Shown here: positions 1-64,000 of the stretch, in pieces
How the letters are laid out: every line of letters starts with the position of its first letter
How positions within the stretch are numbered: the stretch's first letter is position 1
Source of the DNA: Azolla caroliniana
Lineage: Eukaryota; Plantae; Polypodiophyta
Reading direction: 5' to 3'
Length of the DNA stretch: 64,000 nucleotides
Assembly (NCBI GenBank): GCA_043228905.1
Contig: JBHGNT010000009.1
Location: 9,424,001-9,488,000, forward strand
Notes under the pieces: model-generated
The model's input: the letters and a program-made list of their open reading frames with translations, nothing else
What the model was told of the DNA's origin: nothing
Databases searched by the model: none
Program-made: the position numbers and the translations under genes

Positions 1-790
1 ACAGTGTTGATGAGCAAACTCGGCCGAGGCCGAACCCGGATGTGGAGTACTCGGCAACGGAAGACCCGGTGAGAATCGGATGTGGAGTACCCGGCAATGG
101 AAGACCCCGTGAGAACCGGATGACAAGTACCCGACAACGGAAGACCCGATGAGAACCGGATGACGAGTACCCGGCAACGGAAGACCCGGTGAGAACCGGA
201 TGACGAGTACCCGGCAACGAAAGACCCGGTGAGAACCGGATGACGAGTACCCGGCAACAAAAGGAACCGGATGACGAGTTCCCGGCAAGACCCGGATGAT
301 GCAAGCCCAGTGAGGAGTGCTCACCGGATGAAGGGACATATTCGTAAATATGTTTCTGAGAGTCCATTGGGGCTATATTTGTAAATAGCCAAAAAGTCAT
401 ATTAGTATAAATATGACTTAGGGCAAACTTAGTGCAATAGTAGTTGTCATACTTGTTGGTGCAAGATTTGAGTGCAACTGTGTACAGAGAGAGAGAGAGT
501 GTGTGAGTGAGAGACGAAGAGGACGTTGTCTCTGTTGTAACCGCCGCCTGTGGCGAAGACAGTGAACAAGAGGTCGTTGCCTCTGTGTTCATTCATTGTA
601 TATTGTAACATAGTGATAGTTTGCAGTTTGTGGACTGTCGTGGTTTTTTTTCCCATGTTTGGGTTTTCCACGTAAAAATCTTGTGTACTCTTCTCTTTAC
701 TGTGTATTGTGTACATTACCCGTTTTCTGTGTTTGATCCTAGACTCGGTTGTGGCCGAGCGTTGTCTTTCGGGAGCGTGTAGTCCTCACA
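1..790. mobile_element. LTR (family A), left end outside the window, inserted in Copia integrase
   Basis: Colinear with the solo LTRs at 8996-9609 and 19112-19921 (shared blocks gacatattcgtaaatatgtttctgagag, gtcatattagtataaatatgact, tgttgtaaccgccgcctgtggcga). Ends ...TCACA at 790. Confidence 0.75.
31..290. repeat. 40-bp tandem repeat (~6 copies) inside family-A LTR
   Basis: Unit gagaaccggatgacgagtacccggcaacggaagacccggt recurs at 71, 111, 151, 191, 231. Confidence 0.9.
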
Positions 791-1267
791 CTTCAAGCCT
801 GATTGCTCTTGACGGCGCCAAATTTATCACGTATATTGCCGTCTACAATGCCTCGGCCTAGAATTCCAACTTCAATCCGACTTGCTGGAGCATTGTGGTC
901 ACCCTCTCCTGGATCATTCGGTTGATCCGTTAAGCCACCCCATTCTGCATGGGTGTGTAAGGAACGGTCTTTTGACGCCGGATCCCTTTTTCGGACACGT
1001 ATTGTTTGAAGGCTCTGGAGGTGTACTCACCTCCGTTGTCGGATCAGAGTGTCTTCACTCTGTGTCCCGACCGGTTCTCCACTTCAGATATCCATCGAGT
1101 GCAGACCTCGAGCGCTTCATCTTTGGACTTGATGGAGTATGCCCAAACTTTTCGTGTACAGTCATTAACGAATGCGATGAAGTATCGGGAGCCTCCTAGT
1201 GATCGCTTTGGCATGGGCCCACATATGTCTGTGTGCACGAGCTCTAGGGGTTGTCGTACCGTCTCGT

Positions 1268-1949
1268 TGTCGTGAAGATTTTCGTCCGTAAGGGGAAAAC
1301 CGAGCGGAGCGAGCAAAACCGGGGTGTGCAACGTTGCACACGCACATGATGTATTTGTAAAATATTAATAAGAACAAATGTAAATTGTAAGAAATGCACC
1401 ACAAGATTCCTAAAGTATAAATGTGATGTACATAGGAGTACGAGATGAGTAATGGGCGTAGTAGTATGTGTGAGGAGTGGGAGTTAAGGCCCCATCAATC
1501 CCTCCTCCAAGAATCTAAGCAAATATCCCCCCATTGAATGAAGGGGATATTTAGTCCCTCCTTTTTGTAACGGCTTTTTCTCCTTATGCTATAAAAGGAG
1601 AGGAAGGGGCACCATTGAGAGGGTTGCCTATTTTGAGTAAGAAGAGGTATACCACTTAGGTCAAGAGTATCTATTCGGTTTAGGGTTTCTTAATTTCTTT
1701 CTTTACTTATCCTATTAGGGTTTACATTCTACTTATGTCTTGAGTCCGGCCCACGCGGCCGCGGTTGTAATCGCATTGAGGCTTTCATGCCATAATATAC
1801 GTAACTTCTTAAATCTTGTCTCTTTCTACTTTCTCCACCGTGTTAATCTCCTCCACTTTGCTCATGCCCGTCTTCCCATCTACTCCATAGTCCAAGACCC
1901 CCCTGGTCCCGCCACCTTATTCTACACGCACGCGCGAAGTAACGTGACA
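1268..1949. mobile_element. Solo LTR (682 bp) with 4-bp TSD TCGT
   Basis: Starts TGTCGTGAAGA, ends GTGACA. TCGT at 1264-1267 and 1950-1953. Removing it restores host frame HYETVRQPLELVHTD. Confidence 0.88.
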
Positions 1950-2491
1950 TCGTAGTGGAGAGAGTGTGGACTTCAAGTCTGTTTCCCATATCGACAATGC
2001 TCACAGAAGTCCGTCTTTGCCTGGAGTTTCACGATGTAGCCGACCGACATCAGCCGATCAAGTCCGGCTTGAGACATGTGGCCAAGTCAGCCATGCCATA
2101 AGTTTGGGTCGGTTTTCTTGGCTACGTTCACGACCCCTTCAGGGTTGATCACCATCAATGGGTATAGATTATTATACTTATGCCCACTACCGATTTTGAG
2201 GTTTCCTCGGATAATCACCCATGTCGACTTGTGTAAAATCGTTCGATACCCGTCTTCGGCTAACATACTGATGGAGACCAGACTCCTTTTTAGATCGGGT
2301 ACGTGTCGAACTCAATGAAGGGTTATTGTATTGTCATTTGGCAATCTGATGGGAACCTCCCCGGTTCCGGCTATCTTGCACTCCTGCCCGTTTCCCAGTC
2401 GGATTGTGCCGTTGGCATCGGCTGAATAGTTCGAGAACCATTCAACGTTGGAGGTCACGTGAAATGTGGCACCAGAGTCTAGTAGCCACGA

Positions 2492-3562
2492 TGTCGTGAA
2501 GATTTTCGACAATGGTGTGAAAATCGCATAAAACATACAAAATCGAGTATGATTAATATAAAACAATAATAGTGAAAATACTATTTAATATCTTGGTACA
2601 AAAAGATGGAGGTCTTCAAGAGCTTTCGAATGCACTTTACTACATCACAAACGGACATCTAAGTCTCAAGTTATGTGGGTAGGAAGTTTGCAAAGAAAAA
2701 GAGAAAGATAAAACTATGAGATATCCCACATAGACAGGACAAATAAGGATCCCACCTTATATAAGGCAGAGCAAAAGCTATTGTTTTTGTGTTTATGTGT
2801 GGAGCATAGAGAGTTCAAGCTGACTTGAACTAAGTTAATTGGATGAGTGGTGTGGCCTAGCTACTTGTAAAGGTTTTAGCCAACCAAAACCGGCAGCGGC
2901 GCCGGTGAGCCAGCGATAATCGGCGGCGGCGGCAGCAGTGAGCCGGTGACCGACAAGCGACTCAGGATGCGGACTCGACCGGACCAAACGGATGCAAAGT
3001 ATTTTGTGCATAAAAGAAAAAGACTTAAGCAAGACTCGAATTGAACACCTCCAAGATAAGAAGCAATAGGCTTACCATTAAGCCAAACCATTTCTTTAGG
3101 GATTATATTTTTATAATTATAGCTTTACATGTAAATTCTCATGTGTGAGAGCTTAGATGATGACATGGCAAGCATGCATTGTGTGCATTGCATGCATTTC
3201 ATGCATGTCTTCCACCCTCACATGCACCATATGCATCGGGGCATCTAGAAAAGAGTGGAGGAATCAAGCAAAAGGACATTTTTATCAAGCAAGCTTTGTA
3301 CTTTAAATAAAAATTAATATTAAGAAGAAAATTTGTTATCCTTTTGATGATATACCTTGTTCTTCAAATCTAAAGTCAAGAGTTCAATCTTAATCTCTCT
3401 CACAATCTAAAATCAAGCGTTCTATCTTATCTCAATCTCTCTCTCTTTCAATCTAACTTAAATCCTTTCTCGCTAAAGCTAGTAAAAACTTCGAGTCCTT
3501 CTAGTCCAGAATCTCAAAGGTTCCGCCTCACGATTCGCACGTAGTGACGGATCGTCACGACA
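2492..3562. mobile_element. Solo LTR (~1.07 kb), same terminal type; probable TSD ACGA, right boundary ambiguous by a few bp
   Basis: Starts TGTCGTGAAGATTTTCG like the LTR at 1268 and ends near TCACGACA. Host Copia frame (AHM..SWLLDSGA) resumes on both sides. Confidence 0.75.
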
Positions 3563-4608
3563 ACATGTGTGCAATTTGTGCACTGTAGAGGACTTCTCCG
3601 ATCATTGAATCCTCTAGTGAGAGGATTTCTCTAGATTGGGTGTCGGCAACATTGATCAGGTTGTCGACTAGAGAGTGGTCCGAGTCAGAACGTCCCTGAT
3701 TCCGCTCGGATCGTCGATCACTCTCTTTTCTTTTTATTGACCAATAGTCGGAAACATTGTGGCCAGCTTCCCTGCAGTGTGTGCAGTACTGACTTGTTCA
3801 ACCCATTCTCGACTTTGTACGTTGTCGGTCACCCCTTGTTTTCAATCGGTTGTAGCGCCGACCGGTTCTGTCGGCTTGTTCTTTCGTTCAACTCTGTCCG
3901 TCGAACGACTCGATCGAGTGATGGGCTTCTGCCGACTCACCGATGGTTAGTCCCATCGATTTTCGCCTCATGTCCTCTATGAGGACTTGGCTGGTTGTTT
4001 TGTCCAGATTTAGGATCAGTCGGCTATTGGCGTAAGTCGTACAGAATACCTCCCAGCTCACCGGCAAGCTCAATAGGATGGCAAGAGCTTTCACTTCTTC
4101 TTCGAAGTTGATCCCTTGTGACGAGAGCTCTGACAACACCCGATTGAAGGTGTTGATGTGGGAGTTTGTCGAATTAGTCTCTTTCATCTTCATGTTGAAC
4201 AATTGATTGATCAAGATCAGTTTCGAAGATGAGGACTTCTTCTCATAGACAGCCTGTAGCTTTTCCCACAATGAGAATGTTGTCATTTCTTTCGCCATGC
4301 TTAAATAGACGTTTTCGGCAGATGCATTCGGATGGTGGAGCGTGCGATTTCATCTGTTGATCTCCACTCCTCGGTTGTCATTGAAGTAGGTTTTTTGTCG
4401 TGCCGAATGGCTTCGACCTATCTTCAAATGATCAGCACATCCTGCATCATCTCCTTCCACAAGGCAAAGTTTTTGCCTTCGAATTTTTTTATTTCAACTC
4501 CTGTTCCGAATGTTGAAGCCATATTCTGTTTGTGAACTTATGATTTTTGACCTGGTCTTTTCTTTCGGCTTCTTCTGTTGTCTGTTGCCGCCGAAGAGCA
4601 AAGATTCG

Positions 4609-4620
4609 GCTCTGATACCA
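4609..4620 (-). promoter_or_regulatory. Primer-binding site, tRNA-iMet
   Basis: TGGTATCAGAGC 2 nt inside the Copia 5' LTR end. Confidence 0.9.
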
Positions 4621-5749
4621 GTTGTGAGTACGAGTGCTATGTGCGAAAACGTGTATGGATCTGTAGTCGGTACTGAACAGCAAACAACACATACACCGAT
4701 GGAGCTTTAATGGAAAGCTTCTTATTACTTCGTTCTTTCTCAGAGATACGATACTCTGCTCGTCATCACTCATTACAATGTTAGGTATTCGCTTATATAC
4801 TAAGCCCGAACTTATTAACGAGTTCACACTCGGACGAATACAATTTGGAAGGAGTCGGCCTTTTATGCCAACAGTAAAGATATTATACGGTATATTCTAG
4901 ATGAGTATATTCTAGAGATATTCAATCTTGGAAGTTGTATAAATACATGTAACCATAGATTGACATATTTGCATTCATGGGAAGGGGCCTACCCCACAAA
5001 TCCATACGAATAGGAATACGAATGCATGTAAATGTATTCGTTTTCTTTTTTTTTCTTTTTTTTTCTTTTTTTCTTTTTTTAAAATAATAAATAAATAATT
5101 GTTTTTTTCCTGTGAGCGAGTGAACGAACAACGAGCAGCGAGTGAGGAAGCCTCACCCTACTCCCTCCCTGTGCATGCTGCCCTCGCTTCCCTCTGCATA
5201 TTGTTCTTGACCAGAAAATTAGGGTTTCGGCTAAAAACCCTAATCTATGTCATAGTCCTAATTTCGACAATATTTCTTTCTTTTGAGCCCGCGTCCGTGA
5301 ATCCCTCTCATGCTCTATTCTAATCCTACATCCTGTTCTCAGCTCCAAACTCAGGCTTTCACTAAAACCCTAAGTTTAGCTAAGTTTAGTAGAAGCCCTA
5401 ATTAATTAGCTAATATTTTTGAATTAATTTTTTAATGAATTAATGAATTAAGATATGTATACAGTATTAGTAAATTAATTAATGTATTAGTGAGTCAATT
5501 AATGTTTAAGTGAATTAATTAATTATGATATTAGTGAATCAATTAATGTTTAAGTGAATTAATTAATGATGATTTTAGTGAGTTAATTAATTATTGATGT
5601 ATGTGTGTATATACATATATGAGTGATATATGTGTGTGTATACACATGTATGTATGTGTGTATATGTATATATCATATATGTATGTGTATATATATACAT
5701 ATATCATATATGTATGTAACAAACACATCCAAATACATGGTCATGTTAT

Positions 5750-7175
5750 GTATATCTTCGTCGATTATCTATTCAAGTTCTAGGAGTTTTTAGAAAGTTC
5801 TAGACCTAGAAGGTTCTAGAGGATTTTAGAATATTCTCCAAAATATTCTTCAGAATATTCTAATGCATGTACTTCAACTTGTAACCTCCTTGGTCCCTTT
5901 CAAGGGATTCAACACCAGTCATTGACACATCAATCTAGTATTCTCGTTTCATGCCATATTGTCTCCTTCTTCATCTATGTCTTCATGCTCTCCATAGCTT
6001 CCTAAGTTCATAGTCTCATCACTCACAACTTCTAGAGTTCCTAGCCTTTTTCTTTCAGTTCCACGTTCGTAGCCTTATGGATCGTAGCCTCGTCATCCGT
6101 GCTCCGTCATAGTCCGTGGTTGGTGTGTCCGTGACTATTTGAATCCCGTCCAACTGGAAGCACCACCCATTTCCGTTATCACCCTTGCTTCTAGAGTTAC
6201 CATCATCACTATCCTTGCTTCTAGAGTTACCATCATCAACATCCTTGTCTTGGACATCACCATTTTCAACACATCTTCACCCAACCTTCATCATCATCAA
6301 CACTACTTTGTATGTTCTTTCATTATCATCATTGTTCCGCCCTCTTCATTGTCATTGTTATCATCTATAGGTATCATTTTGCATCACGATTTTGGCGAGG
6401 ACCGATTTCTATCCCTCACCGTCTAGTTCTGGTGGGGGTCTCAACCGGTCACTTTCATGGTGGGGATCGAATCATTGCTCGCTTGCACTCCATTTTCATT
6501 TTAGTTCAAGTCTCGCTCCAGTTTCCGTGGGTGAGGACCGATTTCGATCGCGCAACTTCTAAGTTCCAGTTGGGGTCACAACCACTCACTTTCATGGTGG
6601 GGATCGAATCATTGCTTGCTTGCACTCCATTTATATTAAATCAGTTCAAGTCTTGCTCCACTTTCCTTTGGTGAAGACCCATTTCGATCGCTCACCTTCT
6701 AGTTCGGGTGGGGTTCACAACCACTCACTTTCCTGGTGGGGATCGTGTCAGTTTCTCGCTAGCACTACCGTTTCTGCCGCGTTTTGGGTCAACCTCAACT
6801 ATTTACCCTCTCATGATAGAAGAAGTCGAGTCGACCACTTCACCTGCTCTTCTTCGCTCGTTGGTGTTCCAATTCCCAGTGAGGACCGCACATGGTCACT
6901 CACGCCCGTCAGTGTTCCAGTTCCCGATGAGGACTGCACATGGTCTCTCACGCCCATCCTTGTTCCAATTCCCGGTGAGGACCACACATGGTCACTCACA
7001 AATGTCGGTGTTCCAGTTCCCGATGAGGACCGCACATGCTCGCTCATGCTCATCGGTGCTCCAATTCCCGTTCACCCCTACACCATGCTTCCAAAAAGGC
7101 GGTCGTGAAGGGGAGGATAATGTCACGACATAGTGATATCAAATACATAGTTGGTGAGGATTGAACGTGCAACCT
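5750..7175 (+). mobile_element. Non-autonomous chromovirus-related LTR element (partial 5' LTR, non-coding repetitive interior, PPT, truncated 3' LTR); left boundary approximate
   Basis: TTCTAGA-rich tract and ttcaacaccagtc are shared with the chromovirus LTRs. PPT gaaggggaggataa (7107-7120) followed by TGTCACGA mirrors aaggggataa-TGTCATGA of the 11844 element. Confidence 0.6.
6397..7075. repeat. Internal tandem arrays: ~136-140-bp unit x~3 (6397-6750) and 48-bp unit x~4 (6864-7075)
   Basis: gaggaccgatttc recurs at 6397, 6533 and ~6673. The 48-bp unit translates as repeated VFQFPVRTAHGHSRPS. Confidence 0.85.
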
Positions 7176-9299
7176 CACAAGTGAATCAAACCTACATTCT
7201 TTGGTCAACGATCTATCCGACCGACACCAACTTCTTGGTAATTGTCAGGATGTCCAACACGTTCATGAGTCTCCCCTTCTGTCCGACATGACTAAGAGGA
7301 ACTTCGCCAACATGTTTGATTGGGTGCGGAGTGTCGTCTCAGGTTTCAACCACTCCTGGTTGATTTGGTTTCTCTAGATATGAGAACCATTCTTCATGGC
7401 TCTTCATATGATTTGACGCTCCGATGTCAACATACCACACCTCGTCCGATTGTGAGGTGGTCTTGTTCATCGAGTTTGCCTTGTGTTTCACCACAAATGC
7501 TGGCCCCTTTCCATTTTTTCCGCTTCCGGATCCATCTGAACCTTCAGCGTAGTGCGATCTGTACCAGTTTTCGTGTTCGGCTTTGTCTGATCCGGATTTG
7601 TCTTAATCGGCATGCTTCTTCCAACACTCGCTCTCCTAGTGGCATTTCTGGCCACAATACCAGCATTTTGTTTCAACTTTCCCTTGTCGGTTTCCGGCGC
7701 CGCCTTGACTCCCCCTGATTGTGGAGGGTTCGGAACTATTGTGGCAACACCTCTATGCCTTCTTTCCTACTCTTGTTGACCGCCACCATTGCGTGCCGAT
7801 CCACCTCGCTTGCCACGCCCACGAGGCCGATCCGCCTCCGTGTACAACATCCAGTTGTCTGATTGAGTGGTTCTCAACCCACTCGCGTGGTTTTCTTCAA
7901 CCATCAGCATCGACTGCAAGTGAAAGAAGAATGGTGGCTTCTCCCCTGTGCATATTGCCATCCAGATTGGCCCGTACCTCTACGAGAGACCACTGAGATA
8001 GATCTGTACCATCTCGTCTTCATCCACTATCACGTTGACGGATCCCAGGGCATTGTTGATCTTCTTTATTTTGGTGGTGTAGTCGGTGACTGACATATCC
8101 TTCTACCAGATATTGTTGAGCTCTTGTTGATGCTGCATTTTTCAGGCCGTGGTACTCGTGGCGAAAATCTTTTCCAAATTTTCCCAGGCCTCCAGCGTTT
8201 TTGCATATCTGATGTTGCCCAACATCTGGTCATGCACACATGACGCAAGGCAGTACAACACTCTGCTCGTTTCTTGTTCCCACACCGGGAATTGCTTGTG
8301 TGCCGGTTCCGGCGCTACCTCATTTTCTCCTTCTACATAACTCCAATAGTCGTGGCCGAGCAGGTACTGATACATCTTGTACAACCAAGATGCATAGTTG
8401 CTCTGGTCGAGCTTTTCTATAGCAAGCGAGCTTGCCATTCTTCTGTCCATGTCTTTCTTCTTCTTGTCTGTTCTTACCGGATGTTAGGGTTTGTATGAGT
8501 TAAGCGTTTCTTCTTCTTGTCTGTTCTTACCGGATGTTAGGGTTTGTATGAGTTAAGCATTTCTTGGCATCATAGGATACTCAACCCTCTCACTTTGATA
8601 CCATGTAAAGATTTACATCTGGAAGCTCGTAGACACAACCGGCTTAGTTGGATAGCAAAAGAAATAGAACAAAGGTTTAATGGAAAGCTTAAAAGAATAC
8701 ATAGAGAATGCGGGAGAGACAAAGAGAGCAAAACACACAAAACTCTATTTTCAAAAAAATACTCTTTACATACTAATGTTCTCAAAGAGCACTTTTATAT
8801 AAGACCTTAAAAGGACTGATAGAAGTACTGACAAGTACTCCAATGCTCGTACTGAGCGACAAGCACTAATTCCCAAAAATATTCCTATGTACTAGGCTAG
8901 GATCATAGGCCTCTAACAGCCTACCGGTATCACACCGATCAAGTTCCCTCCGATCCGGCTCTCCGTTCTAGGTCTTCATCCGATCCGGCTCTCTGTGTTG
9001 GGAGACAGGTCCCTCCGGATGGGAAAGGAGAAGAACAGTGTTGATGAACAAACTCAGCCGAGGCCGAAACCGTATAATGAGTACCCAGCTACGAAGAGCC
9101 GGATGGTGCAGACCCGGTGAGAAGTGCTCACCGGATGAAGAGACATATTCGTAAATATGTTTCTGAGAGTCCATCATGGCTATATTTGTAAATAGCTGAA
9201 AAGTCATATTAGTATAAATATGACTTAGGGCAAACTTTTAGAATTAGTGAGAGTCGTTGTCATTCTTGTTGGTGAAAGAAGAGAGTGCGCGCAACTGTG

Positions 9300-9335
<36 letters not shown>

Positions 9336-9658
9336 AAGAGGTTGTTGCCTCTGTTGTAACCGCCGCCTGTGGCGAGGATCGTGAGCACGAGGTCGTTGCC
9401 TCCGTGAACTCACTGTTGTACATTCTAACATAGTGATAGTTTGCAGCCTATGGGTTGCCGTGGTTTTTTCCCTTAGTTTGGGTTTTCCACGTAAACATCC
9501 TGCGTACTCGTCTCCTCTTCGTGTCGTTTGTCATTTCCCGTTTTCTGTGTATGATTCTAAGCTCGGTTGTGGCCGAGTGTTGCGTATAACAAGCGTTTAG
9601 TTCCCGTCACTCTGCTTGTTCAACCAATTCGGCCCATGTTGAGCTTGTCCGCTCAACA
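7176..9658 (-). mobile_element. Truncated Copia (5' LTR 8604-9658, Met PBS 8593-8603, gag-protease pseudogene), relative of the 20508 Copia
   Basis: Gag MDRRMASSLAIEKLDQSNYASW matches 20964 MDRGMASSLPTEKLDRTNYASW. LTR start tgttgagcggacaagctcaaca matches. PBS TGGTATCAAAG. Confidence 0.88.
8996..9609. mobile_element. Solo LTR family A, 5-bp TSD CTCTG, inserted in a Copia LTR
   Basis: TGTTGGGA...GTCA. CTCTG at 8991-8995 and 9610-9614. Confidence 0.92.
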
Positions 9659-10083
9659 AGGACATATTCTATTTCTTCTTTAGCCATAAAGTATATATGA
9701 ATATTCAAGAGTTGATGATGAAGAAGTTATGCCTGCAAAAATGGGAAGAAGTTGAACATGCATGCCTAGTAACATCATCGTACAAGGCTTTGGAAGAATT
9801 CTTTCCTTATTTAGAGAATGGGTAAGTGTAATTGTAGTTTTAGATTGTTGGAATACTTGGTATTGTGTTGTTTTAAGTGCTTTTGTTGTAATAATATTCC
9901 TAATAGAGTTGATAATTGTAGAAACCACCTCGTTCGAAGAAAACAGGTGATACAAATGAAGACATTCCAATTTCGTTTATCACGCACTAAGAAAGAGCTA
10001 AATACGAGAAGAGGATGACGAAAGGGAAAAATCTAATGTAGTGTATAACTATATTGACATGTTTGGATTATAGTATAGGGATG

Positions 10084-10433
10084 TGTTGAGAATCAAGCTC
10101 AACTTGGTCTAGTGCGTGAACTCACCTTGAGAGTGAATAGACACTCCAACGGTCAAGAGTCACCATTAAGTCACCACTTTGTATTCTAGCATTTAGTATG
10201 AGTCATAGAATCATATTCTATGACACATAACTTATGAGCTTTCACATTCCCCATGCTCCATGAGTCTTGTAGTTAATGAAGAGAGAGGGTGACTATATAA
10301 AGCCTTGTATAATGTTGAGTCTTTCTCCTTTGTTAATATACTTTACCTTGCGTATTCTCTGTGTCTTACTCCTTGTCTCTCTCACTCTCTCTCTCTCTCA
10401 TACTCACACGCAGTTCATATCTATTCCGCAGCA
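10084..10433 (+). mobile_element. Probable old Copia-type LTR remnant
   Basis: Starts tgttgagaatcaagctcaac, like the Copia LTRs here, and has a TATA and CT tract. Shares ttctatgacacata and ggtgactatataa with 46210-46560. No TSD found. Confidence 0.4.
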
Positions 10434-11859
10434 CGGAATCCATCTCTTGATTCTTTACAATATGTTATTGTGGTTTTTGTTGAAGGCTAGGGAATGTAAT
10501 TTGACCTGCTTTATGATTTTAAGTACTACGATAGCATGTGCGCTAAAGATGTTCAGGAACTTTGTTGCGCTAGAGAAGAACTCTGAACAAGTCAACTTCA
10601 TCAAAATGGGGATCCAAGGTATCTAGGATTGTCCAAATCAAGACCAAGAAGTTGGAGGAAGCATATAAACGAAACTGAAAGATTCCAACTAGCATCCCGA
10701 GAACCAATGGAGCCAATTGATGAAGAAGTAGGGGATCTTGTTGACTCGAATAACGTATTAGAGTCTGAACAGATCTTAAATTCGAATGCGTGTACCGAAA
10801 ATGCCAATGAGGACGATCTACAACAACCAACTAGTCCAGAAGAGCCCATCGTTCCAGACTTGTTGATAGATTGATTGCATATGGCTTAATGTAATTGAAC
10901 ATGATGGATTTGGAACTCATTGACTTAATTAATGCAAGCTATGATTTGTATACTTAACTCTTTCGTTCGAATATATGGTCGAGTTTGATGTTAATTTAAG
11001 TTGTGTCATATATTTCTTAAGTACATATGTTGTTGCTTACCTTTATATGGATACATGTATGAGTCAATCATTCGATAAATGCATAAATCGTTGGTATATA
11101 TGTTACAGTGTGTGTGTGTTTAACAATCAATAGGAAGGCAAAATAAACAATTCTTTATTGTATTTGTTCTTGGCCTTTACTCTCTTGGTGTCTAGTATAT
11201 ATATTGTTTGAATCATTGCTAAATGTATATAGTTACATATTAATTGTTGAACTTTGCCACTCCTAGAATCTTCGATAGTAGTGTGACTTGATCATAGTTG
11301 TTGAACTTTGACACTCTAAGAATCTTCGATAGTAGTGTAACTTGAGACAAAAAGTATAGTCAGAGGAACTTTATGATCTTAGACTCTCGTGGAATGTTAG
11401 ATAGTATGTGTCAAGAAAGAGAGAGAGAGAGAGAATTGAAAGGAAAGTATTATATTGCATTGTAAGAAGGATTACAAATAGTAGGCAAAAGAGAGCTATA
11501 GAATGGCATTGAACCAATTTGGTTTTGGGATGATTGATAGATCCCTATTTATAAGTCCCTGTAGAGTAAATAGAACATTCTAGAATCTTCTAGGACATTC
11601 TAGAGTATAGAGTAATCTAGAAGGTTTCTAGAGTATTCTAGAAATTTCTAGTATATAGAACACTCTAGAATATTCTAGGTCATTCTAGAATGTAGAGTGA
11701 TAGAATATTCTTATGATATTAGATTATATATTCTAATAACTATACATATAAGTATATTATTATAATGGTTAAGGATTTGATATGTGTATAACAAGGTTGT
11801 GGGTTCAAATCCTTTCGAGGCATAATATGAGTGTCATCATGACATTATCCCCTTTTTTC

Positions 11860-14550
11860 GACGACACGTCTCACGGGTAGTAGGGTTTGTACTAGGACCT
11901 GGTTTATGAGGATATTGGCAATGAAATGTGGTGACCATGTTTGTGGCATTGGAAAGATTTGTTGCAAGTTCCCAAGTTTGATCATTGGGGGTATAGCCTA
12001 ACCAAGTAATACAACTTGTTGCACACGATTTTAGAATCGAGAATGGCAGCAACCTCAAATTCAGGTCCTTCCAAGAACTCAACAGGTGGGGGGGGGGGAG
12101 TTGTAAGACGACCCGGAATTGAACTTGTGGTGTAAGGTTCCAAAAGGGATACATGAAACACCGGATAAAGACGCATGTGTGGAGGGAATCCAACACGAAA
12201 TGCAACATCACTTATCTTACCAATGATCAGGTACGGGCCAAAACGTTGGTAATCCAATTTACCGCAAGGCCAAGTGGTCTTGATGTTGTGGTGGAGAAGC
12301 CATACACGATCCCCAACATGGAACTTTTTGGAGGAGTTTAGGCAATGATGATCTGCAAGCCTCTTGTGTGTAACTTGAGCATCATGAAAATTGTGGAGAA
12401 TGGTAGCGTGAATTTGTTGGAGGCGACTAAGACGATCCTCAGCAACAGGGTTGGTAAGAACGTCTGGATGCGCATTAATCGTCCACCGAGGATGATAGCC
12501 CGTATTTGCAAAAACTGGGGAATATCCTGTAGAAGAATGGATTGAGTTGTTCTAAGAGAATTCAGCCAAGTGCAAAAAATCAACCCAATCATTTTGTTGG
12601 TAGTTGATGAAACAACGAAGATATTGCTCCAAAGTCTAGTTGGTACGCTCAATTTCATTAGTCTCAGGATGATAGCCCAAAGAAAGCTTAGCCGAAATTC
12701 GGAGAAGTTTGAACATGTGCTTCCAAAACTTTAAAATGAATTGTGGACCACGATCACTAATAATATCATTCGGAAGACCATGATGCTTAAATACCTCCCA
12801 CATAACTAGATCGACCACCTCTTGCCTAGTAATAGACTTCGTACATGGCAAGAAATGTGCCATTTTGGTAAGTCGATCAACCACCGTGAGAATTGCATCA
12901 AAACCTTTTGAAACGGGAAGATCGGTAATGAAATCCAAGGATATAGATCTCCAAGGATTTTCCGGAATGGGAAGTGGTTGTAGTAAGCCATAGGATTTGT
13001 GTCTAGGACTCTTTGATCGACAGCATGTATCACAACTACGAACATACTCCTCAACAAAATGACGAAGGCAAGGCCACCAATATTGTCGAGAGACTAATTC
13101 TAGAGTTTTGCGAACTCCAAAATGTCCAGCCATTGGTGAGACATGGCAATGTTGTAAAACTTGTAGTCATGGGGGACCATCAGGAACATACAATAGGTTT
13201 TGTCAAAACAGAAAACCACCATGCCAATAGAACTGACAATAGTCATTACGGGGGTTTTTTTACTGCGAACAAGAAGCACGATCCGAGACAATATGATCCA
13301 AAACATCCTTGGTGAATTCATCAACGGCCATATGATCTCGAATGGAATCAAGAAGAGTGGAATCTTCAAGTGTTGTTATGGCATTAAGTACCATTAATCG
13401 TAGGCGATTAGGACCCAAAAGGATTTGTTTTTTATGCTCAAATGCAGGTTCCCCTTGACAAAGTTCCATATAAGTGCATCGAGAAAGAGCATCTGCTTTG
13501 CCTTGCTGCATCTCGGGGCGATATATGATGACAAAGTCGAAGTGAGTCAAAAATTGTGCCCACCGGGCTTGTTGCCGACTCAAGATTCGAGCATTTTGGA
13601 AATATGTTAGGTTCTTATGATCATTGTAGATAATGATCTGATGAGAAGAACCTTCTAGAAAATATTTCCATTGTTGAAAAGAATCCACAATTGCAAGAAG
13701 TTCTTTGTCATGGATCTCGTAGTTTATTTCTACAGCTTCAAACTTTCGGAAATGAAAGGCGACAAGGTCTAGCTGTCCATCATCTCCAATCTGCGATAAG
13801 ACACTCCCTAGTGCAAAATCGAATGCATCAGCTTCAAGGATGAAGCGTTTTGTTGGGTCGACATGTGCTAAAATAGGTGTCGTTGTAAAAGCTCGTTTTA
13901 AGCTTTCAAATGCCTCAGTTGCATCTGAACTCCATATGAATAGTTTATTTTTGTGTGTGAGTTGAGTGAACGAAAGCACGACCTTGGAATAATTGTTGAT
14001 AAATTTCCGATAAAAATTTGCAAACCCAAGAAAACATTGCACATTGTGCACTAAAAGGGGCGTCTGCCACTCTAAAATTTCTTGAACATTCATGGGGTCC
14101 ATAGCAATACCATCCAATGATAAAACATACCCCAAACATTCCACTTGATTCTGGCCAAAACTACACTTTTCTAATTTTGCGTAGAGACCATATTCTCGTA
14201 ATCGACATAATATCGGATGAACATGTTCATCATGCTCCTCTTAGGTCTTCGAGTAGATCAAAATGTCATCTAGGTAGACTATAGTGAAGATATCGAGAAA
14301 ATTGTAGGTGGATTCGTGAGACCAGATGGCATCAAAGTATATTCACAATGTCCATAGCAAGTGTAAAAAGCAGTATTCCATTCATCCCCCGGATGAATCC
14401 AAACTAGATTATATGCACCGTGAAGGTCCAACTTCGTGAAATATTTTGCTCCACTGAGACGTTCCAAAAGATTCGGGATTAATGGTAGAGCATATCTATT
14501 CCGGATAGTCACTTTGTTTAATCCTTGATAATCCATGAACAATCGAAGAG
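11860..14550 (-). pseudogene. Chromovirus pol fragment: RT, RNase H, integrase, chromodomain
   Basis: ORFs 14279-14542, 13260-14144, 12636-13133 and 11982-12257 are homologous to pol 48726-51353, with stops and frameshifts. Confidence 0.92.
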
Positions 14551-15040
14551 TGTTGCCTCTTAGGAAACACGGGCCGTGGTCAGTCCTTCGACCTAGACCC
14601 CAAGGTGGATGTGGAACAATGAACAGAGCTTAATCGTACTACATAAGGAGAGAACCTCTGTGACTCCGTTGTGTGTAAGGGGAGACGGCTACAACCGACT
14701 CCTTCTCACAGGTTGCGCTTACGTACTACTACGATTACGTATCCGAGTCACAGACACTGAATTAGTCGTAGCTATACACAGAAACTCAGAGAAGATAGTA
14801 TTCTATTATCAGGCGTTCTTTTTACAATTCCCAGAATTTACACACACCTCCTTACGAGGTTTTCTGCGCTTTATATATGCAGGGTCTAATTAGCCGTTCA
14901 CGCGTCCCCGCGTGAACCGTTACATACACTACGCTTTATATAGTTTCTTATTCCTACGCTTTTGGCCGTCGGTTACTATTCCGGCGGACAACACCTGGCA
15001 CACATGTGGGACAGTGCCTTTGCACATCGGACCCATCCCG

Positions 15041-17450
15041 TTAATCTTTTTCCAAAATGCCCCGGATGTTTGGCTCTGTTGTGGTGTCCTCAGCCGGAGT
15101 TGATGTAGGGCCCGTAGGAGCATCGTGGTGCGGCTCCTCTGCTTGGTCGGCCTGGTTTCTCCCGGAGTCGCCTTCGCCGTGTGCGGGTGGTCCGGGTACG
15201 ATGGGATCTTCTTGAGTTCGTGGACTGGGCTCCGCTGGTAACGTGCTTGTTGTTGGCTGCTGCTCCACCTCTATTGTTACGTCCTCCGCGGTGTTGGCCG
15301 TTTTTGTGTGTCCCTGGGCGTGGGGCGGGGATTCCGCCTGGTCCGCACTATTTTCCGCATTTTCTGAAGATGGCGTGGGCTGGACCTTTTGTTGGTTAAT
15401 CATTTCGTTGTTTGGTCTTGTGGGAACTCCACTCGTTCGTCCCCGCTATTCTCCTCCATTTTCCTTGCTGGTGATCAATCCTGAGGTTCCTCTTCTTCGG
15501 CTGGGCCCGAAATTGGTGTCTCGCTGGGTTCCTCGTTTGTATGCGTTTTGTCGGTTTGTGTGATCTGGTGAAATAACTCCTCCTGACTTTCACCAAAATC
15601 ATCTAGGAGTTGTACGAGTTCTTCGGAGTGTTGGTCTGTTAACGCGCGATAGTCTTGCGCTAGGTCCTCCCGTACGGTCGCAATGCTCTCCTCGTTTAGC
15701 TTATAAAACCCTCGACCGTCTTTCCGCTAGTTCTCCCAGTCCGCACGATACGCGTGCAATTCCGCTACTTGGGTTGCCCACGCCATCCATCCTTTGTCCA
15801 ACGCCGTTTTTAATTGCGTTGTGAACCTTTCCCGGTTGGTTTGGAGAAGGATGTGCACGTTATCCGTGATGGCCTGGCAGTGGTTGCGTGCGTCTTCCAT
15901 CGACTTCTGGAGATTTGCGATTTCCTGCTGTTTAACGGTTGCCGCTTCCTCATACGTGGCCTTCAGGCCCGCCCACAGCTGGGATTCCTTTTCATGTTGT
16001 TTTTCTAATTTCCCCATTTCATTGTTTAGGTGGATTTCGAGTTGATGTCGTCTGTCTTGTTCGACTACCAACTGTTCATCAAACCATACCTTCTTTTTCT
16101 CTAATAAGGCCCGAAGCCCCGCTATTGCCGCCTCTGATTTCTTCGCGTCCTCTCATAATTGGGCATTGTCGTCTTTTGTCCGGATGTGCTGTGCCACCTC
16201 CGTAGCTAGTTTCTCTTCAAGCGTTTTTACGGCTTTTCGTCCGTTAGCCCGTATCTCCTTTTCTCTGTTGAAGGCGGTCAATTTCGGATTCCGCTAGCTG
16301 CACGGCCCTTTTTGCTTTTGAGGTGATGGCGGTCTGAGCCTCGATTTCTTCTTTGAGAGCGTCGATAACGTGGTTCGGTGGCGGGGTTTCGTGTTGCGCC
16401 GTAGTCGTATGAGCTTCTAACTCGGCGATGTGTGCGTTGGCCTTTTGTAGTTCGGCTTCGGTCATTTTAACCTTCTTCCAGACATTCTTATTTTTTATGG
16501 CCATCTCCTTGGCACCCGTGCTGACCTTTGCCAGTTCCCGATGGACTTCGACAAGGGTCGTGTTTAAGGGTGGTATTTCCATCCCTACTCGTCGTACCCC
16601 AGCGTTCCTCTGTCTGCCGACCCTGGCCAGCTGGTCCTCATCGTCGCTCTCTATTGTTTGTGTTAGGGCGCGCTCTATCATCTGTCATTCTGCATGCTCC
16701 TCGGCCATGCGTTGAGCGGTTTTGACCTATTGTGCTGCCAAGAACTCCATGAGCTCAAAAGAGCTCCCGAACTGCAAGAGGGCGCTGAATATCCGGATAT
16801 GCCAAAACCTCGCTTTCCGCCGTCAATACGGCTTTCCCTCATTGGGACTGAGTCGTAATAATCAGTCGCGGCTCCCGGATGATTTCGAAGGTTGTATTCG
16901 GCTCTACTGTTGCGGGGCCTTCGCTTGCGGTTGGTTCCTCCTCCCATGTTGGGGCCGCTAACTCCGCTAACCTGCGTTTCGCGGAGCGGGGCGGGGCCGT
17001 GGGTTGGCGGCTGGGCTGTGGTGCTGGTAGACCTCGGGGTGGAAACAGTACCGTAAGGTATTGTTGGATGATTACCCGGAGCTTTTTGCCTGCTTGGTAC
17101 GAATGAAAGCCTTCCCGTAACGCCGGCCCTGTGATGACGCCCCAGTCGACTGTACGCCCCTCAAAGGTGTCGATAATGATGCCCGCCTTCTGTTTAGGCA
17201 TCCCGTAAGCATTGACATGGACGCAGCCTACTTCCAGTAGGAACTTGGCCACTTCATGGAAGAAGGGATCTGGAATCTATTTTGTTCTATAGGCTTTGGC
17301 GGAGGATGAGTATGGGCCAAAATATCGTTGCAACACCTTTGTAGGAGGTATTTCGAAATGTCTTTCGCCTAGTGAAGATAGGTCTAACTTCTTCTGAATG
17401 GAAGAGTTTGTGACCGTGTCGATGTTAAGCCGCCTGGCGATGTCCATGGC
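15041..17450 (-). pseudogene. Extra ORF downstream of integrase (globular N-terminus, coiled coil, Pro/Thr/Glu-rich tail), fragmented
   Basis: Successive same-strand ORF pieces 17277-17504, 16839-17252, 16244-16681, 15727-16071 and 15041-15403, separated by stops or frameshifts. Confidence 0.65.
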
Positions 17451-17868
17451 GGAGGTGCTTCTGCGACCCGAATATAACCATCCAGGCGCTTCTCCACGAG
17501 CCATCGGCGTAGGGCAGTAGAGATGAAGATCGGTATCGCCAGGGTAGGTTCGTGGGGAGGCGACGGGTAGCAGTGGTGAGTTAGAGCTCTGAGATGTGAT
17601 GGGGAAGAAGGTGAGGAGGAGCGATGGGAGCGCTGATAGCTAGACTCTGTGTTTCTGCTTTGTGCAGAAAACCTTCTATTTCCTTCTTTTTGTGGCTTAG
17701 GGTTCCTTGGGCGGTGAGCCATCGTGGTGTCGCGTGTTCTTGAACTAGGAGTTTGTGCATGCCTTTAGTCATTTTAATAGTTTTTTTTCTTTTTCTTTTT
17801 TTTCTTTTTTTTTCTAACGGTTAGTTACCCCCTATTTTTACATTATAGTACAATTGGGCCTGTCCCTT

Positions 17869-20507
17869 TTACGTTGCGGGTTCTCCGGCTTTGTCCTGTT
17901 CGGCGGTGAATGGGTTAGGTGGTGTAGGGCCCAGGTAAGGTTTGAGCCGAAACCCATTCACTTTTTGCCGTACTATTTCTCCAGCCAGTGTTCCTAGTTG
18001 GAACGTGCCCTGTTCCGCTCCAATTATCCAGTATGGGCCGGTCCAGCGGAAACGTAGCTTACCCGGCATCTGGCCCATGCGTGTTTGAAAAACTAGCACC
18101 GCTCGGCCCACGGCGAACTCCTTTTCCCTTGCGCTCCGATGCCGATCGACAAATGCTTTACGTCGTCGCTGTTCTTCTTCCAACACAGCCATGCTGTGGA
18201 CGCGTTTCTCCCCTAGTTCGAGGAGTTGGTAGAGCCGTTCCTCCTCTGACTTGGCTTCTGATAATCGGTTCCGTACCTAAATGCACAAACTAGGTACCCG
18301 GAATTCGACCGGCATTACCGCTTCTAGTCCAAACGCTAGCCGGAACGGTGTTGACCGTATGCTTGTTTTGTAACTAGTTCTATACGCCCATAACGCGCTC
18401 TGGAGTTTGGTATCCCAGTCCGTTCTGTTTTCATTGACGGTTTTCTTTAAAATGGTCTGTAAAGTTTTGTTCGTGGATTCCGCTAATCCATTCGCCTGCG
18501 GGTAGTATGGCGTGCTTTTCTTGTGGACGACTGCGTAATATTGTGTTAGTTCCCGAACCACCGTATTGAGGAAGTGGCTCCCCTGGTCACTGATGAGCTC
18601 AATCGGGCAGCCGAACCGGCACCAGATGTGCTCGTACAGAAATTTGGCTGTGACGGCCGCCGTATTTTCCCGTAGTGCCTTTGCTTCTACCCATTTGGTA
18701 CAGTAATCCGTGGCTACCAATATATATTTGTTACCCGTACGGGCTGCTGCTGGTGTGAAGGGCCCCACAAAATCCAATCCCCACTTTTGGAAGGGGTCCA
18801 GTGGTAGCACGGGCTGATGTGGCATCCTTGCGTCCTCCGCGGGCTGACCCATCCACTGGCACAAATCACACTTTCTACAATACTCGGATGCGTCCTTCTG
18901 TGTTGTTGGCCACCATAAGGCCGCCTGCCATACTTTGCAGGTTGTCACATTGCCTGCGTAATGGCCGTCGGTCGTGCCGCAGTGTGCCTCCTGTAACACT
19001 GCTTCTTTTTCATCCTGACCGACTCCCCGTTGCCAAATGCCGTCACTTCCTTTGTGGTATAAATACCCTTCGACCAGGCAGAAGTGACGGCTTCGGACGG
19101 CTAGTCGTTTCTGTTGGGAAATAGGTCCCTCCGGATGGGAAGGAAGAAGATCAGTGACGATGAACAAACAGGTCCCTCCGAATGGGAAACCGTATGAGGA
19201 GCACCCCGGCTACGGAGAGCCGGATGGTGCAGGCCCGGTATGAACCGGATGAGGAGTACCCGGCTACGGAGAGCCGGATGGTGCAGGCCCGGTATGAACC
19301 GGATGAGGAGTACCCGGCTACGGAGACCCGGATGGTGCAGACTCGGTATGAACCGGATGAGGAGTACCCGGCTACGGAGACCCGGATGGTGCAGGCCCGG
19401 TACGAACCGGATGAGGAGTACGCGGCTATGGAGAGCCGGATGGTGCAGACCCGGTATGAACCGGAGGAAGAGACATATTCGTAAATATGTTTCTGAGAGC
19501 CCATCGTGGCTATATTTGTAAATAGCCGAAAAGTCATATTAGTATAAATATGACTAAGGGCAAACTAATATTTTGTTGTTGTCAATTTTTCTCTATTACA
19601 CGAGATTCGTGTGCGTAACGTTGTACAGAGAGAGAGAGAGAGAAAGAGGTCGCTACCTCTGTTGTAACCGCCGCCTGTGGCGAAGAGCGTGAGTCCAAGG
19701 TCGATGCCTCCGTGAACTCACTGTTTTGTACATTCATACATAGTGACAGTTTGCAGCCTGTGGGCTGCCGTGGTTTTTCCCCTAGTTTGGGGTTTTCCAC
19801 GTAAACCTCCTGTGTACCATTTCTCTTCTTTGTGTCGCGTTTCATTACCTGTTTTTCTGTGTATGAAAAGAAGCTCAGTTGTGGCCGAGCGTTGCGCATA
19901 AGGAACAATCAGTTCCTGTCAGTTTCTTCTCGTCTGTGCGTAATTGTGGTGGAGGCAGTCCTGTAGTCAAAAAGTACGTCATTTCCATAAGCCATCGATC
20001 CGGAAAGGTGGATTCCGTTTTTTCTGCAATTGTCGCTACTCGCCAGATGTCGGCGTCCGGAAAATCGTCGTCGTCTTTCTGTACTGTTTCTCCACTCTCA
20101 AGTCTGCTCAAAAAATCCGCCACTGCGTGTTGCGTCCCTGGCCTGTGCTGAATTACGAACTCGAATTCCTGGAGTAGCAGCATCCACCGCACCAATTTCC
20201 CTGTCAGGGCTTGTTTCTCTACCAAATACAATAATGCCGAATGATCCACGTGGAACGTGAATTTCCGTCCTAGTAAATAATGTCGGAATTTATTGATGCT
20301 ATAGATCATCCATAGCGCCTCCCGCTCTGTTGTGGAATAGTTACGCTCTTCTGCTGATAATTTACGACTTGTGTAGTATACTGGCATGTACCGGTTTGGT
20401 TCGGTGAGTTGCATTAGCGTGCTTCCTATTGCTGTGTTCGAGGCGTCGATGAACACGTGAAATGGTTTCGCCCAAACTGGAGGTTGTACTACGGGGGCCT
20501 GTGTAAG
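17869..20507 (-). pseudogene. RNase H and integrase of the Arg-primed Gypsy (split by solo LTR)
   Basis: DASN...NYSTTEREAL, HHCC, WGLDFVGP...SDQG...NGLAE, WTGPY. Confidence 0.93.
19112..19921. mobile_element. Solo LTR family A with 54-bp tandem repeat (~5 copies), TSD GTTTC
   Basis: TG..CA. GTTTC at 19107-19111 and 19922-19926. Removal restores RTDEKK|RLAVRSR. Confidence 0.94.
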
Positions 20508-20963
20508 TGTTGAGAGACAAGCTCAACATCGGCCGGATCGGTAAAGAAGCCGAGGACCGGATCGGTTGGGACCGATCGGTTAGGCTGAGTGCGTAAACCG
20601 GGAGATCGTTAGGAAAGATCTTCCGTGAGGAATATATTTGGGAGTTAGTGTAGGAGCTCTTAATGAGCATTGAAGTAATGTCAGTACTTCGGTCAGTCCT
20701 TCCAGGATTTGTATAAAAGTGTTCACTAAGCACGTCTTATGTACAGAGATTGAGTGTTATTGTTGAATATACTTTTTTGTGTTTCTCTCTGTCTCTCCTG
20801 CGTATACCGTGTAAGCCTAAGCTCTCCATTGAACCTGAATTTCCTTCCTCTGTTCTGTCTTCATACCTGCTTCCGCACGCTACTTTCTACATGGTATCAG
20901 AGCGCGAGGGTTGAGAACCTCTCTGCAGCCGACACAGCTTGACGAAGAAGAACAAGAAGAACG

Positions 20964-23900
20964 ATGGATAGAGGCATGGCGAGCTCGCTTCCAACAGAGA
21001 AGCTCGACAGAACCAACTACGCGTCTTGGTCCTACAAGATGCACCAGTACCTGCTCGGGCACGGCTACTGGAATTATGTCGAAGGAGCTAATGACGCGGC
21101 ACCCGAATCGACACACAGAGACTTCCCGTCGTGGGAGCAATCAGCGAGCAGGGTACTATACTGCTTCGCGTCGTGTGTGGGTGAACAACTATTGAGCTAT
21201 GTTCGGGATGCAAAGACGCCGAAGGGTGCGTGGGAAAATCTGAAGAAGATTTTCGCCGCGAGCACCACAGCTAGGAAGCTTCAGCTCCGACAGTAGTTGA
21301 GCAACCTACGACAACGCGACTTGTCGGTGGCGGACTATACCTCGAAGATCAAGGATATCTGCGACTCCCTCGCCTCCATAGAGGTGAACATCGAGGAGAG
21401 CGAGATGGTCCAGATCTATCTTGGAGGTTTGGCGTCGAAGTTCGGAGCGTTCCGAACGGCTGTGTGCACCCAGGAGAATACGTCGTCCTTTTTCGACTTA
21501 CAGTCGATGCTCCTGGTAGAGGAGAACCACGCGGGTGCGTCTACAAGCGCGCACACCGACAACAGAATGTTGTACACGGAGGGAGATAGGCCCCGTGGAC
21601 GTGGAGGACGAGGCAAGTCGGCACGCAATGGAAGCGGCCAACGAGATCAAGGAAGAAGGCACCGAAGTGATGCCGACAGCAACTCCGAACCCTCCAGAAA
21701 CAGGGGGAGTCGAAGCGATGAGAACCGGCAAGGGAAGGCCATCGCGGAGTGCTGGTACTGTGCCAAGAAAGGCCACAGGGAAAGCGAGTGCTGGAAGAAG
21801 TGCACCGATTCGGAGAGAACTGGTTCCGGGAACGGCTCCAGACATACCAACAAAGGAAATCGGCAGCGATTGCACTACGCCAAAGACTCTGGGAGAGCCG
21901 GAGAAGGTTCTGTCTTCGTGATGAAACACGAAGCAAACTCAATGAAACAGAGCACCCCGAGATCGGACGAGGTGTGGTACGTAGACTCCGGCGCGTTAAA
22001 CCACATGACGAGCCATAAGGAGTGGTTCTCGTACCTTGAAAAACCGATACAACCGGGAGTAGTCACAACAGGAGACGACACTCCGCATCTAATCGCGAAT
22101 GTCAGAGAAGTTCCCCTTAGCCATGTCGAGCAGAAAGGGAAACTCAAGAACGTGTTGCACGTTCCGACAATCACGAAGAACTTGGTCTCGGTCGGACAGA
22201 TCGTCGACCAAGGGATGGAGGTTCGGTTTACACACCTCAAGTGCTTCATTGAGGAAGAAGGCCGAGTGATTGCGCAAGGGCGCAGAGACGGGAGGATGTT
22301 CATCCTCGATTCCACTGACGGTGGCACCGCAATGTTTGCGAAGGGACAAAAAGCGGAGTCAGACATCGACTTGTGGCACAAGCGGATAGGCCACGTCAAC
22401 TACCAGCGGCTTCAAGATCTGCAATCGAAATAGGTAGTGTTCGGATTGCCCAAGTTTAGTGTCTGAAAGGCACAAATTTGTGAAGCCTGCCAGCTCGGGA
22501 AGCAACACCGATTTCCTTTCCCCAACGAGCGAAACCGGAGCCGGAACAAGCTCGACCTTATACACTCGGATGTGTGGGGGCCGGCACAAAACGTTAGCCT
22601 TGGCGGGAGCCGATATTTCGTCTCCTTCATCGATGACCACACGCGGCACACGTGGATCTACCTCATTGAGAGGAAGAGCGAAGTCTTCGACTATTTCCGG
22701 GACCTCAAAGGGTTCGTGGAAACGGAAACGGGACGAAAGATCAAGTGCCTGCGGTCGGATGGCAGGAAAGAGTACTTTTCCAGTCAATTCAACGGTTATC
22801 TACAACAAATGGGAATTCAGCGCGAATTCAGTTGTAGATACACGCCGGAGCAGAACGGCGTGGCCGAGAGGAAGAATCGGTCGATCGTGGAAGCGGCACG
22901 GGCAATGCTGGAGGAGAAGAGCTTGCCCAAGTTCTACTAGGCCGAGGCGGTAAGGACCGCGGTATACATCCAGAACCGGATCGGAGACAAAGTGTCGGCG
23001 CACGAGCTATATTTCGGAACGAAGCCGAACTTGCGACACTTGAGGGTGTTCGGTAGCATTGCGTATGTGCATGTACCGAAGGAGAAAAGGAGGAAGCTGG
23101 ACGCAAAGGCCGAGAAGTGCATCTTGGTCAGTTACTCGGACAAGCAGAAGGGTTATAAGTGCTATAACCCTCGCACCAAACAAGCGCGTGTCAGCCGCGA
23201 CGTTGTGTTTGACGAGTCCGCGTCCTGGTACCTGCCCTCGCCTCGGAACCCCGACTCCAATACGAGTTCTGACGATAAGGTCAGCGAGGCCGAGATGCCT
23301 CCGAATGAGCCCAAAATCGAGACCCACGAAGAGAGTCTGATTTCACTCCGGTTAAGTGGACCGATTGGACGACTGAGTCGGTACGACCAGTCCGATGAAG
23401 AGTCGGCAAGTAGTGGAGACTCGGCCGTGCTTTCCCCGCGCAGGAAGCCGAGGAGACGGCTTACACGCAAAGAGAAAGGGAAGAAGAAGGTGTCGGATTC
23501 CGGCACGGAAAGGAACGAGTCAGACCGACGCGAGTCCAACTCCGAGGGAACCGGTGACGGGTCTTTAAAGGTGAAGACTGCGTCGACTGAGAAGGCCTCG
23601 ACATCGGCTAATGTGAGATTACACCGATCTACCCGCCAGAAGAACCCAGTTGTGCAGTTCGGATACAACGAGTACATGGCGCATCATTATGTGTACATGA
23701 CCCGTGTAGCGGAAGTGCGTGAGCCTGAGAGCTACGCAGAAGCGGCGAAGGATGCGAATTGGCGCGCCGCGATGGAGGAAGAGAAGCACGCATTGGCGGA
23801 GAACGAGACCTGGGACCTAGTTGACGCATCGAAGGGTGTGAAGCCGATCGGGTGTAGATGGGTGTACAAAATCAAGTACAACATCGATGGCTCGGTCAAC

Positions 23901-24844
23901 CGGTACAAGGCTCGGCTAGTGGCAAAGGGCTACGCGCAAAAACACGGCATCGACTACGATGAGACGTTTGCGCCGGTCGCGAAAATGACGATCATCCGTG
24001 TTTTGCTCGCAGTAGCCGCGGCCAAGGGGTTGCACTTACATCAGATGGCTGTAAAGAATGCATTCCTGCAAGGTGACCTTGAGGAACAGGTGTACATGGT
24101 ACAGCCCCCTGGATTTCACTCCGGAACGAACTCCTCGACAGTCTGCCGATTGAAGAAGTCCCTTTACGGACTGAAGCAAGCCCCGCGTGCCTGGAACGCG
24201 AAGATCACGCAACAACTGCGTCGGTTGGGCTTCGTCACGTCAAAATCGGACTCTTCCCTGTTCATCCGGAAAGGTCGACTCGGACCGGTTAGTATTTTAC
24301 TATATGTTGATGACTTGGTCATCACCGACGCCGACCTAGGTGAAATCGACTGCGTGAAGCTCCAGCTTGCGGCATCGTTCGACGTGAAGGATCTGGGGGA
24401 CCTTCATTACTTCCTCGGGATCGAAGTGATCCATACCCCCGAAGGCATATTGATCAGCCAACGTCATTACGTGCTGAGTATGCTCTTCAAACTCAGGATG
24501 GCCGACTGTAAGTCCATCTCGACTCCTCTGGACAGAACCGTGAAGCTTCGTCCCGATACAGGAAAGGTATGCGACCCGACGAGGTTCCGACAAATTGTCG
24601 AAAGCCTCATATACTTGACCATCACCCGACCCGACCTCAGTTATCCGGTCGGGGTGATCAGTCAGTTCATGGCGCGACCTACCGAGGAGCACCTTCAGTG
24701 TGCGCAACGCGTACTTCGGTACATAAGTGGCACTAAGGACCGAGGACTGCTATATCGGATCGGTGCAGCCGTGCAGCTAGTCGGCTACACCGATGCTGAT
24801 TGGGCTGGCAACGCCGCCGATCGCCGATCCACCTCTGGATACGC
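20964..24844 (+). pseudogene. Copia gag-PR-INT-RT polyprotein with in-frame stops
   Basis: CCHC knuckle, WYVDSGA, HSDVWGP...QNGVAERKNR, YKARLVAKGY, LYVDD. One frame broken by TAG/TGA at 21294, 22431, ~22464 and 22938. Confidence 0.95.
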
Positions 24845-25253
24845 TGTCGAGATAATTACGCAAGTGCGTATGAAAATGAGGCGGGACCGCGGGGGTCACG
24901 AACCAAAGAGCAAGCAAGGGAGGAGAAAGAGAGAGAACCTGCTACGCAGGACCGGGGATACGCAGGGACACGGCCCTTCAGCACGGAGAACGTGAACAGA
25001 CACTGACACAGACAGATGCGAATGACTAAATAAGTGTATTAACAAAAATGGCTAACACGACTACAACCCTCGATGGGGCACAGGTTGTTTACAACCGAAC
25101 AGGCCGGCGAACAGATGCCGATGCCTGTTCGCTTCGAAACACAAACGGGGTGGCAGGTCGGAGGTGCTGCCGGAAGCACTCGGGCGTTCCTCGAAACAGC
25201 GCGAGCCTCCTCAGAACCCTGCACAGAAGCTATGGAGCTTGAGAAGGAAGGAA

Positions 25254-25295
<42 letters not shown>

Positions 25296-25597
25296 GTCCA
25301 GAAACGGTCCGGCAGCACTTCGTCCTCTCCGCGCGAGATCCCCCCGCACTTCTATTCTTCCTCTTCCCTTTTATAGCCCGTCAAGAGGCCGTTTGGCATT
25401 AACTGCATACCCCCGAATCTACCCACCTAGGATCCTCGTATGTACTTCTTGGCGCGCGTGTGTGCAGAGCCGTTTCCCACGCCTTGTTCCTCCGATTCCT
25501 CTTGTGGGCGGTTTTCTTCACGACATCCGCCCCCACCTAACCGCGCATCCACCGGTATGCGCCAAATTAAGTTGGCACGGAGAAAACCGGCCCGCCT

Positions 25598-28500
25598 TTA
25601 CTCTTCGCCTGCCGGCCCTTTCTCGGCCTCGGATCGGTCGTCGCTGCTGTCCAGGAGAATCGGGTCGGGTTCGTCGTCGTGCCGCTTCTTGAAAGCTTTG
25701 ATCCTCTTCCCGGCCACGGGTATCGCTATTCTCGTACCGTCGAGTTCCGCCAGATGATACGTCCCGTTGTCGTTGGCGCTCTGTACCGTGTACGGCCCGA
25801 ACCATCTCTGTGCGAACTTCCGCGTTGCTCGGTGCTGGTTGTCGAGGCTGCTGTCGTAGACGAGCACCCAGTCACCTTCGTCGATTTTCTTCGGTCGTAG
25901 CCGGTGCGTTCGGTCGAACCGGGCTTTGTTCTTTGTCCTCGCCACCCGGAGCTTCTCCGTAGCCAGTGCCACGTCCTCCGGTCTCCGCTCGAGCTGTCGT
26001 ATGCGCGCGGCCAACAACTCCTCCCGGCTCATCTCGTCCCTCCAGTCGACCGTTGCCCACGAGGAGATCGTCCGTTCAATCGGCATGATCGGCTTCTGGC
26101 CGAACATGAGCTCTGTCGGCATGTACCCGGTTACCGAACTGTGCGTGGTCTGGTCCGCCCACAAAGCATAAGGTAGGAGCCGCGGCCAGTCACCGATTCG
26201 GCCTCCGCATGCCCGAACCAACGCTTTGACGATCGGTCCGTGTCCGCGCTCCACCTTCCCATTCGCCTCCGGATTGTACGCAGTGGTGAGCGAGAGCTTG
26301 ACCCCCAGCCGGTCGAATAGCTCCGCGGCTTCTTCGGCGTCCAACTCCCCTCGGTCAGCCACGATCTTCCCGACGCACCCGTACCGGCATATCACGTCCT
26401 CGATTAGGAACCGACACACGGCCGCGGTCGTCTTGTTCTGAAGGGCTCGGCCTTCCACCTGGTTCGTCAGGTCTTCCCGTGCTAGGACCAGATACCGCAT
26501 CTGTCCTACCCCCATCGGCATCGTCACCAGATCTACCATCCATTTGAAGTGGATAGTCGGAGGGTACGTAGGGCGAAGCCCGTCCCGGTGTCGGACTATC
26601 GAGTGCATCTGACAACTCTCGCAAGTTGACACGAACCGATGCACGTCCCGGTACAATCCCGGCCACCAGTACTTCCCCTTCAGCTTCTCAAAAGTCGCCC
26701 ACGTTCCACGGTGCCCAGCCCAAGGGCTGTCGTGGTGGGCCGCCAGTAGCTCCTCCTGTTCTTCCTTCATCGCCACCACCCGGAGCGGGACGCCGTTCCT
26801 CTTCTTCGGGTGCTTCCACAAATTCCCATCTCGGAGAAAGAATCGATATGCTTTCTTCCGGATCCGGTTGGCCTCGTCCTTCGTCCATGACGCATCGGGC
26901 ATCATTGTCTTCAAAAACCCGCCGATCTGCAGCCACTCCCCGTCGTACTTGCTCGCGTCGAACTCGTTAAGCGCCGGAGTGCTCATCCCGTCGGTCGTTA
27001 TGTATGCCGCCTCGAAGAAATCCACGCCGACTTCTTCGTCTTCCGAAACCATGCCGCCCTCGTCGTCGAACCTCGCCCTCGAAAGCATGTCGGCCATGGC
27101 GTTGTCTTTCCCGGAAATGTGTCGTATTTCCGGGTCCAGGGACTTGATGTACGCTATCCACCTGAGCATCGCCAGGTCCGGGGTCGCGCATCCGGAAACC
27201 ATACCGAGAATCGGCAGGCAATCCGTCTCGATGATCACTTCTGTCCCTATCAGGTAATCTTTGTCGGCCTTAACCGCCGAAACAATACCCCAGAGTTCGC
27301 GTTTAACCTGGGCGTATCCTCGCTGTCGTTCACTGAGGACTTTCGCGCCGAATCGGATCGGAAACCGATTGCCGTCCTCGTCTTCCTGGTTCACGACCCA
27401 TCCGATCCCGGTCGGACTGGTATCCACCGTTATGAATACCGGGGTGCCCCTCCCGTATACCGCCTTCCGGAGTGCCGGTGCCGCTGCAAGGGCCTCTTTC
27501 AGCTTCCGGACCGATTCCGCGTGCTCGTCCAGCCATTCGAACCTTCGCCCCTTTTTCAGCAACCCGTACAGTGGCTCCGCGACGTGCGCGTAATGCGGGA
27601 TCCATATGTGGTAGAACGCGCATGCCCCCAGAAATCTCCGTACTTCCGTGACCGAGCTGCAGTCGGGCTTCATCGCGGAGATGGCTTCTACCTTTGCCGG
27701 AGACGGTTTCCGGCCATATGGTCCGCACAGGTGTCCGACCACCATGATTTCTGACTGCCCGAAGGCCGACTTCTCCCCGGAGAAGGTGAGTCTCGCATCC
27801 TCTAGCCTTTGCAGCACCTTCTCGCAGTCGTCGATGTGCGTCGCCACGAATCGCCGGCATCCGTCCGGCCCGATCGTCTCGTCCCTTTCTTCCACCGGGC
27901 ATCCCTTGATCGGAATGTCGTCCAGAAACGGCATGGTGATGTCCGGGATACAGTCCCTCAGAACCTTGTTCATCGCATTCACCATGTGGGCCACCGAGTT
28001 GGTCCCTCCTTGCGGCAGTGTACACATCCGAACTAGGCCGAGGGGAGTTCGCATCGTCGTAATGTCTCTGCTCTCCACGGCTAGCTGGAACTGGTCGTAC
28101 CCCGAGTATAGATCCCCGACCGAGTAAATTGACCTTCCGGCGAAGGCCTCCGCGAACTCGTCTATGGTCGGTCCGATCCCTGCGTTCCGAATGGTCACTC
28201 GATTGACCGGCTGCAGGTCCTGGATGAAGCGCAACGAACCGTTTTTCTTCGGTACGGTAAACCATCGATTCGAATATGGGGCGCTCGACGGCTCGAGAAT
28301 TCCCATATCAACTTTCTGCCTCAGCAGCTCCATCAACTTCGGGATGTGAGCTCTCGGAACCGGGATTGGCTTGAGATTCCATGGTACATGCGGTACCGTG
28401 AATATCACCATTGGCTCCACGATCGTCGGGTCAACGCACCCGATTTCCTCCGGCGAGAATGCGAAGGCTTTCCCGTGCCTTCCGAGCATTCTCCGAAACC

Positions 28501-29080
28501 GGTCTTCCTCCGCCGGCAGTAGGAACCCGCCCCCACCTATTTTGAGCTCTCGGAGCGTCTCGTCGGTGAAGGTGTGCCCTATGCAGGCCGGATCTCGTAG
28601 ACTAGGGTCCGATGCAACCCCTTTGATTCTCGACGCGCTGTCCTCCGGTAAGGGTGCCGCGACTGGCCTTACCTTCCGGTCTACAGTCTTGTACTTGGTG
28701 CTTACGCGGGCCGTCCGAACTGACTCGAGTCCTCGACCGAAGTCCATGATGACTCCGTACATCTCCTCGGAACACACCGGTATCGTCCGGTCTTCGTTAA
28801 GGCCTTCTTCGACCACCTTTCCCAGCGTCCCCAAGGTGTCGTCGAATGAGACCGCCTCCACGGCTCCGCTGATTTCCTCGTCAGGGCCGAGAACTCCGCA
28901 CGCTCGAAGTCTCCCCTCCGCCTTTGTCTTCTCTCGGCCGCCGATGCCGACTATCGTACACGCTCCGCTGTCGGAGAAGCAAAATACCCTACCTGTCGTA
29001 CACGGTTTTATCGTACAAATGTGGGGTTTTCCCGGAGCATCCGGACTGTCGCGGCCCCACGCCTTGGCAGTCCTCTCTAA
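25598..29080 (-). CDS. Gypsy pol (RT-RNase H-integrase), open frame entered by predicted -1 frameshift
   Basis: LPQGGTNS...FLDD, DTS...ETD, HHCC, D-D-E, WFGPY. Frame is open upstream of the called start to the slippery site, with no ATG in between. Confidence 0.9.
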   Translation of the reverse strand, partial: LERTAKAWGRDSPDAPGKPHICTIKPCTTGRVFCFSDSGACTIVGIGGREKTKAEGRLRACGVLGPDEEISGAVEAVSFDDTLGTLGKVVEEGLNEDRTIPVCSEEMYGVIMDFGRGLESVRTARVSTKYKTVDRKVRPVAAPLPEDSASRIKGVASDPSLRDPACIGHTFTDETLRELKIGGGGFLLPAEEDRFRRMLGRHGKAFAFSPEEIGCVDPTIVEPMVIFTVPHVPWNLKPIPVPRAHIPKLMELLRQKVDMGILEPSSAPYSNRWFTVPKKNGSLRFIQDLQPVNRVTIRNAGIGPTIDEFAEAFAGRSIYSVGDLYSGYDQFQLAVESRDITTMRTPLGLVRMCTLPQGGTNSVAHMVNAMNKVLRDCIPDITMPFLDDIPIKGCPVEERDETIGPDGCRRFVATHIDDCEKVLQRLEDARLTFSGEKSAFGQSEIMVVGHLCGPYGRKPSPAKVEAISAMKPDCSSVTEVRRFLGACAFYHIWIPHYAHVAEPLYGLLKKGRRFEWLDEHAESVRKLKEALAAAPALRKAVYGRGTPVFITVDTSPTGIGWVVNQEDEDGNRFPIRFGAKVLSERQRGYAQVKRELWGIVSAVKADKDYLIGTEVIIETDCLPILGMVSGCATPDLAMLRWIAYIKSLDPEIRHISGKDNAMADMLSRARFDDEGGMVSEDEEVGVDFFEAAYITTDGMSTPALNEFDASKYDGEWLQIGGFLKTMMPDASWTKDEANRIRKKAYRFFLRDGNLWKHPKKRNGVPLRVVAMKEEQEELLAAHHDSPWAGHRGTWATFEKLKGKYWWPGLYRDVHRFVSTCESCQMHSIVRHRDGLRPTYPPTIHFKWMVDLVTMPMGVGQMRYLVLAREDLTNQVEGRALQNKTTAAVCRFLIEDVICRYGCVGKIVADRGELDAEEAAELFDRLGVKLSLTTAYNPEANGKVERGHGPIVKALVRACGGRIGDWPRLLPYALWADQTTHSSVTGYMPTELMFGQKPIMPIERTISSWATVDWRDEMSREELLAARIRQLERRPEDVALATEKLRVARTKNKARFDRTHRLRPKKIDEGDWVLVYDSSLDNQHRATRKFAQRWFGPYTVQSANDNGTYHLAELDGTRIAIPVAGKRIKAFKKRHDDEPDPILLDSSDDRSEAEKGPAGEE

Positions 29081-31203
29081 AAATCCTCTCGGTTATCGGA
29101 ACCGAGGGAGTCGCGGTTACGCTCGTGGTTCGGCCTGACCTTCAAAAACTGGACCGAATGGCGCCCGTCCTAGCTCTTGACCCGCGCATAGGCCGAACCG
29201 TTGTCCAGCACCTTGGTCTCCATTCGCGCCGCCGTGATGTACGGCTCTCCCAGTATGACCGGATGCGAAGACGTCTCCTGCACGAAGAAGTGCTGGTCAA
29301 TCTCGACATCGCCGATCTTGACTCGCACATTCGGACAGGCCCCGTGCAGTTCCTCGGTGGCGCGCGTTGCTGCCCTTATTTTCCACCCGTGCTTGGTGTT
29401 GATCGGCCATTTGCCCTTCTTATAGAAGTCCATGGACATCAAATTGATCTCCGATCCGTGGTCTACTAAAGCTACCACCGGTTCCTGGACATCGCCGATC
29501 TTCACCGGGGTTTCCGTGGTCGCTCGGGCCCAATGTGGTCTCGAATAGTGGCTTTCCGCCCACTCGTCTCCCAGCGCCATGTCGTCTAGGTGCGTCGTCC
29601 GCACTTCCACCGGTCTTTCCGGTTCTGTCTCCGTCGACAGCCTCTTCCGTTTCACCAAGTCCACGATGGAGTCGTGGAACTCCTTCTTGGCGATTCCCAG
29701 CACCTCTCGTAACGACAGCTCCACCTTGCTATCGAGGATCCGTTCCTCCAGGACCTTTCGTAAGTCCGTGGTTCTTTCTATCTCCGTCCCCAGACGGTAC
29801 CCGCCCTTCTGGGGTTTATCTCGCGTACCGGCCCCGCCGGCTTCGTCCCGTCGTGGCCCGGACCGGGTCTCGTATCGTTGTGAGGGCCCGGTCGTCCCGG
29901 GTCTCCCCACCCACTTCTCTTCTACCAGGGCCTCGTAGTTCCTGCAAGCGGCTTCCACGAAGCCCGTCTTTTCCTCGACCGGGTCGCTCCACCCGGTCAT
30001 CTCCCGTACCCGTTTCTCCGCACGGTCCGATTCCTCCCTTTTAAGCCCTGCACCGGCAAGGCCTTCCAGCATCGTCGGCCAGAATCCGGCTTTGCTTTCC
30101 CCCCGGGCCTCGCCGCCCCCGACTCGAATGCCGGCTGACGCCGAGTAGTGGACGGTTTCCGCGTGTCGGGCCGCCGCCTCTTCCATCAACCTTTTCATAC
30201 CACCCTTTCCGTCGTTTCGGCTCAGGGCCCTTCGGGTGTCGCTGGCATGCACCCGTCCTTCCCACAGGTACACCACCCTGTTCCTCAGCGCCTCCGCGAA
30301 GTCGCCGCAGTCCTTCCGAATGTGGCCGACTTCATCGCACCACATGCACCTGTTTCCTGCCGCCGGCCGTCGGTCACGAGCCGGTTCGCCTCCTTCCCTT
30401 CGGGCCTGCGCGATTTGGAGGTCCTTTATCGCCTTCGTTAATTCCTCCAGCGCCGCTCCTCCGGTTGAGCCTGTGACTACGCCGGTCGAAGCCGAACGGG
30501 TGTCCAACCACTCTCCGGTCCCTTCCTTTCGCACCCGTGGCGCTGGTTCGAACTTCCTTGCTGCGACCGAGCCCGACCCGGTCGCACCGTCATCCGCCCA
30601 TTCTCGCCGTTTGTCGAAACGGCCACAGACCTTCCTGACAGCCGCCCAGTCGGTAGTGAGCCCGTCTTCGGTTTCTAGCAGGGCGCCCACGTGACTCCGA
30701 TCCCTCTCGTCAACCGATTTGACGAACAGCAGGACCCGGCTTGTATCCAGGATCATCCTGTCAAGCGCCGAAAGGCGTGCGAAGTTCTCCTCGAACTCCC
30801 GGAGGAGCGCCGACGCGTTTCTTCCCTTTCCCGGGGACTCCACCCATTCCATGAACCTTCGCTTCGAAAGCCGGAGCGCGTCGTCCAGCCCGTATTTCTC
30901 TAGGAGCCGACCTTCGAACTCCTCCCAGGTACGGCTCTCCGTCCGTACCTCGAGCACCTCCGCATGGATGCTCGGCATCGCTACTCGGGGAAATCCGGCC
31001 AGACGCCTTTCTTCCGGAATGTCCCGCATCAGCATCTCTGCACCGTAGGACGCCAAATACTTCGTGGCATCCTTCCCATCGAACCGGCCGATCGTGCCGA
31101 CGACCGCCTCAATAGCTCTGTCGAGGGCACCGGTGCTCTCGCGCGCGTTTACAATCCGATCCACGGCCGAAGCCATGGCCTCTGCGAGATCCGACCCTCT
31201 CAT
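29077..31203 (-). pseudogene. Gag-protease ORF with one premature TAG (29170-29172)
   Basis: MRGSDLAEAM..., CMWCDEVGHIRKDC, LVDHGSE. The paralogue at 40.67 kb has CAG at this codon and continues to EDF*. Confidence 0.88.
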
Positions 31204-31225
31204 TTCCTGCTCTTCTGCCGCCTCT

Positions 31226-31243
31226 TTCACGTCGGGTTCACCA
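31226..31243 (-). promoter_or_regulatory. Primer-binding site complementary to plant tRNA-Trp
   Basis: TGGTGAACCCGACGTGAA, 4 nt from the LTR. Same 18-mer at 38601-38618. Confidence 0.85.
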
Positions 31244-31656
31244 AAGATGTCGAGATAATTACGCAAGTGCGTATGAAAATGAGGCGGGACCGCGGGGGTC
31301 ACGAACCAAAGAGCAAGCAAGGGAGGAGAAAGAGAGAGAACCTGCTACGCAGGACCGGGGATACGCAGGGACACGGCCCTTCAGCACGGAGAACGTGAAC
31401 AGACACTGACACAGACAGATGCGAATGACTAAATAAGTGTATTAACAAAAATGGCTAACACGACTACAACCCTCGATGGGGCACAGGTTGTTTACAACCG
31501 AACAGGCCGGCGAACAGATGCCGATGCCTGTTCGCTTCGAAACACAAACGGGGTGGCAGGTCGGAGGTGCTGCCGGAAGCACTCGGGCGTTCCTCGAAAC
31601 AGCGCGAGCCTCCTCAGAACCCTGCACAGAAGCTATGGAGCTTGAGAAGGAAGGAA

Positions 31657-31698
<42 letters not shown>

Positions 31699-31928
31699 GT
31701 CCAGAAACGGTCCGGCAGCACTTCGTCCTCTCCGCGCGAGATCCCCCCGCACTTCTATTCTTCCTCTTCCCTTTTATAGCCCGTCAAGAGGCCGTTTGGC
31801 ATTAACTGCATACCCCCGAATCTACCCACCTAGGATCCTCGTATGTACTTCTTGGCGCGCGTGTGTGCAGAGCCGTTTCCCACGCCTTGTTCCTCCGATT
31901 CCTCTTGTGGGCGGTTTTCTTCACGACA

Positions 31929-32914
31929 ACGCGTTCTCCCTCGGGAGTGTCGCGATCGCGTGGAGCAGTAAGAAGCAGTCGACAGTTGCACTGTCGAGCA
32001 CTGAAGCTAAGTACCGAGGAGCGGCTGTCGCGACATGCGAAGCCATATGGTTGAAGCAGCTTCTTAAGGACCTGCAAGAGGAGCTATCAGATCCGACAAC
32101 GATCTACTACGACAACCTCAGTAGCATCCAACTTGTGAAGAACCCTGTCTTCCACGCACGGACCAAGCACATTGAGGTGCACTACCATTTCGTCCGTGAG
32201 TGTGTCCTTTCCGGTGAAGTCGAACTTCAGTACGTTCCGACGGATCGGCAGGCTGCCGACATCTTCACCAAGCCTCTTGGTCTGGACAAGTTGCGGCAAC
32301 TCTCAGGTGCGCTCGGATTGCGTCACCTTGACGTGCCGAACTTGAGGGGGAGAACAGTCCCGAACGACCAAGCAAGGCAGCAGGAAAGGAGCAGACACCG
32401 CGACACCGAGTCGGTTGACTCGTTTGTTGACTCGGTTGATGACGGATCGGCTGTAGAAGCCGAGGGCGACTTCGGATCGGTTGAAGAAGCCGAGGGTGGA
32501 CCCGCGGAAAAGTTCGGAAGCGGACAAAAGGGGAGCAGCCGAAGGAGAGAGCCGAAGCCAACCACGCATAGGGGAGATGACGCCATCGAGGGCGAGAAGA
32601 CCGAAGATGAGTTGGAGACAGCCAACTCGGACGAGAGCGAAAACCGATCGGAGGTAGCCGAGTCGGTTCGGATGTTTGATTTAGACACGCTGAATCAATC
32701 GAGGCCCAAGCGGAAGAAAAGGAAACATAAGAAGCATCAACACCGCAACAACAGAAGAGCTGATGAGGGCCGCATGAGCAGACAAGCCGACCGGAAGGGT
32801 CGAAGCACGCGGAGTCGAACAGGTCGAGGAGCGCAAGCAAGGCGAGAAGCCAGGAGGAACCGGTGCTGTGAAGATCCCAAAGAGCCTCAAGTTGAGCTTG
32901 AGGGGGAGTGTTGA
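31929..32914 (+). pseudogene. Copia RNase H plus ~185-codon in-frame charged extension
   Basis: WSSKKQSTVALSSTEA...RTKHIEVHYHF...ADIFTKPL, then an acidic/basic low-complexity tail. Confidence 0.88.
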
Positions 32915-33293
32915 GAGACAAGCTCAACATCGGCCGGATCGGCTGAAGAAGCCGAGGACCGGATCAGTTGGGACCGATCGGTTAGGCCGAGTGCGTAAAC
33001 CGGGAGATCGTCAGGAAAGATATTCCGTGAGGAATATATTTGGGAGTTAATGTAGGAGCTCTTAATGAGCATTGAAGTACTGTCAGTACTTCAGTCAGTC
33101 CTTCCAGGACTTGTATAAAAGTGTTCACTGAGCACATCTTATGTACAGAGATTGAGTGTTATTGTTGAATATAGTTTTTTGTGTTTCTCTCTGTCTCTCC
33201 TGCGTATACCGTGTAAGCCTAAGCTCTCCATTGAACCTGAGTTTCCTTCCTCTGTTCTGTCTTCATACCTGCTTCCGCACGCTACTTTCTACA

Positions 33294-36200
33294 GTAAGCA
33301 TTATCTTAAGTGCCTCATATGCCTTATCCTCTGTTGCAGTCCATTGAAAAGGAGTCCGATGTACGGCAGCGTGTAGTGGTGTGGCGAAGTCCGCCAAATA
33401 CCGTATCATCCGACTATGCCACCGTATTTGGCCCAAAAACCAGCTAAGTGCTTTGGCATTTGTCGGAGTTTTAGCTTGCGTAATAGCGGAGATCTTGTTT
33501 GGGTCGACCGCTATTCCTTCCTTGCTGACTATGTGGCCTAGGAGAGCCCCGCTGGTCACGCCGAATGCACATTTCGCGGGATTCAGGCTTAAGCGTGCAG
33601 TGCGGCAACGTTCCAGGCAGAGACGTAAGTGCGAGAAATGGTCTTTTGTTCGCCCATATACCGCAAAATCTTCTAAAAAGACTTGTATGAACGCCGGAAT
33701 GTATTCCCCAAAGATCTCCGTAATCGTTCGTTGGAATGTTGTCAGTGCTGTCTTTAGGCCGAACATCATGACGACCGCACCATATACTCCCCAGTCCGTG
33801 ACAAATGTCGTCTTCTCCTGGTCGTCGGGGTGCATGCGCACTTGGTTATAGCCACTGAAGCCATCTAAGAAACTGTACATCTCATGGCTTGCGACGTCAT
33901 CCAGCACGCTATCAGTGAAGAGTAAGGGAAATGCGTCCGTAATGGTTACGGCGTTTAATTTTCGGTAATCCACGCATACCCGTATTTTTCCGTTTTTCTT
34001 TGGAACAACCACTATCGGGCTAAGCCATGTCGCTTGTTTTACTGGTCGTATGAACCCAGCCCTCAGCAGCTTGTCAATTTCTTCTTTCACGCGGGTCACG
34101 TAATTGGGGTTCATGCGGTAGCAACGTTGTTGGATAGGTTTCGCGTCTATTGCTAAATTGATCTTATGCTGATAGAACTTGGGATCTAACCCCTTCATGT
34201 CCTCATGAGCCCACGCGAACACATCTTTATATTCTGTGAGTAGTGCGATCATTGTGGTTCTCTGGTCCGGCCTCAATTCCTTTGCTATGGAGAGGAACCG
34301 GGGTTCCGATCCCGTACCCACATTCACTTCGTCGAGAGCGGAAGCGGTGACCCGTCGTGAAATCTCCATTTCCCTTTCGAAGGCCGCCCGTGCTCTGCTG
34401 AGTTCCGATATGGACTCTAGCTTTGGTTCGTACGGCTCTTCGCTTGGAACAATGGTCGTAGTATATTCTGTCGCAGTTGCGATGACATCTATCTCGAACA
34501 GCGGAATAATCCGAGGATGTTCGTCAAGGTACGCTTCCAATTCGGCATCCTCCACCCCAGCCAGCATATTGATGTCTTCCGCATATAACGGTGTTATCCT
34601 CTTAGGTTGGGGCGTGTTGCCTTCCGTAAGCACACGAACCTTGATGCGTCCCTGCCGGAAACCGATACACTCGTGTTGCCAGCTTTGCTTGATATTTGTT
34701 GTCCGAAGCCACGGTCTGCCCAGAAGCACTGGGTACGCTCCAGGCGTGTCCAAAGCGAGGACGACCGCCGATATGTCGAAGCGGTGTCAGCCCACGATGA
34801 TGCCTATTTTGCGAATTAGCCCCAACGACCGCACTGATCGGGTATCTGCCATGTGAAGCCAGAATGGACACGCCTCCCATTCGGAAATGCCTAGGGGTTC
34901 GCAAGTTTTCGCGCTAATCACATTGACGCCTGAGCCGTCGATTACACATCCAAGGACTTCCTGTCCGTGCAATATTACTGTAATGGCCGGGTTGTGCTGA
35001 TCTACCACTGGTGGTCCCTCGCTGACGTCAGTCAAGTTTGTGGCAACGCTTGCCCCGGTCATGCCCGCCACCTGTGCTTCCATGGTCTGGCGGAAACGTG
35101 GAACTAGCTGTAGTAGTTTTTCCATAGTTAGCGTGATTTCACAGCCCGTTAACACCTGCCAAATGGGGTCCGGCCCCGTTTTTTCGTTCTCTGTTTGCTT
35201 CATTGCATTCACGGACTCTTGCCTCATACGTTCTGTATTGGCCGCGTTTGCTTTTTCCACCCAGGCTTTGGCTTGTCGGCGTACCTCGTCCTGCGCAGCC
35301 CAATCCGCCGTTTTCGTTTGCTGGTGTGTGGTGACTTGTTGCACCTCCGCCGTAATCGTGTTGACGGCAGGCCCCTTTCCCTTGCGTGTTGGGCATTGTG
35401 TGGCATAATGTCCGGGTTGCTGTCAAATAAAATAGTGGATGCTTGATTCTCCCTTCTCAGCCCCAGGTGGAGTGTGTCGTTCTCCGGGCGCTACTTGCTC
35501 TTCGCGGTCCGGCCTCGTTTGTCGGGACGTACACGGTGGCTGTTGTTGATCCCGTCGTTGTTCCTGGTGCCGCTCATCCCCCGAGCTTTCGTTGTAACGC
35601 CGGTGATCCCTATATTGTCGAGGCTTACCTCGATAGCCATTGAAGCCGCCTCGTTTGTTCATCGAGCGTTGATGTTCGTATCGTCGGCCTCCTTTGGCGT
35701 AACTCGGATGTCCACGATAATCCTCGTCCTTCGGGTCCTCCTCCTCGGACTCGTTGTGATTCCGGCGATTCCGGTTGTACCTGTCCTCCCGCGGGTTGCG
35801 ATCCCTATATCGGGGTCGGTCTTCTTGCCTCTTTTGTTCCACCCGATGTGGTTGCCGCTGTGTGTCCATGCTGCGGACCGCGGGCGTGGCTCTATTTAAC
35901 ATATTGTACTCACATTGGTCAACTGTGTGAACCTTCGAGTGGCAGATTGGGCAGTGGATTCGCATATTGCACTCCACCGCGGAATGCCCCGAGTTCAAGC
36001 AAATCGTACACTGGATTGCCTGACGAAATTGGCGTTCCTCATACTAAGGTAACGCTTGTCGTAAGGATGACATCGAAAACCTCTCCTCCTCGTCATCCAA
36101 CTCGAGCTGTAACGCTCGTTCAATCACCATATCCGTTGTTTCCCCTTTCACTCTATTGTTGTTGAGCGTTGCCCTGATGGGCTGGCGTAACACTGCCAGA

Positions 36201-36830
36201 AATGTTTCCAGTGCCTCCTCCTCCGCAGGGCTTCGATCCAGTTTCCGTCGTAAATTTTGGAACCGTAAGCTGAAGTCTGCTATTGTCTTGGTCGGTAGTT
36301 GCTTAATTGTATAAAACTGCCCGAGAATCTCGCATTGTGGAACCCTCCGGTGAAAAAAACGCAAGAAGGCGGACTGGAGCTAATCGAAGGTTGTTATGGC
36401 CGGTAAATCCATTTGTGAATGCCAAAACGTCGCACGCCCATCTAATGTTAATCCGAACTCCGTCATTTTCGACTAGTGTCCAACCGTCTGGGAAAGGTTC
36501 TGTGCCATGTGGTTCGCATTCCAAACGTTCAAGAACATGCGAACATGAGTTGCGGCGTCGGTTTCGCCGTTAAAGCGGGGGTAGGCAAAGGCCATCGTGG
36601 GAGCTACGGCAGATCGGAGAAGGTCACCGGGAGGCTGCGGTAAGCGTGGTCCCCTCGCCTCGTCGAGGTATTTGGGGAGCAAGGACTCCTCTTTGCGCTC
36701 CTGGCAGGTATTATTGGGGTCGCCGATGCGTGGCTTTTGCCGAGCGCTCTCTTCTGCCTAGCGTGTGACGGACCTTGTTACTGGCCGGTCGTGTTTTGTT
36801 GGTTCTCTGAGTCGTCTGCGGCTAAACATC
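33294..36830 (-). pseudogene. Gag, protease and RT of the Arg-primed Gypsy
   Basis: Retrotrans-gag-like region, CCHC knuckles, PVLLGRPWL, IRVCVDYRKLN, LDGFSGYNQ. Catalytic motif mutated to FLED. Several stops. Confidence 0.9.
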
Positions 36831-36865
36831 CATTCATTGTTGCTCGTCTATGAGGAAACACAGAT

Positions 36866-36879
36866 CACCGGGCGTGCCA
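36866..36879 (-). promoter_or_regulatory. Primer-binding site, tRNA-Arg type
   Basis: TGGCACGCCCGGTG, 4 nt after the 5' LTR. Confidence 0.8.
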
Positions 36880-38640
36880 AAAGTGTTGCCTCTTAGGAAA
36901 CACGGGCCGTGGTCAGTCCTTCGACCTAGACCCCAAGGTGGGTGTGGAACAACGAACAAAGCTTAATCATACTACGTAAGGAGAGAACCTCTGTGACTTC
37001 GTTGTGTGTAAGGGGAGACGGCTACAACCAACTCCTTCTCACAGGTTGCGCTTACGTACTACTACGATTACGTATCCGAGACACGGACACTGAATTAGCC
37101 GTAGCTATACACAGAAACTCAGAGAAGATAGTATTCTATTATCAGGCGTTCTTTTTACAATTCCCAAAATTTACACACACCTCCTTACGAGGTTTTCTAC
37201 CCTTTATATATGCAGGGTCTAATTAGCTGTTCACGCGTACCCGCGTGAACCGTTACATACGTTACGCTTTATATAGTTTCTTATTCCTACGCTTTTGGCC
37301 GTCGGTTACTATTCCGGCGGACAACAAAGAGACCCATTCTTTTTCTTAACGAAGAAGATAGGAGCACCGGAAAGGGATCTAGAATGTCGAATGAATCCGT
37401 TTGCCAGATTCTTGTCGATATATTCCCGCAAAGTCTCTAGCTCTACAGGGGAGAGATTATAAATTGGGCCCCATGGAGGTTCTTTCCCTGGTTGTAAGTC
37501 AATAGGGCAGTTGTATGGCCGATGCTCCGGCAATGTATTGGCCTTCACCTTATTAAGAACTCTTTGTATTTCTCTAGTAGTTTAATGTCCGCTTCATGTA
37601 AGGTGAATGATGGAGTTGCTACTATTGCGAATATGAACATGTCCTCATTCCCCCCTTCCTCACATAACTGACGTAGAGAGATGGTCGATAACTTATGGGA
37701 TCTAGTATCAAATGTCGGAGATTTGAGGGATGCGAGCCTTGTTCTTGTTTCTTAGATTTCCTCAATTGTTCTTTTCATCCAATCAATCTTCGGGTTATGG
37801 AGTTCAAACCAAGGGAGACCTATAAGTATTGGGTGTTCCGGACTGTGAACAATGTTTAAAGATATTATGCTTGCCAAATCGCCAAGAACTATACGAATTG
37901 GCTTGAACTCTTCAACTATATCACCTGATGCTATGGGACGGCCATCAATGACTCCTACAGTGTCGTGAAGAAAACCGTCCACGAGCGGAATCCGTGCACC
38001 GGAGCGTAGAAACCGACTCTTCATGCACGTGCGCCTTAAGTTGTACATAGGAGATCCTAGGTAGATTCGGTAGGTAGGGAGTAAAGGGGAAACGGCTCCT
38101 TCCTTGCCTATAAAAGGAGGGAGACGAGGAGGGTAGAGGGATCGCGGAGAGTCGAGGACGAAGTGCTGTCGGTTTGCGTGCGAAGGCTTCTCTCTCTCTC
38201 TCTTTCTGGTTGCAAACGCCATAGCTTCCTTCGGTGCAGGTTTCGGGAGGCTCGCGCTGCTCTGAGGAATGCCCGAGTGCTTCCGGCAGCACCTCCAACC
38301 TACTCCTTCCTCTCTGTGCGTCTACGAGCAGGTATCGGCATCTGTTCGCCGGCCTGTTCGGTTGTAACCGGCTTCGTGTTTTGTTGTCTTCGTGTTCTTG
38401 TTGTTTGTCTTGTCAATACATACATACATTCGTGTCTTTCTGCGTCGCTGTCCCACTTGCGTCTTTGCGTCGAAGGGCCGTGTCCCTGTGGATCTACGCT
38501 CGCACGTAAACGGATTCTTCCCCTCCTCTCTTGCTCTTTGGTACAGGACCCCCGAGGTTCCGCCTCGTTCCACGCATTCGCGAGGAATACCTCGACATCT
38601 TGGTGAACCCGACGTGAAGGAGGCGGCAGAAGAGCAGAAG

Positions 38641-40767
38641 ATGAGGGGGTCGGATCTTGCAGAGGCCATGGCTTCGGCCGTGGATCGGATATTGAGCACA
38701 CGCGAGGGCACCGGCGCCCTCGACAGAGCCATTGAGGCGGTTGTCGGTACGATCGGCCGTTTCAGCGGAAAGGATGCTACGAAGTATTTGGCGTCCTACG
38801 GGGCGAAAATGCTGATGCGGGACATTCTGGAAGAGAGGCGTCTTGCCGGGTTCCCTCGAGTGGCGATGCCGAGCATCCATGCGGAGGTGCTCAAGGTACG
38901 GGCGGAGAGCCGTACCTGGGAGGAGTTCGAAGGCTGACTCCTAGAGAAATATGGGCTGGACGACGCGCTCCGGCTTTCGAAACGGGACTTCATGGAATGG
39001 GTGGAGTCCCCCGGCAAAGGAAGAAACGCGTCGGCACTCCTCCGGGAGTTCGAAGAACGCTTTGCGCGCCTTTTGGCGCTTCACCGAACCATTCTGGATA
39101 CGAGCCGGGTCCTGCTGTTCGTCAAGTCGGTGGACGAGCGGGACCGGGATCAAGTCGGCTCCTTGCTGGAAACCGAAGACGGGCTGACGACCGACTGGGC
39201 TACGGTTAAGAGAGTCTGTGGCCGTTTCGATAAACGGCGAGAATGGGCTGACAACGGGGCGGCCGGTGCGGGCTCTGTCACAGCAAGGAGGCTTGAACCG
39301 GTGCCGCAAGTGCGAAGGGAAGAAACCTGGGAATGGCTCGAAACCGGTCCGGCTTCGACCAGCATGGTCAATGGCTCGTCCGGAGGAGCAGCGCTGGAGG
39401 AGTTGACGCGGGCGATAAAGGATCTCCAGATCGCCCAGACTCGAAGGGAAGGCGGCGAACCGGCTCGTGACCGACGGCCGGCAGCGGGGAACAGGTGCAT
39501 GTGGTGCGACGAGGTCGGCCACATTCAGAAGGACTGCGGCGATTTCGCAGAGGCGTTGAGGAATCGGGTGGTGTACCTGTGGGAAGGTCGGGTGCACGCC
39601 GGCGACACCAGGAGGGCCCTGAACCAAAACGACGGGTGAGGAGGAATGAAGAGACTGATGGAAGAGGCAGCGGCCCGACACGTGGAGGCCATCCACTACT
39701 CAGCGTCGGCCGGCATTCGGGTCGGGGGCAGCGAGGCCCGAAAGGAGGGCAAAGACGGATTCTGGTCAGCAATGCTGGAAGGTCTTGCCGGCGCACGGCT
39801 AAGGAAAGATGAAACGGACCGCGCTGAGAGACGGGTCCGGGAAATAACCGAGTGGAGCGATCCGGTCGAGGAGAAGACGGGCTATGTAGAAGCCGCCTGC
39901 CGGAACTACGAGGCTCTGGCTGAAGACAAACGGGTGGGGAAAACCGGAGCGGCTGGGCCCTCACAGCGGTACGAGACCCGATTCGGGCAACGACGGAACG
40001 ATGCCGGTGGGTCCAGCCCGCAAGATAACCCCAGGAAGGGCGGATACCGACTGGGGACGGAAATAGAAAGGACTACAGACCTACGAAAGGTACTAGAAGA
40101 ACGGATCCTCGACAACAAAGTGGAGTTGTCATTGCGAGAGGTGCTAGGGATCGCCAAGAAGGAGTTCCACGACTCCATTGTGGACCTGGTGAAACGGAAG
40201 AGGCTGTCGACGGAGACGGAACCGGAAAGACCGGTGGAGGTGAGGACAACGCACATCGACGACATGGCGATGGAAGACGAGTGGGCGGAGAGCCACTATT
40301 CGAGGCCACACTAGGCCCGAGCGACCACGGAGACCCCGGTAAAGATCGGAGATGTTCAGGAACCGGTGGTGGCATTGGTGGACCACGGTTCGGAAATAAA
40401 CCTGATGTCCATGGACTTCTATAAGAAGGGGAAGTGGTCGATCAACACCAAGCACGGGTGGAAGATACGGGCGGCGGCGCGCGCCACCGAGGAACTGCAT
40501 GGGGCCTGCCCGAACGTGCTAGTCAAGATCGGCGACGTCGAGGTTGACCAGCACTTCTTCGTACAGGAGACGTCCTCGCACCCGGTCATATTAGGGGAAC
40601 CATACATCACGGCGGCGCGAATGGAGACCAAGGTGCTGGACAACGGTTCGGCCTACGTGAGGGTCAAAAGCCAGGACGGGCGCCATTCGGTCCAATTTCT
40701 GACAGTGCGACCGAACCACGAGCGAAACCGTGAATCCCTCAGTGGCGAGAACCAGGAGGATTTTTAG
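38641..40767 (+). pseudogene. Gag-protease with three in-frame stops
   Basis: Stops ending at 38937, 39639 and 40314. Otherwise colinear with 29077-31203. Confidence 0.9.
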
Positions 40768-43700
40768 AGAGGGCTGCCAAGGCGTGGGGCCGAGATAGTC
40801 CGGACACTCGGGAAAGTCCCCACGACTGTACGATAGGTAGGGGATTTTGCTTCTCCGACAATGGAGGGAGTATGATAGTCGGCATCGTCGGCCGAGAAAA
40901 GACAAGGGCGGAAGTGCGACTTCGAGCGTGCGGAGTTCTCGGCCCGGACGAGGAAATCAGCGGAGCCATGGAGGCGGTCTCCTTCGACGACACCTTGGGA
41001 ATGCTGAGGAAGGTAGCCGGAGAAGACCTTAATGAAGACCGGACGATACCGGTATGTTCCGAAGAGATGTACGAAGTCATCGCGAACTTCAGTCGGGGGC
41101 TCGGGTCGGATCGAACGGCCCGAGTTAGCACGAGGTACAAGACTGTGCACCGGAAGGTAAGGCCAGTCGCGGCACCCTTGCCAGAGGGCAGCGAGTCCCG
41201 AATCAGAGGGGTGGCGTCGGACACCAGTTTACGAGATCCGGCCTGCATAGGACACACCTTCACCGACGGAACGCTCCGGGAGCTCAAAATCGGTGGGGGC
41301 GGGTTCCTACTGCCAGCGGAGGAAGACCGGTTTCGGAGAATGCTCGGAAGGCACGGGAAAGCCTTCGCATTCTCACCAGAAGAGATCGGGTGCGTAGACC
41401 CGACGATCGTGGAGCCGATGGTGATATTCACGGTAAGGCATGTACCGTGGAATCTCAAGCCGATTCCAGTACCGAGAGCTCACATCCCGAAGTTGATGGA
41501 GCTATTGAGGCAGAAAGTCGATATGGGTATTCTCGAACCGTCGAGCGCGCCATACTCGAACCGATGGTTTACCGTACCAAAGAAAAACGGAACATTGCGC
41601 TTCATTCAGGACCTGCAGCCGGTCAACATAGTGACCATCCGGAACGCAGGAATCGGACCGACCATAGACGAGTTCGCGGAGGCCTTCGCCGGAAGGTCGA
41701 TTTACTCGGTCGGTGATCTGTACTCGAGGTACGACCAGTTCCAGCTAGCCGTGGAGAGCAGAGACATTACGACGATGCGAACTCCCCTCGGCCTAGTGCG
41801 AATGTGTACCCTGCCACAAGGAGGGACCAACTCGGTGGCCCACATGGTGAATGCAATGAACAAAGTACTGAGGGATTGCATCCCGGACATCACCATGCCG
41901 TTTCTAGATGACATCCCTATCAAGGGGTGCCCGGTGGAAGGGAAGGACGAGACACTCGGGCCGGACGGATGCCGGCGATTCGTAGCAACACACATCGACG
42001 ACTGCGAGAAGGTGCTACAAAGGCTAGAGGATGCGAGGCTCACCTTCTCCGGGGAGAAATCGGCCTTCGGGCAATCAGAAATCCTGGTGGTCGGGCACCT
42101 GTGTGGACCATATGGCCGGAAGCCGTCTCCGGCAAAGGTAGAAGCCATCTCCGCGATGAAGACCGATTGTAGCTCGGTTACGGAAGTTCGGAGGTTCCTA
42201 GGGGCATGCGCGTTCTACCACATATGGATCCCGCATTACGCCCACGTTGCGGAGCCGCTATACGGGTTGCTGAAGAAAGGGCGAAAATTCGAGTGGCGAG
42301 ACGAGCACACGGAGTCGGTCCGGAAGCTGAAGGAAGCTCTTGCGGCAGCACCGGCGCTCCGGAAGGCTGTCTACGAGAAGGGTACCCCGGTATACATAAC
42401 AGTGGATACGAGTCCGACCGGGATCGGATGGGTCGTCAACCAAGAGGACAAGAACGGCATTCGGTTCCCGATCCGATTCGGCACGAAGGTTCTCAGTGAA
42501 CGACAGCGAGGGTACGCCCAGGTTAAACGCGAACTCTGGGGTATCGTTTCGGCAGTAAAGGCCGACAAAGACTACCTGATCGGGACAGAAGTGGTTATCG
42601 AGACGGATTGCCTGCCGATTCTCGACATGGTTTCCGGATGCGCGACACCGGACCTGGCAATGCTCCGGTGGATAGCGTACATCAAGTCCCTGGACCCGGA
42701 AATACGGCACATTTCCGGAAAGGACAACGCCATGGCCGACATGCTTTCGAGGCCGAGGTTTGATGACGAGGGCGGCATGGTTTCGGAGGACGAAGAAGTC
42801 GGCGTGGACTTCTTCGAGGCGGCGTACGTGACGACCGATGGGGCGAGCACTCCGGCACTTAACGGCTTCGACGAGAGCAAGTACGACGGCGAGTGGCTAC
42901 AGATCGGTGGATTTTGGAGGACAATGACGTCGGATGCGTCATGGACGAAGGACGAGGCCAACTGGATCCGGAAGAAAGCATACCGATTCTTTCTCCGGGA
43001 TGGATACTTATGGAAGCACCCGAAGAAGAGGAACGGCGTCCCGCTCCGGGTGGTGGCGATGAAGGAAGAACAGGAGGAGCTGTTGACGGCCTACCACGAC
43101 AGCCCTTGGGCTGGACACCGTGGAACGTGGGCCACGTTCGAGAAGATAAAGGGGAAGTACTGGTGGCCGGGACTGTATCGGGACGTGCATCGGTTCGTGA
43201 AAACTTGCGAGAGCTGTAAGATGCACTCTGTAGTCCAACATCGGGACGAGCTTCACCCTACGTACCCTCCGACCATCCACTTCAAATGGATGATAGACCT
43301 GGTGACGATGCCGATGGGAGTAGGACAGATGCGGTATCTAGTCCTGGCTCGGGAAGACCTGACGAACCAAGTAGAAGGCCGAGCCCTTCAGAACAAAACG
43401 ACCGCAGCCGTATGTCGGTTCCTAATCGAGGACGTGATATGCCGGTACGGGTGCGTCGGGAAGATCGTGGCTGATCGCGGGGAGTTGGACGCCGAAGAAG
43501 CTGAAGAGCTATTCGACCGGCTAGGAGTCAAGCTCTCGCTTACCACTGCGTACAATCCGGAGGCGAATGGAAAGGTGGAGCGCGGACACGGACCGATTGT
43601 CAAGGCGTTAGTTCGGGCATGCGGAGGTCAAGTCGGGAACTGGCCGCGGCTATTGCCTTACGCGTTGTGGGCTGACCGGACTACGCACAGTTCGGCAACC

Positions 43701-44231
43701 GGATTCATGCCGGCAGAGCTCATGTTTCGGCAGAAGCCGATCATGTCGATCGAACGTACGATCTCCTCATGGGCAACCGTGGATTGGAGAGACGAGATGA
43801 GCCGGGAGGAACTGCTGGCGGCGCGTATACGACAGCTCGAGCGAAGACCGAAGGACGTGGAGCGGGCTGCGGAAAAGCTTCGGGAAGCAAGGATGAGGAA
43901 CAAAGCCCGGTTCGACCGAACACACCGGCTCCGACCGAAGAAGATCGAGGAAGGCGATTGGGTGCTAGTCTACGACAGCAGCCTCGACAACCAGCACCGA
44001 GCGACGCGGAAGTTCGCAAGAAGGTGGTTCGGGCCTTACGTGGTACAAAGCGCCAACGACAATGGGACGTACCATCTGGCGGAACTCGACGGCACGAGAG
44101 TGGCGATACCGGTAGCTGGGAAACGGATCAAAGCGTTCAAGAAGCGTCACGACGACGAGCCGGATCCGGTTAACCTGGACCGGGACGACGAACGATCCGA
44201 AACCGAGGAAGAACCGACGGGCGGGGAATGA
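40764..44231 (+). CDS. Gypsy pol (RT-RNase H-integrase), intact frame
   Basis: 1119-aa ORF from 40872, open upstream to the slippery site at 40758-40764. Confidence 0.9.
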   Translation, partial: LERAAKAWGRDSPDTRESPHDCTIGRGFCFSDNGGSMIVGIVGREKTRAEVRLRACGVLGPDEEISGAMEAVSFDDTLGMLRKVAGEDLNEDRTIPVCSEEMYEVIANFSRGLGSDRTARVSTRYKTVHRKVRPVAAPLPEGSESRIRGVASDTSLRDPACIGHTFTDGTLRELKIGGGGFLLPAEEDRFRRMLGRHGKAFAFSPEEIGCVDPTIVEPMVIFTVRHVPWNLKPIPVPRAHIPKLMELLRQKVDMGILEPSSAPYSNRWFTVPKKNGTLRFIQDLQPVNIVTIRNAGIGPTIDEFAEAFAGRSIYSVGDLYSRYDQFQLAVESRDITTMRTPLGLVRMCTLPQGGTNSVAHMVNAMNKVLRDCIPDITMPFLDDIPIKGCPVEGKDETLGPDGCRRFVATHIDDCEKVLQRLEDARLTFSGEKSAFGQSEILVVGHLCGPYGRKPSPAKVEAISAMKTDCSSVTEVRRFLGACAFYHIWIPHYAHVAEPLYGLLKKGRKFEWRDEHTESVRKLKEALAAAPALRKAVYEKGTPVYITVDTSPTGIGWVVNQEDKNGIRFPIRFGTKVLSERQRGYAQVKRELWGIVSAVKADKDYLIGTEVVIETDCLPILDMVSGCATPDLAMLRWIAYIKSLDPEIRHISGKDNAMADMLSRPRFDDEGGMVSEDEEVGVDFFEAAYVTTDGASTPALNGFDESKYDGEWLQIGGFWRTMTSDASWTKDEANWIRKKAYRFFLRDGYLWKHPKKRNGVPLRVVAMKEEQEELLTAYHDSPWAGHRGTWATFEKIKGKYWWPGLYRDVHRFVKTCESCKMHSVVQHRDELHPTYPPTIHFKWMIDLVTMPMGVGQMRYLVLAREDLTNQVEGRALQNKTTAAVCRFLIEDVICRYGCVGKIVADRGELDAEEAEELFDRLGVKLSLTTAYNPEANGKVERGHGPIVKALVRACGGQVGNWPRLLPYALWADRTTHSSATGFMPAELMFRQKPIMSIERTISSWATVDWRDEMSREELLAARIRQLERRPKDVERAAEKLREARMRNKARFDRTHRLRPKKIEEGDWVLVYDSSLDNQHRATRKFARRWFGPYVVQSANDNGTYHLAELDGTRVAIPVAGKRIKAFKKRHDDEPDPVNLDRDDERSETEEEPTGGE

Positions 44232-47200
44232 AGGCTGGACCGGTTTTCTCCGTCCCAACACAATTTGGCGCATGCCGGTGGATGCGCGGTTAGGTGGGGG
44301 CGGATGTCGTGAAGAAAACCGTCCACGAGCGGAATCCGTGCACCGGAGCGTAGAAACCGACTCTTCATGCACGTTCGCCTTAAGTTGTACATAGGAGATC
44401 CTAGGTAGATTCGGTAGGTAGGGAGTAAAGGGGAAACGGCTCCTTCCTTGCCTATAAAAGGAGGGAGACGAGGAGGGTAGAGGGATCGCGGAGAGTCGAG
44501 GACGAAGTGTTGTCGGTTTGCGTGCGAAGGCTTCTCTCTCTCTCTCTTTCTGGTTGCAAACGCCATAGCTTCCTTCGGTGCAGGCTTCGGGAGGCTCGCG
44601 CTACTCTGAGGAATGCCCGAGTGCTTCCGACAGCACCTCCAACCTACTCCTTCCTCTCTGTGCGTTTACGAGCAGGTATCGACATCTGTTCGCCGGCCTG
44701 TTCGGTTGTAACCGACTTCGTGTTTTGTTGTCTTCGTGTTCTTGTTGTTTGTCTTGTCAATACATACATACATTCGTGTCTTTCTGCGTCGTTGTCCCAC
44801 TTGCGTCTTTGCGTCGAAGGGTCGTGTCCCTGTGGATCTACGCTCGCACGTAAAGGGATTCTTCCCCTCCTCTCTTGCTCTTTGGTACAGGACCCCCGAG
44901 GTTCCGCCTCGTTCCACGCATCCGCGAGGAATACCTCGACAACGGTTATTGGGTTCAGGAGCTTATTCAAGAGGATGTTTTGTGACAATGCAAATTCACG
45001 ATCCATGAAACAAGAGTTGGGTCCAGAATCTAGGAGGGCGGACGCTAGGACTCGATGACATGTAGATGTGGTAAGCTCAACTTGTGTAGAGATTGATGAA
45101 ATGGAACCACGACTAGGAACTAACTCTACATAGCTAGTATGGTCCAACCAAATGGCTCCTTTTTTGGCCGGACTTACTTGTTTAACACATCCTCTAATTG
45201 GCTCAAGACATCGAATCTATTCTCATGGCATGGACTATTAGGCTTAGTTATGTTATTAGAAGTAACAATGGAACTTGAAGTAGGGTTGTCATGTGCACTT
45301 ACTTGGTATACTTGACGTCTAGGTTTATGTGGAAAATTCACGGCTATATGTCCTGGACCACCACAATATAGGCATAGGCGGTGCGCTCGACGTCGTTGCT
45401 TCTCAGCATCTGATAAAGGCCCTCAACATTGTGTTGAATCTATTTCCATTGGAGTTGGGTCATCCCTTGTAATGGTTCTGGAAACTTGTGAAGGAGTTGC
45501 GACGACAAAAGCGTAAGTCTGTTCTAGTTGGTGGCGTAACATTTGTTGGCGTTCAAAACATCGCTCAAGTAGGCTATTATCACATCACACGGCTCAACTA
45601 ATGGCCTCAATAAGAGACTTCAGATCTTCATGGAAAGTAAGAAGAAGATCTTTGACATCATTACACAAACCTTGATGGAATTGATCCATTAAGGCCGCCT
45701 CATCCCAAGGGATATCGCATGCCAAGAGACGGAAATCAGCTACGTAAGCTGACGCGAGACGATCTCCTTGTCAGAGCCTTCTAATCTTGTTTATCGTTGT
45801 CCTAGTGTTGTCGGTGTCTCCGAAATTAGCTTGAAACTCCTTAACAAATGCCTTAAAATCCCCCACCAATGGTGATTTCTTCTCGAGGAGTGGTGCAAAC
45901 CATGCTAATGTCGTACCACATAACAAGGTTCCCAGTAATCCCACACGAGCAGCATCATTTGGGTACCTATTGGGATGTAGCTGAATAACCAAATGAAATT
46001 GATTCAAAAAGCCTCGAAATAAAGACCTCGTACCATCAAACTTAGCGTGGAGGCTAATCTTTGGTTCTCTAGGGGAGTTTTGAGCCCCCGACGTTTGTTC
46101 TCGTAATGATAATATAGATCCCTATTTATAAGTCCTGACTACTATGTAACACACTCTAGTGGAGGCTAATCTTGTGAACACACTCTAGGAATTTTCAAGT
46201 GTGGGAACACCCGACTACTATGTAACATTACTAATGTGTCAAAAGACTTAACTTCTATGACACATAGTTAGTAGGTAGTTAAAGTTCCCTCCTCTTTCCC
46301 AAGGGGTCGTTGTAGTAAGAGAATATAGAGAGAAGGTGACTATATAAGCACCTTCTCCCCCTCTTTTGTAGTTGTTGGTTATTCCTTTTTCTTGTGAATA
46401 CAGTTTCTTGTTTTCTGTCTATCCTGTGTCGACTCTCTCTCTCTCTCATATTTGACCTCCAAAGACGATAATATAATCTCTCTCTCTCCCCCCCCCCCCC
46501 TCTCTCTCTCACACACACACACACATCCCTATTCTGTTGCACATCACACTCAGTTTTTTACAATTGTTGTGTCAACAAGATTCAGAATGTATCATGGTGA
46601 TCAACAGCATTCTCCGTAAGGGAACCAATGCGAGTCATACCTTGGATTGTTGCACTTTGAAGGGTCACTACTAAGTCATGAAGGGTCGTCTTCCTCTACA
46701 CTAGCTAGTTGAGGGATTAGAGGACATCATTCCAAGGGTAAAGACCATGTTCTACATCAACATATATCAAGCATGGAGGATTCAAGAAACACAACAATAA
46801 AAGGAAGAAATGTGAATGGATAAAGATAAGGGATTCTTTCTAAAGGTCAAAAGTAGAAAATTGTGCAAGTCATGGATAAGAAGATTATGATAGAGAAAAA
46901 TGCTCACAATTTCTTCATATGAACTCCAAATTGAGCAAAGAAAGTTTTGTTGAAACATGGTCAAGGAGAGCTTTTTATGAATATCTTCTATGCAATAGTG
47001 GCGGAGAAAGCAAGTTGGCATCGAAAGAGGATAGCTAGGTCTCTATTTAGCCTACTTTATAAAATCGTGGATTCAATAATATCCATTACAAAACAAAGAT
47101 AGACTATAAAAAATGCAAGTTCAAAAAACATATAAATTTATATGGGAGAGAAAGTATTGAGGGGAATTATTAGAAAAAGAAAAATTGAGATTTAGAAGAA

Positions 47201-47390
47201 GCAAGAGTCAGGAAGAGACTTAGTAAAAGAAAGGGGGAGAAGAGGGAAGGACTATTATCGATTAGGGTGATAGAACACAAATAATTTTTTATGTGTGGTT
47301 GTGTCTGTGGTTTGAGCTTGTATTCTCTTTATAACAATTAATTTTCGTGTTTGTTTCTTCTCTTTTATTCCCTCTATCACTTTTCATCAT

Positions 47391-47626
47391 GTATATCTCA
47401 ATTAATTGATGTGGAAAACCTACATAGAGGAAATTGGCCCTTAGTGGATGCAAAGGGGAGAGAATGAGGACCAAAAGGTAGCCCCAAAGTTGGGACAATT
47501 CATCATGTATATACCATGTATATCTCAATTAATTGATGTGGAAAACCTACATAGAGGAAATTGGCCCTTAGTGGACGCAAAGGGGAGAGAATGAGGACCA
47601 AAAGGTAGCCCCAAAGTTGGGACAAC
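47391..47626. repeat. ~127-bp tandem duplication
   Basis: gtatatctcaattaattgatgtggaaaacc...gttgggacaa occurs twice. Confidence 0.9.
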
Positions 47627-48641
47627 CAAAGGCCCCTTTTATATGAGAGCTCTTTCCATTTTATAAAATTAGTAGTAAACCTTAAAGGGTTCCATTCACA
47701 TTACAATTCATTGACCATTAACCATTATCTGCCAAATAAAGGGTCATTTCCCAATAATTACAATATGCCCATGTTTCTTACATGAATTTGACTTGTGACC
47801 AATAATCCTGATATCAACTAGCAAGATTGAGAAATTGCAAGCACCTCACTTTTGCATGCTCCTATTTTTTTATCTTCCTACGGCGCCTGGTACGAGCAAA
47901 ATACACATCACCATGTATGTTCATTCTTATCCCCTTCATTTAATCCATTAAAGTCCACATAATGTCATTCATAGTCTGAATAGGATTTAAACACTTGACC
48001 TTTTCATTTCGAAAATAAGTTATTGTTAAGTGAGCTATGTCTTTTCGTTGTCTTAAGCTTCATCTTGTCGCATGTCCTTCTTGTGATACTTTTACCCTAT
48101 ATATTCTTCAATCTCTCATATATCTTGAGTTTGACAATTTTCCTCTCAGGAATGCCTCACATCACGACATTGGAATGGTTCATTAATGACTAAAGCACCT
48201 GCTTATATTTAACATGATTAGACCCCATGCATGTTCGCCACCTCACATCCATACAAGTTCTCAACTTGGCATTCATGCAAGCACTGTCAGGAATAGTACT
48301 AAAACAGAGATGGAATTAGTACTAAGAAGAGTAGTACTATTAGTACTAAGAGGACGGGACTGCGTAAGATTCCCGAGAGAGAGGAAGTGAGAAGAGGAGA
48401 GAGAGAGAGAAAATAGGATGATGACAGCAGCTCTTATATTATATGAAAGATAAGTACAAATCGACTAAGAGGCTTAAGACTGGTGTTGAACCAATTTGGT
48501 TCAACATAATGCTTAGTGCCTTCTTTTATAGTGTTCTCAGGAATAATCCTGAAGCTTCTAGAATGTTCCAGAGAAATCTGGAATATACATTACTTTCTTA
48601 TAATAAAACATAAATGAAAATAATATTCTATGAATTACAAT

Positions 48642-48707
48642 AGATGGTGAGATGGTTAAGAGCTCGACCCATATACCATAAGGTCATGGGTTCGAGTCTT
48701 GCCATCT
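48642..48707 (+). ncRNA. tRNA-like Pol III A/B-box module in LTR (second copy 53880-53945); not a functional tRNA
   Basis: TGGTGAGATGGTTAAGAGC...AAGGTCATGGGTTCGAGTC with tRNA spacing. Closed by an 11-bp stem AGATGGTGAGA/TCTTGCCATCT. Confidence 0.55.
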
Positions 48708-48725
48708 CATGACACTATCTCCCCC

Positions 48726-51700
48726 TTAAAGACGACGAGTGGAACGAGTCAGCGCTACTTGCGGACCGGGTTTGTCCGGATATTTTCGGTGGAAATCAGC
48801 AAGAAGATCTTGTGCATTGGCAACATTTTCGACGGGTTCCCAAGTACGTTCGCTCGGACTATAACCGAGCCAATCGACCAAGTAATAGAGTTTGTTGCGA
48901 ACAAGTTTGGAATCGAGGATGGCAGCAACTTCATACTCCGGGCCGGCGTCCAACTCCAGTGGGGGCGGCGGTGGTGTCACACGATCGGGAATGGTGTTTG
49001 CTTTATAAGGTTCAAGAAGAGAACAATGGAAAACCGGATGTATCTGAAGCTGCGGAGGGAGATCAAGGCGGAAGGTGACATCATTAATCTTCCCCGTAAT
49101 ACGGAAAGGACCGAGTCGTCGATAATCCAACTTGTCGCACGGTCGAGTAGTCTTGATGTGACGACGTAAGAGCCATACTCGATCTCCGATGGCAAAAGAG
49201 GAGGGAATCCGATGACGATCCGCATAAGTCTTCTGTGTGTGTTGAGCATGACGAAGGTGAGTAGAGAGATCCATCTGGATCTTGCGTAGCCTCTCCAAAT
49301 GATCCTCGGCACGAGGGTTGGTAGGTAGCTCCGGAGTGTCGATCACCGACCAGCGAGGATGGAAACCGGTATAAGCGAAAAATGGGGAGACCCGAGTCGA
49401 GGAGTGAATAGCATTATTATACGCAAACTCCGCAAAGTGGAGAATCTCGGCCCAATCGTCCTGTTGATAACTCAGGAAACACCGGAGATATTGCTCCAGC
49501 GTTTGGTTTGTTCGTTCCGCCTGTCCGTCGGTCTGAGGATGGTAGCCGGAGGAGAGGTTGCAGGAGACCTTGAGCATCTTGAAGAGATGCTGCCAAAATT
49601 TGGAGACAAATTGCGGGCCTCGGTCACTGATAATACTGTCTGGGAGGCCATGATGCCGAAAAACCTCACGCATAACAAGAGCGGCGGTTTCCTCGCTAGT
49701 GATGGCTTTAGTACATGGCACAAAATGTGCCATCTTCGTATATCGATCGACGACGGTTAGGATAGCATCGAACCCTTTCGAGACCGGCAGATCTGTGATA
49801 AAATCAAGACAAATAGACTGCCATGGCTTACTTGGAATTGGTAAAGGTTCCAACAAGCCATATGGACGGTGTCGTGGCATCTTTGCTCGGCAGCAAGCAT
49901 CACAGGTCCGAACGTAGTCGTCGACAAAACGGCGCATGTGGGGCCACCAAAAAGATCGCTGCACTAGCTCCAACGTCTTAGTACTACCGAAATGTCCCGC
50001 CGTATGGGTGTCGTGACAATGTTGGACAATTTGAAGGCGACAGGAGCAATCGGGGACATATACGCGCTTTTTAAAGAATAACAAACCATCATGATATTCG
50101 AATTGTCGGTAGTCAATACCTGGTTGTTGAGACTGAGAACAGGATGCCCGAGAAGTATCAATGTGCGCCAGGATGTCTTGAGCAAAACTATCCGTCTTCA
50201 AGGTTGCACGTATGTCATCGATAATCCGTGAATCCATCGGGGTGTGAAAAATCCGCGTCGTGTGCAATCGTGTTGGTCCCAAGATTACTTGCTTTTGATT
50301 ATCAAATGTTGCTTCACCAGGACGAGGTGCAAGATATGAACGTCGTGATAGTGCATCTGCTTTTCCTTGCTGCTTCCCCGGTCGATATGTGATTTTGAAG
50401 TCGAAACGCGTGAGGAATTGCGCCCACCGAGCTTGCCGTCGATTTAGTACACGAGCGTTCTGAAAATAAGCAAGATTTTTATGATCGCTGAAGACAATGA
50501 CCTGATGTGGAGAGCCCTCTAAGAAATGCCGCCATTGTACAAATGAATCCACGATGGCTAATAACTCCTTGTCATGTATTTCGTAGTTGATTTCTGCGAC
50601 ATCGAATTTGCGCGAATGGAAAGCCACCGGATGCAACTCTTCTTTATCACCTTGTTGAGAAAGGATGCTACCGAGGGCGAAATCTGATGCGTCGGCCTCC
50701 ATGATGAATGGTTTGCTTGTATCCACATGAGCTAGAATCGGTGCTGATGTAAAGGCTTTCTTAAGATGCCGAAAAGCCATATCTGCTTCAATGGACCAAA
50801 GAAATGCTTGGCCCTTCTTTGTAAGTTGTGTGAGAGGTAAAATAATCTTCGAGTAATCCTGTATAAACTTACGGTAGAAGTTAGCAAAACCTAGAAAACA
50901 TTGTACATCTCGTACCGACCGTGGAATTTGCCACTCTAGTACAGTTTGGATCTTAGCTGGATCCATGGCGATGCCCTTTGAGGAGATGACGTAGCCTAGA
51001 AATTCCACTTGCTTGCAGTCAAAGCTACATTTTTCTAGCTTGGCATAAAGACCATTCTCGCGGAGTCGCTTTAGTACTAATAGTACATGAGAGTCGTGCT
51101 CTTCCTGGGTCTTCGAATAAATCAACAGATCATCCAGATAAATGATCAAACAGATATCCAAGAGGTCTCTGAATATATCATTTGCCATGTGTTGGAAGAC
51201 TGCGGGTGCATTGGTTAGGCCAAACGGCATAACAGTATACTCAAAATGCCCATACCGCGTGCGAAAAGCGGTCTTCCACTCATCTCCCGGTCGGATCCGC
51301 ACGAGATTATACGCTCCGCGTAGGTCGATTTTAGTAAAAAAACTTGGCACCATTAACTCGCTCTAAAAGACTTGATATAAGAGGAAGTGCATACCTATTC
51401 CGGATGGTGACTTTATTTAATCCGCGGTAATCAACGACAAGACGAAGTGAGCCATCTTTCTTCTTGACAAAGAAGATGGGTGCACCGGCCGGAGATTTCG
51501 AATGACGGATGAACCCGCTTGCCAAGTTCTCCTCTATGTAGGCTCGAAGGACTTCTAACTCGGTGGGTGACAGGTTGTAAATTGGTCCCCATGGTGGCTC
51601 GGTTCCTGGTTGTAAATCGATGGGACAGTCATAGGGACGGTGATGAGGAAGGGTACCGGCTTTTACCTTGTCAAATACATCGGCATAAGGATGATATTTT

Positions 51701-52305
51701 GCCGGAAGTTGTACTGAGGAGTCCTTCTTAGTAGTGCTGGAAGGATGTACTGATATGGAAAATAGGAACATTGCCTCCTTGGGTCCTTCTTCGCGTAGTT
51801 GATGGAGTGAAATGGTCGAAACTCGGCGAGTTGATTCTTGGGGTGGTCGATATCGGACTTCTCTTGTTCTCCAATCTATGGCTGGATTATGTAACTCAAG
51901 CCAAGGTAATCCTAGGACAATGGGATGCTCTGGACTACTAATTATATTAAATGATATTATACACACAAAACTACCTAGGACAACTTGAATGGGTTCTGAT
52001 TCTTCTACAATATTCCCGGAAGCAATGGGACGACCATCAATGACCACTACAGATGCGGGACAAGGAAGTTTTCTTAAGGATATCTGAGAAGCTTGGGCAA
52101 AATTTCGATCCATGAAACAGGAATTAGCTCCGGAATCTAAAAGTGCTAGGACGGGTACTGGGGGAGTACTTTTAGTACTAACAATGACTTGGGCTAGGAA
52201 CACATTGCTAACTTGCTTGGAAGGAATGGAACCACTAATGGGCTGTACAGATCTAGGGCTGCTGTCCAACCAAATGGCTCCTATTTTGGCTGGACTCAAT
52301 CGTTT
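48726..52305 (-). CDS. Chromovirus pol (PR-RT-RNase H-INT-chromodomain) with a single +1 frameshift in an A7 run at ~51340
   Basis: LLDSGA, YLDD, DASD, HHCC/DDE, LGPF, and chromodomain [11 protein letters not shown]...YLVDWLGY...TWEP. Confidence 0.92.
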
Positions 52306-53453
52306 AACTCTTCATCTAATTGACTAAGGATTTCAAATTTATTTGAGATACTTGGGCTATTAGTACTATGAATACTATCTGACACTCTATTAGTACTATT
52401 ACTACTATCAGACACTCCGAAGGGAAGAATTGACTCAGGTTTAGTACAGGCGACAATTTGATTTACCTGTCTTCTTGGCCTATGGGGACAATTGATGGCG
52501 ATATGTCCTGGTCCACCGCAATAAAGGCATAATCGATTGGCACGTCGTCGTTGCTTTTCTTCTTCCGATAACGGGCCGCGTCGACGCATGGTATCGATCT
52601 CCATCGGTGTCGAAGTATTTGCTTGAGGTATGTCTCGTGCAAACGGTTTAGCCGCGACTGCGGCGTAAGTGGGCTCTGGCCTAGAGCGTGGTATCTGTAA
52701 TTGACGTTCTGAACGTCGTTCAAAAAGGCGGTTGTCACATCGAACTGCTCGACTGATTGCCTCCGTAAGAGACTTTGGTTCTTCGGGGAAAGTTAGAAGT
52801 AGATCTTTGACATCGTTTCGCAAGCCATAGCGAAACTGCTCCATTAGTGCTTGATCATCCCAGGGTATATCTGAAGCAAGTAGGCAGAAATCCGCCGCGT
52901 AGGCAGAGGCTGGACGATCGCCTTGACGCAATCGCCGGATCTTGTTGATCGCCGTCCTGATGCTGTCGGTGTCTCCAAAGCAGGCTTTAAACTCACCAAT
53001 AAAATCTTCAAAGTTATTAAGCAAGGGCGATTGTTTTTCTAGAAGCGGAGCGAACCATGCCAAGGCTGAGCCGCTAAGTAGCGTGCCTATTAGGCCGACT
53101 CGAGATGCATCAGTGGGATATCGGGAAGGATGCATCTGGATGACTAAGCGTACCTGATTAAGGAATCCCCGAAATTGCGAACGCGTTCCATCAAATTTCA
53201 CAGGAAGTCCAATCTTGGGCTCTTTATGAAATCCTTGGGGACTGGATCCTTGTTGTTGCAACGCTGCTTCGAGTTGTTGTACCCGTAACGCTAACTCCCC
53301 ATGTTGTTGTTGCGTTTGTTGTTTTTCTAGAGCGATTTGTTGCAGATCCCCTATCAGCCGTTGGTTTTCTTGTTCCAAGGCAACAAACTTTTCTTTTAGG
53401 CACTGTAGCTCGGAGAAAACGGATTGGTATTCTTGGGCGCTAACAGTAGCCAT
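52296..53453 (-). CDS. Chromovirus Gag (coiled coil, capsid, CCHC knuckle)
   Basis: 385-aa intact ORF with [36 protein letters not shown]. Confidence 0.93.
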
Positions 53454-54115
53454 AGTATAGGGGAAAGGGTAGGAGGATGAGGGAGAGTGACAAGTAGGCT
53501 AGAGGAAAAAATTGGTTCAAACTGTCAGGAATAGTACTAAAACAGAGATGGAATTAGTACTAAGAAGAGTAGTACTATTAGTACTAAGAGGACGGGACTG
53601 CGTAAGATTCCCGAGAGAGAGGAAGTGAGAAGAGGAGAGAGAGAGAGAAAATAGGATGATGACAGCAGCTCTTATATTATATGAAAGATAAGTACAAATC
53701 GACTAAGAGGCTTAAGACTGGTGTTGAACCAATTTGGTTCAACATAATGCTTAGTGCCTTCTTTTATAGTGTTCTCAGGAATAATCCTGAAGCTTCTAGA
53801 ATGTTCCAGAGAAATCTGGAATATACATTACTTTCTTATAATAAAACATAAATGAAAATAATATTCTATGAATTACAATAGATGGTGAGATGGTTAAGAG
53901 CTCGACCCATATACCATAAGGTCATGGGTTCGAGTCTTGCCATCTCATGACAAGCACGTCATTTGGTGGTCATGCATTAGCCTGTTTAAGGTGGGGATAT
54001 CGTGTGATGTTATGTATACATACAACTTTACAAGATTATCTATAACATTTTATTATAGCATTGAAGTATATAATAAAGGTCATTGGTTTAAGTCCCTATA
54101 TGATTATCTTATGAT

Positions 54116-54146
<31 letters not shown>

Positions 54147-54299
54147 GATATATAGATATATATATAGATATGCAATTTTGTATAAATGTTCATGATAGTC
54201 TTTACACCACATTGCAGAATAGCCACACATGATCGTCAACTTGAAACTTTTGTGTCTATAGTGAGGAATCAAGTCGATCAAGATCCACACCCAAAGCTC

Positions 54300-54710
54300 T
54301 AATCCTTGGTCTTACTCCCAGTCCCATCTTTGCTCAAAAGAATGTTTTATTTTCATGAATCTATTGATCGATTTTTATAGCTTCAAGTTCCATCAATAAA
54401 AGTAAAATTGATACAATTGACTATCATCTCCGATCTATGACGAGATACTTTGAAGGAAAAAATCATATTCATAAGTTTCCAAGATGAAGGGCTTGTATTC
54501 ATCAACATGAAGTGAAATGGGAATATATTTAAACACTCATTTCACGCTTTAAACACCTCATTTACATTTGAGGTCCACAAACAGTTCTTTCTTTGTTTAA
54601 GTTGTAAGAAACAATTTAATCTTAGTGAAGATAGGTCCAAATAGCTTCAAAACATCTCATTTGCCATATGTTGAAAGTTTATTGGCATGTACATGAGACT
54701 GAAAGGTAAT
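54300..54710 (-). pseudogene. Highly decayed chromovirus RT/RNase H remnant
   Basis: LPFSLMYMPINFQHMANEMF resembles [31 protein letters not shown] resembles [11 protein letters not shown]. Confidence 0.55.
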
Positions 54711-54970
54711 TTTCCATTCATCCCTTGGATGACCTTAAACAAGGTTGTATGCACCTCAAACATCTAGCTTTTGTGAATTATTTGGATTAAAAAGACTAAA
54801 AGGCAGTTTTCCGTTCATCCCTTGGATGAAATTAGACGAGGTTTTATGCCTCTCAAAGACTAACTTTGTGAAGTATTTGGATTCATGAAACTAAACTATA
54901 GTTTTCCAATCATCCCTTGGATGAATTCAAACAAGGTTGTTTGCACCTCGAAGATCTAGCTTTGTGAAGT
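54705..54970. repeat. ~95-bp degenerate tandem repeat x3
   Basis: ttttcc.ttcatcccttggatga recurs at ~54710, 54807 and 54902. Confidence 0.8.
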
Positions 54971-55789
54971 TTTGAGGTTAATGGCATAGCATGTCTCTTT
55001 AGAAAGGTGACCTTGTTCAATTCTCAAAAAACCATGACCAAACAAAGAACCTTCCAACTTTTCACAAAGAACATGATTGCACCCATAAGGAACCTTGAAT
55101 ACCAAATGAATCCATTATTCTGCAAAATCTTACCAATATATCCTAGAAGAACTCCAAGCCCTCATGGGGTACCCATGGCAACTCTTTCCGTTGTGTAAAT
55201 TGATATAACAATCATAAGGTGAATTCTTCAAGCACCTTAGGCACATGTGTTGGATTTAGTTCCTCGTTTTATTTGACTTTCCTTGTCCAATTTCTCTTGT
55301 CTAAATACTCCCAATCAAATCAACTCATCCTCTTCCATCAATCCCCTCATATGCCCTTATCTAATCGTCCAATCTCCCATGGTCCACTCATTCCTTCATT
55401 CGTACATTCACACATCATCCCATTTGATCTTCTAATGTTCATGAGGGGTTTTGTCAATTAATCAAACTGCATAGGGACAAAAATTTCATGGTTATGCTTT
55501 TAAACATATAAGAAGTCAGTGCTAAAGACTTTATCTACAATTGCTTTCTCACATATGTTCAAAGAAATTATATTAAGGAGAAAATGAGAGAATTCAACTT
55601 GAATATACACAATGCAAAGCTCCCAACCAAGCACACATGCGAGATCATACCTAGTGAAGATGTTTGAAAAAACAAGATTAAATAGAATGTCTAATGCACC
55701 AAATGCTTAAATGTATGTGACAGCACTCAAATGAGCAATCTCACAACTAAGAGCTATGATTACAACATGCAAAAAACATTAACATTTCT

Positions 55790-57313
55790 AGATGATTATG
55801 ATGAAAAGAGATTTTAATGTTTCTAGGAGATTTTTTATAGGTATTTTGAGGGCATGGAAGGACATCAGAGAGGCTCTTCTATTTCAACTGCCATCAACAA
55901 AAGCCCAGTTTCTAAGGCAACCATTTCTAGCGAATCCTTTGTTTACTGATAGCTCTAGTTGTGTTTTAGGTATTAGGCCGCATTTATCATGGGGGAAAAT
56001 GGACTCAGGACCAGCTACTAGGGAGCGGTTTCAATTTCTCTCGAATGAGGACAAACAACAATTCTTGTCTTCATTACGTGGGGGATGTTTGATGTCCATT
56101 CACATTCAGCGGGCTTTTCAGAATCGTCAAAGGAAAATTAACTTACATAATAATTATACATGGCACAATCTTTTCTCTCCTTTGGGCATTTTAATAGGTG
56201 TCAATGCATACACTAACGAGGGTAGAAAAAGATTTTATGAGGTTGGAGAAGCTGGTCTCTTATATTTAGTGGAAGACGAAGCTGAAGTTATGCAACTAGC
56301 AACTGAAGGGTCATTGCTAGGTTAGACAAGAAGATTTTCTTAGATCCTAACCCTTTTTTAGCAGACCATGCACGACAATTGTGGGCATTTCAAAGTAAGC
56401 CGATGGAACACCTTAAATGGGATCCGGCTGATTATGCATGGCGGTTAGCTGGAAGGTCCTCAACAAATGAACAAGAAAGTAGGACTCTCCCTTTTTTCTA
56501 GAATTTTGTGTCCTATGGGAGACGCTTCTTGTTGCAATGGCATTGTGTAAGTCCTGCTGCACAAAAGCATTGGGAGTCATGTGCAATATCCTCTCAATAT
56601 GTAGCGGCTTACTAGAAACATTTATGGGCTCTACCATGTCTGCGGAGAGCCATTTCTTTTAAGTGGTTATTACTTCATTATGCCTTACCTGTAGGTTTTC
56701 ATCTAAAAGGACAAGTTGATGATCGTCATTGTGTGTGTTGCCAATTACAGGAGGAGACTTTGAAACATTTGTTCTAGACTTGTATTGCAGCTCAAAATTA
56801 TTGGGGAAGAATATTGAGGATGTTTTCATGTACATATAGAGGAGCGATTTTTACATGGGGGCTATTTTTTGGGGGTCTTTGAATCTGCAGGTATCCATGT
56901 ACGAAGGGCAACAAGGTGTAGAAGCATTGCGTGTATCAGAGAATAGAATTGAAGTGGTTTTCCCGAACATTGCGGGTGGTAAATATTTTAAAAAGGCTTT
57001 TATTTGGAATATTGTTTCGATTAATGCTTTATGGGTGTGGTGGAAGTGTCGGTGCAACAAGAAATATGAAGGTATCGAGTATAATGTGGTGGATATGATA
57101 AAGATGTTCTGGGACAACTTGATACACACAGGTAGGGGAGAGCATGATAATATCAGAGGAACAACAGAAAAGGTGCATAAGAAAAGAAGAAAATTTAGAC
57201 AAATATGGTGGCCAATACCTCTATGGTTGGATGGGACACTTGAAAATAGTTGGAATTATGTGCCTCCACGATGGTTGTTTCCTCCACCTAGTCGTTTCTT
57301 ATTTCATTCTTAA
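55790..57313 (+). mobile_element. 5'-truncated LINE (L1-like) ORF2 C-terminal fragment
   Basis: zf-RVT-like HCVCCQLQEETLKHLF*.C at ~56730-56785, and W..WKCRC motif. Stops and frameshifts. Confidence 0.75.
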
Positions 57314-57319
57314 GTTGGG

Positions 57320-58255
57320 ATGAAATATACTTCCTTCACATGAGAACATAACTTTTTGAATTTTTTGTGTTTGAGAAGGAAGTTGATATGTTGGGGTTCA
57401 TTGGCGATAGAGAGATTATTGATGTGGATTGAAGGAAGTTCATTTTTTGTTTTTGTCAGGATCAGTGATGATGTTGTAGGGGCTGAAGCGTTATCATGAG
57501 AAGGTGAGGAACTTTTTAGACTCATTTTTTGATGTCTGTACAGGATGTTAATGCTAATTGGCGACATGGCAAGATGGTTGGCCAAATGTTAATGTGGATT
57601 GAATGAAGAAGATTTTATGTTGTTCATTAGGATGAGTGATGATGACGGTAGAGATTGAAGCATAGTGCTATGTTGAGAGGATGAGTGAGGATGGTGTGGA
57701 GGCCGAAGCAAATCATGAGGGAAGGAGGAAATATTTTAGACTCATTTTGTTGTTATTTGTACAGGAATTTAGTGGTAATCAACAAGATGGTTGATGTGGA
57801 CTGAATGAAGAAAAAATTTTATGTGATAAGGATGAGTGAAGATGGTGGGGGGGTTGAAGTCGACTACCATGAGTAGGTGAGGACACTTTTTAGACTCTTT
57901 TTTTGTTGTCAATACAGGATTTTGGTGGGCATCGACGACATGCCAAGATGGTCGGCGAGATCGAGATGTTGATGTGGACTGAATGAAGAAGATTTTAGGT
58001 TTCTCGTTATGATGAGTGATGATGGTGTGGCGGTAGGGTTGAAGCATAGTAGCATGATGAGAGGATGAGTGATGACGGTGTGGGGGTCGAAGCAGATCAT
58101 GACGGGAGGAGGAAATAGTCTAGAGTCATTTTGTTGTTAGTTGTACAGGAACTTGGCGTTAATCGGTGAGATGGTTTGTGGACTGAATGAAGAATTTTTT
58201 GTGATAAGGATGAGTGAATATGGTGGGGGTGGGGGTTGAAGCATATTTTCTTGAG
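57320..58255. repeat. Degenerate tandem array, 170-210-bp unit x~5
   Basis: gatgtgga(c/t)tgaatgaagaa, atgagtga and tagactcatttt recur at ~57421, 57592, 57793, 57970 and 58177. Confidence 0.8.
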
Positions 58256-58263
58256 GTTATGAG

Positions 58264-59368
58264 GTGACTTTTTCATTCTATTGTCATAGGTACATCATTA
58301 GTTTGCTTAGAGCATGTGCCTTGGTATGGTCATTGAGAGATGGGTATGTTTTTCATGAACATGGGGTTCGGGATGAGATTGAAAAAGATGTCATGGTCGG
58401 TACTTCACTCGTCAATATGTATAGCAAATGTTGTGCTTTGGAAGAAGCTCCATCGACATTTGAAGATATGTGTGAGATGATTGTAGTCTCTTGGAATGCT
58501 TTAAGTGGAGCATATAGCAGCAACAAACAAGGGGGAAAAGAGGAAGCCCTTCATCTTTTTGTTCAATTGCAGCATTAAGGTGTAATGCCAGATGAGGTCA
58601 CTTTCATACAGATGTTTCATGCATGTGAAAACTCTCTAAAAGCTTCTCAAGAAGGAGAACACAAAACATGATGTAGTGAGCTTTCTAGGTGTTTTAACTA
58701 CGTGTGCAAATCTCACTTCATTAGATGACGGTAGAGAAACCCATGCACTTCTGGCAGAAATTGGTCTCGAATCGGAACTTTTTATCTTCAATTCACTTCT
58801 CAATATGTATGGGAAATGTAGATCTTTAGAGGTTGCTCATATAATTTTCCAGAAAACTGAGCAACGGAATCTAGTCACATGGAATGCAATAATCGCCACA
58901 TATGCTCAACGGGGCGATGCAAAGGAAACACTTCGGTTATTCCGACATATGCAGAAGGAAATGATCGCACCTGATCAAGTCACCTTTGTGAGCATATTTT
59001 CCGCATGCATTCATGAAGCCTAATTGGAAGAAGGCCTCAATTGGTTTGAGACAAGGGTTATAAATTTTCAAATCTTGTCAAGCATTCAACTCAATGGTTG
59101 TAGGATCGATCTTTTCGAATGATTTGGAAAGTTAGCTAAGGCAGAAGACCTTATTTTCAGCAGGCCTATAGTGCCTGATGCTCAAGTTTGGAACACTTTT
59201 CTTGGTGCATGCAAGGCACACAATGATGATATCAAAGGATTGTTTGCAATTAATCATGCCATGAACATGGAACCTGAAGATGCAGCACCTTACATTTCTC
59301 TGTCAAATATGTATGATGGAGGGAGATTGGATGTGAAGGGACCAAATAAAGTTCTGGTGAAAATGTGA
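58264..59368 (+). pseudogene. PLS-class PPR protein pseudogene with E domain
   Basis: VGTSLVNMYSKC, NLVTWNAIIATYAQ, PDQVTFVSIFSAC, PDAQVWNTFLGACK..EPEDAAPYISLSNMY. Stops and frameshifts, no DYW domain seen. Confidence 0.88.
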
Positions 59369-59929
59369 ACATTGTTCTGGATGTGAAAAGTCTGATTCAT
59401 GAAGTTAAAGTTTGTTTATGCGGAGACATTTCTGGAATCTATTTACATGAAATATCTAGTGTGCTAGAATTCTGGTTTTTTATTTGCCACAATTAGTTTT
59501 GTTCTTGTCTCAAGCACATTTGAAAACCAAAAGAGTACTAGTTTCATAACTTCAAATGGTTGTGTTCTTAAAAGCGATGTCGAAGGCGATGTTGAAGGAA
59601 AATCATATTGTTTGTGAATAAGGTAAACTACAATTGTGATGGGCTCACTATGTTTGAAAACTAAAGCATTTGACAGGGAAGGGTATGCTAAGGTGTCCCA
59701 GAAAAGAAATTTGATGCAATGCAATGTGATGTTAACAAGGCGAGGTCAGACTGTGATTTGAATACTGAATCCTTACCACATTACTACAGTGAAAGATGCA
59801 AGACCATATACTTAAGGAGCAATTTGACATTGAATTTTTCTACCAAATTGTGAGGGTTAAAAATGCAGGACCATGTACTCAAGCAGCAACTTGAAAATTG
59901 AATCCTACTACCAAATTGCAATATTCAAC

Positions 59930-61600
59930 TATGCATCATCTTGGATGTGCTCATTGGAAGCATTCTAGTTTATATGAATGCAACATGTGGAAGTTTATCA
60001 AATGCATATAAACTGTTTGATGGGCTAAGAGTTAAAATTGTAGTTTCTTGGTCTATTGTTATTGCAAGGTATCAAGAACATGGAAATGATGAGAAAGCTC
60101 TTCATCTATATGACAACATGAGGGAGGAAGGCATACAAGCTAATGGATTGATATTTGTCGCGGTCCTTAAAGCTTGTGCAAATCTAGAGGCCCTAGAGAA
60201 AGGGAAATTAACACGTGCCGTTTTAAAAAAGATTGGGCTTCCATCAATAGATTTGTTGCAAGTATACTTGACATGTACAGAAAATGTGGTAGATTAGATG
60301 ATGCTCGAACTATGGTTGAAAATTTGTTTGTTAAGGATGTTGTGGCTTGGCCTACATTAATTTCAGGTCTCACTTCATATGGATGTGGAGATGAAGCATT
60401 AACTGTTTACGTAAAGATGAAGAATCATGGAACAAGGTCAAACTAAGTCATGCTAGTGAACCTTCTTAAAGCATGGTTGTTTACGTACCCGTATTTAACG
60501 TTTAAATACGTATAGTACCTCATAATTTGTATAGTACGTACTATACCTCAATGTTGTTAAGTCACATATCCTGTACATTTGTGCAATACAGTATTTAACG
60601 TACATTTGAAAAAACAGGTATAATACGTATTTATAAAAAAATGTAAGTAAAACCCCTACAAAAAAAGCAAAAGAAAAAAAAATAGTGAAAAAGAAGCAAA
60701 AAGAAGAGATGATGAAGAAGAAAAAGAAAAAGAGAGAGAAAAGAAGACAGAAACCTGTCTTGACTCTGAGTGTGATAATCACAGAAGATAGATGATGATG
60801 ATGATGATGATGATGATTATGACAGAAAAGAAGACAAAAACCTATCCCGAGTGTGATAATTGTAGACGGTTCCTCAATCTATGAAGGCATAATCATAAAT
60901 AATTACAATTTGAAGTAGAACGTCGTGATACACACTTACACTGATGTATAGAATAAGTGAATGTCGACATCCATATCATAAGTATTTTCGGATGCGAAAT
61001 GTTCAAATGTCTTAAGTATATGCATATTAGGATGTAGAACTATAATGTACATCACAAATTTGTGTAAACATAGATGCTTTTTACAATATTACAAATATGT
61101 TTTAGAAAGGTAATAATTTTCAAATGCTAGAAGTATTTAACGTACTATAAGTAAAATACGTATTTTATGTATTTTATAAGTATTTAACATATTAAAAAAC
61201 GTCTTTAACGTATTTTTAAATTGGGAGGTACAATATGCGTATTAATAATTTATATACGTATGGTTTCCGTACTGTATCTAACATACCTAACAACCTTGAC
61301 TTGAGCACAAGAGCACTAGATAGTGGCAAAATCATCCATTTGAGGTTGTGGAGCTAGACTTTGAGGTGGGCCCAACACTTGGAAATACTCTTGTTGATAG
61401 CCTACAGGTATGCAAAAGTTAGTAGTCTTGAGGATGCCTACAAGATGTTTGATCATCTTTTCTTAAAAGATATTGTATCTTGGAACACCATGATCGGTGG
61501 CTATCTAGATAATGGGTACAATTGTAGAGCTTTGGAATTATCAAAAAGGTTGGAGAAAGAGAGCATAATGCTTGGAGTAATATATCTGGATAATATGTTG
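59930..61600 (+). pseudogene. Second PLS-class PPR pseudogene fragment, split by an insertion
   Basis: PPR motifs at 59941-60471 resume at 61299 (LLKA|..STRALDSGKIIH, DIVSWNTMIGGY). Confidence 0.82.
60472..61298. mobile_element. Probable non-autonomous DNA transposon (hAT-like termini)
   Basis: Imperfect TIR CATGGTTGTT / AACAACCTTG, subterminal (t)acgta repeats, interrupts a PPR motif. TSD not recognisable. Confidence 0.5.
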
Positions 61601-62241
61601 TTGGGAAGGATAGTCACTTCCTTTCCATCAATTTGTATTTTGTAGCTGATATGTTTTCAAAACAAATGGAAGGATATGTTTTTTTGGAAAAAAAGGGAGA
61701 TATATAGATATTTCTTTAACATCCAAGGGAAATCAATTACGATCAATGAGACAGGCTTAGCCTAGCCCATGGCAAGGATTGAACTTGGGTTCTCTCAATT
61801 TTATGACTTGGAGGTTATGGTGTGAACTTCCAAGGCAACAAATAGAGAAAAAAAATTACCACCAATCTATTGCAACTAACAAAAATTCAAGTTGTGTAGC
61901 ATGAAACCTAGTCCATAGAGTCTTGATCAAATTCATGAAGATGATGAATGGACACCATTGTTTCATGACTCAATTAACATAATTAGTGAGGATAATGGGA
62001 CAGATAAAGATGTGGATATGATGTGTAAACATTTAATTATGCAATGATTATTTCTATGGATGACAAATAATGGTGTAGTTTGTCGTTTTGACCTCAAATG
62101 TGAACCTCAAAGATATTATCATATATATATATATAGGATATTGGTTCATGTCTATAAATACTTGATAGCAAGTTCATACAAGTTATGTTAGTTAAACCTT
62201 GGTGTTTTTTGAGAAGACAATTTTAAATATAAAAGTCAAAG

Positions 62242-62476
62242 TTGGACTAAATCTAGATAAAACTTAACCATCCCACCGATATACATCAATATACTTGTAT
62301 TACAATGGGGGATGAATAAAGGATATTCTATCAAAACGGTTTTATATGATCATCAATCCAATTTGGACTAAATCTAGATAAAACTTAGACCGTATCATCC
62401 CATAAATATACTTGTATTACAATGGGGGATGACTAAAATATATTGCATCAAAACGGTATTATATGATCATCAATCA
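62242..62476. repeat. ~120-bp tandem duplication
   Basis: ttggactaaatctagataaaactta...tatatgatcatcaatc occurs twice. Confidence 0.85.
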
Positions 62477-63226
62477 AAAGATCTTCACGAAGAGAGTCGA
62501 CAGACTTTCAAATAGCTCAATATTGTGGTGTGAGGGCCATGGTAAAGAATACAATCAAAAGCAATTCAAAATACATAACCTATTAATTATCCTGCTAACA
62601 AAATACATGTACCATAATCATCAAAGACATAATATTCTATGGAAATCAATCACATGAAATTATCTCTCACTAGCTTTACTAATGCAGTGAGAGTGAGTCC
62701 ATTGGTGTCATCAATAATCCTTCACACCAATACTCTTCAGAACACCCGGGCCTGTGGTTTTTATGTATTTTAATGCTCCGGACTACAACTTTACATAGAA
62801 CAGTGTGAGTGCTTTCGTTTTCAATTGATTTTTTTCTTGATCCATTTATTTTTCCCCTTCTTTTAGTCAAGAAGAATAGTTAACCTTGTTCACCATCACA
62901 ACCGTCTCCGTCTCACTATGTAATCAACACGTGTTGGAGGGGTACGGTGAGATGGTTTTTTTCTTTTTAATTCGAGAAAATCCTTCCCGATTTCAGCAAC
63001 CTGCCACTCGATAACGTTGTTCTTGAATATTGAATGAGCGCATTGTTACGTAGAGATAACATTATAGTTATACATGTTTAAAGAGAGAAAGGTTTGCTGC
63101 TACTTACATGGAGAGAAGAATTTCCATTGAGAGAATGAAATGAACAAGATGTTCTATTCATATTCCAAAACCTCAAAAAGAAAAGAGAGAACAAAACATT
63201 AACAAAGATAGCAGTTAGCTACATCA

Positions 63227-64000
63227 TCAAGCTTCACTAGCTATCATTAGGAGGTTCTTAACAAGTTCTTTAAGTCTCTGCATTATCTTGTTCTTTTGCT
63301 CATCCTCACTATTTGATATCCCCTCTTCCATTCTTCCATCAATCTGCTTATTTATCTCTTCACAAACCTCTTGATTAGTCTGGGAAAGTGTTATTTTCAA
63401 GCACCTCCTTGGTGATAATAACCTTGTATAAACAATGTCTAACGCACCCAATGCGTTGGAATAGTCTTCCACCTTCAACGACATAAGAGCTTGCCATAAA
63501 AAGAGTGATGATATGCCCTCTAAAATCATTGAATCTCCCCTTCTGAGTAGCTTGCTCACTTCATTGAGAAATTGTATGGAAAAACAAGACTTTTTATCTC
63601 TTTTAGTATTAGCTGAACTCCCTTCTTCTTGAGAAGTTCTTGATTCTTCCTCTCTATCTTTGGCTTCAGCACTTCTCATTATTTCATAGGCAGACTTGGT
63701 GAAACTTGCAACCCATGGCCTCAATAATCTCTTACCAATCTGATCATTAGAAAAAGCATAAAAGCTATGAAGAGAAGCATCCATAGGTTTAGCCATAGCT
63801 TTAACTGAAGATGATATGCTTATAAAAATGTCTGGGATCCAAGGTTTGATAGAAACCAAGAATGATGTTGCTGCCTTTGGGCCGAAGAAAGCATCGCTAT
63901 ACATGAGCAGATCTAGAAGATCATTGGCTATTTCTGAATATTGTATGGCCCGTCCAGTGTCATTCCTTAGGCTTATATAAAGCATTCTTGCACCATGAGT
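63227..64000 (-). CDS. 3' part of an unidentified, probably host, protein-coding exon running off the window
   Basis: Stop-free for >255 codons in AT-rich DNA up to the window edge. No transposon motifs recognised. Confidence 0.55.
   Translation of the reverse strand, partial: THGARMLYISLRNDTGRAIQYSEIANDLLDLLMYSDAFFGPKAATSFLVSIKPWIPDIFISISSSVKAMAKPMDASLHSFYAFSNDQIGKRLLRPWVASFTKSAYEIMRSAEAKDREEESRTSQEEGSSANTKRDKKSCFSIQFLNEVSKLLRRGDSMILEGISSLFLWQALMSLKVEDYSNALGALDIVYTRLLSPRRCLKITLSQTNQEVCEEINKQIDGRMEEGISNSEDEQKNKIMQRLKELVKNLLMIASEA

What the first reader, a model, noticed from the sequence alone, without database searches (positions are those of the whole stretch)
1264..44945. A Gypsy lineage with 4-bp TSDs that appears to integrate at CpG dinucleotides
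Seen: four independent insertions whose LTRs begin TGTCGTGAAGA have target duplications TCGT (1268 solo), ACGA (2492 solo, right edge ambiguous), ACGC (24845 element) and ACGG/ACAG (37961 element; the mismatch is what CpG deamination produces). All are N-CG-N. For three of them the 4-bp length is confirmed by restoring the host reading frame. The other LTR insertions with readable TSDs have 5-bp TSDs without CG (CTCTG, AAGAG, GTTTC, GTAAG, AGCAC). Established: plant LTR retrotransposons usually make 5-bp TSDs with weak sequence preference. Inference: this integrase, which has no chromodomain, centres on CpG, possibly methyl-CpG. That would steer it into already silenced transposons, and all four landed in coding regions of other retroelements. 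The sample is only four.
Basis: partly seen in the sequence, partly recalled or inferred. Interest (0 to 1): 0.85.

Follow-up and report, generated by a model that had tools for sequence, protein, structure and literature searches.

The report
Bryophyte Phygy retrotransposons insert at CpG
Four retrotransposon insertions in this plant DNA each sit in a 4-base duplication centred on CG, a real preference that is already published for the moss Phygy lineage to which they very likely belong; whether methylation of the CG matters is untested.

Summary
Two solo LTRs and two full elements have 4-bp target duplications (TCGT/TCGT, ACGA/ACAT, ACGC/ACGC, ACAG/ACGG). All four host reading frames fit 4 bp. 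Five other insertions have 5-bp duplications without CG. In 73 related metagenome loci, 15 of 17 further LTR–host junctions are N-CG-N, against 3.3% background CpG.

The elements are non-chromovirus Ty3/gypsy with a DUF4100 Gag, a primer site recalled as tRNA-Trp, and Physcomitrium and Riccia relatives. That fits Phygy, for which Neumann et al. 2019 (PMC6317226) list 186 elements, '4 bp (100%) (NCGN)'. Placement against the REXdb reference sequences could not be run.

The methyl-CpG and steering claims are not supported here. No methyl-reading domain was found, and 3 of the 5 non-CG insertions also hit retroelement coding DNA (p=0.44). The integrase most likely reads CG itself at the sharply bent centre of a 4-bp stagger, as Drosophila ZAM integrase binds CGCGCg. 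The integrase has a D-x34-E spacing with an acidic target-contact residue, which distant fungal-type relatives partly share. Methylation dependence is open and testable.

The parts
1268..1949 (+). Solo LTR of the lineage, inside the integrase region of a minus-strand Copia element
   Evidence: ends match LTR termini of related loci
1264..1267 (+). Left target duplication TCGT (right copy 1950-1953 TCGT)
2492..3562 (+). Solo LTR of another family of the lineage, at the start of the protease of the same Copia
2488..2491 (+). Left target duplication ACGA (right copy 3563-3566 ACAT; 2 differences; original ACGT inferred)
24845..31928 (-). Full element e3, 7084 bp; 5' LTR 31248-31928, 3' LTR 24845-25525, identical; inserted in the RNase H region of a Copia
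24841..24844 (+). Left target duplication ACGC (right copy 31929-31932 ACGC)
31226..31243 (-). Primer-binding site of e3 (starts TGG; match to plant tRNA-Trp recalled, not confirmed by a tool)
   Evidence: checks 42, 47, 52 found no tRNA
29170..31344 (-). ORF1 Gag-protease with DUF4100; ends at a premature stop late in the protease
25598..29092 (-). pol RT-RH-INT (P0001); integrase D913/E948 spaced by 34 residues; short acidic tail, no chromodomain
25526..25537 (-). Polypurine tract of e3
37961..44941 (+). Full element e4, 6981 bp; LTRs 37961-38597 and 44305-44941, 98.1% alike; inserted in the protease of a chromovirus
37957..37960 (+). Left target duplication ACAG (right copy 44942-44945 ACGG; empty-site copies read ACGG)
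38601..38618 (+). Primer-binding site of e4, same 18 bases as e3
40734..44231 (+). pol RT-RH-INT of e4 (P0003), 93% identical to e3 over 900 aa, no chromodomain
44293..44304 (+). Polypurine tract of e4

Best explanation
These are non-chromodomain Ty3/gypsy retrotransposons, very likely of the bryophyte Phygy lineage, that insert with a 4-bp duplication centred on CG, likely because the integrase itself reads the CG step whether or not it is methylated. Shown: the 4-bp length, the central CG, the domain order and the absence of a chromodomain. Published: the same N-CG-N, 4-bp target for 186 Physcomitrium Phygy elements. Inferred: a 4-bp stagger forces a sharp bend at the central step, which favours pyrimidine-purine steps in retroviral intasomes. 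Base-specific contacts then narrow the choice to CG; candidates are the conserved basic C-terminal motif AGKR[IV]K.F and the shortened acidic loop after the second catalytic Asp. Nesting in other retroelements follows from the region being mostly retroelements and holding most of the CpGs.
For: Junctions and frames. Empty site carries a single ACGG. 15 of 17 LTR-host junctions from 73 related loci are N-CG-N (10 of 11 LTR starts, 5 of 6 ends), with CG always 2nd-3rd base from the LTR, against 3.3% flank CpG, P about 1e-20. One miss (L041 CCTT) is CCGT in uninterrupted homologues; the other is CCAT, a deamination-type change. Pooled flanks at LTR edges read ACGT by majority in run X4 (16 contigs) and run X1 (13 contigs). 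No TA or TG centre was seen (CG 15, CT 1, CA 1), so flexibility alone does not explain it. Phygy row in the Neumann supplement: 186 elements, 4 bp (100%) (NCGN), tRNA-Trp 81%, no extra domain. All 18 Physcomitrium proteins tested hit only these two elements in the window, with 53-71% identity over the protease for the 10 measured. Riccia relatives reach 65% over RT-RH-INT. Central YR preference with 4-bp duplications: PMC4422553 abstract and passages. ZAM integrase binds CGCGCg directly: PMC2527525 abstract; that Drosophila has little CpG methylation is recalled.
Against: No direct comparison with REXdb Phygy references, because the supplementary fasta and per-element table were too large to read. 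The elements (7084 and 6981 bp) are shorter than the Physcomitrium Phygy range 7656-9968. The tRNA-Trp identity of the primer site is recalled; tool checks found no tRNA (0 of 31 loci; 0 matches). Methylation independence was not tested. Transposons here look methylated: LTR-pair transitions CG 11 of 316, CHG 15 of 228, CHH 7 of 716. The PFV residue aligned to the acidic position contacts bases outside the duplication, not its centre, so it is a weak candidate for the CG reader. Three looser motif matches (L039, L049, L061) had non-CG flanks and were not counted because they did not pass the 24-base terminus test.
Confidence: 0.75

Rival explanations
1. The integrase prefers or needs 5-methyl-CpG, which steers the element into silenced transposon DNA without a chromodomain.
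For: 4 of 4 window insertions lie in retroelement coding DNA. At least 8 of 17 outside flanks hit retroelement proteins, using window proteins only as queries. LTR pairs show excess transitions at CG and CHG. Phygy domains are enriched at predicted centromeres of a liverwort (PMC12885004 passage).
Against: No methyl-binding domain or chromodomain by Pfam; only a short acidic tail follows the SH3-like domain. 3 of 5 non-CG insertions are also in coding retroelement DNA (p=0.44). At least 58% of the window's other CpGs are in retroelement coding DNA, so 4 of 4 has p about 0.11. ZAM targets CG-rich sites by direct binding.
Confidence: 0.15
2. No base reading: the integrase only needs a flexible pyrimidine-purine step at the bent centre, and CG wins by shape.
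For: Retroviruses with 4-bp duplications enrich central YR steps (PMC4422553).
Against: Central step was CG in 15 of 17, with TA 0 and TG 0, although flanks are mostly AT-rich (GC 0.23-0.61). Neumann calls Phygy the one exception among plant lineages.
Confidence: 0.09
3. Chance pattern in a sample of four.
For: Only four sites; two have a changed duplication copy.
Against: About 6e-4 after motif correction; replicated in 15 of 17 outside junctions and in 186 published elements.
Confidence: 0.01

Closest known systems
Phygy lineage (REXdb non-chromovirus|Phygy; Neumann et al. 2019, PMC6317226)
   Same: 4-bp N-CG-N duplication; no chromodomain, aRH or extra ORF; primer site recalled as tRNA-Trp; coding region fills the internal part; Physcomitrium proteins match
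   Different: About 7.0 kb against 7.7-10.0 kb; separate branch from the Physcomitrium copies in a protease tree; several LTR families in one window
ZAM errantivirus of Drosophila (PMC2527525)
   Same: Ty3/gypsy integrase with a CG-containing target (CGCGCg) bound directly in vitro; works like this case
   Different: Animal, retrovirus-like element; longer target consensus; no homology test run here
Prototype foamy virus intasome (PDB 3oym and others; PMC4422553)
   Same: Best PDB match of the integrase (E 4e-23); 4-bp duplication with central YR step
   Different: Weak, degenerate preference; D-x35-E with Ala188, where this lineage has x34 and Glu or Asp
Fungal non-chromovirus Gypsy (Ylt1-like / SN_1006 clades, PMC2864245)
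   Same: Nearest named non-plant relative is from the fungus Smittium culicis (39%, with DUF4100) and shares D-x34-E
   Different: Assignment of those relatives to Ylt1 not tested; their target sites not examined
Selgy and TatI (REXdb)
   Same: Non-chromovirus lineages with 4-bp duplications; TatI also uses tRNA-Trp
   Different: TatI has aRH, absent here; Selgy uses tRNA-Ala, averages 5.0 kb, and no NCGN is listed for either

Membership tests
Phygy | Ty3/gypsy domain order Gag-PR-RT-RH-INT filling the internal region | tested here: met
Phygy | No chromodomain, no aRH, no extra ORF | tested here: met
   Pfam finds none in P0001-P0003 but finds Chromo in the window's chromovirus; pol stop lies about 70 bases from the 3' LTR
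Phygy | 4-bp target duplication | tested here: met
Phygy | N-CG-N target motif | tested here: met
   4 of 4 in the window in at least one copy; 15 of 17 in related loci
Phygy | Primer-binding site for tRNA-Trp | tested here: inconclusive
   Conserved TGG-starting site in both elements and 26 times in related loci; Trp identity recalled; no tRNA found
Phygy | Clusters with REXdb Phygy references in an RT-RH-INT tree (the primary definition) | tested here: inconclusive
   Reference fasta unreadable. Proxy: 18 of 18 Physcomitrium proteins hit only these elements; 53-71% protease identity, unrooted tree without outgroup; starred clade with Riccia proteins, far from the chromovirus
Phygy | Length 7656-9968 bp (descriptive; Neumann calls size insignificant for classification) | tested here: not met
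   7084 and 6981 bp
Tcn1 chromovirus | Chromodomain, 5-bp duplication, self-priming | tested here: not met
   25% identity to the window's chromovirus
TatI | Additional aRH domain | tested here: not met
   no such Pfam hit in P0001-P0003
Ylt1-like fungal Gypsy | Clusters with Ylt1 references | not tested
   no reference sequence in hand; only the Smittium hit
Methyl-CpG-directed integration | Preference for methylated over unmethylated CG | not testable with these tools
   no methylome or new insertions available

The most novel reading that the evidence does not exclude
The Phygy integrase reads 5-methyl-CpG directly, through its shortened D-x34-E core and basic C-terminal motif. It would so target silenced DNA without a chromodomain or tethering factor: a retroelement integrase that is itself a methylation reader.
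Probability: 0.13. Interest if true: 0.75.

Novelty: new member of a known kind. Interest (0 to 1): 0.2.

Why it matters
The preference is already in print, so the finding mainly extends it to further bryophyte families and supplies two young copies. Phygy is the one plant LTR lineage reported with a fixed target motif, and I found no paper on how its integrase picks CG (searches; open-access library only). An open pol frame (P0001) makes that question testable. If methylation were required, it would be a new route into heterochromatin; if not, it is a plant counterpart of ZAM-type sequence-specific integrases.

Tried and rejected
No whole genome was held, so the genome-wide logo could not be made; 73 metagenome loci and four sequencing runs stood in.

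Dropped before the 15 of 17 count: one search flagged 19 outside junctions. L050 (a repeat inside the LTR, 41 bases before the true end) and L051 (primer site cut by the contig end) were removed. Four looser motif hits were not counted: L037 (flank ACGC) and L039, L049, L061 (flanks ACAC, CCCA, CTCT); with them the count would be 16 of 21. L016 and L039 have both LTR edges but unlike flanks (collapsed copies or recombinants), so they give edge position, not duplication pairs.

Attempts to confirm the primer tRNA failed: 31 viral loci held no tRNA and the genome scan gave 0 matches. The first integrase motif script matched nothing because it assumed canonical spacing; it was redone. The Atlas search on a stored homologue gave only generic Gypsy clusters. 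Cluster look-ups gave no useful names. Earlier-findings searches returned nothing.

Rejected: D-x34-E as a Phygy-specific cause of CG choice, because distant fungal-type relatives share it. Rejected: nesting as evidence of steering. No structure prediction was run.
Full report
Observation. Solo LTR 1268-1949 is flanked by TCGT/TCGT and solo LTR 2492-3562 by ACGA/ACAT. The minus-strand element 24845-31928 has ACGC/ACGC with identical LTRs, and the element 37961-44941 has ACAG/ACGG with LTRs 98.1% alike. Flanks translated separately show Copia integrase, Copia protease, Copia RNase H and chromovirus protease frames that are in register only if 4 (or 1 or 7) bases are duplicated; the sequences fit 4. 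For the last site, uninterrupted host copies in run X5 carry one ACGG, so ACAG is the changed copy. The five 5-bp duplications without CG are confirmed. With window CpG at 5.55% the four sites have a chance of about 6e-4 after allowing for any dinucleotide.

Independent test. No genome was held. In 73 related metagenome loci I defined LTR termini from PPT- and PBS-adjacent sequence and collected host junctions. Of 19 flagged outside the window, two were dropped (L050, an internal LTR repeat; L051, a cut primer site). Of the 17 left, 15 are N-CG-N against 3.3% CpG in their flanks (P about 1e-20). CG is the second and third base from the LTR at both starts (10 of 11) and ends (5 of 6), which fits only a 4-bp duplication centred on CG. 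One miss is CCGT in uninterrupted homologues; the other is CCAT. Four looser motif hits were not counted (one CG, three not); with them the count is 16 of 21. Majority flanks printed by the read tool end in ACGT for 16 contigs of run X4 and 13 of run X1. These loci are short-read assemblies, probably of the same or related plants, so they test the family, not distant lineages.

What the elements are. Both full elements encode a DUF4100 Gag-protease and an RT-RH-INT pol with no chromodomain or aRH; Pfam does find a chromodomain in the window's chromovirus. The closest named relatives are from Riccia sorocarpa (up to 65% over about 900 aa) and Physcomitrium patens. All 18 Physcomitrium proteins tested hit only these two elements, with 53-71% protease identity in the 10 measured. 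An RT-RH tree puts them in a starred clade with Riccia proteins, far from the chromovirus. The window is therefore most likely bryophyte DNA (inference). The primer site is conserved in 26 places in related loci and matches my recall of plant tRNA-Trp; tool checks found no tRNA to confirm it.

Comparison with print. Neumann et al. 2019 (PMC6317226; passages, supplementary file 5 whole) state that Phygy elements prefer NCGN, the one exception among plant lineages. They list 186 elements, 4 bp (100%) (NCGN), tRNA-Trp 81%, 7656-9968 bp, no extra domain. Jedlicka et al. 2019 (PMC6911290, passages) report 4-bp duplications as commonest in Phygy, a GC-rich centre for 4-bp duplications, and Phygy nested in Tcn1 in Physcomitrium. 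The elements here meet every Phygy feature I could test except length (7084 and 6981 bp), which the authors call insignificant for classification. The primary definition, tree placement with REXdb references, could not be run because the reference fasta and per-element table were unreadable; those files bear on membership. TatI and Tcn1 fail on aRH and chromodomain.

How it likely works. The integrase's best solved relative is the foamy virus enzyme. With a 4-bp stagger the target is sharply bent and the central step unstacked, which favours pyrimidine-purine steps (PMC4422553, abstract and passages). Here the centre was CG in 15 of 17 and never TA or TG, so base-specific reading is inferred on top of bending. 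ZAM integrase binds its CGCGCg target directly (PMC2527525, abstract), in a fly whose lack of appreciable CpG methylation I recall. The integrase core has 34 residues between the second Asp and the Glu in 113 of 113 relatives spanning it (112 with the Asp intact; 122 examined). It has Glu or Asp at the position of PFV Ala188, against 35 residues in two other Gypsy integrases of the window. The same spacing occurs in distant relatives including one from the fungus Smittium, and Ala188 contacts bases outside the duplication, so this is a lineage mark and only a weak candidate for the CG reader. A basic C-terminal motif is found in 99 of 122.

Methylation. Transposons here look methylated: transitions between LTR pairs are 11 of 316 at CG, 15 of 228 at CHG and 7 of 716 at CHH. 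So many targets were probably methylated, but that does not show a requirement. All four sites are in retroelement coding DNA, but so are 3 of the 5 non-CG insertions (p=0.44) and at least 58% of the window's other CpGs. At least 8 of 17 outside flanks hit retroelement proteins. Phygy is reported enriched at predicted centromeres of a liverwort (PMC12885004, passages). PMC7466625 (passages) and PMC2864245 (passages) gave no target-site data for this lineage. Searches (listings only, open-access library) showed no study of Phygy target methylation.

Verdict. The feature is real and well supported, and it is a known property of a known lineage; these are new members. Interest 0.2. The methyl-CpG reading is not excluded (about 0.13-0.15) and would be of high interest.

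Noticed in passing
window 25598-29092 (P0001 D913-E948) and relatives: Integrase has D-x34-E, not x35, with an acidic residue at the PFV Ala188 / HIV Ser119 position; shared with distant fungal-type relatives.
   Followed up: partly
window 29170-29172: The element with identical LTRs already has a premature stop late in the ORF1 protease; e4 has in-frame stops in gag.
   Followed up: partly
window 11861-46109: Five-level nest: a chromovirus holds a Gypsy (14551-37326), which holds a solo LTR and a Copia (20508-33293), which holds e3; e4 sits in the same chromovirus.
   Followed up: partly
window 48285-53952: Young chromovirus with identical LTRs and a T-rich stretch instead of a tRNA primer site, as described for Tcn1; lineage not tested.
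   Followed up: no
LTR pairs at 37961, 14551, 20508: Transitions are densest at CHG (6.6%), then CG (3.5%), then CHH (1.0%); window CpG is not depleted (observed/expected about 1.0).
   Followed up: partly
L024:565, L041:1488, L071:368: Three of 17 outside junctions are insertions into pol of the same lineage.
   Followed up: partly
L016, L039: Both LTR edges present but with unlike N-CG-N flanks: collapsed assembly or recombination between insertions.
   Followed up: no
window 36-303, 6391-7076, 19205-19474, 54673-54981, 57413-58241: Several tandem arrays (40, 137-139, 48, 54, 95-97, about 380 bp units); the 95-97 bp array is made of degraded chromovirus RT pieces.
   Followed up: no
P0341: Nearest named non-plant relative is a DUF4100-bearing polyprotein of the fungus Smittium culicis (39%), hinting at a fungal-type sister group.
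   Followed up: partly

What the first reader, a model, noticed from the sequence alone, without database searches (positions are those of the whole stretch)
48642..48714. Antisense tRNA-like Pol III module built into the U3 end of autonomous chromovirus LTRs
Seen: the outer ~70 bp of the LTR reads, opposite to element transcription, TGGTGAGATGGTTAAGAGC-N-AAGGTCATGGGTTCGAGTC. This is A-box and B-box sequence at tRNA spacing, enclosed by an 11-bp stem. The otherwise diverged LTR of the old chromovirus keeps the same boxes at the same place (TAATGGTTAAGG at 11763-11774; GGTTCAAATCC at 11802-11812). The truncated LTR at 7121 has a B-box-like remnant (ggattgaac, ~7158-7166). Established: small-RNA-derived LTR modules are described in non-autonomous TRIMs (5S in Cassandra, tRNA-like in Helenus). 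Inference: here a coding-competent family carries one. It could recruit TFIIIC as a chromatin barrier protecting the Pol II promoter, or make antisense RNA into the 3' end of pol and into upstream flanks.
Basis: partly seen in the sequence, partly recalled or inferred. Interest (0 to 1): 0.8.

Follow-up and report, generated by a model that had tools for sequence, protein, structure and literature searches.

The report
Backwards tRNA promoters in retrotransposon LTRs
Thousands of jumping-gene end repeats in this genome, likely a moss, carry a backwards tRNA-gene promoter whose key letters and spacing stayed fixed while the DNA around them drifted apart, so it likely recruits the RNA polymerase III machinery and would shield the element's own promoter, though no binding or RNA was shown.

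Summary
Confirmed, and wider than claimed. The outer U3 of both LTRs of a young, self-priming, Tcn1-like chromovirus carries an antisense tRNA-type A box and B box 33 nt apart. 2,363 of 3,445 PPT-LTR junctions of this type have the antisense B-box core; 3 have it in sense. Across 14 families with near-saturated synonymous sites, tRNA-invariant box letters are 87-93% identical against about 40% around them, and 15 of 17 families keep 31-33 nt spacing. Cloverleaf, hairpin and terminator are not conserved, so selection likely acts on a DNA binding site, not an RNA. An unrelated non-chromovirus gypsy lineage carries antisense U3 modules too; exact box pairs number 7,537, mostly outside tRNA genes in a sample of 30. 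Best reading: a TFIIIC/TFIIIB platform that would insulate the LTR's Pol II promoter (inferred, 0.5). Against: relatives without it transpose, and only 1 of 4 within-family tests was significant. It differs from Helenus and Cassandra (non-autonomous, sense). This scan noted similar LTR-borne boxes in fungal genomes.

The parts
48285..53952 (-). Full-length chromovirus copy (Ty3/gypsy, Tcn1-like), 5-bp target site duplication at 48280-48284 and 53953-53957
   Evidence: Pfam domains
48285..48714 (-). 3' LTR, 430 bp, identical to the 5' LTR
48638..48714 (+). tRNA-derived module in the 3' LTR, antisense to the element; folds as a family-specific long hairpin, not a cloverleaf
48645..48655 (+). A box (8 of 9 scored letters; the A at tRNA position 14 is G in this subfamily)
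48681..48684 (+). Variable-loop-like motif, conserved across families although not part of the search pattern
   Evidence: pairwise identity 0.83
48689..48699 (+). B box (8 of 9 scored letters; core intact)
48715..48727 (-). Polypurine tract
   Evidence: sequence
48726..52311 (-). pol (protease, RT, RNase H, integrase, SH3-like, chromodomain), broken by one frameshift near 51,340
52296..53453 (-). gag with CCHC knuckle
53509..53520 (-). Primer-binding site, complementary to the element's own LTR (predicted self-priming)
53523..53952 (-). 5' LTR
53724..53735 (-). Predicted self-primer and Pol II start region
53761..53768 (-). TATA-like box of the element's Pol II promoter (inferred from its place about 25 nt before the self-primer)
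53883..53937 (+). A box and B box in the 5' LTR, pointing out into host DNA
11758..11812 (+). A box and B box of the older chromovirus family (family B)
7121..7180 (+). Truncated LTR start of a related family with no matching coding sequence; only the B-box core remains (7158-7166, read on the minus strand)

Best explanation
The outer end of each LTR carries a backwards tRNA-gene promoter (A box and B box) that purifying selection has likely kept as a binding site for TFIIIC, which would load TFIIIB on the AT-rich U3 DNA behind it and so likely form an open, insulated platform between the host DNA and the element's own Pol II promoter. Shown: the boxes, their orientation, place, spacing and conservation pattern; loss of cloverleaf, hairpin and terminator; a primer site that matches the element's own LTR; occurrence in two unrelated gypsy lineages. 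Inferred: origin from a tRNA gene or tRNA-SINE head (source not identified); TFIIIC binding (about 0.75); the benefit being a barrier to silencing or to read-in transcription at the 5' LTR (the step that brings the whole reading to about 0.5). Any Pol III RNA would be a by-product with variable ends.
For: Unanchored alignment of 14 families: fixed A-box letters 0.87 and fixed B-box letters 0.93 pairwise identity, free letters inside the boxes 0.36-0.42, upstream U3 0.37, anticodon-arm region 0.41, tail 0.44. Four-fold sites 0.24-0.44 identical in 27 of 28 pairs of 8 module-bearing families. Spacing 31-33 nt in 15 of 17 families although 25-61 was allowed, while the distance to the LTR end runs from 11 to 52 nt. 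Orientation 2,363 antisense against 3 sense among 3,445 junctions. Stems lost: mean 2.7 of 7 acceptor and 1.7 of 5 anticodon pairs over 15 families. AT content 67-87% where TFIIIB would sit. The self-primer has 6 sequence variants that each match their own PBS while the B box does not follow them. Same orientation and region in a lineage with 22% pol identity. TFIIIB/TFIIIC barriers and blocks to Pol II read-through are described in yeast (PMC9540200 passages; PMC4228148 abstract); chromodomains are reported to direct integration to heterochromatin (PMC7466625 passages).
Against: No ChIP, chromatin or RNA evidence was available. The module is not essential: 10 of 27 scored families or relatives lack it, as do Selaginella SM-Tcn1 (by eye), the first 400 nt of the Physcomitrium RLG1 transcript and two young gypsy copies in this window. 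The very young subfamily in the window has lost A14 and family F has a non-consensus B box. Within-family diversity was lower at invariant letters in only 1 of 4 testable families (p 0.014, 0.38, 0.47, 0.50). Fixed spacing and the variable-loop motif are not known TFIIIC requirements (recalled) and fit a tRNA-pairing model as well. The second lineage has no chromodomain, so heterochromatin targeting cannot be the whole reason. A TFIIIB block in the 3' LTR would lie in the path of the genomic transcript. The one review passage read names such barriers for yeast and animals, not plants (PMC9540200).
Confidence: 0.5

Rival explanations
1. The selected product is a Pol III antisense RNA that runs from the 3' LTR across the PPT into the end of pol, or from the 5' LTR into the flank, and tunes expression, silencing or reverse transcription.
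For: Complete type 2 promoter pointing outward, with AT-rich upstream DNA; 12 of 15 families have a run of four T within 130 nt of the B box at the 3' LTR.
Against: That T run lies from 11 to 128 nt away, inside or outside the LTR, and is missing within 600 nt in 3 of 15 families; no shared fold; an antisense RNA would be expected to invite silencing (inference).
Confidence: 0.17
2. The sense RNA of U3 pairs with the D, variable and T loops of host tRNAs, like the 3' part of the Ty3 bipartite primer site, and helps strand transfer, dimer formation or packaging.
For: Collinear pairing would explain fixed spacing, the variable-loop motif and the strict antisense orientation in U3. Ty3 has such a U3 site (PMC5371799 passages). 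The second lineage has a tRNA-type PBS.
Against: The chromoviruses have self-complementary primer sites, not tRNA ones. Acceptor and anticodon regions are not held near any one tRNA; best matches scatter over isotypes (only 13 isotypes sampled). G-to-A changes that G:U pairing would allow are absent at G18, G19 and G53 in the anchored rows (partly circular). One family has three modules, one of them in sense.
Confidence: 0.13
3. The module is a neutral relic of a tRNA or SINE insertion, or a by-product of a terminal hairpin.
Against: Conservation is confined to tRNA-invariant letters while synonymous sites are near saturation; hairpin in 3 of 15 families only; repeated occurrence in the same orientation.
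Confidence: 0.08
4. The module is a landing pad or decoy for elements that integrate next to Pol III start sites, as Ty3 and Tj1 do.
For: Known mechanism (PMC4600332 passages); earlier notes report it for LTR-borne boxes in fungal genomes (e1-10420520, e1-10420559, unchecked).
Against: No cluster of breaks at the predicted start: 2 of 79 family-A LTR hits ended early, and the three breaks nearest that place were a partial duplication, a deletion and one unexplained truncation. 11 of 78 family-A flanks hold a B-box core, at scattered distances, and none lay in a module of another LTR. The sample is small and favours young copies.
Confidence: 0.07

Closest known systems
Helenus / TRIMp3 (Kojima 2024, PMC10886601; parts 1-4 of 6 of the text, searched passages and supplement passages read)
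   Same: tRNA-derived sequence inside LTRs, conservation centred on boxes A and B, no working tRNA.
   Different: Helenus is short and non-coding, and the LTRs seen in the supplement passages carry the tRNA part in sense, proposed to drive the element's own RNA. Here the carriers encode gag-pol, keep a TATA-type promoter, and the module points away from the element. The paper expects autonomous partners not to share such LTR sequence, but remarks that 'not a few' Repbase LTRs hold part of a tRNA and analyses only the TRIMs.
Cassandra and Ajax TRIMs (PMC10886601 as above; PMC10946416 passages)
   Same: Captured Pol III internal promoter in the LTR, kept by selection.
   Different: 5S-derived (type 1) promoter, non-autonomous, used to transcribe the element.
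Tcn1 clade chromoviruses, e.g. Selaginella SM-Tcn1 (PMC2864245 passages and supplementary file 3; PMC6317226 passages)
   Same: Size about 5.7 kb, LTR about 430-440 bp, 5-bp TSD, chromodomain, no tRNA PBS, predicted self-priming.
   Different: The SM-Tcn1 LTR begins with tandem repeats and shows no A/B module (by eye); the passages read mention no Pol III boxes.
Ty3 bipartite primer-binding site (PMC5371799 passages)
   Same: Sequence in U3 complementary to tRNA D and T arms.
   Different: Ty3 pairs with its one primer tRNA; these chromoviruses have self-complementary primer sites and match no single tRNA.
tDNA and ETC barriers of yeast (PMC4228148 abstract; PMC9540200 and PMC13578239 passages)
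   Same: TFIIIC sites that act on neighbouring chromatin and Pol II transcription; the proposed mode of action here.
   Different: Host chromosomal sites tested by experiment; here the site is mobile and untested.

Membership tests
Type 2 (tRNA-type) Pol III promoter | A box and B box in order at tRNA spacing | tested here: met
   16 of 18 letters, gap 33 nt, 0 of 200 shuffles; 31-33 nt in 15 of 17 families. The scoring patterns are recalled; their cores agree with PMC10886601 and with host tRNA genes.
Type 2 (tRNA-type) Pol III promoter | AT-rich or TATA-like region and CAA upstream | tested here: inconclusive
   AT 67-87%, but U3 is AT-rich anyway; CAA near the start in 6 of 15.
Type 2 (tRNA-type) Pol III promoter | Oligo-T terminator close downstream | tested here: not met
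   No conserved position; absent within 600 nt in 3 of 15 families.
Type 2 (tRNA-type) Pol III promoter | TFIIIC/TFIIIB binding or Pol III transcript | not testable with these tools
   No chromatin data and no stranded reads were available.
tRNA gene | Cloverleaf with paired acceptor, D, anticodon and T stems | tested here: not met
   2 of 7, 1 of 4, 1 of 5, 4 of 5 pairs in this copy; ARAGORN and Rfam negative.
Helenus / TRIMp3 | tRNA-derived boxes A and B inside the LTR | tested here: met
Helenus / TRIMp3 | Short, non-coding element (311-1,263 bp) | tested here: not met
   5,668 bp with gag and pol
Helenus / TRIMp3 | Promoter oriented to transcribe the element | tested here: not met
   Antisense in 2,363 against 3 junctions
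Chromovirus, Tcn1 clade | gag, PR-RT-RH-INT order with C-terminal chromodomain | tested here: met
   Pfam, PF00385 E 9e-14
Chromovirus, Tcn1 clade | No tRNA PBS; self-primer in the 5' LTR | tested here: met
   11-12 nt complement about 25-30 nt after a TATA-like box in 9 of 16 elements examined, 6 covarying variants
Chromovirus, Tcn1 clade | Placement with named Tcn1 references in an RT-RH-INT tree | not tested
   No named reference was held as a locus; likeness to SM-Tcn1 judged by eye. The REXdb table and FASTA supplements were too large to read.
tRNA-derived SINE | Free-standing copies with own tail and TSD | tested here: inconclusive
   30 of 30 hits of the most tRNA-like family end at an LTR boundary, but the query favoured that; 2 of 30 genome-wide box pairs are unassigned.

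The most novel reading that the evidence does not exclude
Autonomous LTR retrotransposons of this plant lineage captured a tRNA-gene promoter several times independently, always facing outward in U3, and use it as a portable TFIIIC boundary that protects their Pol II promoter from host silencing; transposon-borne boxes then outnumber real tRNA genes several-fold and are the main TFIIIC landscape of the genome.
Probability: 0.4. Interest if true: 0.85.

Novelty: new variant of a known kind. Interest (0 to 1): 0.66.

Why it matters
It would be a new way for a transposon to evade silencing, by carrying its own host-factor boundary rather than a protein suppressor. It makes an open question testable: whether TFIIIC sites act as chromatin barriers in plants. 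Thousands of near-identical LTRs, with natural box variants and module-free relatives in one genome, supply the controls. It would also change how Pol III factor binding and tRNA-like predictions are read in such genomes.

Tried and rejected
ARAGORN and Rfam found no tRNA in the window. Viral contigs held no relative. Sequencing runs: no RNA holder listed; 4 of 6 runs were laid, all contigs, which cannot show strand or start, so they are not used as evidence. Conserved hairpin rejected. Second primer site for the self-primer rejected, since the primer varies and the B box does not follow. Landing pad not supported in a small sample. A single source tRNA could not be named: this family shares 11 nt with a host tRNA-Asn, but best matches scatter. 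Fixed distance to the Pol II start not found: 156-246 nt in 13 of 15 families. One origin in the chromoviruses rejected by the AU test as sampled (p 7e-5, 19 rows; 19 of the 38 rows left out, among them two gappy rows and one module-free row nested in family D), but one gain with three losses, or LTR exchange, remains possible; the careful tree did not finish. PMC6088434 was searched for a recalled tRNA-like stretch in HIV-1 U3 and gave 0 hits, so that precedent is recalled only and not used. My note that the gypsy pair at 24845 and 37961 lacks a PPT was wrong and was corrected.

Full report
The element. Window 48285-53952 (minus strand) is a Ty3/gypsy element with two identical 430-bp LTRs and a 5-bp target site duplication. 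It encodes gag and a PR-RT-RH-INT pol with a chromodomain; this copy has one frameshift near 51,340. The family is young and large: about 105 of the 150 best hits to the integrase end lie in a frame of 1,187-1,194 aa (counted by eye). The primer-binding site is not tRNA-type; it is the complement of 12 nt that lie about 25 nt after a TATA-like box in the LTR. The same arrangement was found in 9 of 16 elements examined, with 6 different primer sequences that each match their own PBS. This is the self-priming type that Neumann et al. predict for most Tcn1 elements of mosses and club-mosses (PMC6317226, passages), which is my basis for calling the element Tcn1-like and the host likely a moss.

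The observation. The A box (48645-48655) and B box (48689-48699) are there, antisense, 33 nt apart, in both LTRs; the boxes at 11758-11812 and the remnant at 7158-7166 are also there. The score of 16 of 18 was reached by 0 of 200 shuffles. The module is no tRNA gene.

Sampling without using the boxes. A PPT-plus-LTR-start pattern gave 3,445 junctions. 2,363 of them have a B-box core on the antisense strand within 5-35 nt and 3 on the sense strand; these copies are related, so the count shows extent, not independent events. From 91 junctions in fetched loci and from metagenome relatives (79 loci, 23 with an automatically called PPT, 1 more read by eye) I chose by eye 28 LTR starts: 17 module-bearing families, 10 without, and the truncated LTR at 7121. 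The labels were therefore not blind. The 17 scored 14-18 of 18 (0 of 200 shuffles for 11 of them, 1-10 of 200 for the other 6), the 10 scored 11-13. Spacing was 31-33 nt in 15 of 17, as in host class I tRNA genes, although 25-61 was allowed and the distance to the LTR end varies from 11 to 52 nt.

Constraint. In an unanchored alignment of 14 of the 17 families, pairwise identity is 0.87 at fixed A-box letters, 0.93 at fixed B-box letters and 0.83 at a variable-loop motif that was not in my pattern, against 0.36-0.42 at free letters inside the boxes, 0.37 upstream, 0.41 in the anticodon-arm region and 0.44 in the tail. Four-fold sites in integrase are 0.24-0.44 identical in 27 of 28 pairs of 8 module-bearing families. 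Neutral retention does not give this pattern. Within families the signal is weak: invariant letters vary less in 1 of 4 testable families, as expected if most differences arose after insertion, but it is a result against.

What is not kept. tRNA stems are lost (means 2.7 of 7, 2.7 of 4, 1.7 of 5, 3.5 of 5 pairs over 15 families). The first run of four T lies 11-128 nt after the B box and is missing within 600 nt in 3 of 15. The distance to the Pol II start is 156-246 nt. The B box does not follow the self-primer. So letters and spacing are kept and the RNA product is not, which points to a DNA-binding role.

Distribution. In the integrase tree the module marks two well-supported groups separated by module-free relatives; holding them together is rejected (p-AU 7e-5, 19 rows), so two gains, one gain with losses, or LTR exchange. 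It occurs in three metagenome contigs at 57-75% pol identity and is absent from the next four at 46-56%. SM-Tcn1 of Selaginella shows none (PMC2864245, supplementary file 3, by eye), nor do the first 400 nt of the Physcomitrium RLG1 transcript (PMC7466625, supplement). A second, unrelated lineage has it too: non-chromovirus gypsy elements with a tRNA-type PBS and 22% pol identity to the chromovirus. 4 of 6 of their LTRs scanned carry antisense modules in U3, one family with two there and a third in sense further in; 0 of 5 copia and 0 of 2 unassigned LTRs had any. Genome-wide, exact A-plus-B pairs with an 11-nt A box number 7,537 (reversed pattern: 2). Of the first 30 on contig 1, 7 are tRNA genes, 8 chromovirus LTRs, 13 match LTRs of the second lineage (72-99% identity) and 2 are unassigned; all 21 LTR matches are antisense.

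Mechanism. A and B boxes bind TFIIIC, which loads TFIIIB on AT-rich DNA upstream (PMC13578239, passages). Here that DNA (67-87% AT) lies between the module and the element's TATA box, so the two promoters stand back to back, and in the 5' LTR the module faces the host flank. In yeast such complexes stop heterochromatin spread and Pol II read-through (PMC9540200, passages; PMC4228148, abstract). I commit to this reading at 0.5: binding likely (0.75), boundary benefit less sure. The main rivals are an antisense RNA (0.17), pairing of U3 RNA with host tRNAs as in Ty3 (0.13; PMC5371799, passages), a neutral relic (0.08) and a landing pad (0.07; PMC4600332, passages; not supported). Fixed spacing and the variable-loop motif remain unexplained by TFIIIC alone.

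Known work and novelty. Helenus, Ajax and Cassandra are non-autonomous and use the captured promoter to copy themselves (PMC10886601, parts 1-4 of 6 and supplement passages; PMC10946416, passages; bioRxiv 10.64898/2026.03.01.708851, one passage). Kojima remarks that not a few Repbase LTRs hold part of a tRNA, so presence alone is not new. A conserved, antisense, repeatedly acquired promoter in autonomous elements was not found in nine searches (listings, with the passages named above read); the library lacks most subscription papers, and Repbase reports, the REXdb supplements and bioRxiv supplements could not be seen. Earlier notes of this scan describe LTR-borne boxes in fungal genomes, as landing pads or as relics (unchecked); a look-up by sequence found nothing and none of the 16 notes shown for this genome concerned this module. 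Verdict: real, selected, a new variant of a known kind, function inferred; interest 0.66.

Noticed in passing
L062:4045-5132, L068:6502-7228, L228:231-879: LTRs of three families of a non-chromovirus gypsy lineage with a tRNA-type PBS carry antisense A/B modules in U3; the L062 family has two antisense modules and one sense module on either side of a TATA-like box, all pointing away from it.
   Followed up: partly
L172, L174, L203 (elements of 1.7-2.7 kb); window 7121-7180: Short LTR elements without matching coding sequence carry the module and, in two cases, a self-complementary primer site; likely non-autonomous partners of the chromoviruses. Their box spacing is looser (27 and 39 nt in two families).
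   Followed up: partly
L147:1513-2350: Three tandem copies, period 354 bp, of the pol end, PPT and first 45 nt of the LTR, with the junction inside the module next to the B box.
   Followed up: no
L410 and L416, about 1500-1560: A repeated exact A/B box pair that matches neither a tRNA gene nor the LTR families held; a candidate SINE head or another LTR family.
   Followed up: no
window 24845-31930 and 37961-44940: Two GC-rich young gypsy elements of the tRNA-PBS lineage (59% pol identity of the second to L400) have no antisense U3 module; natural controls.
   Followed up: partly
L341-L399, insertion sites: Copies of the tRNA-PBS lineage are flanked very often by CG two bases from the LTR end, which suggests a target-site preference.
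   Followed up: no
PMC2864245 supplementary file 3 (SM-Tcn1), compared with window 53509-53735: By eye the SM-Tcn1 sequence after the 5' LTR is complementary to a stretch in its own LTR, as here, although that paper reports no evidence for self-priming.
   Followed up: no
L081-L110, L320-L339: Host tRNA genes occur in tandem clusters of one isotype (Lys, Arg, Ile, Thr) with many decayed copies.
   Followed up: no
window 6391-7076 and 19205-19474: Tandem repeats of about 138, 48 and 54 bp inside retrotransposon internal regions.
   Followed up: no
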